Shown in pieces: positions 1-64,000 of a stretch of 64,000 nt of DNA. The notes under the pieces are model-generated. The model ran no database searches. It was not told the origin of the DNA and saw only the letters and a program-made list of their open reading frames with translations. Within the stretch, counting starts at the first letter, position 1; each line of letters starts with the position of its first letter. This DNA is from Squalus acanthias (taxonomy: Eukaryota), in NCBI GenBank assembly GCA_030390025.1, contig JASTWF010000329.1, forward strand, positions 124,001 through 188,000, in the 5' to 3' direction. The translations under genes were made by a program, and so were the position numbers.

Positions 1-2295
1 TTCCCCATCCCCGGGAGGCACAGGTCGGACAGACTCGGCTGTCTCACCCTCCCGAGGGACAGACGACCCCTGCCGATCGCGCGCGACGATGACGGTGGTG
101 GGGTGGGGCGCAGCACCCGCGGCGGGCGACTGCCCCCCTTTTGCGGAGGGACCTTCCTCCTCGCAGTCCTCCTGCTGGGGGCGGAGCTTTCTTTTTAACG
201 TATTGGGGCCCGGAGAGGGGGAGGCCTCCATGTCTGCTGGGGCCTCCCTCTCTGCCCCCTTCCGACGACTGGGTTTCTTGGGCCCCTCGGGCCCGAGCCC
301 GGCCGCAGGTCTTGATTCAGCTGCCTCAGCAGTTGCGGTCACGGTCACGGGCCCGGGCACGAGGACCCCCCCAGTCTCATGCGTCCCGACCAACTCCGCG
401 ATATACTCGGGCGTGAGTTCGGCCAATTCAGATGTTTCCTCCGCGAGGGGATCCGCCCTTATGTGTTTATTTTTCCTACGCGCCTTCCTTCCCCCCGGAC
501 GCTCTCCCTCCTCCCCGCCGGAGGCCGTGGTGGTGTTGGCCTCCGATTCCGACCGCGCATCCGTCGCCGTGCGGACAGCATCAGGGGGAGGGGGGGTGGC
601 GGCGCCAACCCTGGCCGCGCCAGGTGTCGTGGCGGCCTTGGAGGCGGGGCAGTTTTTGCGGACGTGCCCCACCTCCTTACAGGCGTAGCACCGCACGCCG
701 TCCGAGGTCCAGAAGACGCGGTGGGCGGTCCCCCCGTGGAGCACCGTGAACGCGCCGTCCGCGTCCTCCTCCCGCGCCAGCCGGACGAAAAGCTGGCGCC
801 GGAAGGAGAAGACGTGCCGAAGGCTGGCTTCCCGGAAGCCGAGCGGGATGGGTGTGATCCCCGACCTCACCTCCCCCAGTTGACGTAGGTGGGGGAGGAG
901 GAGCTCACCCGGAACAAAGGGCGGGACGTTGGAAACCACAATCCTTTGCGCGGTGGCCTCAAGGGGGTCCACCGGCAGGAAGGTCCCGCCCACGGTGAGC
1001 CCCTTCTCGATGGCCAGGGACACCGCCCGCTCCGACCCCAGGAAGAACACAGCCTTGCCGTACATTTTAGAGGCGGCGACGATGGCTGAAGGGCCGACAA
1101 CCCCAGCCATGGCTTTTACACACGCCTCTATAGTCATGTTGGGGTGAGTGTAGCTCTTGACCCCATTCTTCCTCGTAAGGAGGGTAAAAGGTGACGGGGT
1201 AACAGGAGGACTCGTGGCTGCGGCCGTGGCCGCGGCTGCCACGCTTGCGTACGTCCTCGCTGCCCCCGCCACCGACGAAGATGTACTCGCCATAATGGAG
1301 GGTTCTTTAAGGGCTACACTCACCCCAAGTCACAGGCCTGAAGGTGTTAATGGCCTCGGTTTTTTTTTTGTTTTCCCCCGAGCAGAGGGAGCTCTTAAAT
1401 TGAAGGCACACCTCTCCCTTTAGTTGATTGAATTGGGAGAGGGGCCTTCTCCCCTCTGCTCAATGGGTACTTAATTAAAATAGATTGAGGTGCCTCTTAG
1501 AGAGAGAGGCAGAGAGAGACAAGAGACAAAGAGAGAGAGAGAGAGGGGGGTGGGAAGGAGGGAAGCCGCAAGGGCAGGGTCGCCACTCAGGATGGTGGGT
1601 GGGTGGGTGTTGGCAGGGGGGTGCACTCTCCGATGTAATACAAGTCTTTGGTGGTGGTCTTCTGGTGGGGGGAGAAGATGTCTTCACCTGGGATAGCTGG
1701 AGATGCCCAGGCTCAGTCCTGCACCAGGTCTTAACGATGCCCAATTGGATTAAATTAATTGGGGAACTTCACCTAGGCAGCTCCAGCTGTCCCAGGTCAG
1801 GCAATGGGAAAGGGGTGTTTAATATGGTGTGTGCGGCCTAGCTTTTACAGAAGCCACACACACACACGCCCCTTGGATGTTCCGGCCTTCTTCTTGTCTT
1901 CTTTCCTCCCCCCACCTACAAAACAAAGTCTCTGGGAGAGTGCCCCAGAATCACACCCACCTGTAGCTGATATTCTTTCCTTCCTTCCTCCTTCCAAACA
2001 GATGATGTTTTGTTGTTTTCTCCCCTCTCTCCCTCTCCTAAAATGGAGGCCAATTGAGGAGGCAGTGTGGAAAGGCCTCTCCTCTGTTGTTAATGGCCTT
2101 GGCCTTCCTTTCCTTCTTTTCCTTCTCCTCTCCTGTCCTCTCTCTCCAGGCACCTCAGTTGTGGATGTGTTGGTTGTTGGTGGTGGGCTGTTGGCTGGTC
2201 TCCTTCTCCTTCTCCTCTTCCTGCTCACAGAGACCACCACTCTGCTGCTGCTGCTGCTCACCACAAGCTTGTGATTTCAAATAAAGCTGTTGGAC
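1..2295 (-). mobile_element. Tx1-clade non-LTR retrotransposon, copy 1 (5' UTR and ORF1 N-terminal part; runs off left edge)
   Basis: Near-identical to 7164-9464 at an offset of about 7169 bp. ORF1 ATG at 1293 on the minus strand, and the frame appears open to the window edge. It includes the CYACKEVGHVRKNC zinc knuckle. Confidence 0.93.
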
Positions 2296-2378
2296 TATAA
2301 CCTGGTGTTGATCTTTTTGGTTTGACAGAACGCAAATTTACTGTAAATCAATTAAAACTTGAAATGAAACTTAATAAA

Positions 2379-5300
2379 TCAAATTAAAATTTGAAAGTCC
2401 GGGGTGACGATGCACTCCAGTCCCCGCGGCGCCCACCGGTCGCGGAAAAACTCAAGCGTGCCGGCGGACACAGCGTGCTCCATCTCCAGGGCCACCCGGG
2501 CGCGAACATGGCCGCGGAAGAGAGGCAGGCAATCGGGCCGAACGACCCCCTCGACCGCCCGCTGCCTGGACCAATTAATGGCTTTCTTGGCCAGGCCCAG
2601 GAGCAGTCCTACGAGGAGGTCCTCCGACCTACCCGCTCCCCTCCGCACCGGGTGACCGTAGATCAGGAGCGTGGGGCTGAAGTGCAACCAGAAATTGAGG
2701 AGCAGCCCCTTCAAATAATGAAAGAGGGGCTGCAACCTCTCACATTCAACATAAATGTGATAAACGGACTCCTCCAGGCCGCAAAAATGGCAAGCAGCCT
2801 GGGAGTCCGTAAACCTACTTAAAATCCTATTGCACGGGACTGCTCCGTGCAACACCCTCCAGGCCAAGTCCCCAATAGAACAAGGGAAGACTCCCGCGTA
2901 GAGAGCCTTCCAATGGGGACCTTCGCCTCCGCCGGACGGCAGGATGGTACGCCAAGGCGTGTCCGGACGGCAGACGAAGATGGCAAAGTGGAGAGTGTGC
3001 AGGAGCAGCCCGTACAGGAAACGCCTCCGTGCGGATTGAAAGGGCACGGAGGGCATTTCTCCGAGAAGGCTCAAGTGGTGAGGCGGCGGCTCCCGAGGGA
3101 GGATTCGGGGCCGGGCGCCGATAAGGAATTCCGTCCGAACGGGGGTCAGTTCGGACGGGATCGCCCCACGTGCTTGAGCCTCCTCGACACACCTAGTGGA
3201 GACGGGGCCCAGTGCCACTTTTAGCGACTCGATGGCTTTGACCGCGAGCCGGACGTTGACCCAAGACATGCGCCTCGCCAACTCCTCCGGCGCCATCCAG
3301 CCCGCTCCTCCGCCATCGAGCAGGTCCCCGACTCTGGTCACCTTACCGGGCACAGCCCTGCCCTCCGCCAGCCAGCCGAACCCGCGGTCGTGGAGGTGCG
3401 GATTCCTGAACAGCGGCTCCCGAAGGACGGCCGCCGCTCCTGACGGGGGAGAACTGCGCTCGGAGGCGACGCTGTTCCAAACCCATAGCAGTTCCTGGTA
3501 GAAGACAGGCAGCTCCCGCAGGCTGGCACGCGTGCCACCCACTCTCACAAACAGGAGCTGCGTGTCGTAATTGAGGCCGTGCAGCTGGCGGAAGAAATAC
3601 GTCGCCAGCGCACGCCACCTAGGAGGATTCTCCACGTACAGGTATCTCTGCAGCGTCTGAAGACGGAAAGTCGCCGCCTGGGTGCGAAGGCACACCAGCG
3701 CCTGACCGCCCTCCCTAAGCGGGAGACTCAAAACCGCGGCAGAGACCCAGTGCTTCCTTTTGTCCCAGAAGAAGTCGACGAGCTTCTTCTGCATCTTGGC
3801 GACAAACGCAGGGGGAGGGATCAAAGTGACCAACCGGTACCACAACATGGCGGCCACCAGCTGGTTTATGACCAGCGCTCGACCCCTGTAGGACAACACT
3901 CGGAGCAGTCCTGTCCAGCGTCCTAGGCGAGCGGTGACTTTGGCCTCCAGCTCTTGCCAGTTCGCCGGCCAGGCGTCCTCGGCCGGGCTGAGGTAGACTC
4001 CCAGGTAGAGGAGGTGCGTGGTGCTCCAGGCGAAAGGCCCGAACTCCTCCGGCAGGGAGTCCACCTGCCATGGGCCCACCAGGAGTCCAGAACATTTCTC
4101 CCAGTTGATCTTGGCGGAGGATGCGTCCGAGTAAATCTGCTGGCATTCTCGCATCCTCCGCAAGTCGACGGGATCCGTGACCGCGAGGAGCACGTCATCG
4201 GCGTAAGCCGAGAGGACCACCTCCACGCCCGGCCCTTGCAGAGCCAGTCCCGTCAACCTCTTCCGCAAGAGGCGCAGGAAAGGCTCCACGCAAACGGCGT
4301 ATAACTGACCGGACATGGGGCATCCCTGACGCACCCCCCTCCCGAAGCGAAGGGGCGCCGTCAAAGACCCGTTAACTTTAATCAGACACTCCGCGGCGGC
4401 GTACAGAAGTCGGATCCGGGCGACGAAATGCGTCCCGAACCCGAATGCGCGCAGAGTCCCGAAAAGATACTCGTGATCCACCCTGTCGAACGCCTTCTCC
4501 TGATCCAGGGAAAGGAAGGCGACCGACAGACCAGCCCTCTGGGAATGGTGGACCAGGTCCCGGACCAGATGGATGTTATCGTGGATACTCCGGCCCGGGA
4601 CCGTGTAGGACTGGTCGGGGTGGATCATGCGGGCCAGCACGGTGCCAAGGCGAGCAGACATAGCCCTGGCGAAAATTTTGTAGTCCGTGCTGAGGAGGGA
4701 GACCGGGCGCCAGTTCTTAAGTAGGCGGAGATCGCCCTTCTTGGGCAGCAGGACGATGACCGCCCTGCGCCAAGAGAGGGGCATCTCCCCGGTCGCCAGA
4801 CTTTCCCCCAGGACCCGCGCGTAGTCGTCCCCCAAGACGTCCCAGAACGCCCTGTGGAACTCCACGGTCAGCCCGTCCAGCCCCGGGGACTTGCCCCTCG
4901 AGAGCTGGCGCAGGGCGCCGGTCAGCTCCGCCAGGCTTAGCGGAGCTTCTAAATTCTCGGCGCCCTCCGGGCCGACCTTCGGCAGGTCCTCCCACAAAAC
5001 TCTGCGCGCATCCTCGCTGGACGGATCCGAAGAGAACAGAGCCCCGTAATAGGCCCGGGCCTCCGCGCTGATGCCCTCCGGATCCGAGACCAGAGATCCG
5101 TCGTCGGCCAGCAGCCCCAAGAGCTGCTTACGGACCCCCCGTCTTTTTTCCAGCGAGTAGAAGAAGGGGGAGCCGCGGTCCAGGTCCCGCAGGAACTGGA
5201 TCCGCGACCTCACGTACGCGCCTCGGGACCCGACCAGCTGCAGGTCCTTCAGCGCGCCCTTCTTCTCTTCGTACACCTTCCGCAGGGCCGGGTCCTCGAC

Positions 5301-6279
5301 GACCTGACCGAGACAGGACTCCAGGTCGAGCACTTCTTTCTCCAATCGCCCGACCCGGGCCTCCCGCCTCTTGGTCGACCCCTTCGCGTACTCCTGACAG
5401 AAGACGCGGACGTGAGCCTTGCCCACGTCCCACCATAGCCTCAAGGAGGGGAAGCCTCCCCGCTTCCTTCTCCAGTCGGCCCAGAACCGGCGAAACGAAT
5501 CCCGGAACCGCGCGTCCTCCAGCAGCAGGTTGTTAAAATGCCAGTACGCGGACCCCCCCCCGCGCGCGCAGCGGAGCGAGCTCCGCCCACACCAGGTGGT
5601 GGTCCGTGCACGGCACCGGCCGCATGGAAGCCGCCGGAACGCAGGAGACGTACGCCCGGGAAATGTAAAGGCGGTCGATTCTGGACCTTCCTCCTCCAGA
5701 CCTCACGCTCGTGAAGGCGCTGGAGTCGGGATGGAGATTTCGCCAGACGTCCACCAAGTCGAAGGACCCGACCAGGTCCCGCAACTTCTCCATCGCCGCC
5801 GGGCTTCGCGGGGGACCCGACCGGTCCCGCGCCTCGAGGGTACAATTGAAATCCCCCCCGAGGATGACGCACTCGCCCACGTCGATGGAGCCCAGAAGAG
5901 CGGACACTTCTCCGAAGAAGCGCACTTGCTGCGCACCGGTCCGGGGGGCGTACACGTTCACTAAATGGAGCGGCACGCCTCCCAGGCGAACAGTGACCTG
6001 GAGCAAGCGGCCCGGCACGTGCTCCTTGACCCTCAAGATCTCCGGCTGAAAATGCGGGGCCAGCAAGACAGCCACCCCGCAGGAATTGTTGGAGAGGTGA
6101 CTCATGCTGACCCCTCCTTGCCACTCCAGGAGCCACGTGGCCTCGTCTCCCGGAACGGTGTGGGTTTCTTGCAGGAAGCACACCGCATATTTCCCGTCCC
6201 GAAGGACCGAGAAGTTATTGAATCTACGGCGCGCCTCCCTGCTGCCGTTGATGTTGAGGCTGGCTATGGTTATCTTCAT
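2379..6279 (-). CDS. Tx1 ORF2: APE endonuclease + reverse transcriptase + C-terminal CCHC; one frameshift in a G-run near 5553-5561
   Basis: Endonuclease motifs MKITIASLNING, FLQETH, GGDFN, SRIDRLY and TDHH in ORF 5533-6297. RT motifs KSPGLDG, NWRPVSLL, LDQEKAFDRV, GVRQGCP and YADD, plus CHFCGLEESVYHIYVEC, in ORF 2379-5444. Removing one G joins the two frames. Confidence 0.93.
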
Positions 6280-6304
6280 CTCAGAAGCATAGTGCAACCT
6301 CTAC

Positions 6305-8462
6305 CTAACGGAGGGGAGGGAGGGCGGTCACTGACGACCGCCACTCCCTCAGCAGCCCAGTGTGGAACGTCTTGAGCCGACGCAGCTCGAGCCGGCCAAC
6401 GTCCTTGTCCGCGCCCATGATTTTAACGGCGGCGCGGACGGACACGACGAGCAGCGCCAGCTCCGACCACTTGTCGAGGGCCAGCCGGATCTTCTTGTGA
6501 CGACCCTGGCTCACGGCCATAAAATCCCGGAGTTCCCCTACGGGGATGAGGGGAGAGTCGGTGAAGGGCACGAGGGCGTCCATCACCTCGCTGCCGATGG
6601 ACTCCAAATCGTCCTCGATGCCCCCCACCGAGTCCCCGTCCTCCTCCGGGAGGTCGTCACCGGCGGCCAACCCGTCCGTCACACAGGGTGCAGCGAACGG
6701 CTCGGCCGCACCGGCCGGCCCCGCCTCCGTCACGATCCCACCCCCAGGATCGGTGGCAGAGGAGTCCACCCTGGGCTCCTTCAGGGGCGCCGGGCCGGGA
6801 GGCGGCGGCGGCGGTTCGGGGCCCCCCCCCCGCCTCAGGCGCCGGGGCGACCGGAGAAACCGGGGAGAAAATAATCCCAAATTCCTCCAGCACGTCCGGC
6901 GCCAACAACAGAGACGGAGTCAGGGGGCTTTCCGTCTCCCCGCCACCAACCTCCGACCCAGCGGGCTGGGGATTGCTACACTCCTCCACCAGGTCGAGCA
7001 GTCCCTGGGAGATATCTGGGTTATAAAAGGCGGGCTCGGCTTCAGCCTCTTTGGCCTCGCCCGCCCCAGTCCCCAGGACGCCCGACCCGGCGAGGAGCAA
7101 CGGTTCAGGTTCTACATTTCCCTCCGCGGGTTGTTCCGCGCCCCCCCCCACGGGCAGGGTCTCTTCCCCATCCCCGGGAGGCACAGGTCGGACAGACTCG
7201 GCTGTCTCACCCTCCCGAGGGACAGACGACCCCTGCCGATCGCGCGCGACGATGACGGTGGTGGGGTGGGGCGCAGCACCCGCGGCGGGCGACTGCCCCC
7301 CTTTTGCGGAGGGACCTTCCTCCTCGCAGTCCTCCTGCTGGGGGCGGAGCTTTCTTTTTAACAAATTGGGGCCCGGAGAGGGGGAGGCCTCCATGTCTGC
7401 TGGGGCCTCCCTCTCTGCCCCCTTCCGACGACTGGGTTTCTTGGGCCCCTCGGGCCCGAGCCCGGCCGCAGGTCTTGATTCAGCTGCCTCAGCAGTTGCG
7501 GTCACGGTCACGGGCCCGGGCACGAGGACCCCCCCAGTCTCATGCGTCCCGACCAACTCCGCGATATACTCGGGCGTGAGTTCGGTCAATTCTGATGTTT
7601 CCTCCGCGAGGGGATCCGCCCTTAGGTGTTTAGTTTTCCTACGCGCCTTCCTTCCCCCCGGACGCTCTCCCTCCTCCCCGCCGGAGGCCGTGGTGGTGTT
7701 GGCCTCCGATTTCGACCGCGCATCCGTCGCCGTCGACGCGCGGACAGTATCAGGGGGAGGGGGGGCGGCGGCGCCAACCCTGGCCGCGCCAGGTGTCGTG
7801 GCGGCCTTGGAGGCGGGGCAGTTTTTGCGGACGTGCCCCACCTCCTTACAGGCGTAGCACCGCACGCCGTCCGAGGTCCAGAAGACGCGGTGGGCGGTCC
7901 CCCCGTGGAGCACCGTGAACGCGCCATCCGCGTCCTCCTCCCGCGCCAGCTGGACGAAAAGCTGGCGCCGGAAGGAGAAGACGTGCCGAAGGCTGGCTTC
8001 CCGGAAGCCGAGCGGGATGGGTGTGATCCCCGACCTCACCTCCCCCAGTTGACGTAGGTGGGGGAGGAGGAGCTCACCCGGAACAAAGGGCGGGACGTTG
8101 GAAACCACAATCCTTTGCGCGGTGGCCTCAAGGGGGTCCACCGGCAGGAAGGTCCCGCCCACGGTGAGCCCCTTCTCGATGGCCAGGGACACCGCCCGCT
8201 CCGACCCCAGGAAGAACACAGCCTTGCCGTACATTTTAGAGGCGGCGACGATGGCTGAAGGGCCGACAACCCCAGCCATGGCTTTAACGCACGCCTCTAT
8301 AGTCATGTTGGGGTGAGTGTAGCTCTTGACCCCATTCTTCCTCGTAAGGAGGGTAAAAGGTGACGGGGTAACAGGAGGACTCGTGGCTGCGGCCGTGGCC
8401 GCGGCTGCCACGCTCGCGTACGTCCTCGCTGCCCCCGCCACCGACGAAGATGTGCTCGCCAT
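6305..8462 (-). CDS. Tx1 ORF1 (nucleic-acid-binding protein with zinc knuckle); one frameshift in a G10 run at 6822-6831
   Basis: MASTSSS start, ASKMYGKAVFFL / VVSNVPPF region and CYACKEVGHVRKNC. The C-terminal part continues in frame 6305-6880 and ends just before the ORF2 start. Confidence 0.88.
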
Positions 8463-9433
8463 AATGGAGGGTTCTTTAAGGGCTACACTCACCCCAAGTC
8501 ACAGGCCTGAAGGTGTTAATGGCCTCGGTTTTTTATTTTGTTTCCCCTGAGCAGAGGGAGCTCTTAAATTGAAGGCACACCTCTCCCTTTAGTTGATTGA
8601 ATTGGGAGAGGGGCCTTCTCCCCTCTGCTCAATGGGTACTTAATAAAAAGTAATTGAGGTGCCTCTTAGAGAGAGAGGCAGAGAGAGACAAGAGACAAAG
8701 AGAGAGAGAGAGGGGGGTAGGAAGGAGGGAAGCCGCAAGGGCAGGGTCGCCACTCAGGATGGTGGGTGGGTGGGTGTTGGCAGGGGGGTGCACTCTCCGA
8801 TGTAATAAAAGTCTTTGGTGGTGGTCTTCTGGTGGGGGGAGAAGATGTCTTCACCTGGGATAGCTGGAGATGCCCAGGCTCAGTCCTGCACCAGGTCTTA
8901 ACGATGCCCAATTGGATATAATTAATTGGGGAACTTCACCTAGGCAGCTCCAGCTGTCCCAGGTCAGGCAATGGGAAAGGGGTGTTTAATATGGTGTGTG
9001 CGGCCTAGCTTTTACAGAAGCCACACACACACACACCCCTTGGATGTTCCGGCCCTCTTCTTTTCTTCTTTCCTCCCCCCACCTACAAAACAAAGTCTCT
9101 GGGAGAGTGCCCCAGAATCACACCCACCTGTAGATGTTGTTCTTTCCTTCCTTCCTCCTTCCAAACAGATGATGTTTGTTGGTGATGTTTTTCTCCCCTC
9201 TCTCCCTCTCCTAAAATGGAGGCCAATTGAGGAGGCAGTGTGGAAAGGCCTCTCCTCTGTTGTTAATGGCCTTGGCCTTCCTTTCTTTCCTCTCTCCTCT
9301 CCTGTCCTCTCTCTCCAGGCACCTCAGTTGTGGTTGTTGGTTGTTGGTGGTGGTCTGCTGTCTGGTCTCCTTCTCCTTCTCCTCTTCCTGCTCACAGAGA
9401 CCACCACTCTGCTGCTGCTGCTTCAGCAGCTCG

Positions 9434-9531
9434 AAGCTTGTGATTTCAAATAAAGCTGTTGGACTATAACCTGGTGTTGTGCGACTTCTCATTTTTGTCC
9501 ACCCCAGTCCAACACCGGCATCTCCGCATCA
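9434..9531 (+). mobile_element. Penelope-type terminal repeat (pLTR) 3' fragment, the Tx1 target
   Basis: AAGCTTGTGATTTCAAATAAAGCTGTTGGACTATAACCTGGTGTTG...CCAGTCCAACACCGGCATCTCCGCATCA. Homologous to 18745-18850 and to 47392-47459 plus 48282-48360, the latter carrying a hammerhead. Absent from the paralogous site at about 62313. The Penelope assignment is from recall of the motif. Confidence 0.75.
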
Positions 9532-9636
9532 CAGTTATTTGATTCAGACTCTCCACACTCAGATTTCTCACCATCTCTCCTGAAGGCGCTGGTAAAACAT
9601 CCTACACATTGTAACAGAAGAACTCCAGAGCTGGGC

Positions 9637-10420
9637 CCCCCATTTACAGTCCCAGGGCTGAAATTCCCATGTACAGTCCCAGGGTTAGAATCCCCATGAA
9701 CAGTCCCAGGGTTGGAATCCCCATGTACAGTCCCAGGGTTGGAATCCCCATGTACAGTCCCAGGGTTTGAATCCCCATGTACAGTCCCAGGGTTAGAATC
9801 CCCATGTACAGTCCCAGGGTTAGAATCCCCATGTACAGCCCCAGGGTTGGAATCCCCATGTACAGTCCCAGGGTTAGAATCCCCATGTACAGTCCCAGGG
9901 TTAGAATCCCCATGTACAGTCCCAGGTTAGAATCCCCATGTACAGTCCCAGGGTTAGAATCCCCATGTACAGTCTCGGTTAGAATCCCCATGTACAGTCC
10001 CAGGGTTAGAATCCCCATGTACAGTCCCAGGGTTAGAATCCCCATGTACAGTCCCAGGGTTAGAATCCCCTTGTACAGTTCCAGGGTTGGAATCCCCATG
10101 TACAGTCCCAGGGTTAGAATCCCCATGCACAGTCCCAGGGTTGGAATCCCCATGTACAGTCCCAGGGTTGGGATCCCCATGTGCAGTTCCAGGGTTGGAA
10201 TCCCCATGTACAGTCCCAGGGTTAGAATCCCCATGTACAGTCCCAGGGTTGGAATCCCCATGTACAGTCCCAGGGTTGGGATCCCCATGCACAGTTCCAG
10301 GGTTGGAATCCCCATGTACAGTCCCAGGGTTAGAATCCCCATGTACAGTCCCAGATTTGGAATCCCCATGTACAGTCCCAGGGTTGGAATCCCCATGTAC
10401 ATTCGCAGGGCTGGAACCCT
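9637..10420. repeat. 27-bp minisatellite (ATCCCCATGTACAGTCCCAGGGTTRGA), ~29 copies
   Basis: Direct tandem repeat. The same array precedes the other type-A ZNF exons. Confidence 0.97.
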
Positions 10421-11011
10421 CAGCAACACCGAGTGCGGGTCTCAGGCCCCGAGTCAGATCCGCCAGGCCTCAGCAACACCGAGTAGGAACGGCGATATAT
10501 GCCCAAGTCAGGATAGTGTGTGACTTGGAGGGGAATTGGGAGGTGATGGTGTTCCCATGCACCTGCTGCCCTTCTAGGTGGTGGAGGTTGCGTGTTTGGG
10601 AGGTGCTGTCAAAGTTCTAGTCGAGTTGCAGATGTATAAAGTCGCTCTCCTTCACTCCTCCCCCTCCCACCTCGCTCTCTCCTCCCATAGAAACCAGAGT
10701 CTTGTGTAGGCCCAGACCGGGTGGCGGGTTCCCTTCCCTGAAGGACATTAGTGAACCAGTTGGGTTTTTACGACATTCCGGCAGCTTTCATGGTCACTTT
10801 TTTCGAGTGCCGGCCCCACAAATTCCCAGATTCATTCAGCTCAATTTCACAACCTGCCTTTGTGTTTTTGTGGGTTCTCTCTCACCCTCCCTTTTTCCTG
10901 TTTCTAATTCATTTTACAGGCTGTTCGAAGGGGAGGATTTGCAGACGGGAAACTCAAACCAAACCTCACTTCAAGATCTGACAGTTACTCGATTCATCAG
11001 GACCTTTGAGC

Positions 11012-12133
11012 ATGGAAGCAGAAAGCACCGTTCAGAGCGGGGAGAAACCGTACACATGTTCTGTGTGTGGACGAGGCTTCAGCCGATCCTCTTGCCTGTC
11101 GAGACACAAGCGCAGTCACACCGGGGAGAGGCCGTTCACCTGCTCCGAGTGTGGGAAGGGATTCACTCAGTCATTCCACCTGCTGACACACCAGCGAGTT
11201 CACACTGACGAGAGACCTTTTAAATGTCAGGACTGCGGGAAGTGCTTTAAAAGTTCCAGGGAACTGACACTCCATCATAGTGTTCACACTGACAAGAGAC
11301 CGTTCAGGTGCTCTCACTGCGGGACTGGGTTTAGGCGATCATCTGACTTCACTGTACACCAGCGCACTCACACCGGGGAGAGGCCGTTCACTTGCTCTGA
11401 GTGTGGGAAGGGATTCACTCGGTCATCCAGCCTGCTGACACACCAGCGAGTTCACACTGGGGAGAGGCCGTTCACCTGCTCTGACTGTGGAACAGGATTC
11501 ACTCGGTCATCCGACCTGCTGATACACCAGCGAGTTCACACCGGGGAGAGGCCTTTTAAATGCCCGGTCTGTGGAAAGTGTTATAAAAGTTCCAGCGAAC
11601 TGATGTCCCATCAACGTGCTCACACTGACGAGAGACCGTTCAGGTGCTCTCATTGCGGGACTGGGTTCAGGCGATCATCTGAACTCACTGTACACCAGCG
11701 CACTCACACCGGGGAGAGGCCGTTCACCTGCTCTGAGTGTGGGAAGGGATTCACTCGGTCATCCAGCCTGCTGACACACCAGCGAGTTCACACTGGGGAG
11801 AGGCCATTCACCTGCTCTGAGTGTGGGAAGGGATTCACTCAGTCATCCAACCTGCTGAAACACCAGCGAGTTCACACTGGGGAGAGACCGTTCACCTGCT
11901 CTGAGTGTGGGAAGGGATTCACTCGGTCATCCGACCTGCTGACACACCAGCGAGTTCACACTGGGGAGAGGCCGTTCACCTGCTCCGAGTGTGGGAAGGG
12001 ATTCACTCGGTTATGCAACCTGTTGACACACCAGCGAGTTCACACTGGGGAGGGGCCGTTCACCTGCTCCGTGTGTGGGAAGGGATTCACTCATTCATCC
12101 AACCTGCTGACACACCAGCGAGTTCACAAGTGA
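11012..12133 (+). CDS. C2H2 zinc-finger protein, type A copy 1 (13 fingers)
   Basis: 13 CxxC-x12-HxxxH fingers with TGERP linkers. Polypyrimidine tract and TTTTACAG acceptor ending at 10919. ATG at 11012. Confidence 0.93.
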
Positions 12134-13279
12134 CTGCAGAGGTTGGATTCTGATGTTATTGCTGCCGCTAATTACATCCTGAACTGAATCGTGTTCACAC
12201 TGACAGTTGGGGTTTGTTTCTGCTGATGTTAATAACCCCTGTAACTGGGCTGGAGTTTAATATTCTGGATATATGTCAGATAAATCAGTTTGCTTTAAAC
12301 AGATTGTTGTGGATTTTTGTCGTTCCCACCTGAGTGTTTAGCATCACCTGGCTGGAGCTCAGAAAGGACAATCTGGGGGGAGGATCGTACGGCGGGAACA
12401 GAACTTCAGCCTGGACACAGTCCTTCAGGGCCACACTGAGAGGGGCAAATGGCACTTTGGTCTTTCTCGTCTCTCTTCACTGACAGCAATGTCCCCGTGC
12501 AGGTTAATCTTGAGGCCTGTAAGGAATGTGTCCCAGCCGCTCTCTTCCATGGGTCAGAGCTCCTGGGCACGGAACAGAAGGCTCCTTTACAACTGTGTTT
12601 AGAGTCAGGAAGAACAACGGTGAATGCTGGAAACGTGCTGTCAAATCAGAGATTGGTGTCAAACTGCGATCTGTTCCTGACTGAAAGTGAAACGGCAGGG
12701 TTAAGTTTCCAGTCTAAAAATGACTGGTAATTATTCCACGAGGATTTAATATGTGTGTGTGAGACAGTCCTGAGTCTACCAGTTTAAGGCAGGTGTTAGC
12801 TCATTTAAAATAAACCCGTTTAAAATAAATTGGTTAAAGTCTGCATTAAAATAGCAGAGGGAGGAGTTCACAGGAGCCTGTTTACTGCTGGTACAATTAT
12901 ACAACAGACATTTGATCTCCAGATAAAGAAGGACCTGCAGCGTGTTTCCAGGAATTCCCTGTTTTATTGATGTGTGCGTGTTAGACACCAGGATAACTAA
13001 AAATACACGACCCGGAACATCCACGGGGTGCGATCCCGACAGTTACTCTGGGATCACTCCCGCTGTGGAACTCCAGCACTGACCCTGCTGAAGGTTGTAG
13101 GCTCAGGGAGTGGGGCCTCCAGGAGTGGACTGTGAGAAAGCTGGGTTTCAGTATCCTGACACATATATGGTGAGGAACCAGAGGAATCCTTACCAAGGAG
13201 CTGTCTGGGGTTTAACCTGTCAGTGTAGGTCGAGGGGTGAATGATGCCTGACTCCCCGAACTGTCTCACGTTGAACCCA

Positions 13280-13415
13280 GTCACTGTTTATATTACACTA
13301 GACCCTGTCTCTGTTTATATTACACTCGACCCTGTCTCTGTTTGTATTACACTCGACCCTGTCTCTGTTTATATTACACTAGACCCTGTCTCTGTTTATA
13401 TTACACTAGACCCAC
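13280..13415. repeat. 27-bp minisatellite (CTCTGTTTATATTACACTAGACCCTGT), ~5 copies
   Basis: Direct tandem repeat. Confidence 0.9.
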
Positions 13416-13417
13416 AG

Positions 13418-15017
13418 TATAAAGCCCCACAGTCTCCCCTGGCTCTAGGCCCTGAACAAGGGTCTGGAGATGGGGAATAAAGCCCCACAGTTTCCCCTGG
13501 CCCCAGGGCCTGAAGAAAGGTCTGGAGAAGCGGAATAAAGCCCCACAGTCTCCCCTGGCCCCAGGGTCTGAACAAGGGTCTGGAGAAGGGGAATAAAGCC
13601 CCACAGTCACCCCTGGCCCCAGGGTCTGAACAAGGGTCTGGAGAAGGGGAATAAAGTCCCACAGTCTCCCCTGGCCCCAGGCCTGAACAAGGGTCTGGAG
13701 AAGGGGAATAAAGCCCCACAGTCTCCCCTGGCCCCAGGGTCTGAACAAGGGTCTGGAGAAGGGGAATAAAGCCCCACAGTCTCCCCTGGCCCCAGGGTCT
13801 GAACAAGGGTCTGGAGAAGGGGAATAAAGCCCCACAGTCTCCCCTGGCCCCAGGGTCTGAACAAGGGTCTGGAGAAGGGGAATAAAGCCCCACAGTCTCC
13901 CCTGGCCCCAGGGTCTGAACAAGGGTCTGGAGAAGGGGAATAAAGTCCCACAGTCTCCCCTGGCCCCAGGGTCTGAACAAGGGTCTGGAGAAGGGGAATA
14001 AAGCCCCACAGTCTCCCCTGGCCCCAGGCCCTGAACAAGGGTCTGGAGAAGGGGATGAAAGCCCCACAGTCTCCCCTGGCCCCAGGGTCTGAACAAGGGT
14101 CTGGAGAAGGGGAATAAAGCCCCACAGTCTCCCCTGGCCCCAGGGTCTGAACAAGGGACTGGAGAAGGGGAATAAAGCCCCACAGTCTCCCCTGGCCCCT
14201 GGGTCTGGAGAAGGGGAATAAAGTCCCACAGTCTCCCCTGGCCCCAGGGTCTGGAGAAGGGGAATAAAGCCCCACAGTCTCCCCTGGCCCCTGGGTCTGG
14301 AGAAGGGGAATAAAGTCCCACAGTCTCCCCTGGCCCCAGGCCCTGAACAAGGGTCTGGAGAAGGGGAATAAAGTCCCACAGTCTCCCCTGGCCCCAGGGT
14401 CTTAACAAGGGTCTGGAGAAGGGGAATAAAGTCCCACAGTCTCCCCTGGCCCCAGGGTCTGAACAAGGGTCTGGAAAAGGGGAATAAAGCCCCACAGTCT
14501 CCCCTGGCCCCAGGGCCTGAACAAGGGTCTGGAGAAGGGGAATAAAGTCCCACAGTCTCCCCTGGCCCCAGGGTCTTAACAAGGGTCTGGAGAAGGGGAA
14601 TAAAGTCCCACAGTCTCCCCTGGCCCCAGGGTCTTAACAAGGGTCTGGAGAAGGGGAATAAAGTCCCACAGTCTCCCCTGGCCCCAGGGTCTTAACAAGG
14701 GTCTGGAGAAGGGGAATAAAGTCCCACAGTCTCCCCTGGCCCCAGGCCCTGAACAAGGGTCTGGAGAAGGGGCATAAAGCCTCACAGTCTCCCCTGGCCC
14801 CAGGCCCTGAACATGGGACTGAAGAAGGGGACTAAAGCCCCACAGTCTCCCCTGGCCCCAGGCCCTGAACAAGGGTCTGGAGAAGGGGAATAAAGCCTCA
14901 CAGTCTCCCCTGGCCCCAGGGTCTGAACAAGGGACTGGAGAAGGGGAATAAAGCCCCACAGTCTCCCCTGGCCCCAGGGTCTGAACAAAGGACTGAAGAA
15001 GGGGAATAAAGCCCCAC
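13418..15017. repeat. 59-bp minisatellite, ~28 copies, most with AATAAA
   Basis: Unit GGGAATAAAGCCCCACAGTCTCCCCTGGCCCCAGGGTCTGAACAAGGGTCTGGAGAAGG, with some shorter variant units. Confidence 0.97.
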
Positions 15018-15019
15018 GG

Positions 15020-15170
15020 ACTCAGGGACCCAGCGCGCAGGCGCAGGGGCGGATGGTTGACAGTCCCACAGGGTGTGTGTGCCGAGCATGCGCGGTGCGG
15101 ACCGAGCAGGAGTGGGCGGGGCCATGTGTCGCATGCGTGGTGTCAGCAGCGGCTGGAGCGCGGGGGCTTA
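15020..15170. promoter_or_regulatory. CpG-rich promoter-like remnant (NRF1-like and GC-box motifs)
   Basis: GCGCGCAGGCGCAGGGGCGG, GAGCATGCGCGG and GTGGGCGGGGC, resembling the ZNF promoter module. Confidence 0.4.
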
Positions 15171-15324
15171 TGGGTATTTCAACCAACCTGGGCAGCAGCT
15201 GGGGCTGTAAATCAGCTTCACTGCCCCTGGGCTGGGAAAGGGGGACATGAGACAGCTTTCTCCCTCTTACCCCTTTCTACACTCCGTTTACAGGGTGTTA
15301 GTCCTGGAGCGTTTACAGACAGGA

Positions 15325-16055
15325 AGCTCAAGGGACCTGCAACGAGACCTGGGTGTCCTTGAACAACAGTCGCTGAAGGTAAGCATGCAGGTGCAGCAGG
15401 CGGTTAAGAAGGCAAATGGTATGTTGACCTTCATAGCGAGAGGATTTGAGTACAGGAGCAAGGATGTCTTGCTGCAGTTGTACAGGGCCTTGGTGAGACC
15501 ACACCTTGAGTATTGTGTGCAGTTTTGGTCGCCATATCTGAGGAAGGATGTTCTTGCCATGGAGGGAGTGCAGCGAAGATTCACCAGACTGATACCTGGG
15601 ATGGCAGGAATGACGTATGAGGAGAGATTGGGACGATTGGGCTTATACTCGCTGGAGTTTAGAAGAATGAGAGGGGATCTCATTGAAACTTATAAAATTC
15701 TAACAGGACTAGACAGACTAGATGCAGGAAGGATGTTCCCGATGGTCGGGGAGTCCAGAACCAGGGCTCACAGTCTAAAGATAAGGGGTAAGCCATTTAG
15801 GACAGAGATGAGGAGGAATTTCTTCACCCAGAGTGGTGAACCTGTGGAATTCTCTACCACAGAAGGTAGTTGAGGCCAATTCATTAAATATATTCAAGAA
15901 GGAGTTAGATATATTTCTTAAGGCTAAAGGGATATGGGGAGAAAGCAGGGACAGGGTACTGGATTTGGATGATCAGCCATGATCTCATTAAATGGCGGAG
16001 CAGGCTCGAGGGGCCGAATGGCCTACTCCTGCTCCTATCTTCTATGTTTCTATGT
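15325..16055 (+). mobile_element. CR1-clade LINE, 5'-truncated 3' fragment
   Basis: LYRALVRPHLEYCVQFWSPY...LEFRRMRGDLIETYKI, with the 3' stem-loop region and (TTCTATGT)n tail. Confidence 0.93.
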
Positions 16056-16102
16056 TTTTTAAGCCAAACATCAGGTCATGATCTGACAGAGTTGCTCGAT
16101 TG

Positions 16103-16429
16103 ATAGAATCATAGAATGGTTACAACACAGAATGAGGCCATTCGGCCCGTTGAGCCTGTGCCGGCTCTCTGCAAGAGCAGTTCAGCTAGTCCCACTCCCC
16201 CACCCTTTACCCGGAGCCCTGCAAATGTTTTTCTTTCAGATACTTAACCAATTCTCTTTTGAAAGCCATGATTGAGTCTGCCTCCAGCACCCTTTCAGGC
16301 AGTGCTTTCCAGATCCTAACCACTCGCTGCGTAAAAAAGTTTTTCCTCATGTCGCCTTTGGTTCTTTTGCCAATCACCTTAAATCTGTGACCTCTGGTTC
16401 TCGACCCTTCTGCCAATGGGAACAGTTTA
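16103..16429 (-). mobile_element. CR1-clade LINE 3' fragment
   Basis: SRTRGHRFKVIG...NFFTQRVVRIW, with an (ATTCTATG)n-type tail. Confidence 0.88.
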
Positions 16430-17105
16430 CATAAGAACATGAGAAATACGAGCAGGAGTAGGCCATTTGGATCCTCGAGCCTGCTCCGCCATTCAAGAAG
16501 ATCATGGCTGATCTTCTACCTCAACTCCACTTTCCTGCACTATCCCCATATCCCTTGATTCCCTTAATATCCAAAAATCTATCGATCTCTGTCTTGAATA
16601 TACTCAACGATTGAGACTCCACCGCCCTCTGGGGTGGAGAATTCCAAAGATTCACCACCCTCTGAGTGAAGAAATTTCTCATCAGTCCTAAATCAGGGCA
16701 ACACGGTGGCATAGTGGTTAGCACTGTTGCCTCACAGCGCCAGGGACCCGGGTTCGAATCCGGCCTCGGCTGACTGTCTGTGTGGAGTTTGCACATTCTC
16801 CCCGTGTCTGCGTGGGTTTCCTCCGGGTGCTCCGGTTTCCTCCCACAGTCCAAAGATGTGCGGGTTAGGTTGATTTGGCTATGATAAATTGACCCTTAGT
16901 GTTAGGGGGATTAAATATGTGGGGTTACGGGGATAGGGTGGGATATGTGTCGGTGCAGGCTCGATGGGCCGAAATGGCCTCTATCTGCACTGTGGGGATT
17001 CTGTGAAATATCCGACCCCTTATTCTGAGACTGTGACCCCTGGTTCTCGACTCCCCAGCCAGGGGAAATATCCTCCCTGCATCTACCCTGTCAAGCCCTG
17101 TAAAA
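16430..17105 (-). mobile_element. CR1-clade LINE 3' fragment interrupted by a SINE
   Basis: MRNFFTQRVVNLWNS...GIKGYG. The sequence resumes after the SINE at about 17006. Confidence 0.85.
16696..17005 (+). mobile_element. tRNA-derived V-SINE (HE1-like)
   Basis: A box TGGCATAGTGG, B box GGTTCGAATCC, V-domain GTGTGGAGTTTGCACATTCTCCCCGTGTCTGCGTGGGTTTCCTCCGGGTGCTCCGGTTTCCTCCCACA, and a CR1-like tail. Confidence 0.88.
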
Positions 17106-17114
17106 AAATTGTTT

Positions 17115-17620
17115 CAATCTATCTACTCTGTCCAGACCCCTTATGATTTTGAACCCCTCTATCTAATCTCCTCTCAATCTTCTGTGCTCCAAGGAGAACA
17201 ATCCGAGTTTCTCCAGTCTATCCACGCAACTGAAGTCTCTCATCCCTTTCTCAACCTGCTCTGCCACCTTCAATGATTTGTGCACATATACCCCCAGGTC
17301 TCTCTGTTCATGCACCCCCTTTAGGATTGTACCCTTTATTTTATATTTCCTCTCAGTCTTTCTACCAAAATGTATGACTTCGCACTTTTCTGCGTTAAAT
17401 TTCACCTGCCACGTGTCCGCCCATTTCACCAGCCTGTCTCTGTCCTCTTGAAGTCTATCACTATCCTCCTCACTGTTCACTATACTTCCAAGTTTTGTGT
17501 CATCTGCAAATTTTGAAATAGTGCCCTGTACACCCAAGTCCAAGTCATTAATATATATCAAGAAAAGCAGTGGTCCACGTACTGAGCCCTGGGGAACATC
17601 ACTGCGTACCTTCCTCCAGC
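17115..17620 (-). mobile_element. CR1 RT fragment
   Basis: VPQGSV..GPLLFLIYINDL..KFADDTKL. Confidence 0.9.
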
Positions 17621-17621
17621 C

Positions 17622-17908
17622 CGTTAAAGTGAGGCCCTGTCTGCTCTCTGAGATGGACGTAAAAGATCCCAAGGCACTATTTCGATGAAGTGTTGGGGAG
17701 TTATTCCCCCATGTCCTGGCCAATATTTATCCCTCAATCAACATAACAAACACAGATTATCTGGTCATTATCACATTGCTGTTTCTGGGAGCTTGCTGTC
17801 CGCAAATCGGCTGCCGCGTTTCCCACATTACATCAGTGACTACACTCCAAAAGTACTTCATTGGCTGTGGTGGTGAAAGGCGCTATATAAATGCAAGTCT
17901 TTCTTTCT
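17622..17908 (+). mobile_element. Deu-SINE-like (SacSINE1-like) 3' part
   Basis: GGACGTAAAAGATCCC..GGCACTATTTCG..CCTGGCCAATATTTATCCCTC core and GGCGCTATATAAATGCAAGTCTTTCTTTCT tail. Confidence 0.75.
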
Positions 17909-18114
17909 CGGCCAATTTCGCACCCATGCTGTCCCTTTTATTCCATGGGCTCCGACTTTGCTTTGATTGCTCAGGACCTGAATATCAGCGGCCTTTGCAC
18001 AGGGAAGCAGAGAGCAGCGATGGCAGGGCGGACAGACCGCCCGGTGTTGGGTGTGAGCAGGCGGATTGAGGGACCGCCTGCCCTGGCGAGACAATACGGG
18101 AAAGGAGGAAAAGG

Positions 18115-18615
18115 AGACCAGCGCGCAGGCGCAGCGCCGCCTGTTGGGGGGCTGGGGGAGGAATCCAGCGCGCAGGCGCAGCGCCGGCTGTGGGGGAAGA
18201 GGAGCCCAGCGCGCAGGCGCAGCGCAGCCTCTGGGGGGAGGAATCCAGCGCGCAGGCGCAGTGCCGCCTGTGGGTGGAGCATGCGCAGTGTGACTGTGAT
18301 CAAGGCCGGGCGAGAACTGGTGGCGGTCAGAGTCGGGAGAAGAGGTTTTTGCGCCGATTACGTATCAGCGGGGCGCAGGGACGAAACACACACGGCGGGT
18401 GGGCTTCATAAACATCTAGTGCGGGCCGCAAGCCTGGAAGGAGAACCTAGAGGTTCCGCGTTTGCAGCTCCGGGGCTTTTTCCCGGGAACAGGCCCAGAT
18501 TAACGGTAGCCATCTTTGTAAAGGACAATGGGGGGGTCTTTAGACCAACTTGATTATCGCGGCCATCTTTGTAAAGGGGGCTATAGTGGGCGGGGCTTCA
18601 GGGTCCCAGTGAGTG
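18115..18615 (+). promoter_or_regulatory. CpG-island promoter / non-coding first exon of type-B ZNF copy 1
   Basis: Four tandem CAGCGCGCAGGCGCAG motifs (NRF1-like), GCCATCTTTG (YY1-like), GGGCGGGG, and candidate donor CCCA/GTGAGT at about 18609. Homologous to 38545-38955, 50000-50410 and 61040-62290. Confidence 0.65.
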
Positions 18616-18744
18616 AACTGAACCCAGCCAGAGTCAGCACCTTCAGGGGAGGAGAGGGAGGGGAACCAGTGAGTGTAGAACTGAACCCAGCCAGAGTCAG
18701 CACCTTCAGTGTGTTGGAGATGGTGCGATGGGTTTGGATTTCAG

Positions 18745-18850
18745 TCATAATGCGGAGATGCCGGTGTTGGACTGAGGTGGACAAAATTGAGAGCTTGTGA
18801 TTTCAAATAAAACTGTTGGACTATAACCTGGTGTTGTGGGACCTCTCAAT
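18745..18850. mobile_element. Short inverted Penelope-type pLTR insertion with 12-bp TSD
   Basis: TTTGGATTTCAG at both 18733-18744 and 18851-18862. The paralog at about 37905-37920 is empty. The two halves of the pLTR are in opposite orientation. Confidence 0.8.
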
Positions 18851-19128
18851 TTTGGATTTCAGCACAGGGAGGAGGGAGAGTGTGTGGGATGGAGATTTAC
18901 AGCTTTGGGGGAACAAGAGAGGAAAGAATGTTCCATAGAAACTAGAATTGTCTGTTCTGAATTTCTATCCTCTACTCAGTGATGTCTTTTGTAAACTCCT
19001 TTGACAGGCTGTGAGAAGGGGAGGATTGACAGACAGGAAACTCAAACCAAACATCATTTGAAGATCTGACAGAGTCACTCCATTCATCAGGACCTGAATA
19101 TCATCGGCCTTTGAATGTGGAAGGAGAA

Positions 19129-20046
19129 ATGTTTGTCTGTTTTGTCTGTGGGAAAAGATTTCAAAAATCAGTGTGACTGGAAAAGCACCGAGACACACAC
19201 ACCCGAGTGAGAGTGTTCCAGTGCACTGACTGTGGAAAGAGCTTTAACCAGTTACACAGCCTGAAAAAACATCGCACCGTTCACAGCGGGGAGAAACCGT
19301 ACACGTGTTCTGTGTGTGGACGAGGCTTCAACTGATCGACCAACCTGGAGAGACACAAGGACACCCGCACCACGGAGAAACCGTGGAAATGTGGGGACTG
19401 TGGGCAGGGATTCAATTACCCGTCCCAGCTGGAAATTCATCAACGCAGTCACACTGGGGAGAGACTGTTCACCTGCTCTGTGTGTGGGAACAGATTCACT
19501 CGGTCATCCCACCTGCTGACACACCAGCGACTTCACACTGGGGAGAGGCCGTTCACCTGCTCTGTGTGTGGGAAGGGATTCACTAACTCCTCCAGCCTCA
19601 CTTCACACCAACGCGTTCACACTGATAAGAGACCTTTTAAATGTTCTGAGTGTGAGAAGAGCTTTAAAAGCACAAGGGATCTTCTGACACACCAGCGAGT
19701 TCACACTGGGGAGTGGCCGTTCACCTGCTCCCTGTGTGGGAAGGGTTTCACTCAGCCATCCCAGCTGCTGACACACCAGCGAGTTCACACTGGGGAGAGG
19801 CCATTCACCTGCTCTGAGTGTGGGAAGGGATTCAATCAGTCATCCCACCTGCTGACACACCAGCGAGTTCACACTGGGGAGAGGCCGTTCACCTGCTCCG
19901 AGTGTGGGAAGGGATTCACTCAGTCATCCCAGCTGCTGACACACCAGCGAGTTCACACTGGGGAGAGGCCGTTCACCTGCTCTGAGTGTGGGAAGGGATT
20001 CACTCGGTCATCCGACCTGCTGGAACACCAGCGAGTTCACAAGTGA
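19129..20046 (+). pseudogene. C2H2 zinc-finger gene type B copy 1: one reading frame with two in-frame TGA, then 8 intact fingers lacking an AUG (pseudogene or non-canonically translated)
   Basis: ATG 19129, TGA 19174, TGA 19333, ACG 19372 (ACCACGG), terminal TGA 20044. Acceptor ends at 19007. Confidence 0.7.
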
Positions 20047-20419
20047 CTGCAGGGCTTAGATTCTGCTGTTATTGCTGCTGTTAAACTCATCCAGGACTGA
20101 ACCACGTTCATTCTGACAGTTCGAGTTTGTTTCTGCTGATGTTAATAACCGCTCTAACTGGGCTGGAGATTAATATTTTGATATCTGTCAAATAGATTAA
20201 CTTTGTTTCGAACACACCGTGGGTCGAATCCTTGATTTCTCCAAGATAAGAGGAGACTAATTGATGTCCTGTTAATGACTGCTCCATTTTTGGGCCTTTT
20301 CTCTTTTCTAAATCAAGATTATTTCAGTTTTCATATCTTTAGTTACTTTCGTGCTCAAGCCCCAGCTCCCCAAACCTTCCAGAGTGCTTGGTATCAAGCG
20401 AAGGTATCGGTAACATGTC

Positions 20420-21237
20420 CGTGTACCTGCCCTGTGAGAGTTTGATGGGACAATGTAGAGGGAGCTTTACTCTGTATCTAAGCTATGCTAAACTGCCCTG
20501 GTAGTGTTTGATGAGACAGTGTTGAGGGAGTTTTACGCTGTATCTAACCCGTGCTGTATCTGACCTGGGACTGTTTGATGGAATAGTGTAGAGAGGGCTT
20601 TTCTCTGTATCTGACCCGTGCTGTACCTGCCCTGGGAGTGTTTGATAGGACAGTGCAGAGTAAGCTTTACTCTGTATCTAACCCGTGCTGTACCTGCCCT
20701 GGGAGTGTTTGACGGGACAGTGTAGAGGGAGCTTTACTCTGTATCTAACCCGTGCAGTACCTGCCCTGGGAGTTTTTGATGGGACAGTGTAGAGGGAGCT
20801 TTACTCTGTATCTAACCTGTGCTGTATCTGCCCTGGGAGTGTTTGATGGGACAGTGTAGAGGGAGTTTTACGCTGTATCTAACCCGTGCTGTATCTGACC
20901 TGGGACTGTTTGATGGGATAGTGTAGAGAGGGCTTTTCTCTGTATCTGACCCGTGCTGTACCTGTCCTGGGAGTGTTTGATAGGATAGTGTAGAGGGATC
21001 TTTAATCCGTATCTAACCTGTGCTGTACCTGATCTGGCAGTGTTTGATGGGTCAGTGTAGAGAGAGTTTACTCTGTATCTAACCCGTACTGTACATGTCC
21101 TGGAGTGTTTGATGGGACAGTGTAGAGGGTGCTTTACTCTTTATCTAGCGTGGGCTGTACCTGCCCTGGGAGTGTTTGATGGGACAGTATAGAGGGAGCT
21201 TTACTCTGTAACGAACCCGTGCTGTACCTGCCCTGGG
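20420..21237 (+). repeat. 67-bp minisatellite, ~12 copies
   Basis: Unit GTGCTGTACCTGCCCTGGGAGTGTTTGATGGGACAGTGTAGAGGGAGCTTTACTCTGTATCTAACCC. Confidence 0.96.
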
Positions 21238-22335
21238 AGGATTGGTTAATGGACAGAAAACAGAGAGTGGGGATAAACGGATCTTTTTCAGGTTGGCAGG
21301 CTGTAACTAGTGGGGTGTCGCAAGGATCAGTGTTGGGGCCTCAGCTATTTACAATCTGTATCAATGAGCTAGATGAAGGGACCGAGTGTAATGTATCCAA
21401 GTTTGCTGATGATACAAAGCTAGGTGGGACAGTAAGCTGTGAGGAGAACACAAAGAGTCTGCAAAGGGATATAGATAGACTAAGTGAGTGGGCAGTAAGG
21501 TGGCAGATGGAGTATAATGTAGGGAAATGTGAGGTTATTCACTTTGGTAGGAAGAATAGAAAAACATAATATTTTTTAAATGGTGAGAAACTTTCAAATG
21601 TTGGTGTTCAGAGAGATTTGGGTGTCCTTGTGCAAGAAACACAGAAAGCTAGCATGCAGGTACAGCAAGCAATAAGGAAGGCAAATGGCATGTTGGCCTT
21701 TATTGCAAGGGGTTGGAGTATAAGAGTAAGGAAGTCTTGCTACAATTGTACAGGGCCTTGGTGAGACCACACCTGGAGTACTGTGCACAGTTTTGGTCTC
21801 CTTATCTAAGGAAGGATATACATGCCTTGGAGGCAGTGCAACGAAGGTTCACTAGATTGATTCCTGGGATGAGAGGGCTGTCCTATGATGAGAGATTGTG
21901 TAGAATGGGCCTATACTCTCTGGAGTTTAGAAGAATGAGAGGTGATCTCATTGAAACATACAAGATTCTGAAGGGGATTGACAGGGTCAATGCTGAGAGG
22001 TTGTTTCCCTGGCTGGAGTGTCTAGAACTAGGGGGCATAGTCTCAGGATAAGGGGACGGCCATTTAAGACTGAGATGAGGAGGAATTTCTTCACTCAGAG
22101 TGTTGTGAATCTTTGGAATTCTCTGCCCCAGAGGGCTGTGAATGTTCAGTCTTTGAGTATATTCCAGGCTGAGATAGATAGATTTTTGGACTCTAGGGGA
22201 ATCAAGGGATATGGATATGGGGCGGGAAAGTGGAGTTGAGGTCGATGATCAGCCATGATCTTATTGAATGGCGGAGCAGGCTCGAGGGGCCGTATGGCCT
22301 ACTCCTGCTCTTATTTCTTATTTCCTATGTTCTTC
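21236..22335 (+). mobile_element. CR1-clade LINE, 5'-truncated, disrupted
   Basis: RKQRVGINGSFS..KFADDTKL..LVRPHLEY, with stops and frameshifts and a CR1 tail. Confidence 0.93.
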
Positions 22336-22417
22336 TCTGCTGGGTTTTGGCAGGAATCGAGGAAAAAACAGCTGGAAATTCCCTGATCTGTGATTTACAA
22401 GGACACTTTCCCTGGTG

Positions 22418-22995
22418 CATAAGAAACAGGAGCTGGAGTCGGCCATTCGGCCCCTCGAGTCTGCTCTACCATTCAATGAGATCACGGCTGATCTGATCTT
22501 GGCCTCAACTCCACTTTCCTGCCCGCTCCCCATAACCCTTGACTCCCCTGTTTTTCAAAAATCTGTCTATCTCCACCTTGAATATATTCAATGACTCCGC
22601 CTCCACAGCTCTCTGGGGTAGAGAATTCCACAGATTCACGACCCTCAGAGAAGAAATTCCTCCTCATCTCCGTTTTAAATTGGTGACCCCTTATTCTGAA
22701 ACTATGCCCCCTCATTCTAGATTCCCCCATGAGGGGAAACATGCTCCCTGCATCTACCCTGTCAAGCCCCTTCAGAATCTTATGTTTCAATAAGATCACC
22801 TCATTCTTCTAAACGCCAATGAGTATCGGCCCAACCTGCTCAACCTTTCCTCATAAGACAACTCCTTCAACTGAAGAATCAACCTCGTGAAGCTTCTCTG
22901 AACTGCCTCCAATGCAAGTGTATCCCTCCTTCAATAAGGAGAGTGAAACTGTCCGCAGTACTCCAGGTGTGGTCTCACTAACACCCTGTGCAGTG
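22418..22995 (-). mobile_element. CR1-clade LINE 3' fragment
   Basis: KILKGLDRVDAGSMFP..FKTEMRRNFF and the 3' end. Confidence 0.9.
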
Positions 22996-23039
22996 GTTCC
23001 CAGCAGTTACTTTTCTTCAGTAATGTTCTCTGTCACAAT

Positions 23040-23074
23040 GTTCTGACGAAAGGTCATCGACCTGAAACGTTAAC
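23040..23074 (+). ncRNA. Minimal type-I hammerhead ribozyme motif in a solo Penelope pLTR fragment (~23035-23140)
   Basis: GTT-CTGACGA-A-AGGTC atc GACCT-GAAA-CGTT-AAC. The downstream sequence matches the pLTR at 44020-44150. Confidence 0.75.
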
Positions 23075-23732
23075 TCTGTTTCTCTCTTCACAGATGCTGC
23101 CTGACCTGCTGAGTATCTCCAGCATTTTCTGTTTTTATTTCTCTATCACTAAATGGCCCCCTGCTGTTAATGATGTCATCTCTTATAGTTTCACAATTAC
23201 ACGTATAAACATCACACATTATAATCTAATCTATTCTATTACTCACTGTGGTTTAAGCTTACATTGTGGTTAGTAACAGACAGAACCTGTTCTTTCCCCT
23301 GATCTGATTACAGACTCCAACATGTCGATTCAGTGAATGGATTGTCTTACCAGTGTTGCCATGGCGACCTGTCTGCAGTGAAAGGCCTGTTTGAGTTTCT
23401 AACTCAGACTAAACTTCTCTCTCCCATAATACACATTATATCAGACATTCGATGTCAATGTATTTTAGCCATGTTATGTTAATATCTCTAAAATCTACAG
23501 GGAGATCAGATACACAAATCTTTAAAAGTTGGAGGACAAGTTTATAAAGTGGTTTAAAAATGTTACCCGAGGTTTTTTATAAATGGGGCGTAGAAAACAA
23601 AACCATCGGTTCGGCTGCAGTTAGAACAAGTTTTGGGCATCTTCCACTAGGAAGGATGTCAGGGCCACAGAGAGGCTGCAGAATCGATTCACTGAGGTTA
23701 TACCACAGATGAGAGGCTTCAGTTATCAGAGA

Positions 23733-25400
23733 ATCATAGAAACATAGAAGATAGGAGCAGGAGTAGGCCATTCGGCCCCTCGAGCCTGCTCCGCCATTTA
23801 ATGAGATCATGGCTGATCATCCAAATTCAGTACCCTGTCCCTGCTTTCTCCCCATATCCCTTGATCCCTTTAGCCTTAAGAAATATATCTATCTCCTTCT
23901 TGAATATATTTAATGAATTGGCCTCAACTGCCTTCTGTGGTAGAGAATTCCACAGGTTCACCACTCTCTGAGTGAAGAAATTCCTCCTCATCTCAGTCCT
24001 AAATGGCTTACCCCTTATCCTTAGACTGTGAGCCCTGGTTCTGGACTCCCCCGCCATCGGGAACATCCTTCCTGCATCTAGTCTGTCTGGTCCTGTTAGA
24101 ATTTTATAAGTTTCAATGAGATCCCCTCTCATTCTTCGAAACTCTAGCGAATATAAGCCTAATCGACCCAATCTCTCTTCATACGTCATTCCTGCCATCC
24201 CAGGTATCAGTCTGGTGAATCTTCGCTGCACTCTCTCCATGGCAAGAACATCCTTCCTCAGATAAGGCGACCAAAACTGCACACAGTACTCAAGGTGTGG
24301 TCTCACTAAGGCCTTCACAACTGCAGCAAGACATCCTTGCTCCTGTACTCGAATCCTCTCGCTATGAAGGCCAACATACCATTTGCCTTCTTAACTGCCT
24401 GCTGCACCTGCATGCTTACCTTCAGCGACTGGTGCACAAGGACACCCAGGTCTCGTTGCACTTCCCCTTTTCCCAATCTATTGCTGTTCAGTTAATAATC
24501 TGTCTTCCTGTTTTTGCCACCAAAGTGGATAACCTTGCATTTATCCACGTTATACTGCATCTGCCATGCATCTGCCCAATCACCCAACCTGTCCAAATCA
24601 TACTGGAGTTTCTCTGCATCCTCCTCACAGCACACACGCCCACCCAGCTTTGTGTCGTCTGCAGACTTGGAGATATTACATCTAGTTCCCTTGTCTAGAT
24701 CATTAATATATATTGTGAATAGCTGTGGTCCTAGCACTGATCCCTGCGGTACCCCACTAGTCACTGCCTGCCACTCGGAAAAAGACCTGTTTATTCCAAC
24801 TCTTTGCTTCCTGTCTGACAACCAGTTCTCTATCCAAGTCAATACCTTGCCCCCAATCCCATGTGCTTTAACTTTGCACGCTAATCTCTTATGCGGGACC
24901 TTGTTGAAAGCCTTCTGAAATCCAAATACACCACATCCACTGGTTCTCCCTTATCAATTCGACCAGTTACATCCTCAAAAAATTCCAGTAGATTAGTCAA
25001 GCACGATTTACCTTTTGTAAATCCATGTTGACTTTGTCCGATCCTGTCACTGTTTTCCAAGTGCTCTGCTATTACATCTTTTATAATGGACTCTAGCATT
25101 TTCCCCACTACCGATGTCAGGCTTACCGGCCTATCATTCCCCGTTTTCTCTCTACCACCTTTTTTAAATAGTGGGGTTACATTAGCTATCCTCCAATCCA
25201 TGGGAACTGTTCCAGAGTCTATAGAATTTTGGTAGATGACCAGCAATGCATCTACTATTTCTAGGGTCATTTCCTTAAGTACCCTAGGATGTAGATTATC
25301 AGGCCCTGGGGATTTATCGGCATTCAATCCCGTCAACTTCCCTCACACCATTTCCCTACAAATACTGATTCATTCAGTTCCTCCCTCTCATTGGACCCTC
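23733..25400 (-). mobile_element. CR1-clade LINE, 5'-truncated, frameshifted
   Basis: KSPGPDNLHPRVLKE..SCLTNLLEFFE..GVPQGSVLGP..LVRPHLEY and tail. Confidence 0.94.
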
Positions 25401-25401
25401 T

Positions 25402-25640
25402 CATAGAATAAAACTGCACAAAAGGTGGCCATTCGGCCCATCATGCTTGTGCCAGCTCTTTGGGAGAGCGATCCAATTAGTCCCACTCCCTTGCTCTTTC
25501 CCCATATCCCGGTAAATGTTTTCCCTTCAAATATTTATCCAATTCTCTTTTGAAAGTTACTCTTGAATCTGCTTCCACCGCCCTTTCAGGCAGTGCATTT
25601 CAGATCATCATAACTCGCTGGGTAAAGAAATGTTTCCTCA
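25402..25640 (-). mobile_element. CR1 3' end fragment
   Basis: Similar to 16103-16350 and 46430-46680. Confidence 0.75.
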
Positions 25641-26249
25641 TGATGACCTGTCTGCAGTGAAGCGTCTGTTTGAGTTTTGAACTGAGGCGAACTTCTCTTT
25701 CCCAGGAGGAGAGACGAGAGAAACTGGGGCACTTCTCACTCGAACAAAGCAGGGTAAGAGATGTGAGCGAGGTGTTTAAACTTGTTCAAGGACACCGACC
25801 AAAATATCAGAGACACTCCGTGTCCTTCAGGACCAGTGTCCAGGGGAGAAGCTGATGGGTTTATCAGATCATCTTTGGGTTAAATGTTGTGCTCATGGAG
25901 CTGAGCCCCTAGTGTCAGCATCAAACACTCTCCAGTCGGGTACAGCACGGGTTAGATACAGAGTAAACCCATCACCCGCTACCCGACACAGATACCGAGG
26001 GACAGGGAGTGTCCGGGACAATGACATTTCTCACTCAACAAGGTATAAATTGATCCTGTACCTCTCCCCATTAATCCTGGGCTCCACACGGGGCGAATCC
26101 TGCTCCTGTTTCCCTTCCTGGAACAGCACTGAGCTAAACCCAGCCCATAATGAGCAGGGCTCAGGGAGGTTGGTTGCTGGGCACTGCAGTGATGTCATAA
26201 AGCAGGGCCATTCAACCAAGCTGGTCGTCTCCTTGTCCCTTTAAAGGTG

Positions 26250-29200
26250 GAGAGCGGAGACACCCTGTCTCAAAACACACCCCACCTGTTCATACTGAGA
26301 ATCCCCGGGCAAGGCCCAAGGCCCAGAGTGTGGACACACCCCGGGGTAAAAGAGGAGGAGAACGGAGACACCCTGTCTCAAAACACACCCCACCTGTTCA
26401 TACTGAGAATCCCCAGGCAAGGCCCAAGGCCCAGAGTGTGGACACACCCCGGGGAAAAGAGGAGGAGAGCGGGGACACCCTGTCTCAAAACACACCCCAC
26501 CTGTTCATACTGAGAATCCCCGGGCAAGGCCCAAGGCCCAGAGTGTGGACACACCCCGGGGAAAAGAGGAGGAGAGCGGGGACACCCTGTCTCAAAACAC
26601 ACCCCACCTGTTCATACTGAGAATCCCCGGGCAAGGCCCAAGGCCCAGAGTGTGGACACACCCCGGGGAAAAGAGGAGGAGAGCGGGGACACCCTGTCTC
26701 AAAACACACCCCACCTGTTCATACTGAGAATCCCCGGGCAAGGCCCAAGGCCCAGAGTGTGGACACACCCCGGGGAAAAGAGGAGGAGAGCGGAGACACC
26801 CTGTCTCAAAACACACCCCACCTGTTCATACTGAGAATCCCCGGGCAAGGCCCAAGGCCCAGAGTGTGGACACACCCCGGGGAAAAGAGGAGGAGAGCGG
26901 GGACACCCTGTCTCAAAACACACCCCACCTGTTCATACTGAGAATCCCCGGGCAAGGCCCAAGGCCCAGAGTGTGGACACACCCCGGGGAAAAGAGGAGG
27001 AGAGCGGAGACACCCTGTCTCAACACACACCCCACCTGTTCATACTGAGAATCCCCGGGCAAGGCCCAAGGCCCAGAGTGTGGACACACCCCGGGGGAAA
27101 AGAGGAGGAGAGCGGAGACACCCTGTCTCAAAACACACCCACCTGTTCATACTGAGAATCCCCAGGCAAGGCCCAAGGCCCAGAGTGTGGACACACCCCG
27201 GGGAAAAGAGGAGGAGAGCGGGGACACCCTGTCTCAAAACACACCCCACCTGTTCATACTGAGAATCCCCGGGCAAGGCCCAAGGCCCAGAGTGTGGACA
27301 CACCCCGGGGAAAAGAGGAGGAGAGCGGAGACACCCTGTCTCAAAACACACCCCACCTGTTCATACTGAGAATCCCCGGGCAAGGCCCAAGGCCCAGAGT
27401 GTGGACACGGCCCAGAGTGTGGACACACCCCGGGGAAAAGAGGAGAGCGGGGACACCCTGTCTCAAAACACACCCCACCTGTTCATACTGAGAATCCCCG
27501 GGCAAGGCCCAAGGCCCAGAGTGTGGACATACCCCGGGGAAAAGAGGAGGAGAGCGGGGAAACCCTGTCTCAAAACACACCCCACCTGTTCATAGTGAGA
27601 ATCTCCGGGCAAGGCCCAAGGCCCAGAGTGTGGACACACCCCAGGGAAAAGAGGAGGAGAGCGGGGACACCCTGTCTCAAAACACACCCCACCTGTTCAT
27701 ACTGAGAATCCCCGGGCAAGGCCCAAGGCCCAGAGTGTGGACACACCCCGGGGGAAAGAGGAGGAGAGCGGGGACACCCTGTCTCAAAACACACCCCACC
27801 TGTTCATACTGAGAATCCCCGGGCAAGGCCCAAGGCCCAGAGTGTGGACACACCCCGGGGAAAAGAGGAGGAGAGCGGAGACACCCTGTCTCAACACACA
27901 CCCCACCTGTTCATACTGAGAATCCCCGGGCAAGGCGCAAGGCCCAGAGTGTGGACACGGCCCAGAGTGTGGACACACCCCGGGGAAAAGAGGAGGAGAG
28001 CGGGGACACCCTGTCTCAAAACACACCCCACCTGTTCATACTGAGAATCCCCGGGCAAGGCCCAAGGCCCAGAGTGTGGACACACCCCGGGGAAAAGAGG
28101 AGGAGAGCGGAGACACCCTGTCTCAAAACACACCCCACCTGTTCATACTGAGAATCCCCGGGCAAGGCCCAAGGCCCAGAGTGTGGACACACCCCGGGGA
28201 AAGAGGAGGAGAGCGGGGACACCCTGTCTCAAAACACACCCCACCTGTTCATACTGAGAATCCCCGGGCAAGGCCCAAGGCCCAGAGTGTGGACACACCC
28301 CGGGGAAAAGAGGAGGAGAGCGGGGACACCCTGTCTCAAAACACACCCCACCTGTTCATACTGAGAATCCCCGGGCAAGGCCCAAGGCCCAGAGTGTGGA
28401 CACACCCCGGGGAAAAGAGGAGGAGAGCGGGGACACCCTGTCTCAAAACACACCCCACCTGTTCATACTGAGAATCCCCGGGCAAGGCCCAAGGCCCAGA
28501 GTGTGGACACACCCCGGGGAAAAGAGGAGGAGAGCGGAGACACCCTGTCTCAAAACACACCCCACCTGTTCATACTGAGAATCCCCGGGCAAGGCCCAAG
28601 GCCCAGAGTGTGGACACACCCCGGGGAAAAGAGGAGGAGAGCGGGGACACCCTGTCTCAAAACACACCCCACCTGTTCATACTGAGAATCCCCGGGCAAG
28701 GCCCAAGGCCCAGAGTGTGGACACACCCCGGGGAAAAGAGGAGGAGAGCGGGGACACCCTGTCTCAAAACACACCCCACCTGTTCATACTGAGAATCCCC
28801 GGGCAAGGCCCAAGGCCCAGAGTGTGGACACACCCCGGGGAAAAGAGGAGGAGAGCGGGGACACCCTGTCTCAAAACACACCCCACCTGTTCATACTGAG
28901 AATCCCCGGGCAAGGCCCAAGGCCCAGAGTGTGGACACACCCCGGGGAAAAGAGGAGGAGAGCGGGGACACCCTGTCTCAAAACACACCCCACCTGTTCA
29001 TACTGAGAATCCCCGGGCAAGGCCCAAGGCCCAGAGTGTGGACACACCCCGGGGAAAAGAGGAGGAGAGCGGGACACCCTGTCTCAAAACACACCCCACC
29101 TGTTCATACTGAGAATCCCCGGGCAAGGCCCAAGGCCCAGAGTGTGGACACACCCCGGGGAAAAGAGGAGGAGAGCGGGGACACCCTGTCTCAAAACACA

Positions 29201-32200
29201 CCCCACCTGTTCATACTGAGAATCCCCGGGCAAGGCCCAAGGCCCAGAGTGTGGACACACCCCGGGGAAAAGAGGAGGAGAGCGGGGACACCCTGTCTCA
29301 AAACACACCCCACCTGTTCATACTGAGAATCCCCGGGCAAGGCCCAAGGCCCAGAGTGTGGACACACCCCGGGGAAAAGAGGAGGAGAGCGGAGACACCC
29401 TGTCTCAAAACACACCCCACCTGTTCATACTGAGAATCCCCGGGCAAGGCCCAAGGCCCAGAGTGTGGACACACCCCGGGGAAAAGAGGAGGAGAGCGGG
29501 GACACCCTGTCTCAAAACACACCCCACCTGTTCATACTGAGAATCCCCGGGCAAGGCCCAAGGCCCAGAGTGTGGACACACCCCGGGGAAAAGAGGAGGA
29601 GAGCGGAGACACCCTGTCTCAAAACACACCCCACCTGTTCATACTGAGAATCCCCGGGCAAGGCCCAAGGCCCAGAGTGTGGACACACCCCGGGGAAAAG
29701 AGGAGGAGAGCGGGGACACCCTGTCTCAAAACACACCCCACCTGTTCATACTGAGAATCCCCGGGCAAGGCCCAAGGCCCAGAGTGTGGACACACCCCGG
29801 GGAAAAGAGGAGGAGAGCGGAGACACCCTGTCTCAAAACACACCCCACCTGTTCATACTGAGAATCCCCGGGCAAGGCCCAAGGCCCAGAGTGTGGACAC
29901 ACCCCGGGGAAAAGAGGAGGAGAGCGGGGACACCCTGTCTCAAAACACACCCCACCTGTTCATACTGAGAATCCCCGGGCAAGGCCCAAGGCCCAGAGTG
30001 TGGACACACCCCGGGGAAAAGAGGAGGAGAGCGGGGACACCCTGTCTCAAAACACACCCCACCTGTTCATACTGAGAATCCCCGGGCAAGGCCCAAGGCC
30101 CAGAGTGTGGACACACCCCGGGGAAAAGAGGAGGAGAGCGGAGACACCCTGTCTCAAAACACACCCCACCTGTTCATACTGAGAATCCCCGGGCAAGGCC
30201 CAAGGCCCAGAGTGTGGACACACCCCGGGGAAAAGAGGAGGAGAGCGGGGACACCCTGTCTCAAAACACACCCCACCTGTTCATACTGAGAATCCCCGGG
30301 CAAGGCCCAAGGCCCAGAGTGTGGACACACCCCGGGGAAAAGAGGAGGAGAGCGGGGACACCCTGTCTCAAAACACACCCCACCTGTTCATACTGAGAAT
30401 CCCCGGGCAAGGCCCAAGGCCCAGAGTGTGGACACACCCCGGGGAAAAGAGGAGGAGAGCGGGGACACCCTGTCTCAAAACACACCCCACCTGTTCATAC
30501 TGAGAATCTCCGGGCAAGGCCCAAGGCCCAGAGTGTGGACACACCCCAGGGGAAAAGAGGAGGAGAGCGGGGACACCCTGTCTCAAAACACACCCCACCT
30601 GTTCATACTGAGAATCCCCGGGCAAGGCCCAAGGCCCAGAGTGTGGACACACCCCGGGGGAAAGAGGAGGAGAGCGGGGACACCCTGTCTCAAAACACAC
30701 CCCACCTGTTCATACTGAGAATCCCCGGGCAAGGCCCAAGGCCCAGAGTGTGGACACACCCCGGGGAAAAGAGGAGGAGAGCGGAGACACCCTGTCTCAA
30801 AACACACCCCACCTGTTCATACTGAGAATCCCCGGGCAAGGGCAAGGCCCAGAGTGGACACGCCCAGAGTGTGGACACACCCCGGGGAAAAGAGGAGGAG
30901 AGCGGGGACACCCTGTCTCAAAACACACCCCACCTGTTCATACTGAGAATCCCCGGGCAAGGCCCAAGGCCCAGAGTGTGGACACACCCCGGGGAAAAGA
31001 GGAGGAGAGCGGAGACACCCTGTCTCAAAACACACCCACCTGTTCATACTGAGAATCCCCGGGCAAGGCCCAAGGCCCAGAGTGTGGACACACCCCGGGG
31101 GAAAGAGGAGGAGAGCGGGGACACCCTGTCTCAAAACACACCCCACCTGTTCATACTGAGAATCCCCGGGCAAGGCCCAAGGCCCAGAGTGTGGACACAC
31201 CCCGGGGAAAAGAGGAGGAGAGCGGGGACACCCTGTCTCAAAACACACCCCACCTGTTCATACTGAGAATCCCCGGGCAAGGCCCAAGGCCCAGAGTGTG
31301 GACACACCCCGGGGAAAAGAGGAGGAGAGCGGGGACACCCTGTCTCAAAACACACCCCACCTGTTCATACTGAGAATCCCCAGGCAAGGCCCAAGGCCCA
31401 GAGTGTGGACACACCCCGGGGAAAAGAGGAGGAGAGCGGAGACACCCTGTCTCAACACACACCCCACCTGTTCATACTGAGAATCCCCGGGCAAGGCCCA
31501 AGGCCCAGAGTGTGGACATACCCCGGGGAAAAGAGGAGAGCGGGGACACCCTGTCTCAAAACACACCCCACCTGTTCATACTGAGAATCCCCGGGCAAGG
31601 CCCAAGGCCCAGAGTGTGGACACACCCCAGGGAAAAGAGGAGGAGAGCGGGGACACCCTGTCTCAAAACACACCCCACCTGTTCATACTGAGAATCCCCT
31701 GGCAAGTCCCAACGCCCAGAGTGTGGACACACCCCGGGGAAAAGGAGGAGGAGAGCGGAGACACCCTGTCTCAACACACACCCCACCTGTTCATACTGAG
31801 AATCCCCGGGCAAGACCCAAGGCCCAGAGTGTGGACACACCCCGGGGAAAAGAGGAGGAGAGCGGGGACACCCTGTCTCAACACACACCCCACCTGTTCA
31901 TACTGAGAATCCCCGGGCAAGGCCCAAGGCCCAGAGTGTGGACACACCCCGGGGAAAAGAGGAGGAGAGCGGGGACACCCTGTCTCAAAACACACCCCAC
32001 CTGTTCATACTGAGAATCTCCGGGCAAGGCCCAAGGCCCAGAGTGTGGACACACCCCGGGGGAAAAGAGGAGGAGAGCGGGGACACCCTGTCTCAACACA
32101 TACCTCACCTGTTCATACTGAGAATCCCCGGGCAAGGCGCAAGGCCCAGAGTGTGGACACGGCCCAGAGTGTGGACACACCCCGGGGAAAAGAGGAGAGC

Positions 32201-32750
32201 GGGGACACCCTGTCTCAAAACACACCCCACCTGTTCATACTGAGAATCCCCGGGCAAGGCGCAAGGCCCAGAATGTGGACACACCCCGGGGGAAAAGAGG
32301 AGGAGAGCGGGGACACCCTGTCTCAAAACACACCCCACCTGTTCATACTGAGAATCCCCGGGCAAGGCCCAAGGCCCAGAGTGTGGACACGGCCCAGAGT
32401 GTGGACACACCCCGGGGAAAAGAGGAGGAGAGCGGGGACACCCTGTCTCAAAACACACCCCACCTGTTCATACTGAGAATCCCCGGGCAAGGCCCAAGGC
32501 CCAGAGTGTGGACACACCCCGGGGAAAGAGCAGGAGAGCGGGGACACCCTGTCTCAAAACACACCCCATCTGTTCATACTGAGAATCCCCGGGCAAGGCC
32601 CAAGGCCCAGAGTGTGGACACACCCCGGGGAAAAAAGGAGGAGAGCGGGGACACCCTGTCTCAAAACACACCCCACCTGTTCATACTGAGAATCCCCGGG
32701 CAAGGCCAAGGCCCAGAGTGGACACGCCAGAGTGTGGACACACCCCGGGG
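26250..32750. repeat. 107-bp satellite array, ~60 highly homogeneous copies
   Basis: Unit GGGGACACCCTGTCTCAAAACACACCCCACCTGTTCATACTGAGAATCCCCGGGCAAGGCCCAAGGCCCAGAGTGTGGACACACCCCGGGGAAAAGAGGAGGAGAGC. ORF-track entries recur every 107 bp. Confidence 0.98.
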
Positions 32751-33029
32751 AGAGATGGTGCAGTGTGGGGGGTGAGGGAGGAGTCTGCTCATTCCCGGGG
32801 GAAGATCAGACAAAGTGCTTTGAGTGGTGGGTCCAGCAGTGAAACTGAAACCAAACAAAAGGGAACAAATGAAGATCCAATCCAAGGGAACAAGCACCGG
32901 GACAATGGGGAGAAACCACAACCGGCCCAAAGTTATTCAGTGAGCGAGCATCGCCTGCTTATTGTGAGAGAGCTCCACACTTCCACCATCCTTTGTGTGG
33001 AGAAGAGTTTCCAGCTTCTCTCCTGAAGG

Positions 33030-33410
33030 GCCTGGCTCGGATTTTAAGGTTCTGTCCCCTCGTCACAGACTCCCCACCAGTGGAAAGGGTTTCTCTCCAT
33101 CGACCCTCGCAATTGATCCAAAATCCTCAAAACCTCAATCAAATCAGCCTCAACTTTCTATAATCCAGGAATACAAGCTTCATTTCTGTAAACTCTCAAT
33201 AGTTTAACCCTTGGAGCCCTGGTAACATGCTGGTGAATCTGCACTGCACTCCTTCCAAGGCCAATCTATTCTTTCTAAGGTGCGGGGCCCAGAACGGTCC
33301 ACAGTGCCCCAGATGTGGTCTAACCAGGGCTTTGTACAGCTGGAGCAAAACTTCCTCCCCTCTATATTCGAGACCTCAAGTCATAACAATTAACATTTCA
33401 TTAGTCTTTT
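33030..33410 (-). mobile_element. Degraded CR1 fragment
   Basis: Antisense LVRPHL..C..FWAPHLRK-like segment. Confidence 0.65.
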
Positions 33411-33430
33411 AGTTTATATTTATTTTAAAG

Positions 33431-36400
33431 ACTCCCAGGGCAGGAACAGCACGGGTTAGATACAGAGTAAAGCTCCCTCTACACTGTCCCATCAAACACT
33501 CCCAGGGCAGGTACAGCACAGGTTAGATACAGAGTAAAGCACCCTCTACACTGTCCCACCAAACACTCCCAGGGCAGGTACAGCACGGGTTAGTTACACA
33601 GTAAAGCACCCTCTACACTGTCCCATCCAACACTCCCAGGGCAGGTACAGCACGGGTTACATACAGAGTAAAGCTCCCTGTACATTGTCCCATCAAACAC
33701 TTCCAGGGCAGGTACAGCACGGGTTAGTTACAGAGTAAAGCTCCCGCTATACTGTCCCATCAAACACTCCCAGGGCAGGTACAGCAAGGGTTAGATACAG
33801 AGTAAAGCACCCTCTACACTGTCCCACCAAACACTCCCAGGGCAGGTACAGCACGGGTTAGTTACAGAGTAAAGCTCCCGCTATACTGTCCCATCAAACA
33901 CTCCCAGGGCAGGTACAGCACGGGTTAGATACAGAGTCAAGCTCCCACTGCACTGTCCCATCAAACACTCCCAGGGCAGGTACAGCACAGGTTAGATACA
34001 GAGTAAGGCTCCCTCTACACTGTCCCATCAACCACTGCCAGGGCAGGTACAGCACAGGTTAAATACAGAGTAAAGCTCCCTCTACATTGTCCCATCAAGC
34101 ACTCCCAGGACAGGTACAGCACGGGTTAGATACAGAGTAAAGCTCTCTCTGCTCTGTCCCACCAAACACTCCCAGGATACGTACAGCACGGGTTAGATAC
34201 AGAGTAAAGCACGCTCTATACTGTCCCATCAAACACTCCCAGGGTAGGTACAGCACAGGTAAGATAGAGTAAAGGTCCCTCTGCACTGTCCCATCAAGCA
34301 CTCCCAGGGTAGGTACAGCATGGGTTAGATACAGAGTAAAGCTCGCTCTATACTGTCCCATCAAACACTCCGAGGGCAGGTACAGCACAGGGATAGATAC
34401 AAAGTAAAGCTCCCTCTACACTGTCCCATCAAACACTCCCAAGGCAGGTACAGCACAGGTTAGATACAGAGTAAAGCTCCCTCTACACTGTCCCATCAAA
34501 CACTCCCAGGGCTGGGACAGCACGGGTTAGATACAGAGTAAAGCTCCCTTTACACTATCCCATCAAACAATCCTAGGGCAGGTACAGCATGGTTTAGATA
34601 CAGAGTAAAGCTCCCGCTACATTGTCCCACCAAACACTCCCAGGGTAGGTACAGCACGGGTTAGCTGCAGAGTAAAGCTCCCTCTACACTGTCCCATCAA
34701 ACACTCCCAGGGAAGGTACAGCACAGGTTAAATACAGAGTAAGGCTCCCTCGACACTGTCCCATCAAACACTCCCAGGGTAGGTGCACTACGCGGTTAGA
34801 GACAGAGTAAAGCTCCCTCTGCACTGTTCCATCAAGCACTCCCAGGGTAGGTACAGCACGGGTTGGATACAGAGTAAAGCTCCCTCTACACTGTCCCATC
34901 AAGCACTCCTAGGGCAGGTACAGCACGAGTTAGATACAGATGAAAGCTCCCTCTGCTCTGTCCCATCAAACACTCCCAGGATAGGTACAGCACGGGTTAG
35001 ATACAGAGTAAAGCACGCTCTATACTGTCACATCAAACACTGCCAATGCAGGTACAGCACGGGATAAATATAGAGTAAAGCTCCCTCTGCACTCTCCCAT
35101 CAAGCACTCCTAGGGCAGGTACAGCACGGGTTAGATACAGAGTAAAGCTCCCTCTGCACTGTCCCATCAAACACTCCCAGGGCAGGTACAGCACGGGTTA
35201 GATACTGAGTAAAGCTCCCTCTTCACTGTCGCATCAAACACTTCCAGGGCAGGTACAGCACGGTTACATACAGAGTAAAGCTCCCTCGACACTGTCCCAT
35301 CAAACACTCCCAGGGCAGGCACAGCACGGGTTAGATACAGTGTAAAACTCGCTCTATACAGTCCTATCAAACTCTCCCAGGGTAGGAACAGCACGGGTAA
35401 AATACAGAGTATAGCTCCCTCTACACTGTCCCATCTGACATTCCTAGGGCAAGTACAGCACGTGTTAGATACAGAGTAAAGCACCCTCTACACTGTCCCA
35501 TCCAACACTCCCAGGGCAGGTACAGCACGGGTTACATACAGAGTAAAGCTCCCTGTACATTGTCCCATCAAACACTTCCAGGGCAGGTACAGCACGGGTT
35601 AGTTACAGAGTAAAGCTCCCGCTATACTGTCCCATCAAACACTCCCAGGGCAGGTACAGCAAGGGTTAGATACAGAGTAAAGCACCCTCTACACTGTCCC
35701 ACCAAACACTCCCAGGGCAGGTACAGCACGGGTTAGTTACAGAGTAAAGCTCCCGCTATACTGTCCCATCAAACACTCCCAGGGCAGGTACAGCAAGGGT
35801 TAGATACAGAGTAAAGCACCCTCTGCACTGTCCCATCCAACACTCCCAGGGCAGGTACAGCACAGGTTACATACAGAGTAAAGCTCCCTCTACATTGTCC
35901 CATCAAACACTTCCAGGGCAGGTACAGCACGGGTTAGATACAGAGTAAAGCTCCCTCTGCACTGTCCCATCAAACACTCCCAGGGCAGGTACAGCACGGG
36001 TTACATACACAGTAAAGCTCCCTTTGCACTATCCCATCAAACACTCCCAGGGCAGGTACAGAATGGGTTAGATACACAGTAAAGCTCCCACTACATTGTC
36101 CCACCAAACACTCCCAGGGTAGGTACAGCATGGGTTAGATACAGAGTAAAGCTCGCTCCACACTGTTCCATCAAACTCTCCCAGGGCAGGTACAGCACGG
36201 GGTTCGATACAGAGTAAAGCTCCCTCTACACTGTCCCATCAAACACTCCCAGGGCAGGTACAGCACGGGTTAGATACAGAGTAAAGCTCCCTCTACACTG
36301 TCCCGTCAAACACTCCCAGGGTAGGTACAGCACGGGTTACATACAGAGTAAAGGTCGCTCAATACTGTCCCATCAAACTCTCCTCGGGCCGGTACAGCAC

Positions 36401-36662
36401 GGGTTAGATACAGAGTAATGCTCCCTCTACACTGTCCCATCATACACTCCCAGGGCAGGTGCAGCACGGGTTAGATACAGTGTTAAGCTCCTTCTACACT
36501 GTCCCATCAAACATTCCCCGCGCAGGTACAGCACGGGTTAGATACAGAGTAAAACTCCCTCTACGTTATCCCATCAAACACTCTTAGGGCACATGCAGCA
36601 TGGTTTAGATAGAGTAAAGCTCCCTCTACACTGTCCCATCAAACAATCCCAGGGCAGGTACA
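33431..36662 (-). repeat. 67-bp minisatellite, ~48 copies (reverse complement of 20420-21237)
   Basis: Unit GGGTTAGATACAGAGTAAAGCTCCCTCTACACTGTCCCATCAAACACTCCCAGGGCAGGTACAGCAC. Confidence 0.97.
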
Positions 36663-36891
36663 CGGACCTGTTACCGATATCTTCGCTTGATACAAATCTA
36701 TTTAGTCTCCTCTTATCTTGGAGACATCAAATATCGACACACTGTTATTTGAAATAGCAAAATATTAAACTCCAGCCCAGTTAGAGGGGTTATTATCATC
36801 AGCAGAAACAAACTCCAACTGTCAGAATGAACATGGTTCAGTCCTGGATGAGATTAACAGCAGCAAAAACAGCAGAATCTAACCCCTGCTG

Positions 36892-37640
36892 TCACTTGTG
36901 AACTCGCTGGTGTCTCAGCAGGGTGGATGACCGAGTGAATTCCTTCCCACACAGGGAGCAGGTGAACGACCTCTCTCCAGTGTGAACTCGCTGGTGTGTC
37001 AGCAGCTGGGATGGCTGAGTAAAACCGTTCCCACACAGGGAGCAGGTGGCGGCCTCTCCCCAGTGTGAACTCGCTGGAGTGTCAGAAGATCCCTTGTGCT
37101 TTTAAAGTTCTTCTCACACTCAGAACATTTAAAAGCTCTCTTGTCAGTGTGAACGCGTTGGTGTGACATGAGGCTGGAGGAGTTAGTGAATCCCTTCCCA
37201 CACACAGAGCAGGTGAACGGCCTCTCCCCACTGTGAAGTCGCTGGTGTGTCAGCAGGTGGGATGACCGAGCGAATCTGTTCCCACACTCAGAGCACGTGA
37301 ACAGTCTCTCCCCAGTGTGACTGCGTTGATGAGCTTCCAGCTGGGATGGGTAATTGAATCCCTGCCCACAGTCCCCACATTTCCACGGTTTCTCCGTGGT
37401 GCGGGTGTCCTTGTGTCTCTTCGGGTTGGACGATCAGTTGAAGCCTCGCCCACACACAGAACACGTGTACGGTTTCTCCCCGCTGTGAACGATGCGATGT
37501 TTTTTCAGACTGTGTAACTGGTTAAAGCTCTTTCCACAGTCAGTGCACTGGAACACTCTCACTAGGGTGTGTGTGTCTCGGTGCTTTTCCAGTCACACTG
37601 ATGTTTGAAATCTTTTCCCACAGACAAAACAGACAAACAT
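36892..37640 (-). pseudogene. C2H2 zinc-finger gene type B copy 2; same two in-frame TGA plus a frameshift near 37050
   Basis: ATG 37640, TGA 37595 and 37436, ACG 37397 (same offsets as copy 1). There is a 1-nt loss in GAGAGGCCGCCACCTGC and fewer fingers. Confidence 0.85.
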
Positions 37641-37941
37641 TTCTCCTTCCACATTCAAAGGCCGATGATATTCAGGTCCTGATGAATGGAGTGACTCTGT
37701 GAGATCTTAAAATGATGTTTGGTTTGAGTTTCCTGTCTGTAAATCCTCCCCTTCTCACAGCCTGTAAAAGGAGTTTACAAAAGACATCACTAAGTAGAGG
37801 ATAGAAATTCAGAACAGACAATTCTAGTTTCTATGGAACATTCTTTCCTCTCTTGTTCCCCCAAAGCTGTAAATCTCCATCCAACACACTCTCCCTCCTC
37901 CCTGTGCTAAAATCCAAACCCATCGCACCATCTCCAACACA

Positions 37942-38548
37942 CTGAAGGTGCTGACTCTGGCTGGGTTCAGTTCTACACTCACTGGTTCCCCTCCCTTTCC
38001 TCCCCTGAAGGTGCTGACTCTGGCTGGGTTCAGTTCTTCACTCACTGGTTCCCCTCCCTCTCCTCCCCTGAAGGTGCTGACTCTGGCTGGGTTCAGTTCT
38101 ACAATCACTGGTTCCCCTCCCTCTCCTCCCCTGAAGGTGCTGACTCTGGCTGGGTTCAGTTCGACAATCACTGGTTCCCCTCCCTCTCCTCCCCTGAAGG
38201 TGCTGACTCTGGCTGGGTTCAGTTCTTCACTCACTGGTTCCCTCCCTCTCCTCCCCTGAAGGTGCTGACTCTGGCTGGGTTCAGTTCCACACTCACTGGT
38301 TCCCCTCCCTCTCCTCTCCTGAAGGTGCTGACTCTGGCTGGGTTCAGTTCCACACTCACTGGTTCCCCTCCCTCTCCTCCCCTGAAGGTGCTGACTCTGG
38401 CTGGGTTCAGTTCTACACTCACTGGTTCCCCTCCCTCTCCTCCCCTGAAGGTGCTGACTCTGGCTGGGTTCAGTTCCTCACTCACTGGTTCCCCTCCCTC
38501 TCCTGCCCTGAAGGTGCTGACTCTGGCTGGGTTCAGTTCACTCACTGA
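37942..38548 (-). repeat. 63-bp minisatellite, ~10 copies, intron of type-B ZNF
   Basis: Minus-strand unit GAACTGAACCCAGCCAGAGTCAGCACCTTCAGGGGAGGAGAGGGAGGGGAACCAGTGAGTGTA. Confidence 0.96.
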
Positions 38549-38955
38549 GATCCTGAAGCCACGTCCTGAAGTATCGCCCACTGGTGGTTCCTTTACAAAG
38601 ATGGCCGCGCATGCGCTCTACTACTCAATGAAGATGGCGGCTCACAAACTCGCAGCCTTCCTTTACAAAGATGGCGGCTGTTAAACCGGGCCTATTGCCG
38701 GGAAAAAGCCTCCGAGTTGCAAACACGGAACCTGTAGGTTCTCATACCAGGCTTGCGGCCTACACCAGGTGTTTATGAAGCTCACCCGCCGGGTACGTTA
38801 CCTCATTGCGCCCCGCTGATTTGTAATCGGATCAAAAACCGCGTCTCCCAAATCGGCCCGCTTCCTGCACTCGCATGGCTCTGATCACACTGACACTGCG
38901 CATGCTCCAGCTACGGTCGGGCACTGCGCCTGCGCACTAGGCTCCTCCAGTGTGA
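38549..38955 (-). promoter_or_regulatory. CpG-island promoter / first exon of type-B ZNF copy 2
   Basis: Three AAGATGGC(G/C)GC motifs (YY1 consensus-like), GCGCATGCGC (NRF1) and TGCGCCTGCGCA. Confidence 0.7.
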
Positions 38956-38960
38956 ACAAG

Positions 38961-40865
38961 ATATTTTTATTCAAAATCAATAATACCTGTACAAATCAAC
39001 AATTACATAGTAAATCCATTACATAGTAAATCCATTACATTCATCCATCACAGTAAAAAATAAAGCCTTAAAAACAGCCTTATAGTTAATATAAATGCAA
39101 TGATTAATTTTACAAATAATCAATAATGTTTACAGTACAAATACCCTTAAACAATACCACACAACTTTTTAGATTTAAAATAATAAATCTCAAAGTTAAC
39201 TCCACATAAAACAAAAACCATTTCAACACCAGTGTACAAACACATAGCACCATCATAATCCAATTAAATGCTACAGATAACATTTATTCCAATAAACCAA
39301 GAAAAAACCCGTTTTACGCCAGTCCTACTGGCATTGTTCGTTCGATCTTTCGATCATTCATTCAATTGTTCGTTCGTTCATTCAAGCGTTCGTTCGTTCT
39401 TTCGATCGAGCGTAAATTCCAATATGTATGTCTGAATGCGTGCGTGCGTATCATTTGTCTAAGTGCGCGCCTCCGTGCGTTCGCTCGATTATCGTTCATC
39501 TCATCGTTCACCACGCGATCATTCGTTCGATCGAGTGTAAGTTCCAATGTGCATGCTTGCGTTCGCTCGAATCGTTCGTTCGACCACTACCCCATGAGGT
39601 CGTTCGTTTGATCGAGTGTAAGTTCCAATGTGTATGTCTGAATGCGTGCGTGCGTATCATTTGTCTAAGTGCGCACCTGCGTGCGTTCGCTCGAATCGTT
39701 CGTTCTATCACTGCACAAATGATCATTCGTTCGATCGAGTGTAAGTTCCAATATGCATGAATGCGTTCGTTCGAATCGTTCGTCCGTTCGTTCAATAAAT
39801 TACCAATATTAATTTACTTTATCTTTGCAAACACACCAACAGTAGACAATAACCTCAAAGTAAATTCCTACATAACCACCAATACATCACCATGTGCAAA
39901 TTCCCACAGTCCTTATCATAAAATCAATTAAGCTTCAAGTAAACTGCTTTCAAACAGAAAACCTGAAACCTTCCCAACAAAACAATTAAATACCAGTTCT
40001 ACGCCAGTCCTATTGGCAATCCATTAACGATTATCATTTGATGTTGTCGAACCATGTAAAGTCATAGTCCTTGTCCACAGTCTTCAGCCCTTCCACGGAA
40101 AAAGAAGCCATCCACTTCCTGAAATCCCATAAAAAGACCGAACACTCCAATCTCCTTCTGCTTGCTGTTATCGCTCACAGGACCCAACCATCAAAGAATA
40201 CTCATCATTCCTTACTGATATTACTTTGCTCTGTCTTTTAATTTCCTTTTATTTTCCGTCTTTTAACCATTCACAGTTTCCATCTTGTAACTGCTCACAC
40301 GCCACATTACAGATGGAAACAATTTGTCTTTCCTTCACCAATATGGCGACGCACAAACCGGTCCCATGACCAAGAAAAAGCCTCACAGCTGCCGCCAGGC
40401 AGAGCAGATGCTGGACCGCTGGAACTCATTCAGGCCCGAAACCATTCTGCAACTTTCAGAACCAGTGCAGCAATGCTCACCAACCGCGTCTCCCGACTCC
40501 ACCTCTGCCGACCAGCTGCCCCGCCCTGGGCCCCCCGCCTGGGGTTCTCCGTGCTGGGCCTCCCGCCCAGGCCACTCTCCTCCGAGTCTTCCACCTTGGG
40601 CCTTCTGCACCGGGCCCTCCGCACAGGCATTCCCCGCGAGCAGCCGGGATGTGGAGCAGCCCGTTCACACAGCACCGAGTTAAGCCGAGTTGAAAATCTC
40701 ACAGCCTTTCCTCCCCGGGACTTCTGCACTGGGCCCTCCACACCGGCATTCCCCGCAAGCAGCCGGGGTGTGGAGCAGCCCGTTCACACAGCACCAAACT
40801 GAACTGAGAATCTTGCAGCCTGGGCTTCGATTTTGTCATTGGGGCGGGCTGGGTATGAACATGGT
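38961..40865 (-). repeat. Uncharacterised ~1.9-kb element, copy 1
   Basis: High identity to 40866-42610 and 59064-60967. AT-rich end with minus-strand AATAAA, a (CGTT)-rich core and a GC-rich other end. Confidence 0.85.
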
Positions 40866-42610
40866 TCAAATATTTTTATTCAAAAACAATAATACCTGTA
40901 CAACTCATCAATTACATCGTAAATCCATTACATAGTAAATCCATTACATTCATCCATCACAGTAAAAAATAAAGCCTTAAAAACAGCCTTATAGTTCATA
41001 TAAATGCAATGATTAATTTTACAAATAATCAATAATGTTTGCAGTACAAATACCCTTAAACAATACCACACAACCTTTTAGATTTAAAATAATAAATCTC
41101 AAAGTTAACTCCACATAAAACAAAACCCATTTCAACACCAGTGTACAAACACATAGCACCATCATAATCCAATTAAATGCGACAGATAACATTTATTCCA
41201 ATAAACCAAGAAAAAACCCGTTTTACGCCAGTCCTACTGGCATTGTTCGTTCGATCATTCGATCATTCATTCAATTGTTCGTTCGTTCATTCAAGCGTTC
41301 GTTTGTTCGTTCGATCGAGCGCAAGTTCCAATATGTATGTCTGAATGCGTGCGTGCGTATCATTTGTCTAAGTGCGCACCTGCGTGCATTCGCTCGAATC
41401 GTTCGTTCCATCACTGCACAAGTGATCATTCATTCAATCGAGTGTAAGTTCCAATGTGCATGCTTGCGTTCGCTCAAATCGTTTGTTCTATCTCTGCACA
41501 AGTGATCATTCGTTCGATCGAGTGTAAGTTCCAATGTGCACGCTTGCGTTCGCTCGAATCGTTCGTTCGACCACTACCCCATGAGGTCGTTCGTTTGATC
41601 GAGTGTAAGTTCCAATATGTATGTCTGAATGCGTGCGTGCGTATCATTTGTCTAAGTGCGCGCCTGCGTGCGTTCGCTCGAATCGTTCGTTCTATCACTG
41701 CACAAGTGATCATTCGTTCGATCGAGTGTAAGTTCCAATATGCATGAATGCATTCGTTCAAATCGTTCGTCCGTTCGTTCACTCGAGCGTCCGTTCGTTC
41801 AATAAATTACCAATATTAATTTACTTTATCTTTTCAAACACACCAACACTAGACAATAACCTCAAAGTAAATTTCTACATAACCACCAATACATCACCAT
41901 GTGCAAATTCCCACAATCCTTATCAGAAAATCAATTAAGCTTTAAGTAAACTGCTTTCAAAACAGAAAACCTGAAACCTTCCCAACAAAACAATTAAATA
42001 CCAGTTCTACGCCAGTCCTATTGGCAATCCATTAACGAATATCATTTGATGTTGTCGAACCATGTAAAGTCATAGTCCTTTTCCACAGTCTTCAGCACTT
42101 CCATGGAAAAAGAAGCCATCCACTTCCTGAAATCCCGTAAAAAGACCGAACACTCAAATCTTCTTCTGCTTGCTGTTATCGCTCACAGGACCCAACCATC
42201 AAAGAATACTCATCATTCCTTACTGATATTACTTTGCTCTGTCTTTTAATTTCCTTTTATTTTCCGTCTTTTAACCATTCACATTTTCCATCTTGTAACC
42301 ACTCACGGGCCACATTACAGATGGAAACAGTTTGTCTTTCCTTCACCAATATGGTGACGCATAAACCGGTCCCATGACCAAGAAAAAGCCTCACAGCTGC
42401 CGCCGGACAGAGCAGATGCTGGGCCGCTGGAACTCATTCAGGCCCGAAACCATTCTGTAACTTTCAGAACCAGTGCAGCAATGCTCACCAACCGCATCTC
42501 CCGACTCCACCTCTGCCGACCAGCCGCCCCCGCCCTGGGCCCCCCGCCTGGGGTTCTCCGTGCTGGGCCTCCCGCCTAGGCCACTCTCCTCTGGATCTTC
42601 CACACTGGGC
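40866..42610 (-). repeat. Uncharacterised ~1.9-kb element, copy 2 (tandem, truncated near the Penelope insertion)
   Basis: Direct repeat of 38961-40600. Confidence 0.85.
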
Positions 42611-42734
42611 CCTATGCCCCGGCCCCTCTGCGCTGGAGTTCCCCACAAGCAGCTGGGCCTCTCACTCAACGCCCCGGCCCCTCCGCACTGGCAGCTGGGC
42701 CTCTCGCTATCGCCCCTGCCCCTCCGCACTGGGA

Positions 42735-44152
42735 TAAGAGGAACATTCTTTGTTCCAGTCCTACTCAGGTCTCCTCCCTCACCTCTTTTTCTGGTACATT
42801 GATGACTGTATTGGTGCCGTTTCCTGCTCTCACCCTGAACTAGAAAATTTCATTCACTTTGCTTCCAATTTCCACCCTTCACTCACCTTCACATGGTCCA
42901 TCTCTGACTCTTCCCTTCCCTTCCTCGACTTCATTGTCTCCATTTCTGAGGATAGGCTATCGACAAACATCCGCTATAAGCCCACAGCTAACTGGACTAC
43001 ACTTCCTCCCACCCCACTTTCTGTAAGGACTCTATTCCATTCTCACAGCTTCTCCGTCTCCGCCGCATCTGTTCTGATGATGCCACCTTCCATACGAGTG
43101 CTTCCGATATGCCTTCCTTTTTCTTCAACTGAGGATTCCCCTCTACCGTGGTTGGCATGGCCCTCAACCGTATCCGTCCATTTCCAGCACTTCTGCTCTC
43201 ACCCCATCCCCTCCCTCCCAGAACCACGATAGGGTTCCCCTTGTCCTCAGTTTCACCCTACCAGCCTTCACATTCAACGGATCATCCTTCGCCATTTCCG
43301 CCACCTCCAGCGTGATCCCACCACCAAACGCATCTTCCCCTCACCTCCCCTTACAGCATTCCGAAGGGACCGCTCCCTCCGCAGCACCCTGGTCCAGTCC
43401 TCAATCACCCCCAACAGCCCCTCCCCTGCCCACGGTACCTTCCCGTGCAAGCGCAGGAGATGCAACACCTGCCCTTTTACCTCCTCCCTTCCCACTGTCC
43501 AGGGCCCCAAACACCCCTTCCAGGTGAAACAGCGATTTACTTGTACTTCTTGCAATTTAGTATACTGTATTCGCTGCTCACGATGCAATCTCCTCTACAC
43601 TGGGGAGACCAAACGCAGATTGGGTGACCGCTTTGCCGAACACCTCCGTTCAGTCCGTAAGGGTGACCCCGAGCTTCCGGTCACTTGTCACTTTAACTCT
43701 CCGCTCCACTCACACTCAGACCTCTCCGTCCTCGGCCTCTTACATTGTTCCAAAGAAGCTCAAAGTAAGATCGAGGAACAGCACCTCATCTTTTGTTTAG
43801 GCACTTTACAGCCTTCTGGACTCAGCTTTGAGTTCAACAATTTCAGACTATAACCCCTGCCCCTATTTTTTCAGCTGTTGATGATTCTGCCATCCCCATT
43901 TGCAACATTTAACCACTCCTGCCTTCCACCCAATCACAGACCGTCCCTTTTGTTCTTTCCTCCCCTCCCCCCTTTCCCTGCCTCTGCGCCTGCTTAAAAT
44001 CTGTTACATCTCGAACTTTTCCAGTTCTGACGAAGGGTCACAGACCTGAAACGTTAACTCTGTTTCTCTCTCCATGGATGCTGCCTGACCTGCTGAGTAT
44101 TTCCAGCATTTTCTGTCATTATTTCAGATTTCCAGCATCCGCAGTATTTTGC
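42735..44152 (+). mobile_element. Penelope-like retroelement, 5'-truncated (RT C-terminus, GIY-YIG endonuclease, pLTR)
   Basis: WYIDDCIGA..FHPSLTFT..LPFLD RT motifs and FTCTSCNLVYCIRCSRCNLLYTGETKRRLGDRFAEH GIY-YIG domain. Frameshifted. Confidence 0.92.
44023..44059 (+). ncRNA. Minimal type-I hammerhead ribozyme motif in the Penelope pLTR
   Basis: AGTT-CTGACGA-A-GGGTC aca GACCT-GAAA-CGTT-AACT. Stem I is AGTT/AACT and stem III is replaced by the palindrome AACGTT. Confidence 0.8.
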
Positions 44153-45125
44153 TATTGTCCAGTGTATTGAATATTTGATTTCTCTGTGATAAGAGGAGAC
44201 ACATTGATGTTCTGTTACTGACTGTTCCATTTTGGGGCATTTCTTACTCTAGATTATAACGATTCTCACCTAGTTCACTTTCTACCACATCTAACCCCAA
44301 GCTTGTTCCGTTTGAGTACATGGCTTGTGGGTGTCATAGACTGAACTGCAGTGTCCACCCCTCTATAGAACTATCCTGCATAAGATTTGAAATCCGTTAT
44401 TTTCTGTATCATTTAACCCTTTTTGGATCAGATTTAGTAAAAACTCCTTCACACATATTGCATGTGATCGCCTTTTAAATGTTCTGATCTTTGTAATTGT
44501 CATTGCTGATTTTGATGGTCTCTTTGATTTAATCTCTTGTTACTAACATACCTTGCACTATTTCTTTATTCGAGATAATTGTTTCAAATACTTCCTTTAT
44601 CAGGTCTTTAGCTCCTCCATTGATCCCTGTCAGTAATCCTTGGTTAGGGTTTAGGGGCTGGGGTTCGGGTTAGGATGTAAGGCTATGAGACAGTGATTAG
44701 GGATAGAAACCATTATTGACAACGTCAGTGTCACTAGACATGTTCTCTTTCATTTCATGGTGTTTTAACCTCATGCAGATGAGTCAGAAAACAGCCTCAT
44801 GAATTGTTCATTCAAGGAACCTTCTTTCTGGCCCGAGCCTGATTTCCTCTCTTCTTTCACATCTCTACATTTTACACAGAAAAATACATCAGGGTCAGTA
44901 GAATTGGGGACAAGAACAGGCGGATCCAGGTGTTGTTCTGGTTACATCCAATCATTGGCCTGCCTGAAAAGGGCTTGTGACAATAACCTATCACCAGGCC
45001 CCACCAGTAACCATCTGATTCCAACGTCATATCTTCATCCATTACCTGCCTTTCACCCTCACTGGAGCTGGTTTCACCTCCATGACCATTCCCCATTCTG
45101 AGGCTCTCTGATTCACATTTTATAG

Positions 45126-45265
45126 ACTCAGTGTAAGTGGTCCCTGGATTTGATGTCACAATGTAAGTGGTCCCTGGATTTGGTCTCTCAGAGGAAGTGG
45201 TCCTTGGATTTGGTGTCTCAATGTAAGTTGTCCCGGGATTTGGTGTCTCAGTGTAAGTGGTCCCT
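45126..45265. repeat. 30-bp minisatellite, ~4.5 copies
   Basis: TCAGTGTAAGTGGTCCCTGGATTTGGTGTC. Confidence 0.85.
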
Positions 45266-45267
45266 TC

Positions 45268-45775
45268 ACAGAGTGGGTTCCCCAGGCCCCGCCCCCACAC
45301 AGGGCGGGTTCCCCAGGTCCCGCCCCCACACAGAGCGGGTTCCCCAGGCCCCGCCCCCACACAGCGCGGCTTCCCCAGACCCCGGCTCCACACAGCGCGG
45401 GTTCCCCAGGCCTCGCCCCCACACAGAGCAGGTTCCCCAGGCCCTGCCCCCACACAGAGGGGTTTCCACCGGCCCCGCCCCCACACAGAGCGGGTTTCCC
45501 AGGCTCCGCCCCCACACAGTGCGGGTACCCCAGGCCCCGCCCCCACACAGATGGGGTTCCCCAGGCCCCGCCCCCACACAGAGCGGGTTCCCCAGGTCCC
45601 GCCCCCACACAGAGCGTGTTCCCCAGGCCCCGCCTCCACACAGAGCGGGTTCCCCAGGCCCCGCCCCCACACAGATGGGGTTCCCCAGGCCCCGCCCCCA
45701 CACAGAGCGGGTTCCCCAGGTCCCGTACCCACACAGAGGGGTTTCCACAGGCCCCGCCCCCACACAGAGCGGGGC
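45268..45775. repeat. 31-32-bp GC-box minisatellite, ~16 copies
   Basis: CCCCAGGCCCCGCCCCCACACAGAGCGGGTT. Confidence 0.95.
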
Positions 45776-46426
45776 CTGCTGGGTCAGGATATAAAGGGAC
45801 CGCGAGCTGTTCCTCCTCCCACTGCCTGGGGGAATGGGGCAGATATTTAAAGGGACAGGGACTCCCCTTTCTCTGCCTATTTATAGTTAAAGCGACAGAC
45901 CCGTTTATCTCGGAGTGTCGGCGGACTTCACTAACAGAGCTCCCATGAACAGTCGCTCCCTTCTGTACTGTGCAGTGATTGAAAACCTGTCTGTTTCAGT
46001 GACTTGAGCCTTTCTAAAATGTCTCACTATTTTTGACGATCCATTTGACTTGCTTGTTTAATATTGAAAGTCTTCAGAATTTTGCAGTGTAACGAAGGTT
46101 TTGTTTAAAGGTGGAGAATTATTTATTTCTAAATATTCTGTTCTCACTCTCCCCCTTCCACTTTAAAACACTCTGCCCTACTGACTAGGAAGGTACCAAC
46201 TTCAATCCTTGGTCTGGGCTGTTACTTGATCTCTGATAAGGCAGCAGTTCAGGGGCTATAATTATCCTCAGTACCACTGGGCTAACTAAGAGTAAGAATC
46301 AGCCACTGCCCCTGCTCTTGATGGAGACCCAGTGACATCAACTGGGAAGTGTATGGATGTCAATTGAGGGCAGGATTGGACTGCTGTCACTGCTGACATC
46401 ACTGAGTCGGCTGATGGTGAGGCTCT

Positions 46427-46980
46427 AGAATCATAGAATCAGAGACTCGTTAGAGCACAGCAGGAGGCCCATCGAGCCCATGCCGGCTCTCTGCAAGAGC
46501 ACTTCAGCTAGTCCCACTCCCCCCGCCCTTTCCTCGTAGCCCTGCCAACATTTTTCCTTCAGGTACTTATCCAATTCCCTTTTGAAAGCCACGATTGAAT
46601 CTGCCTCCACCACCCTTTCAGGCAGTGAATTCCAGATCCTAACCACTCGCTGCGTAAAAAAGTTTTTCCTCATTTCACCTTTGGTTCGTCTGCCAATCAC
46701 CTTAAATCTGTGTCCTCTGGTTCTCAACCCTTCCATCAATGGGAACAGCTTCTCTCTCTCTACTCTGTCTCGACCCCTCATGATGTTGATCACCTCTATC
46801 AAATCTCCTCTCAACCTTCTCTGCTCCAAGGAGAACAATCCCAGCTTCTCTAGTCTATCCATGTAACTGAAGTCCCTCATCCCTGGAACAACTCTTGTAA
46901 ATCTTTTCCGCACCCTCTTGAAAGCCTTCACATCCTTCCTAAAGTGTGGTGCCCAGAATTGGATACAATACTCCAGTTGA
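46427..46980 (-). mobile_element. CR1-clade LINE 3' fragment
   Basis: PQLEYCIQFWAPHFRKD..LEQRRLRGDLIEV. Confidence 0.92.
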
Positions 46981-46982
46981 GG

Positions 46983-47390
46983 ACATAAGAACATAAGAAA
47001 TAAGAGCAGGATGCGGCCATACAGCCCCTCGAGCCTGCTCCGCCATTCAATAAGATCATGGCTGATCATCCACCTCAACTCCACTTTCCCGCCCGATCTC
47101 CATATCCCTTGATTCCCCTAGAGTCCAAAAATCTATCTATCTCAGCCTTGAATATACTCAAAGACTGAACATTCACAGCCCTCTGGGGCAGAGAATTCCA
47201 AAGATTCACAGCCGTCTGAGTGCAGAAATTCCTCCTCATCTCGGTCTCAAATGGCCTACCCCTTATCCTGAGACTATGCCCCCTAGTTCTAGTCACTCCA
47301 GCCAGTGGAAACAACCTCTCAGCATCTACCCTGTCAATGCCTTCAGAATCTTGTATGTTTCAATGCGATCACCTCTCATTCTTCTAAACT
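46983..47390 (-). mobile_element. CR1-clade LINE 3' fragment
   Basis: TRTRGHSLRIRGRPFETEMRRNF, with a (TTCTTATG)n tail. Very similar to 55690-56097. Confidence 0.9.
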
Positions 47391-47459
47391 CATGATGTGG
47401 AGATGCCGGCGTTGGACTGGGGTGGACAAAAATGAGAAGTCGCACAACACCAGGTTATA

Positions 47460-48281
47460 CGGAATTCCTTATCGGCGCCCGGCCCCGAATCCTCCCTCGG
47501 GAGCCGCCGCCTCACCACTTGAGCCTTCTCGGAGAAATGCCCTCCGTGCCCTTTCAATCCGCACGGAGGCGTTTCCTGTACGGGCTGCTCCTGCACACTC
47601 TCCACTTTGCCATCTTCGTCTGCCGTCCGGACACGCCTTGGCGTACCATCCTGCCGTCCGGCGGAGGCGAAGGTCCCCATTGGAAGGCTCTCTACGCGGG
47701 AGTCTTCCCTTGTTCTATTGGGGACTTGGCCTGGAGGGTGTTGCACGGAGCAGTCCCGTGCAATAGGATTTTAAGTAGGTTTACGGACTCCCAGGCTGCT
47801 TGCCATTTCTGCGGCCTGGAGGAGTCCGTCTATCACATTTATATTGAGTGTGAGAGGTTGCAGCCCATCTTTCATTATTTGAAAGGGCTGCTCCTCAATT
47901 TCTGGTTGCACTTCAGCCCCACGCTCCTGATCTACGGTCACCCGGTGCGGAGGGGAGCGGGTAGGTCGGAGGACCTCCTCGTAGGACTGCTCCTGGGCCT
48001 GGCCAAGAAAGCCATTAATTGGTCCAGGCAGCGGGCGGTCGAGGGGGTCGTTCGGCCCGATTGCCTGCCTCTCTTCCGCGGCCATGTTCGCGCCCGGGTG
48101 GCCCTGGAGATGGAGCACGCGGTGTCCGCCAGCACGCTTGAGTTTTTCCGCGACCGGTGGGCGCCGCGGGGGCTGGAGTGCATCGTCACCCCGGACTTCC
48201 AAATTTTGATTTGATTTATTAAGTTTCATTTAAAGTTTTAATTGATTTACAGTAAATTTTGATTTGTCCAACCAAAAAGAG
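47460..48281 (+). mobile_element. Tx1 copy 3, 5'-truncated (~820 bp) with 15-bp TSD
   Basis: Nearly identical to the ORF2 C-terminus and 3' UTR of copy 2. CAACACCAGGTTATA at 47445-47459 and CAACACCAGGTGATA at 48282-48296. Confidence 0.95.
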
Positions 48282-48317
48282 CAACACCAGGTGATAGTCC
48301 AACAGATTTATTTAATT

Positions 48318-48355
48318 TTACAAGCTTTCGGAGCTGTCGCTCCTTCCTCAGGTAA
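48318..48355 (-). ncRNA. Minimal type-I hammerhead ribozyme motif adjacent to the Tx1 target
   Basis: Minus strand TTAC-CTGAGGA-A-GGAGC gaca GCTCC-GAAA-GCTT-GTAA, with stem I TTAC/GTAA and palindromic AAGCTT. Confidence 0.8.
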
Positions 48356-48674
48356 GTTAGCAGTGAGAGAATCTCCCAGAATTCACAATTTAAACACAGA
48401 CAAAATCTATTCAAATATTTCCCTACATCAAAGACACACTAAGAGCACAGCCAAGACAATGAGATGTGTCCCAGGGGGTCCAACGTGTCAAACCACCTGC
48501 TGGCTGCATATCCTGTCAATTTGTGTTCTTGTGTTAGTCTTTTTAAAAAAAAAAAACACCTGGGAAGACCGGCCATGATGTCAAGTCACGTTCTGTATCG
48601 TGACATGAACCCGATATCGCGATTGAGGCCATCCTCATGAGTGCGGAACTTGGCTAAACTCCAGAGAGGTCGGA

Positions 48675-48900
48675 CCAGTGTTTTATAAAAGTTCATCATA
48701 ACTTCCTTGCTTTTGTACTCTGTGCCTCTAATTTATGAAGCCCAGGATCCCGTATACTTTTTTACCCGCTTTCTCAACCTGCCCTACCACCTTCAACGAT
48801 TTGTGCACATATATCTCCAGGTCTCTCTGTTCAGGCACCCCCTTTAGAATTGTACCCTTTAGTATATATTGCCTCTCCTCGTTCTTCCTACCAAAATGTA
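48675..48900 (-). mobile_element. CR1 internal fragment
   Basis: Similar to 17250-17375 and 51630-51850. Confidence 0.75.
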
Positions 48901-49124
48901 GAGGTTAACTAAGAGCACCCAGCCAGATTCAGTTACTTCTGGAGAGAAGGGGAGACACAAAATCCCAGATGATGTAATGAATGTTGATTTTAGACAGTAA
49001 GGATGGAGGGAGAGTGTGTAGAATGGGGAATTCACAGCTTAGGAGGGACAGCAGGGACAAGAATGTTGTATAGAAACTAGATGTGTCTGTTCTGAAGGTC
49101 TATCCTGTTGTAAACACCAGTTGA

Positions 49125-49833
49125 GGGTATTAGAAGGGGAGGATCTGCAGATGGAAACTGAATCCAAACATCGGTTCAAGATCTGACAGATTCACCGGAT
49201 TATCAGGACCTGAATATCATTCGGCCTTTGGATATAGAAAGAAAAAGCACCAATCACAGCGGGGAGAAACAGAACACGTGTTCTGTGCCTGGATCCACTT
49301 TTAACAAATCGTCTAGTCTGCGAGACTCGTGCGCCCACCTGAATCAACAGTGTAAATGTGGGGAATGTGGGAACGGATTCAGTTGCCCGTCTGAGGTGCA
49401 AACTCATCGAAACAGTCACACCGGGGAGAGGCTGTTCACCAGCTGAGTGTGGAAAGAGAATCACTCACTTATCTCATCTATTCCCAAACTAACATGTTCG
49501 TAATAGGGCGAATCCATTCACTGCTCTGTATGTGGAAAGGGATTCAATCAATCATCCCATTTACTGACACACCAGCACAGTCACACCGGAGAGAGGCCAT
49601 TTAGATACTTCACGTGCGGGAAGGGATTCACTCCGTTGTCCCAACTGTTGACACTCCCGAGTGTCCACATTGAGAACAGTTGTTTTAAGTACTCTGACAG
49701 TGAGAAAAGCTTTCAAAGTTCAAAGCAGCTGATGCACGATCAGCGCATTGATGCTGGAGAGAGGCTGTTTCAATATCCTGTGTGTGGGAAGAAATTCATC
49801 CCACCTGCTGAGACTCCAGTGAGTTCACATGTG
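49125..49833 (+). pseudogene. Decayed C2H2 zinc-finger exon
   Basis: Same leader (TCAAGATCTGACAGA..TCAGGACCTGAATATCAT) and 3' UTR as the other ZNF copies. Fingers have lost Cys/His residues and carry stops and frameshifts. Confidence 0.85.
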
Positions 49834-49999
49834 ACTGCAGGGGTTTGGATTCTGTTATTAATCACATCCAGGACTGAACCATGGCAGAGTGCCCGTGCAC
49901 TTGGGTTTCTGTGTGAATTATTGATGAATTTTCTCTCAATGGGGTCACAGAAACTCATTCTCCATTCACTGATTGGGGCTTTCAATGTTCCCCAGCATG

Positions 50000-50410
50000 C
50001 CCCGCGGGGGAGAATGTGCCCCATTCACGCTGGAGGAGCCCAGTGCGCAGGCGCAGTGCCCGCCTGTATTTGGAGCATGCGCAGTGTCAGTGTGATCAGA
50101 GCCCGGCGAGTGCAGGCAGCGGGCCGAGTTGGGAGACGCGGTTTTTACGCCGATTACGAATCACCGGGGCGCAGAGAGGTAACAGACCCGGCGTGTGAGC
50201 TTCATAAACACCTGGTGTAGGCCGCAAGCCCCGAATGAGAACCTACAGGTTCCGCGTTTGCAGCTCCGGGGCTTTTTCCCGGTAACAGGCCGAGGCTAAG
50301 GGCGGCCATCTTTGTAAAGGAAAGCATTGTCTTTGTTCGCCGCCATCTTGATTCGCTCGGCCATCTTTGTAAAGGAAAAAACGTGGGCAGGGCCTCAGGG
50401 TCCCCTTGAG
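50000..50410 (+). promoter_or_regulatory. CpG-island ZNF promoter module
   Basis: TGCGCAGGCGCA, GCATGCGCA and three GCCATCTT motifs. Homologous to 18240-18610. Confidence 0.65.
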
Positions 50411-51071
50411 TGTGGAACTGAACCCAGCCAGAGTCAGCACCTTCAGGGGAGGACAGGGAGGGTTACCAGACAGTGAGTGTAGAACTGAACCCAGCCAGAG
50501 TCAGCACCTTCAGGGGAGGAGAGGGAGGGGAACCAGTAAATGTGGAACTGAACCCAGCCAGAGTCAGCACCTTCAGGGGAGGAGAGGGAGGGGAACCAAT
50601 GAGTGAACTGAACCCAGCCAGAGTCAGCACCTTCAGGGGAGGAGAGGGAGGGGAACCAGTGAGTGTAGAACTGAACCCAGCCAGAGTCAGCACCTTCAGG
50701 GGAGGAGAGGGAGGGGAACCAGTGAGTGTAGAACTGAATCCAGCCAGAGTCAGCACCTTCAGGGGAGGAGAGGGAGGGGAACCAGTGAGTGTAGAACTGA
50801 ACCCAGCCAGAGTCAGCACCTTAAGGGTGGAGAGGGAGGGGAACCAGTGACTGTGAACTGAACCCAGCCAGAGTCAGCACCTTCAGGGGAGGAGAGGGAG
50901 GGAAACCAGTGAGTGTGGAACTGAACCCAGCCAGAGTCAGCACCTTCAGGGGAGGAGAGAGAGGAGAACCGGTGAGTGTAGAACTGAACCCAGCCAGAGT
51001 CAGCACCTTCAGGGGAGGAGAGGGAGGGGAACCAGTGAGTGTAGAACTGAACCCAGCCAGAGTCAGCACCT
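50409..51071 (+). repeat. 63-bp minisatellite, ~10 copies
   Basis: Same unit as 37942-38548. Confidence 0.96.
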
Positions 51072-51074
51072 TTT

Positions 51075-52592
51075 ATACAGTCATGACGGCACAGCGGAGG
51101 CCATTCGGCCCATCGAGTCAATGCTGGCTCTCTGTACAGCAATCCATTCAATCCCATTCCCCTGCTCTATCCCCGTAGCCCTGCAAGTTTATTTCCCTCA
51201 AGTGCCTATCCAGTCTACCCTTGAAAACATTGAGTGTTTCCGCTTCCACCACTTCCATCGGCAGCGAGTTTCAGGTCATCACCACTCGCTGTGTAAAATG
51301 TTTTTCCTCACATCCCCCTATATCTCTTCCCCAAAACCTAAATCTGTGTCCCCTAGTCCTTGTACCATCAACTAGTGGGAACAGCCATTCCCCGTCTAGC
51401 CTATCCTAACCCGTCATAATCTTGTACAGCGCTCTCAAATCACCCCTCAACCTCCTTTGCTCTAATGAAAACAAATCCAGCTTCTCCAACCTGTCCTTGT
51501 AACTAAGATCCCCCATCCCCGGAACCATTCTGGTAAATCTCCTCTGCACCCTCTCAAGGACCTTCACATCCTTCCTAAAGTGTGGTGACCAGAACTGGAC
51601 GCAATACTCCAGTTGTGGCCTAACCAGCGCTTTATAAAGGTTCAGCATAACTTCTCTACTTTTGTACTCAATACCTCTGTTTATGAAGCCCAAGATCCCA
51701 TATGCTTTGTTAACCACTCTCTCAATATGTCCCGCCACCTTCAGGGACCTATGCACATTAACTCCCAGGTCCCTCTGTCCCTGCACACTCTTTAAAACTG
51801 TGCCATTAAGTGTATATTGCCTCTCCCTGTTCCTTCTGCCAAAATACATCACCTCACACTTCTCTGTATTAAGTTCCATCTGCCACTTGTCTGCCCATTC
51901 TGCTAGCCTTTCTATGTCCTGTTGCAGTCGATTGATATCATCATCACTGTTTGCCACACCCCCAAGTTTGGTGTCATCGGCAAATTTAGAAATTCTACTT
52001 TGTATTCCAATATCCAGGTCATTTATATATATCAAAAAAAGCAGTGGCCCCAGCACTGACCCTTGGGGAACACCACTGTCCACCATCCTCCAGTCTGAAA
52101 AACAGCCATTTACCACAACTCGCTGTTTTCTGTCCTTAAGCCAATTCCTTATCCAAGCTGCCACTGACCCACCCATTACATGAGCCTCAATTTTGTTAAC
52201 AATCCTTCTATGTGGTACTTTGTCAAACGCCTTCTGAAAATCCATGTTGACAACATCCATTGCATTCCCTTCATCAATCCTCCCTGTTACTTCATCAAAA
52301 AATTCAATTAGATTAGTCAAACACGATCTGCCTTTTACAAACCCGTGTTGGCTCTCCTTAATTAACTTAAACCTCTCCAAATGCCTGTTAATTTATTTCC
52401 TTGATTATTGTTTCTAAAACTTTACCGACCACTGATGTTAAACTGACCAGCCTGTAGTTACTAGGATTTTCCTCACACCCTTTCTTCAACAATGGTGTCA
52501 CATTTGCCACTGGGGAAGATTGGAAAATTATGGCAAGCCCTTCCGCTATCTCCTTCCCCAATTCCCTGAGCAACCAGGGATGCAAGCCATCT
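51075..52592 (-). mobile_element. CR1-clade LINE, 5'-truncated
   Basis: SQHGFVKGRSCLTNL..DFQKAFDKV..GVPQGSVLGP..KFADDTKL. Confidence 0.94.
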
Positions 52593-52714
52593 GGTATTTG
52601 ATTCAAACTCTCCACACTTCGAATTTCTCACCATCTCTCCTGAAGGCGCTGGTAACAGCAGAGCATACGGTAAACATCCCACACAATTGTAACAGAAGAG
52701 CCCCAGAGCTGGGG

Positions 52715-52935
52715 ACCCCTGTCCAGTCTCAGGGTTGGATTCCCCATGTACAGTCCCTGGGCTGGAATCCCCATGTACAGTCCCAGGGTTGGAATCCCCA
52801 TGTACAGTCCCAGGGCTGGAATCCCCATGTACAGTCCCAGGGTTGGAATCCCCATTTACAGTCCCAGGGTTAGAATCCCCATGTACTGTCCCAGGGTTGG
52901 AATCCCCATGTACAGTCCCAGGGTTGGATTCCCTC
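52715..52935. repeat. 27-bp minisatellite, ~8 copies
   Basis: Same unit as 9637-10420. Confidence 0.95.
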
Positions 52936-53385
52936 AGCAACACCGAGTGCGTGTCTCAGGCCCCGAGTTAGAGCTGGCGGACGTGCGGCCAGGGCCCCGG
53001 CACCATTAACCCCCGGGTGCAGCCCCTCCCCCAGACAAGAAACACAACAACTTCCATTTATACAGCAGAGGGAGCAATTCAGAGCCGGTTAGCATCAGGG
53101 TGGGCGGTGGATGTGGAACTCGCTCCCTGGCCTCCTGTGTAGGGCTTTCTTGTTGCACCAGTTTGAGCTGGAGTGGAGAGGGGGGAGAAGCTGCTGGGTT
53201 TAACCCCCAGTACTTCTGAGCCCAGTGGGACCCAACAATTTCCAATGTGAGACTGTGAAGGGAGGTGGATTCTAGGGGAGATTAAGTTGCTAAACAGACC
53301 CTGTCCGTACAGTGTAAAAGATTATCGTTTTAGGAACAAGTATTTCTGTAGAGGCTTTCAATCCATTTTATAAATACAGATTTTT

Positions 53386-53700
53386 TAAATTCATTCGATG
53401 TGTGTGTCACTAGCAAGGCCAGCATATATTGCCAGTCCCCAGTTGCCCATTGAGAAGGTGATGCTGGGCCTTCTTCTTGAACCTCTGCAGTCCGTGTGGT
53501 GAAGGTACTCTCAGAATGCTGTTAGGTGAGGAGTTCCAGGATTTTCACCCAGCGACGATGTAGGAACGGCGATATATGTCCAAGTCAAGATAGTGTGTGA
53601 CTTGGAGGGGAACTGGGAGGTGATGGTGTTCCCATGCACCTGCTGCCCTTGTCCTTCTAGGTGGTGGAGGTCGCGTGTTTGGAAGGTGCTGTCAAAGTTC
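53386..53700 (-). mobile_element. Old LINE 3'-end fragment in type-A ZNF intron (partial copies at ~10485-10615 and ~63125-63262)
   Basis: Resembles the antisense 3' end of a common shark LINE (..TTGAGAAGGTG..CTTCTTGAACC.CTGCAGTCC..GGAGTTCCAGGATTTT.ACCCAGCGACGATG). Family recalled, not searched. Confidence 0.55.
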
Positions 53701-54098
53701 TAGTCGAGTTCCAGATGTATAAAGTCACTCTCCTTCACTCCTCCCCCTCCCACCTCACTCTCTCTCCTCCCATAGAGGCCAGAGTCTTGTGTAAGCCCAG
53801 ACCGGGTGGCGGGTTCCCTTCCCTGAAGGACATTAGTGAACCAGTTGGGTTTTTACGACAATCCGGCAGCTTTCATGGTCACTTTTTTCTAGTGCCGGCC
53901 CCACAAATTCCCAGATTCATTCAGCTCAATTTCACAACCTGCCTTTGTGTTTTTGTGGGTTCTCTCTCACCCTCCCTTTTTCCTGTTTTAAATTCATTTT
54001 GCAGGGTGTCAGAAGGGGAGGATTTGCAGACGGGAAACTCAAACCAAACATCACTTCAAGATCTGACAGAGTCACTCGATTCATCAGGACCTTTGAGC

Positions 54099-55304
54099 AT
54101 GGAAGCAGAAAGCACCGTTCAGAGCGGGGAGAAACCGTACACGTGTTCTGTGTGTGGACGAGGCTTCAGCCGATCCTCTGGCCTGTCGAGTCACCAGCGC
54201 AGTCACACCGGGGAGAGGCCATTCACCTGCTCCGTGTGTGGGAAGGGATTCACTCAGTCATCCACTCTGCTGACACACCAGCGAGTTCACACTGGGGAGA
54301 GGCCGTTCACCTGCTCTGAGTGTGGGAAGGGATTCACTCAGTCATCCCACCTGCTGACACACCAGCGAGTTCACACTGGGGAGAGGCCGTTCACCTGCTC
54401 TGAGTGTGGGAAGGGATTCACTCAGTCATCCCACCTGTTGACACACCAGCGCGTTCACACTGACGAGAGACCTTTTAAATGCCCGGACTGCGGAAAGTGC
54501 TATAAAAGTTCCGGGGAACTAATGTGTCATCAACGTGTTCACACTGACGAGAGACCGTTCAGGTGCTCTCACTGCGGGACTGGGTTCAGGCGATCATATC
54601 ACCTCACTGAACACCAACGCACTCACACCGGGGAGAGGCCGTTCACTTGCTCTGAGTGTGGAAAGGGATTCACGTGTTCATCCACCCTGCTGATACACCA
54701 GCGAGTTCACACTGGGGAGAGACCGTTCACCTGCTCTGAGTGTGGGAAGGGATTCACTCAGTCATCCACCCTGCTGATACACCAGCGAGTTCACACTGGG
54801 GAGAGACCGTTCACCTGCTCTGAGTGTGGGAAGGGATTCACTCAGTCATCCACCCTGCTGAAACACGAGCGAGTTCACACTGGGGAGAGGCCGTTCACCT
54901 GCTCCATGTGTGGGAAGGGATTCACTCGGTTATCCAACCTGCTGACACACCAGAGAGTTCACACTGGGGAGAGACCGTTCACTTGCTCTGACTGTGGAAA
55001 GGGATTCAGCCATTCATCCGACCGACTGAAACACCAGCGAATTCACACTGGGGAGAGGCCGTTCACCTGTTCCAAGTGTGGGAAGGGATTCACTCGGTCA
55101 TCCAGCCTGCTGAGACACCAGCGAGTTCACACTGGGGAGAGACCATTCACCTGCTTTGAGTGTGGGAAGGAATTCACTCAGTCATCCAACCTGCTGAAAC
55201 ACCAGCGAGTTCACACTGGGGAGAGGCCGTTCACCTGCTCTGAGTGTGGAAAGGGATTCACTCAGTCATCCCACCTGCTGAAACACCAGCGAGTTCACAA
55301 GTGA
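54099..55304 (+). CDS. C2H2 zinc-finger protein, type A copy 2 (14 fingers)
   Basis: 14 intact fingers. Acceptor TTTTGCAG ends at 54004. ATG at 54099 corresponds to 11012. Confidence 0.93.
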
Positions 55305-55675
55305 TAGCAGAGGTTGGATTCTGCTGTTATTGCTGCTGTTAATTACATCCTGAACTGAATCATGTTCACACTGACAGCTGGGGTTTGTTTCTGCTGATGT
55401 TAATAACCCCTGTAACTGGGCTGGAGTTTAAATATCTGGATATATATCAAATAATTCAGCTTTGCTTTAAACACATTGTTGTGGATTTTTGTCGTTGCCA
55501 CCTGAGTGTTTAGCATCTCCTGGCTGGAGCTCAGAAAGGACAATCTGGGGGGAGGATCGTACGGCGGGAACAGAACTACAGCCTCGACACAGTCCTTCAG
55601 GGCCACACTGAGAGGGGCAAACGGCACTTTGGTCTTTCTCGTCTCTCTTCACTGAAAGGAAAGTTGCCGGGCAGA

Positions 55676-56098
55676 TTAAGAACATAAGAATAGATCATAA
55701 GAATTAGGAGCAGGAGTAGGTCACACGGCCCCTCGAGCCTGCTCCGCCATACAATAAGATCATGGCTGATCATCCACCTCAACTCCACTTTCCCACCCGA
55801 TCTCCATATCCCTTGATTCCCCGAGAGTCCAAAAATCTATCTATCTCAGCCTTGAATATACTCAAAGACTGAAAATTCACAGCCCTATGGGGCAGAGAAT
55901 TCCAAAGATTCACAACCCTCTGAGTGAAGAAATTCCTCCTCATCTCAGTCTTAAATGGCCGACCCCTTATCCTGAGACTATGCCCCCTAGTTCCAGACAC
56001 TCCAGCCAGGGGAAACAACCTCTCAGCATCTACCCTGTCAATCCCCTTCAGAATCTTGTATGTTTCAATGAGATCACCTCTCATTCTTCTAAACTCCA
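55676..56098 (-). mobile_element. CR1-clade LINE 3' fragment
   Basis: MRGDLIETYKILKGIDRVDAERLFP..GIKGYG and tail. Confidence 0.92.
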
Positions 56099-56099
56099 G

Positions 56100-58022
56100 A
56101 GAAAAAGGGTGGTTAAGGCAAACGTAGGTCCCTTAGAGGATGAGACCGGGAAATTAATGGTGGGAAACATGGAGATGGCAAAAATGCTGAACAAATATTT
56201 TGTTTCAGTCTTTACGGTTGAGGACACTAAGAATATCCCAACACTGGATAAACAGGGGGCTCTAGTGGGGGAGGAGCTAAATACAATTAAAATCACTAAG
56301 AAATTGGTACTCAGTAAAATAATGGGACTCAAGGCGGATAAATCCCCTGGACCTGATGGCTTACATCCTAGGGTCTTGAGGGAAGTGGCAGTAGGAATTG
56401 TGGATGCTTTGGTAATCATTTTCAAAAACTCCCTGAACTCAGCAAAGGTCCCGGCAGATTGGAAAACTGCTAATGTAACACCCTTATTTAAAAAGGGTAG
56501 TAGGCAGAAGGCTGGAAATGATAGACCAGTTAGCCTAACATCTGTGGTGGGTAAAATTTTGGAGTCTATTATTAAGGAGACAGTAACGGAACATTTAGAT
56601 AAACATAATTTAATAGGACAAAGTCAGCATGGCTTTATGAAGGGGAAGTCATGTCTGACAAATTTGCTCGAGTTCTTTGAGGATATAACGTACAGGGTGG
56701 ATAAAGGGGAACCAGTGGATGTAGTGTATTTAGACTTCCAGAAGGCATTCGACAAGGTGCCACATAAAAGATTATTACTCAAGATAAAAAATCACTGGAT
56801 TGGGGGTAATATTCTGGCATGGGTGGAGGATTGGTTATCTAACAGGAAGCAGAGAGTTGGGATAAATGGTTCATTCTCGGACTGGCAACCAGTAGCCAGT
56901 GGTGTTCCGCAGGGGTCGGTGCTGGGTCCGCAACTCTTTACAAACTATATTAACGATTTGGAGGAGGGGACCGAGTGTAACATATCAAAGTTTGCAGATG
57001 ATACAAAGATGGGAGGGAAAGTAGAGAGTGAGGAGGACATAAAAAACCTACAAGGGGATATAGACAGGCTGGGTGAGTGGGCAGAGATTTGGCAGATGCA
57101 ATACAATATTGGAAAATGTGAGGTTATGCACTTTGGCAGGAAAAATCAGAGAGCAAGTTATTATCTTAATGGCGAGAAACTGGAAAGTACTGCAGTACAA
57201 AGGGATCTGGGGGTCTTGGTGCAAGAAAATCAAAAAGTTAGTATGCAGGTGCAGCAGGTGATCAAGAAGGCCAATGGAATGTTGGCTTTTATTGCTAGGG
57301 GGATAGAATATAAAAACAGGGAGGTATTGCTGCAGTTGTATAGGGTATTGGTGAGACCGCACCTGGAGTACTGCATACAGTTTTGGTGTCCATACTTAAG
57401 AAAAGACATACTTGCTCTCGAGGCAGTACAAAGAAGGTTCACTCGGTTAATTCCGGGGATGAGGGGGTGGACATACGAGGAGAGGTTGAGTAGATTGGGA
57501 CTCTACTCATTAGAGTTCAGAAGAATGAGAGGCGATCTTATTGAAACATATAAGATTGTGAAGGGGCTTGATCGGGTGGACGCGGTGAGGATGTTCCCAA
57601 TGATGGGTGAAACTAGAACTAGGGGACATAATCTTAGAATAAGGGGCTCCTCTTTCAAAACTGAGATGAGGAGAAACTTTTTCACTCAGAGGGTAGTGGG
57701 TCTGTGGAATTTGCTACCCCAGGAAGCTGTGGAAGCTACTTCATTAAATAAATTTAAAACAGAAATAGACCGTTTCCTAGAAGTAAAGGGAATCAGGGGT
57801 TACGGGGAGCGGGCTGGAAATTGGACATGAGTTTGTGTTCGGATCAGTCAAGGCCCTGTGGGTGGCGGAGCGGGCCCAGGGGCCGAGTGGCCGGGTCCTG
57901 CTCCTGCTTCTTGTGTTCTTTAGAGTTGAGGTTGGATCAGATCAGCCATGATCTCATTGAATGGCGGAGCAGGCTCGAGGGGCCGATTGGTCTACTCCTG
58001 CTCCTATTTCTTATGTTCTTAT
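56100..58022 (+). mobile_element. CR1-clade LINE, 5'-truncated, with an uninterrupted RT frame (to 57830) and a doubled 3' end
   Basis: About 575 open codons with KSPGPDG, SQHGF, DFQKAFDKV, GVPQGSVLGP and FADD. Confidence 0.95.
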
Positions 58023-58029
58023 TAGTTAA

Positions 58030-59063
58030 CCTCTAGTGCCTCACCGTCAGCCGACTCAGTGAGTGTCAGCAGGATTTCCACTGCGGTAGGCATCACAGCC
58101 GAGTCCAATCCTGTCCCTCAATTGACATCCATACACTTCCCAGTTGAGGTCACTGGATCGCCATCAAGAGCAGGGGCACGGGCTGATTTTTACACTTAGC
58201 CCAGTGGTACTGAGGCCAATTATAACCCCTGAACTGCTGCCTTGGCTGAGAGCAACTAACAGCCCAGATTAAGGATAGAACTTGGTTGCCTTCCCAGTCA
58301 GTGGTGCAGAGTGTTTTGAAGTGAGGGAGGTGGCGGGGTGCGGGAGAGGGTTAGAACAGAATATTTTGAAACAAATGCTATTCCATCTTTAAAGGAAAGC
58401 TTTGTCACACTGCAAAATTCTGAAATCTTTGAAAATTAACCAAGCAAGTTAAATGGATCGTCAAAAAACAGTGAGACATTGTAGAAAGGCTCAAGTCACT
58501 GAAATAGACAGCTTTACAATCACTGTACAGAAGGGAGCAACTGTTAATGGGAACTCTCTTAGTGAAGTCTGCTGGCACTCCAAGATAAACGAGACTGTCC
58601 CTTTAAATATAAATGCGCAGAGAAAGGGGAGTCCTGTCCCTTTAAATTTCTGCCCCATTCCACAGGCAGTGGGAGGAGGAACAGCGCGCGGTCTCTTTAT
58701 AACCTAACCCAGTTGGCCACGCACGGGGACCCGCACTGTGTGGGGGCGGGGCCTAGGGAACCCGCTCTATGTGTGGACTACTTACACTGAGACACCAATT
58801 CCAGGGACCATTTACACTGAGTCTATAAATGGGAATCAGAGAGCCTCAGTATGGGGAATGGTCATGGTGGTGAAACTATCTCTAGTGAGGGCGGGTAATG
58901 CATGAAGATTTGACGGTGGAATCAGATGGTTACTGGGTGGGGCCTGGTGATATTTGAAACAATTATCTCGAATAAAGAAATAGTGCAAAGTATGTTAATA
59001 ACAAGAGATTAAATCAAAGAGACCATCAAAATCAGCAATCACAATTACAAACATCAGAACATT
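58030..59063 (-). repeat. Inverted, diverged duplicate of 44478-46428 (with internal deletions)
   Basis: For example, 58036 TGCCTCACCGTCAGCCGACTCAGT is the reverse complement of 46401-46424, and 58953-59063 matches 44478-44590. Confidence 0.88.
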
Positions 59064-60967
59064 TCAAATATTTTTATTCAAAAACAATAATACCTGTACA
59101 ACTCATCAATTACATCGTAAATCCATTACATAGTAAATCCATTGCATTCATCCATCACAGTAAAAAATAAATCCTTAAAAACAGCCTTATAGTTAATATA
59201 AATGCAATGATTAATTTTACAAATAATCAATAATGTTTACAGTACAAATACCCTTAAACAATACCACACAACTTTTTAGATTTAAAATAAATCTCAAAGT
59301 TAACTCCACATAAAACAAAAACCATTTCAACACCAGTGTACAAACACATAGCACCATCATAATCCAATTAAATGCTACAGATAACACTTATTCCAATAAA
59401 CCAAGAAAAAACCCGTTTTACGCCACTCCTACTGGCATTGTTCATTCGATCATTCATTCAATTGTTCGTTCGTTCATTCAAGCGTTCGTTCGTTCGATCG
59501 AGCGTAAGTTCCAATATGTATGTATGAGTGCGTGCGTGCGTATCATTTGTCTAAGTGCGCGCCTGCGTGCGTTCGCTCGATTATCGTTCATTTGATCGTT
59601 CACCACGCGATCATTCATTCGCTCGAGTGTAAGTTCCAATGTGCATGCTTGTGTTCGCTCGAATCGTTCATTCGACCACTACCCCATGAGGTCGTTCGTT
59701 TGATCAAGTGTAAGTTCCATTATGTACGTCTGAATGCGTGCGTGCGTATCATTTGTCTAAGTGCGCGCCTGCGTGCGTTCGCTCGAATCGTTCGTTCTAT
59801 CACTGCACAAGTGATCAGTCGTTCGATCGAGTGTAAGTTCCAATATGCATGAATGCGTTCGTTCGAATCGTTCATCCGTTCGTTCACTCGAGCATCCGTT
59901 CGTTCAATAAATTACCAATATTAATTTACTTTATCTTTTCAAACACACCAACACTAGACAATAACCGCAAAGTAAATTCCTACATAACTACCAATACATC
60001 ATCATGTGCAAATTCCCACAATCCTTATTAGAAAATCAATTAAGCTTCAAGTAAACTGCTTTCAAACAGAAAACCTGAAACCTTCCCAACAAAACAATTA
60101 AATACCAGTTCTACGCCAGTCCTATTGGCAATCCATTAACGAATATCATTTGATGTTGTCGAACCATGTAAAGTCATAGTCCTTGTCCACAGTCTTCAGC
60201 CCTTCCACGGAAAATCCTGAAATCCCGTAAAAAGACCGAACACTCAAATCTTCTTCTGCTTGCTGTTATCGCTCACAGGACCCAACCATCAAAGAATACT
60301 CATCATTCCTTACTGATATTACTTTGCTCTGTCTTTTAATTTCCTTTTATTTTCCGTCTTTTAACCATTCACATTTTCCATCTTGTAACCGCTCACGCGC
60401 CACATTACAGATGGAAACAATTTGTCTTTCCTTCACCAATATGGCGACGCATAAACCGGTCCCATGACCAAGAAAAAGCCTCACAGCTGCCGCCAGGCAG
60501 AGCAGATGCTGGGCCGCTGGAACTCATTCAGGCCCGAAACCATTCTGCAACTTTCAGAACCAGTGCAGCAATGCTCACCAACCGCATCTCCCGACTCCAC
60601 CTCTGCCGACCAGCCGCCCCACCCTGGGCCCCCCGCCTGGGGTTCTCCATACTGGGCCTCCCGCCCAGGCCACTCTCTTCCGGGTCTTCCACCTTGGGCC
60701 TTCTGCACCGGGCCCTCCGCACCGGCATTCCCCGCGAGCAGCCGGGATGTGGAGCAGCCCGTTCACACAGCACCGAGTTAAGCCGAGTTGAAAATCTCAC
60801 AGCCTTTCCTCCCCAGGCCTTTTGCACTGGGCCCTCCACACTAGCATTCCCCGCAAGCAGCCGGGGTGCGGAGCTCAACCGTTCACACAGCACCAAACTG
60901 AGCTGAGAATCTTGCAGCCTGGGCTTAGATTTTGTCATTGGGGAGGGCTGGGCATGGACATGGTTCA
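59064..60967 (-). repeat. Uncharacterised ~1.9-kb element, copy 3
   Basis: High identity to 38961-40865. Confidence 0.85.
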
Positions 60968-61039
60968 GTGCTCAATGCAATCGCAGTAAATTCTGTTCCA
61001 GTCCTTAATGTGGCCTTTCAATGGCGGGGCTTTTATCCA

Positions 61040-62290
61040 GCATTCCCCGCGAGGGAGAATGTGCCGCACCAGGACTACAGGAGCCCAGTGCGCAGGCGCG
61101 GGACACGTCTGGGTTTGGAGCATCCGCGGTGCGTGTCATCTCAGAGGACGGTGCTTGTGGAACAGCTCCTGACCAATCTGTGAGAAGCGGCCAACGGAGC
61201 GGAGTAATTGACCGGCGGGTGGTCGGGGAGGCCGCAAGCCCCGAATAATAACCTGAAGGTCCCGCGTTTGCAGCTTCGGGGCTTCTCTTATTATTATCTT
61301 AATGGCGAGAAACTGGAAAGTACTGCAGTACAAAGGGATCTGGGGGTCCTAGTGCAAGAAAATCAAAAAGTTAGTATGCAGGTGCAGCAGGTGATCAAGA
61401 AGGCCAACGGAATGTTGGCTTTTATTGCTTGGGGGATAGATTATAAAAACAGGGAGGTATTGCTGCAGTTATATAAGGTATTGGTGAGACCACATCTGGA
61501 ATACTGCATACAGTTTTGGTGTCCATACTTAAGAAAAGACATACTTGCTCTCGAGGCAGTGCAACGAAGGTTCACTCGGTTGGTCCCCGGGATGAGGGGG
61601 TTGACATATGAGGAGAGGTTGAGTAGATTGGGACTCTACTCATTGGAGTTCAGAAGAGTGAGAGGCGATCTTATTGAAACATATAAGATTGTGAAAGGGC
61701 TTGATCGGGTGGATGCGGTAAGGATGTTCCCAAGGATGGGTGAAACTAGAACTAGGGGGCATAATCTTAGAATAAAGGGCTGCTCTTTCAAAACTGAGAT
61801 GAGGAGAAACTTCTTCACTCAGAGGGTAGTAGGTCTGTGGAATTTGCTGCCCCAGGAAGCTGTGGAAGCTACTTCATTAAATAAACTTAAAACAGAAATA
61901 GACAGTTTCCTAGAAGTAAAGGGAATTAGGGGTTACGGGGAGCGGGCAGGAAATTGGACATGAGGCTGAGTTCGGATCGGTCGAGGCCCTGTGGGTGGCG
62001 TTGCGGGCCCAGGGGCTGAGTGGCCGGGTCCTGCTCCTACTTCTTCTGTTCTTTAGATTTGAGGTGAGGATCAGATCAGCCATGATCTTATTGAATGGCG
62101 GAGCAGGCTCGAAGGGCCGATTGGCCTACTCCTGCTCCTATTTCTTATGTTCTTATGTTCTCCCGGTCACAGGTCCAGGATAACGGCCGCCATTTTGATT
62201 CAGTGAGTAGCAAAGCGCATGCGCGGTCATCTTGGTGAGGAACAAAGAGTGGGCGGGGCTTCAGTGTCTATTCCCAACCGGGTCCTAGTG
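61040..62290 (+). promoter_or_regulatory. ZNF promoter module of type-A copy 3, split by a CR1 insertion
   Basis: 61040-61287 aligns to 49990-50275 and resumes at 62161 (TCCCGGTCACAGG) with GGCCGCCATTTTG, GCGCATGCGC and GGGCGGGG. Confidence 0.62.
61288..62160 (+). mobile_element. CR1-clade LINE 3' fragment, same subfamily as 56100-58022
   Basis: YYLNGEKLESTAVQRDLGVLVQENQK.. nearly identical to the other copy, with the same doubled 3' end. Confidence 0.94.
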
Positions 62291-62436
62291 CCCGGGAGAG
62301 TAAATCAGTGACTCAGTTATTTGATTCAGACTCTCCACACTTCTGATTTCTCACCATCTCTCCTGAAGGCGCTGGTAAAAGCAGAGCAGATGGTTAACAT
62401 CCCACACAATTGTAACAGAAGAGCCCCAGAGCTGGG

Positions 62437-63060
62437 CCCCTTGTACAGTCCCAGGATAGGAATCCCCATGTACAGTCCCAGGGTTAGAATCCCCATGTAC
62501 AGTCCCAGGGTTGGAATCCCCATGTACAGTCCCAGGGATGTAATCTCCATGTACAGTCCCAGGGTTGGAATCCCCAAGTACAGTCCCAGGGTTAGAATCC
62601 CCATGTACAGTCCCAGGGTTGGAATCCCCATGTACAGTCCCAGGGTTAGAATCCCCATGTACAGTCCCAGGGTTGGAATCCCCATGTACAGTCCCAGGGT
62701 TGGAATCCCCATGTACAGACCCAGGGTTAGAATCCCCATGTACAGTCCCAGGGTTGGATTCCCCATGTACAGTTCCAGGGTTAGAATCCCCATGTACAGT
62801 CCCAGGGTTGGAATCCCCATGTACAGTCCCAGGGTTGGAATCCCCATGTACAGTCCCAGGGTTGGAATCCCCATGTACAGTCCCAGGGTTGGAATCCCCA
62901 TGTACAGTCCCAGGGTTAGAATCCCCATGTACAGTCCCAGGGTTAGAATCCCCATGTACAGTCCCAGGGTTGGAATCCCCATGTACAGTCCCAGGGTTAG
63001 AATCCCCATGTACAGTCCCAGGGTTGGAATCCCCATGTACAGTCCCAGGGTTGGAACCTT
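62437..63060. repeat. 27-bp minisatellite, ~23 copies
   Basis: Same unit as 9637-10420. Confidence 0.96.
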
Positions 63061-63661
63061 CAGCAACACCAAGTGCGGTTTTCAGGCCCCGAGTCGGAGC
63101 CGCCGGGCCCGGGGCAACACCGAGTGGGAACGGCGATATATGCCCAAGTCAGGATAGTGTGTGACTTGGAGGGGAACTGGGAGGTGATGGTGTTCCCATG
63201 CACCTGCTGCCCTTGTCCTTCTAGGTGGTGGAGGTCGCGTGTTTGGGAGGTGCTGTCAAAGTTCTAGTCGAGTTACAGATGTATAAAGTCGCTCTCCTTC
63301 ACCCTCCCCCTCCCACCTCACTCTCTCTCCTCCCATAGAGGCTAGAGCCTTGTGTAGGCCCAGACCGGGTGGCGGGTTCCCTTCCCTGAAGGACATTAGT
63401 GAACCAGTTGAGTTTTTACGTCAATCCGGCAGCTTTCATGGTCACTTTTTTCTAGTGCCGGCCCCACAAATTCCCAGATTCATTCAACTCAATTTCACAA
63501 CCTGCCTTTGTGTTTTTGTGGGTTCTCTCTCACCCTCCCTTTTTCCTGTTTTAAATTAATTTTACAGGCTGTTAGAAGGGGAGGATTTGCAGACGGGAAA
63601 CTCAAACCAAACATCACTTCAAGATCTGACAGAGTCGCTCGATTCATCATGACCTTTGAAC

Positions 63662-64000
63662 ATGGAAGCAGAAAGCACCGTTCAGAACGGGGAGAAATCG
63701 TACACGTGTTCTGTGTGTGGACGAGGCTTCAGCCGATCCTCTGGCCTGTCGAGACACAAGCGCAGTCACACCAGGGAGAGACCGTTCACCTGCACTGAGT
63801 GTGGGAAGGGATTCACTAATTCATCCAACCTGCTGCAGCACCAGCGAGTTCACACTGACGAGAGACCTTTTAAATGCCCGGACTGCGGGAAGTGCTATAA
63901 AAGTTCCAGGGAACTGACACGCCATCAAAGTGTTCACTCTGACGAGAGACCGTTCAGGTGCTCTCACTGCGGGACTGGGTTCAGGCGATCATCTCACCTC
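63662..64000 (+). CDS. C2H2 zinc-finger protein, type A copy 3 (partial, runs off right edge)
   Basis: Acceptor ends at 63567. Manual translation gives [36 protein letters not shown]..., open through more than 3 fingers to the edge. Confidence 0.9.

What the first reader, a model, noticed from the sequence alone, without database searches (positions are those of the whole stretch)
2265..48360. Site-specific Tx1 retrotransposon that targets a hammerhead-ribozyme-bearing Penelope terminal repeat
Seen: both visible Tx1 3' junctions (2311/2310 on minus, 48281/48282 on plus) are followed by CAACACCAGGT(T/G)ATAGTCCAACAG. Both outer 5' junctions (9465-9531 and 47392-47459) are preceded by ...GGTGGACAAAAATGAGAAGTCGCA-CAACACCAGGTTATA. 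The two loci are 38 kb apart, in opposite orientation, with different outer flanks and different lengths, so they look like independent insertions at the same base. The host repeat carries a hammerhead motif about 20-35 nt from the site (48318-48355), and Tx1 lies antisense to it. An unoccupied target exists at about 18822-18836. Established: Tx1-clade elements are often sequence-specific (U2 snRNA, tRNA arrays, microsatellites, the Xenopus Tx1D DNA transposon), and Penelope-like pLTRs carry minimal hammerheads. Inference: this is a retrotransposon parasitising another retroelement's ribozyme-containing terminus as a multi-copy safe harbour. I do not know of this target being described, but I could not check.
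Basis: partly seen in the sequence, partly recalled or inferred. Interest (0 to 1): 0.88.

Follow-up and report, generated by a model that had tools for sequence, protein, structure and literature searches.

The report
Tx1 retrotransposon targeting Penelope element ends
A young Tx1-type jumping gene in this 3.7-Gb vertebrate genome inserts almost only at one exact base in the tail of another, hugely abundant jumping gene (a Penelope-like element that carries a hammerhead ribozyme motif), which adds a new target to a habit already known for the Tx1 group.

Summary

- **The element.** Window 9479-2311 (minus) is a full-length 7,169-bp Tx1-clade LINE. Its ORF2 is 51% identical to Xenopus Tx1L ORF2. 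Window 47460-48281 is an 822-bp 5'-truncated copy with a 15-bp target duplication.
- **One correction.** The flank at 2310 is not host DNA. It is the 5' end of the next copy in a tandem array of three.
- **Genome-wide specificity.** 932 of 1,035 intact 3' tails are followed by (C/G)AACACCAG. In a sample of 60 separate loci, 51 sit at the same site.
- **The site.** It lies about 52 nt from the 3' end of a Penelope-like element (RT plus GIY-YIG-like ORF, terminal repeat, minimal hammerhead). The 24-mer target occurs 110,778 times. Tx1 lies antisense to the element.
- **Extras.**
  - Duplications start at a fixed base and are 5-18 bp long.
  - They regenerate the target, so arrays of mixed subfamilies build up.
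  - Most full-length copies begin with about 50 nt copied from the target.
- **Novelty.** Tx1 families that target other transposons are already in print (piggyBac, Mariner, LTR, Harbinger). I found no report of a Penelope target. This is a new member of a known kind. I saw no sign that the hammerhead matters to Tx1.

The parts
1..2310 (-). 5' 2.3 kb (target-like start, 5' UTR, most of ORF1) of tandem Tx1 copy B. It runs off the window start.
   Evidence: 97.2% identical to 7164-9479. The rest of copy B and a third copy C lie upstream in the contig.
2311..9479 (-). Full-length Tx1-clade LINE, copy A, 7,169 bp. 3' UTR 2311-2378. RT and C-terminal frame 2379-5702. APE frame 5533-6300. ORF1 frames 6305-6919 and 6657-8498 (CCHC knuckle). 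5' UTR up to 9479. Two frame breaks, one in ORF1 and one at the APE/RT boundary.
   Evidence: Pfam RVT_1 6.3e-38, Exo_endo_phos 6.7e-13, zf-CCHC 1.6e-4. 51% identity over 99% of the query to Xenopus YTX2. Frames.
9434..9479 (-). Target-like first 46 nt of the full-length element (CAACACC...AAGCTT), a copy of the Penelope sequence that lies 3' of the nick.
   Evidence: 17 of 19 full-length 5' ends carry 45-57 nt of it. It differs at 3 of 46 places from the local right-hand flank of this array, so it is not a local duplication.
9480..9531 (+). Last ~52 nt ('tail') of the interrupted Penelope-like element. This is the left half of the target.
   Evidence: The same tail ends the 3' UTR of a copy with an open 921-codon frame. 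In public runs many unrelated sequences follow position 9531 (table 7).
18765..18836 (-). Unoccupied target (24-mer at 18813-18836) inside a short inverted-repeat Penelope fragment. The fragment has its own 12-bp duplication, CTGAAATCCAAA.
47392..47459 (-). Penelope tail plus the 5' copy of the 15-bp target duplication (47445-47459).
   Evidence: An unrelated repeat ends at 47391.
47460..48281 (+). 822-bp 5'-truncated Tx1 copy (end of ORF2 plus 3' UTR).
   Evidence: 97.2% identical to 2265-3134.
48282..48367 (-). Right half of the target in a second Penelope subfamily. 3' copy of the duplication at 48282-48296. Minimal hammerhead at 48318-48355.

Best explanation
This is a recently active, target-specific Tx1-clade LINE.

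Inferred mechanism: its APE endonuclease nicks one strand of the 3' terminal region of a Penelope-like element (PLE). The nick falls at ...GAGAAGTCGCA(C)|AACACCAGGTTATAG..., read on the strand antisense to the PLE. The freed 3' OH then primes reverse transcription of the Tx1 RNA.

Shown:
- The second-strand break falls 5-18 bp downstream, most often 15 bp, giving a duplication that always starts at the same base.
- The duplication rebuilds the target at both ends of each insert.
- Most full-length copies start with 45-57 nt of target sequence.
- Insertions therefore pile up head to tail into arrays whose members belong to different subfamilies.

Why the site is such a large harbour: it lies about 52 nt from the PLE 3' end, so it survives in nearly every 5'-truncated or hairpin-shaped PLE fragment. 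That gives over 110,000 mostly dead targets.

Inferred, not shown:
- That the protein rather than RNA homology reads the site.
- That transcription starts at or before the target-like segment.
- That this segment helps full-length 5' joining by annealing to the target.

The hammerhead appears to be a bystander.
For: Family
- APE, RT and CCHC domains.
- 51% identity over 99% of the query to Xenopus Tx1L ORF2, against 35-38% to teleost Tx1-type proteins.

Specificity
- All 30 loci of the best 3'-end matches are followed by (C/G)AACACCAGGTTA.
- Of 60 separate loci taken from the first 100 exact hits to an ORF2-end 23-mer: 46 continue as PLE for 24 nt or more, 5 have 13 nt or more of target, 4 have only SAACACC, 4 belong to another subfamily, and 1 is rearranged.
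- Genome-wide there are 1,035 intact tails. 964 are followed by SAACACC and 932 by SAACACCAG.
- The target 24-mer occurs 110,778 times in 3.7 Gb, and the reversed control pattern 0 times.

Duplications
- PLE sequence continues across the insert, with 5-15 bp repeated, in window locus 2 and in L047, L073, L083, L092 and L096.
- Spacers of 13-18 nt separate stacked truncated copies.

Arrays
- 12 of 63 clusters have copies about 7.0-7.2 kb apart.
- Neighbours carry different 3' tails.

Host repeat
- An open 921-codon frame with RVT_1.
- Its C-terminus is 40% identical (E 3e-12) to a stretch that passes Pfam GIY-YIG.
- The same terminal sequence stands before the ATG and after the 3' UTR.

Presence elsewhere
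- Near-identical Tx1 contigs, including a truncated copy joined through a 15-nt target, occur in public runs.
Against: - No biochemical or expression evidence. The runs laid are contigs, and 'RNA' is only a guess for them.
- The samples favour young copies (exact anchors), and members of an array are not independent.
- 4 of 59 junctions show SAACACC followed by DNA that does not continue the canonical target: three by non-Penelope DNA (two of these have no visible duplication) and L042 by a look-alike site in the Penelope tail.
- The first flank base is G instead of the target's C in 17 of 59.
- In two loci the 3' copy of the duplication is canonical while the 5' copy is a variant.
- These last three points fit a template RNA that itself ends in about 7 nt of target sequence. 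Part of the specificity may therefore lie in RNA-DNA pairing.
- 71 of 1,035 tails lack an exact SAACACC.
Confidence: 0.88

Rival explanations
1. Site choice is set mainly by base pairing, not by the endonuclease. The Tx1 RNA carries target sequence at both ends (about 7 nt, SAACACC, at the 3' end and about 50 nt at the 5' end). A weakly specific nick is turned into an insertion only where these anneal.
For: The first flank base is often G where the target has C (17 of 59). 4 of 59 junctions have SAACACC and then no canonical target: three continue in non-Penelope DNA, two of them without a duplication, and L042 sits at a look-alike site in the Penelope tail. The 3' copy is canonical and the 5' copy a variant in L073 and L096. 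The 5' target-like segment is carried by the element and is not copied locally.
Against: Seven nucleotides is little to find 1 site in 3.7 Gb. 5'-truncated copies, which lack the 5' segment, hit the same base. A sister subfamily with another tail has duplications starting TACAC in non-Penelope DNA, which points to a protein-level preference for an ACAC core. 932 of the 964 SAACACC junctions go on with AG.
Confidence: 0.2
2. The 'target' is simply the end of the Tx1 element, and insertion is not site-specific.
For: The 3' flank at 2310 is indeed Tx1 sequence. Full-length copies do begin with the motif.
Against: The motif occurs 110,778 times against about 2,000 Tx1 3' ends. It is part of a PLE 3' UTR next to an RT/GIY-YIG frame. 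PLE sequence is continuous across inserts apart from a short duplication. Empty sites exist.
Confidence: 0.02
3. One ancestral Tx1-in-Penelope composite was spread by segmental duplication, by recombination, or by mobilisation of the composite.
For: Some arrays have members of equal truncated length (four copies 2,289 bp apart; six copies about 500 bp apart), which looks like local duplication.
Against: Outer flanks, PLE subfamilies, PLE fragment shapes, truncation points, duplication lengths and 3'-tail subtypes all differ between loci, and even between neighbours in one array.
Confidence: 0.03

Closest known systems
Tx1L of Xenopus laevis, which inserts into the Tx1D (piggyBac-type) DNA transposon
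   Same: Closest named protein: 51% identity over 99% of the ORF2 query. APE plus RT architecture. Insertion at one site inside another, multicopy transposon (PMC4494074 introduction and PMC6719617, passages read).
   Different: Here the target is a retroelement of the Penelope class, present in over 110,000 copies. The full-length element carries about 50 nt of its target at its 5' end, and long mixed-subfamily tandem arrays form. Details of the Tx1L duplication and nick are recalled only, because the primary paper (PMC85248) was not held.
Crocodilian Tx1 families: Tx1-Mar (Mariner-N4_AMi), Tx1-8_Crp and Tx1-4_AMi (LTR retrotransposons), Tx1-9_AMi (Harbinger) (Kojima 2015, PMC4494074, passages read)
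   Same: Tx1-clade LINEs with preferred insertion into specific families of other transposons, LTR retrotransposons among them. In that paper a family counts as target-specific if more than 20% of flanks share a sequence. Here the share is about 90%.
   Different: Penelope does not occur in that paper's main text; its supplementary figures were not seen. The family here is much younger: most sampled copies are 98-100% identical to the window copy, against 85-87% to consensus there.
Keno, Kibi and Koshi (teleost Tx1-clade elements that target U2 snRNA genes and TC or TTC microsatellites)
   Same: Same clade and same strategy of multicopy targets (PMC4494074 introduction, passage read).
   Different: Only 35-38% identity to teleost Tx1-type proteins. 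Those targets are genes or simple repeats, not a transposon.
R2 and R1 of arthropod rDNA
   Same: Strict site specificity. Template RNA that can carry target sequence. Cotranscription with the target can strengthen target-specific integration (PMC4494074 discussion, passage read).
   Different: Different clades and endonucleases. The target there is a host gene. Here the 5' homology is to the sequence downstream of the nick (the duplicated part), not upstream.
Minimal hammerheads of Penelope-like elements (Cervera and de la Pena 2014, PMC4209133, passages read)
   Same: CUGANGA and GAAA cores. A 4-bp helix I. An unpaired base at the 5' end of helix II. No real helix III but a palindrome (AGCU). 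Location in the terminal repeat. Frequent pairs on opposite strands 100-700 bp apart.
   Different: Helix II is 5-6 bp here, against 7-8 bp in the Schistosoma families. No Rfam model scores it. Cleavage has not been tested.

Membership tests
Tx1 clade of non-LTR retrotransposons | ORF2 with an N-terminal APE endonuclease and a central RT | tested here: met
   Exo_endo_phos 6.7e-13 and RVT_1 6.3e-38. A weak zf-RVT hit (24.6 bits) lies below its cut-off.
Tx1 clade of non-LTR retrotransposons | The RT groups with Tx1L rather than with other LINE clades | tested here: inconclusive
   The best named hits are Xenopus 'Transposon TX1 149 kDa protein' (51% identity, 99% coverage) and YTX2-named fish proteins. 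No tree with outgroup clades was built.
Tx1 clade of non-LTR retrotransposons | ORF1 with a CCHC zinc knuckle | tested here: met
   zf-CCHC 1.6e-4, 22.1 bits against a cut-off of 20.8.
Target-specific non-LTR retrotransposon | Most copies share one flank, and the duplication is made of target sequence | tested here: met
   932 of 1,035 tails. 51 of 60 loci. Duplications seen.
Target-specific non-LTR retrotransposon | The endonuclease cleaves the target sequence specifically | not testable with these tools
   Needs a nicking assay.
Penelope-like element (host repeat) | A single ORF with RT followed by a GIY-YIG endonuclease | tested here: met
   921-codon frame with RVT_1 1.3e-8. Pfam GIY-YIG does not score it directly. 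Residues 818-904 are 40% identical (E 3e-12) to a stretch that passes PF01541 at 35.2 bits.
Penelope-like element (host repeat) | Terminal direct repeat (pLTR), inverted 5' copies and a short 3' 'tail' | tested here: met
   The same sequence stands before the ATG and at the 3' end. Hairpin-shaped copies have a tail on one arm and their own duplications. This matches the description in PMC3846280 (passages read).
Hammerhead ribozyme, PLE minimal type I | Conserved cores CUGANGA and GAAA, with position 7 free | tested here: met
   In 47 aligned copies the core is invariant or at least 90% conserved, while position 7 is C, U, A or G.
Hammerhead ribozyme, PLE minimal type I | Helices I and II kept by pairing | tested here: met
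   97.4% of 423 cells pair, against 23-53% when partners are slid. One helix I pair is CG in 31 copies and UA in 12. The copies are related, so the 12 may stem from one event.
Hammerhead ribozyme, PLE minimal type I | Self-cleavage | not testable with these tools
   No Rfam family reaches threshold. Published PLE minimal hammerheads cleave poorly and as dimers (PMC4209133, passage read).

The most novel reading that the evidence does not exclude
The element is in effect a retrotransposon with homology arms. Its RNA would carry about 7 nt of target at the 3' end and about 50 nt at the 5' end. Base pairing, not only the endonuclease, would then fix both junctions and make each full-length copy a new target. 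That would explain the precise full-length insertions and the self-seeding tandem arrays. It would also offer a natural template for retargeting a LINE by rewriting its ends.
Probability: 0.3. Interest if true: 0.65.

Novelty: new member of a known kind. Interest (0 to 1): 0.42.

Why it matters
It widens the known targets of the Tx1 clade from DNA transposons, LTR elements, small RNA genes and microsatellites to the third class of retroelements.

It shows a very clean natural case: about 90% of some 1,000 young copies sit at one base. That makes it a good system for studying how an APE-type endonuclease, and perhaps template homology, achieves specificity over roughly 25 bp.

The site lies in the last ~52 nt of the host element, the part that every truncated copy keeps. 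This explains how a strict specialist can still have over 100,000 harmless landing sites. The regenerated target explains the tandem LINE arrays, which complicate assembly and annotation of such genomes.

It does not reveal a new kind of system, and I found no sign that the ribozyme takes part.

Tried and rejected
- **Rfam.** The window and one locus gave no hammerhead at gathering score. Nothing relevant appeared at E up to 10 on 321 nt. The motif was therefore checked by alignment and pair counts instead.
- **GIY-YIG.** Pfam did not score the PLE C-terminus directly, and NCBIfam gave only generic RT hits. A whole-genome PF01541 search returned one locus. It is a different PLE that merely carries a nested hairpin copy of the target repeat.
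- **Flank extension.** Six 6-kb extensions from Tx1 flanks held only PLE fragments without a complete coding frame; the longest, L104, reached back only into the last 82 codons of the PLE frame. A long copy was then found by searching with an 82-residue C-terminal piece.
- **Expression.** The listed holders are contigs whose 'RNA' label is a guess. Laying four of them shows presence and junctions. It shows no transcript start, strand or level.
- **Earlier notes of this scan.** Nothing for this genome, this sequence or these words.
- **Primary Tx1L paper.** Not held.
- **Not done.** No clade tree, no structure prediction and no complex prediction, because the identity to Tx1L made them unnecessary for the verdict.
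- **Ribozyme or promoter use by Tx1.** I considered that Tx1 might use the ribozyme or a PLE promoter. Tx1 is antisense to the ribozyme, only about 52 nt of PLE lie upstream of it, and its 5' segment holds at most half of the motif. PMC3846280 raises antisense promoter motifs in pLTRs (passage read), but nothing here tests that.


Full report
**What is in the window**

The four junctions are as described.
- The 24-mer CAACACCAGGTKATAGTCCAACAG occurs 4 times in the window, against 0.01 expected from shuffles.
- The left-flank 21-mer GGACAAAAATGAGAAGTCGCA occurs twice, against 0 expected.

A self-comparison changes one point. Window 1-2310 is 97.2% identical to 7164-9479. These 2.3 kb encode an ORF1-like protein with a CCHC knuckle. 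So 9479-2311 (minus) is one full-length element of 7,169 bp:
- target-like start and 5' UTR;
- ORF1;
- APE (Exo_endo_phos 6.7e-13);
- RT (RVT_1 6.3e-38);
- a short 3' UTR.

Window 2310-1 is the head of a second copy in tandem.

Sequence fetched upstream in the contig shows the rest of that copy and a third one. Only after the third copy does the host repeat resume. The third copy has a different 3'-tail subtype from the first two, so the array grew by separate insertions.

The window copy has two frame breaks, one in ORF1 and one at the APE/RT boundary. Contigs from public runs differ from it by single-base length differences in those two neighbourhoods (table 4). The breaks therefore look private to this copy.

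The second locus, 47460-48281, is an 822-bp 5'-truncated copy. It is flanked by a 15-bp duplication, CAACACCAGGT(T/G)ATA, inside a continuous host repeat.

**Family**

The RT-containing frame is 51% identical over 99% of its length to the Xenopus laevis 'Transposon TX1 149 kDa protein'. It is 35-38% identical to teleost and other fish proteins of the same type. Partial hits of 67-69% occur in a stingray record and a sturgeon record. With the domain order, this places the element in the Tx1 clade. I built no tree.

**Is the site a rule?**

The assembly holding the window has 3.7 Gb.
- A search with the last 150 nt of the element gave 871 first-look candidates. The 40 that were scored were all 100% identical. 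In all 30 loci cut out, the 3' end is followed by (C/G)AACACCAGGTTA.
- The flanks in those 30 loci then continue four ways:
  - host repeat in 10;
  - the head of a full-length copy in 13;
  - a variant head in 1;
  - a truncated copy after 13-18 nt of target in 6.
- A 23-mer at the end of ORF2 has 1,982 hits with up to 2 mismatches. The first 100 listed hits, all exact, fall into 63 clusters. I fetched the terminal copy of the first 60 clusters.

Result for those 60:

| Flank after the 3' end | Loci |
|---|---|
| Host repeat for 24 nt or more | 46 |
| At least 13 nt of target, then something else | 5 |
| Only (C/G)AACACC, then sequence that does not continue the canonical target | 4 |
| Sister subfamily with another tail and non-host flanks | 4 |
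| Rearranged | 1 |

One of the four 'only SAACACC' cases (L042) sits at a look-alike CCAACACCGG in the sense strand of the host repeat's own tail.

Pattern counts over the whole assembly, with no sampling by me:

| Pattern | Count |
|---|---|
| Intact 3' tails | 1,035 |
| Tails followed by SAACACC | 964 |
| Tails followed by SAACACCAG | 932 |

The reversed control patterns gave 0 in every count. These counts include array members and favour young copies.

**Duplications and arrays**

Six inserts have both ends in view with host repeat on both sides: window locus 2, L047, L073, L083, L092 and L096. In each, the host sequence is continuous apart from a repeat of 5-15 bp that always begins at the same base. 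Stacked truncated copies are separated by 13-18 nt of target. A public-run contig joins a truncated copy to 15 nt of target (table 5).

Twelve of the 63 clusters hold copies about 7.0-7.2 kb apart. Six more hold short copies at short, often equal, spacing. Neighbours in long arrays carry different tail subtypes. One example is the six-member array on contig 2 near 4.33-4.37 Mb. That argues for repeated insertion into a regenerated target. The equal-length short arrays may instead be local duplications.

**The head of the element**

Seventeen of 19 full-length 5' ends begin with 45-57 nt that match the host repeat downstream of the nick (CAACACC...AAGCTT, often on through TCGGAGC). They then switch to Tx1-specific sequence at about the same place in arrays on different contigs. 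Two of 19 switch after 16 nt.

In the window's array this segment differs at 3 of 46 positions from the local host flank. It therefore travels with the element and is not a long local duplication. I infer that:
- it is part of the transcript;
- it makes each full-length copy a fresh target;
- it may help precise 5' joining by annealing.

None of this is shown.

**The host repeat**

Short copies are hairpin-shaped. They have an inverted arm, a sense arm, a ~37-nt 'tail' on one arm, and their own 12-13-bp duplications.

One longer hairpin copy runs back into a coding frame. Searching the assembly with its last 82 residues gave 43,446 first-look candidates. The 150 that were scored were 96-100% identical, with open frames up to 921 codons. 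One such copy was fetched:
- it has RVT_1 (1.3e-8);
- its C-terminal stretch is 40% identical (E 3e-12) to a genomic segment that passes Pfam GIY-YIG;
- the same terminal sequence stands directly before its ATG and at the end of its ~440-nt 3' UTR.

This is the structure described for Penelope-like elements: pLTRs, inverted copies and a tail (PMC3846280 and PMC11167929, passages and one section read).

The Tx1 site lies about 52 nt from the element's 3' end. The 24-mer around it occurs 110,778 times with up to 1 mismatch. At least two host subfamilies that differ just beyond the 24-mer are hit.

**The hammerhead**

No Rfam model scores it.

In 47 distinct copies the cores CUGANGA and GAAA are invariant or at least 90% conserved, while position 7 takes all four bases. 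The helix II loop varies in length and sequence. A 4-bp helix I and a 5-bp helix II pair in 97.4% of 423 cells, against 23-53% when partners are slid. One helix I pair is C-G in 31 copies and U-A in 12. The copies are related, so this may be a single event.

Three further features match the PLE minimal hammerheads of Cervera and de la Pena (PMC4209133, passages read):
- an unpaired A before helix II;
- a palindromic AGCU in place of helix III;
- frequent pairs on opposite strands.

From the standard numbering I infer cleavage after GAAAGCUU, 40 nt upstream of the Tx1 site in the host's sense. Cleavage is untested.

I found no link between the ribozyme and Tx1 targeting.

**Open points**

- The first flank base is G in 17 of 59 junctions where the host has C.
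- Four of 59 junctions have SAACACC and then no canonical target: three continue in non-host DNA, two of them without a visible duplication, and the fourth is L042.
- In two loci the 3' copy of the duplication is canonical while the 5' copy is a variant.

These points fit a template RNA that ends in a few nucleotides of target. They leave room, which I put at about 0.2-0.3, for pairing to share in the specificity.

The four sister-subfamily copies have duplications starting TACAC (three) or AAGAG (one) in unrelated DNA. This hints at an older, looser preference around an ACAC core.

**What is known**

Tx1-clade families that target other transposons are in print:
- Tx1L into Tx1D (piggyBac type);
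- Tx1-Mar into a Mariner family;
- two crocodilian families into LTR retrotransposons;
- one family into Harbinger elements.

Others target U2 genes and microsatellites (PMC4494074, passages read; PMC6719617, passage read).

Five of my six full-text searches bore on Tx1 targets or a Penelope target; the sixth concerned PLE hammerheads. None turned up a paper that reports a Penelope-like element as the target of a Tx1 or any other LINE. The word Penelope is absent from the main text of PMC4494074.

Repbase, Dfam, Repbase Reports, subscription journals and that paper's supplementary figures were not seen. The family may well be catalogued there.

**Verdict**

The finding is real, well supported and tidy. 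It is a new target for a known strategy, not a new kind of system. The target-like head and the self-seeding arrays are the parts most worth an experiment.

Noticed in passing
L048, L049, L074, L075 (contigs 1 and 2 of the assembly): A sister Tx1 subfamily, 92-95% identical to the window copy over the last 130-250 nt (end of ORF2 and 3' UTR), with the tail ...ATCAAAAGAG. It sits in non-Penelope DNA. Its 12-16-bp duplications start TACAC in three of four cases. This suggests a looser, older site preference.
   Followed up: partly
L042: One Tx1 copy lies in the opposite orientation, at a look-alike CCAACACCGG inside the Penelope tail itself.
   Followed up: no
L108, and the table: The Penelope-like family is extremely abundant and young. 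There were 43,446 first-look candidates for its last 82 residues. The 150 scored were 96-100% identical, and several have open frames of 600-921 codons.
   Followed up: partly
window 11104-12128, 19449-20041, 54192-55299 (also 36897-37490 minus, 63680-64000): Arrays with an 84-bp period whose unit reads like C2H2 zinc-finger repeats. The window seems to lie in a zinc-finger gene cluster. No protein search was run.
   Followed up: no
window 26245-32720, 33427-36662, 20422-21239, 13419-15017, 9638-10410, 62437-63056, 37942-38539, 50407-51072: Several satellites are present: 107 bp x 60, 67 bp x 48, 58 bp x 28, 27 bp x 23-29 and 63 bp x 10. The 67-bp units at 20422 and 33427 look like reverse complements of each other (read by eye). 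The 63-bp arrays at 37942 and 50407 are inverted copies of each other.
   Followed up: no
contig 2 near 150.18 Mb and 154.04 Mb (table): Arrays of truncated Tx1 copies at constant spacing: four copies 2,289 bp apart and six copies 498-515 bp apart. These look like local tandem duplication rather than repeated insertion.
   Followed up: no
window 2200-9600 laid on runs X1, X5, X11, X12: Public runs filed under four different coded organism labels hold contigs of this Tx1 with only a few differences per kilobase. Either the labels cover one species, or the family is shared almost unchanged between close relatives.
   Followed up: no
L024 and L062: Two full-length heads switch from target to a different 5' sequence (CCTCAGCAGCC...) after only 16 nt. 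This may be an alternative or older 5' end of the element.
   Followed up: no

Follow-up and report, generated by a model that had tools for sequence, protein, structure and literature searches.

The sequence studied here, referred to as the window, is a 64,000-nucleotide stretch of the 3.7-Gb genome of Squalus acanthias (JASTWF010000329.1:124001-188000). It holds the head and part of the middle unit of a LINE array, a solitary truncated copy and an empty target (Table 1). Extending the sequence leftward, as the earlier note had proposed, shows an array of exactly three 7.17-kb units closed by an intact hammerhead half, the downstream bases of which differ from the leaders at two places. On the other side, unique flank starts past 9531.

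Table 1. Features of the LINE array, the solitary copy and the empty target, in window coordinates
Feature	Position	Strand	Remark
Upstream target half	9480..9531	-	3´ tail of Penelope-like element, antisense; same tail before array heads and solo copies
15-bp TSD at array head	9465..9479	-	re-targeted 5´ junction
31-nt target-like leader	9434..9464	-	element-carried; two bases unlike this array's own downstream target
Hammerhead 3´-half remnant	9423..9439	+	at joint of leader and 5´ UTR
Full-length Tx1-type unit	2311..9464	-	head of three
5´ UTR	8463..9422	-	~1 kb, with (GCA)n, (GA)n and (GT)n tracts
ORF1	6657..8462	-	zinc knuckle; 601 aa
ORF2	2379..6279	-	APE endonuclease, RT and zf-RVT
Internal 15-bp TSD	2296..2310	-	between head unit 3´ end and next unit
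Leader of middle unit	2265..2295	-	
Middle unit, 5´ part	1..2264	-	runs on left of the window
5´ TSD of solo truncated copy	47445..47459	+	
Solo 5´-truncated copy	47460..48281	+	without leader
3´ TSD and downstream target half	48282..48357	+	one mismatch in TSD; hammerhead-like motif on minus strand
Empty target	18750..18854	.	within inverted Penelope-like remnant

The earlier note had described an exact 46-bp direct repeat around the full-length copy (2265-2310 = 9434-9479), and this repeat is present and cannot be extended on either side. It is composed of the 15-bp TSD (9465-9479 and 2296-2310) and 31 nt of downstream target (9434-9464 and 2265-2295), which in both long copies of the window lie between the TSD and the 5´ UTR, again as described. 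Read on the minus strand, the TSD comes first and is followed by the 31 nt normally found downstream of the insertion site. The hammerhead remnant reads CAGCTCGAAGCTT at 9427-9439, one base from the start previously given (9426). It is not a complete ribozyme because the strand lacks the CUGANGA box. The two long copies are indeed non-identical, with 97.2% identity between window positions 1-2310 and 7164-9479 (2325 columns, 42 mismatches, 9 gap openings). The 15-bp TSD ascribed to the truncated copy (47460-48281, plus strand) is found as well, with one mismatch between 47445-47459 and 48282-48296. Across the three array units, private substitutions number 2 in the head, 5 in the middle and 11 in the tail, which makes the head the youngest. 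The middle and tail units have a front of ~0.9 kb and a leader type in common from which the head is excluded; the 5´ end of the head was not copied from its neighbour. In the head unit, the frame of ORF1 is broken at a G run near 6831 and that of ORF2 at a G run near 5561, and both neighbours have ORFs of 716 and 1299 aa, respectively. These breaks may be assembly slips.

The element is a young Tx1L-like LINE of the Tx1 clade, inserted antisense in the hammerhead-bearing end of a Penelope-like element. ORF2 has Pfam matches to Exo_endo_phos (6e-13), RVT_1 (3.6e-38) and zf-RVT (2.8e-5), and ORF1 matches zf-CCHC at 22.1 bits, over the cut-off. A CCHC zinc knuckle in ORF1 is a feature of the Tx1 clade. 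In a similarity search, and thus in a tree-free assignment, the best named relative of ORF2 with full coverage is YTX2_XENLA (51%, E 2.9e-255), that is, Tx1L of Xenopus laevis; the 51% identity covers the RT-bearing 801 aa, the endonuclease is 48% identical, and fish relatives reach 35-39%. The 1299-aa ORF2 is found in 69 and both open frames in 38 of 105 full-length units, namely 71 array units, 3 further ones and 31 of the 40 solo candidates fetched; one unit with an assembly gap was left out, and five of the solo candidates turned out to be array members. The 5´ UTR motif has 421 exact matches in the genome. Exact junctions of the element 3´ end with the TSD number 931 + 25 genome-wide, against 0 for a reversed-pattern control. 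Insertion is sequence-specific: the element enters at one fixed base, in antisense orientation relative to the Penelope-like element, and is flanked by a TSD of 15 bp. The genome-wide count covers exact junctions at this site; aberrant 3´ junctions were seen at two loci (L152 and L171).

The target repeat contains the parts of a hammerhead, i.e. CUGANGA, one extra base, a 5-bp stem II, GAAA, a palindromic GC, UU and a 4-bp stem I, and stem II is paired in 88 of 91 distinct cores. This agrees with the min-HHR traits given in the available text of PMC4209133; an Rfam search of the target returned no hammerhead family match. Many inverted junctions occur among 103 flanks, as befits Penelope-like elements, the insertions of which may be truncated, tandem or inverted. 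At four loci (L109, L120, L206, L223), RT-like ORFs, 270-425 aa in length, stop 225-340 nt upstream of the repeat. Their RVT_1 match (5.7e-5) is under the cut-off, and the GIY-YIG model gave no match in the ORFs upstream of the target repeat. A putative GIY-YIG nuclease is suggested by motifs read by eye, WYIGET and CX4CxxC, the latter of which fits the Neptune linker as described in the available part of PMC8557442. The uninterrupted target, taken as a 25-mer, has 94,566 exact matches in the genome, a few hundred leader-bearing heads among them.

In most relatives, the leader extends ~20 nt past the 31 nt seen here, and its last part is a short stretch of the hammerhead 5´ half in inverted orientation. 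Among the first 30 matches to the 5´ UTR, in contig order, 22 have a leader; it is missing from the other 8, two of which have common flanks. The earlier note had pointed to solitary full-length copies as the place to look for the leader, and 26 of 40 candidates could be resolved as solo at both ends, 21 with and 5 without it. In 15 of these 21 the leader is unlike the copy's own downstream target within 46 nt; the other 6 are identical and uninformative. At two loci (L134 and L150) the leader is full, yet the target has no downstream part. The leader is therefore inherited and element-borne. A long, variable TSD is thereby discarded as its general source, and applies at three loci only. Private variants of the local target were copied into the leader in L140, L141 and the mini-copy L169, showing that joining sometimes proceeds via homology beyond the TSD; the suggestion that target homology aids 5´ joining holds to that extent. 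At TSD base 12, four of the 5 leaderless solos do not match their own target; their RNA therefore probably extends into the TSD. Many different leader ends occur. Several resemble downstream target joined to a leaderless 5´ UTR, and the commonest is an inverted hammerhead piece like those in the inverted remnants of the Penelope-like element itself. Judging from these ends, the leader probably represents downstream target that was captured repeatedly at 5´ junctions and is now inherited. Two other ideas were dropped: a C at downstream base 10 does not mark the leader, as empty targets have C, T or A there, and no element-strand hammerhead able to cleave the RNA at its 5´ end was found, the CUGACGA box having no GAAA partner by inspection and no hammerhead appearing in the fold.

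Tandem insertion is far more frequent than chance predicts. A neighbour at a distance of one unit is present for 26 of the first 100 3´ junctions, where random choice among the ~22,000 free sites in the span of these junctions would give 0.23, all 94,566 sites being presumed equally open. According to the earlier note, each full-length insertion reconstitutes an intact target at its 5´ junction, by means of the leader, and this target receives the next copy. It is true that the leader is element-borne and common, that growth is on the 5´ side, and that copies of the commonest leader type are preceded by another copy slightly more often than leaderless ones (88/199, 44%, vs 31/87, 36%), but this difference is not significant (p=0.19). 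Moreover, the rebuilt site is only one among 94,566, and an excess of roughly 100-fold (26 vs ~0.2) therefore cannot be explained by regeneration alone. Arrays include copies with a leader, without a leader and with 5´ truncation: a search for the 3´ end and TSD followed by a non-G base gave 25 junctions, of which 22, at 15 loci, continue into a leaderless truncated copy, and at two of these loci (L227, L228) full-length copies stand upstream of leaderless truncated ones. Regeneration also leaves the common truncation bases described below unexplained, and as the cause of the arrays we consider it quite unlikely. As far as the junction sequences indicate, the upstream target and TSD left by any insertion would suffice for re-targeting. 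Truncated residents are re-targeted less, in at least 22 of at most ~535 cases against 0.5% by chance, a rough figure. The preference for occupied sites could alternatively come from open chromatin at the element's promoter, and truncated residents, which lack the promoter, are the ones re-targeted less. A corresponding search for truncated heads, using upstream target and TSD followed by non-G, yielded mostly variant empty targets, with the element at 1 of 30 loci. Contigs from sequencing runs were checked as well, and none of them spans an array junction.

The organization of the arrays is most telling at the two ends of their units. In 5´-truncated arrays, all units, or all but the head, begin at the same base at 11 of 15 loci; in the nine-unit array L225 the truncation starts agree within 2 nt. 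The other four loci comprise one odd trimer, one repeated compound of a full and a truncated copy, and the two loci with a full-length before a short copy. A compound head made up of a tiny and a truncated copy (L063/L064) is duplicated whole. A compound array is also present on C5, with its head in an assembly gap. Each truncated array has its own start base, and none recurs at two loci. Full-length neighbours behave similarly, with an exact 5´ junction in common in 27 of 49 pairs vs 73 of 2362 between arrays (24/34 vs 37/1307 on chromosome-scale contigs). Independent 5´ ends, as expected from double-insertion dimers, are thus contradicted by both classes of arrays. In the remaining 22 of 49 pairs, that of the window's head unit included, the 5´ junction is not common to the neighbours. 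Integration of circles was rejected, as it predicts unshared 5´ junctions.

The 3´ ends tell a different story. Among full-length neighbours the 3´ type matches in 12 of 49, vs 393 of 2362 between arrays (p=0.17). Truncated neighbours differ in 3´-end type, and 69 of their 109 differences are family-wide alleles, seen at least twice elsewhere; the donors of neighbours must therefore differ. The ratio of divergence between neighbours to that between arrays is 0.47 at the 5´ end and climbs along the element, reaching 0.88 at the 3´ end. Over the first 0.7 kb, 44 of 70 units have their nearest relative within their own array; the figure for the 3´ half is 7 of 70, and 2.4 would be expected at random. 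Variants that are private to an array and common within it number 16, 8, 6, 1, 3, 1 and 0 per kb along the element, and singletons are flat. Common 5´ tracts of at least 400 nt are found in 15 of 49 neighbours vs 8 of 2362 others, with tracts spanning 0.4-5.4 kb. In truncated arrays, the first 150 nt show no deficit of neighbour differences (13 observed vs 11.4 expected), which counts against copying from the neighbour unless the tract copied there is short or unseen.

Local duplication by unequal exchange or slippage between TSDs, with later overwriting of the 3´ parts, either through gene conversion or through cDNA recombination from the 3´ junction, would yield common 5´ junctions and truncation points. 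Unequal exchange has been proposed for the expansion of TE dimers in the available text of PMC5932611, 3 of 23 truncated pairs show no substitution difference, and there are long arrays with few private changes. Nevertheless, this route requires two rare steps at nearly every junction, neighbours' 3´ types are as unlike as those of unrelated copies, and it predicts neither younger heads (see below) nor heads unlike the rest, as at L225, C2a and C8b. We find it unlikely as the general explanation. In mid-element the divergence ratio is 0.63-0.70, neighbours still being somewhat closer than unrelated copies, and unequal exchange or gene conversion may therefore play a part as well, chiefly in the long arrays C18 and C914.

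The whole array could also be written at once, by an RT that jumps from RNA to RNA or copies a multi-unit read-through RNA. The R2 protein produces head-to-tail repeats by copying templates in tandem (available text of PMC11371274), and an RNA 5´ end reaching into the TSD, as suggested by base 12 of the leaderless solos, would suit such jumps. Independent RNAs, however, have no reason to halt at one internal base that differs from array to array, and tails are older than heads. Writing in one event is in our opinion very unlikely.

The age of the units bears on the direction of growth. Beyond position 3000, heads carry 26 private substitutions vs 56 in tails in 11 complete arrays (p=0.012). 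Arrays thus grow at the 5´ junction with the 5´-most unit the newest, a conclusion supported statistically and in line with the earlier note, where the next copy was placed at that junction. If insertion instead took place at the 3´ junction, into element end and TSD, with the front of the upstream resident being copied, the same sharing of junctions would be predicted. A haplotype test for the chimeric unit of a pair (9 vs 5, p=0.42) does not significantly favour either unit, and insertion at the 3´ junction could account for the odd trimer, the units of which start at 6742, 6761 and 6742. But heads are the younger units, and the upstream target bases that precede array heads and solos are missing from the 3´ junction, and we give this direction hardly any weight. 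Strict 5´ growth needs a later deletion to explain the starts of the trimer.

The explanation that we think is probably correct is that a young Tx1L-like LINE with one 15-bp site in a Penelope-like element builds arrays that grow at the 5´ side, the new cDNA pairing with the resident copy and taking over its front. The series of events begins with insertion at the fixed base, antisense to the Penelope-like element, which leaves upstream target and TSD intact on its 5´ side whatever the form of the copy; as the substitution counts support, the 5´-most unit is the newest. The endonuclease would need only upstream target and TSD, and would nick the bottom strand, followed by reverse transcription. 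The cDNA, being complementary to the resident just downstream, could anneal to it at a variable point, and synthesis would then be completed back to the TSD on the resident as template. The new unit would be chimeric, its 3´ end new and its 5´ end taken from the resident, with common tracts of up to 5.4 kb. A cDNA that did not pair with the resident would join in the TSD or leader and found a new junction type. At an empty site, the leader would offer the same annealing handle, but as an option. Rescue of unfinished cDNAs in this manner may favour occupied sites and give rise to many full-length copies. Whether a copy of the element itself is the favourite landing site because the resident repairs unfinished cDNAs, beating ~95,000 free sites by two orders of magnitude, is a matter on which we are evenly divided.

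Several aspects are reminiscent of known systems. Tx1 elements target transposons, and the available text of PMC4494074 lists U2, U5, 5S, microsatellites, satellites, Mariner, Harbinger and LTR elements as targets, with none that is Penelope-like. Tx1L itself likewise inserts into a transposon, Tx1D (same source). The target of Tx1L is a piggyBac-type element, whereas the target here is the hammerhead-bearing end of a Penelope-like retroelement. Drosophila R1 also forms arrays, with a 14-bp TSD between units, through insertion at the 5´ TSD of a resident, and some of its RNAs contain target sequence through which they anneal during 5´ joining (available text of PMC2718515). As in R1, the units described here are separated by the TSD at the normal site. 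R1 carries upstream target, in contrast to the downstream target carried here, and it competes for hundreds of rDNA sites rather than having ~95,000 free ones. An inherited resident 5´ end or truncation base is absent from the available description of R1 (PMC2718515). In the double insertion of TEs (McGurk and Barbash; PMC5932611, available text), the TSD is kept at tandem junctions, and transposition, not recombination, seeds dimers, but non-LTR dimers have distinct 5´ truncations where neighbours here have theirs in common. In R2 anneal-type 5´ junctions and L1 templated insertions, integration is completed when the 3´ end of the cDNA pairs with homologous DNA located at the target or close to it (PMC6895275, PMC11371274, 10.1101/2024.08.27.596794, in their available parts). 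In those cases pairing involves upstream target or a short template close by; here it would involve the whole resident, located downstream of the nick, could extend over as much as several kb, and would take place repeatedly and in the germ line. A literature search of limited coverage, with Repbase and most subscription papers outside it, brought up no Tx1 element that targets a Penelope-like element and no case of inherited truncation points, and the available texts of PMC4640811, PMC4370867, PMC5340908 and PMC8557442 hold no precedent for inherited 5´ ends. Re-insertion at the 5´ TSD is thus known from R1, and inherited truncation points are the part for which we found no precedent in the literature.

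Joining of the LINE 5´ end and second-strand priming are described as the least understood step of retrotransposition (PMC6895275, available text). Hundreds of germ-line events with a marked template beside the nick are at hand in this genome, and tract lengths and switch points can therefore be mapped from sequence. The arrays show how a LINE can give rise to tandem repeats with kilobase units without unequal crossing-over, and the ribozyme repeat of a Penelope-like element joins the known targets of Tx1 elements. If our explanation is true, the arrays log, unit by unit, the points at which cDNA paired with chromosomal DNA, and would constitute a natural record of 5´ joining by an APE LINE via cDNA that pairs with the still uncut top strand on the downstream side of the nick. 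They would also reveal a path to full-length copies that bypasses the processivity of the RT. If homology near the nick rescues short cDNAs, this would be relevant to obtaining full-length insertions in LINE-based gene writing.

At 3´ junctions, and only there, the first base of the target-site duplication (TSD) is recurrently G in place of C (e.g. in the copies L137, L139, L164 and L168), which suggests that the 3´ end of the LINE RNA, or a non-templated base, extends into the TSD. Much shorter forms of the Tx1L-like LINE are also found. Two TSD-flanked mini-copies, L154 and L169 (107 and 134 bp), consist of the leader and the start of the 5´ UTR fused to the final 12 nt of the 3´ end; they can be read as products of template jumping or else as a nascent non-autonomous form. 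Within another array, at the L192-L194 join (G000:C5:87,208,6xx), a 200-nt 5´ fragment is flanked by two TSD-like sites. This fragment may represent copy-back, the proposed copying of a resident 5´ end, with almost no cDNA.

Copies are arranged in other ways as well. At two loci (see table), a single inverted Penelope remnant carries a copy in each of its arms, the two copies standing tail to tail at a distance of approximately 100 bp, and a second, leaderless dimer of the family lies at G000:C2550:45862 and 53032 on the contig of the window, some 60 kb to the left of the window's array. The latter array is housed in a zinc-finger cluster. Minisatellite units in the window are approximately 21 bp (two tracts) or 107 bp (some 57 copies).

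Coordinates of window features and of tail-to-tail LINE pairs elsewhere in the assembly
Feature	Location	Remark
C2H2 zinc-finger gene exons	window 11012-12133 and 53715-55304	
Penelope-like ORF	window 42700-43900	decayed; another family, different end repeat
Minisatellites	window 9640-10400, 26230-32300, 62300-63150	
Tail-to-tail pair	G000:C2:164562550/164562682	both arms of inverted Penelope remnant
Tail-to-tail pair	C4:152277724/152277816	both arms of inverted Penelope remnant

The LINE is itself a site of insertion. At three loci with differing flanks (L163, L165 and L166, contig G000:C7), its 5´ UTR is interrupted at the (GT)n tract, approximately 450 nt into the UTR, by a sister Tx1-type element that lies in antisense orientation and is approximately 85% identical to the LINE. 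The sister element is possibly a LINE that targets the Tx1L-like LINE, or one that targets its microsatellite.
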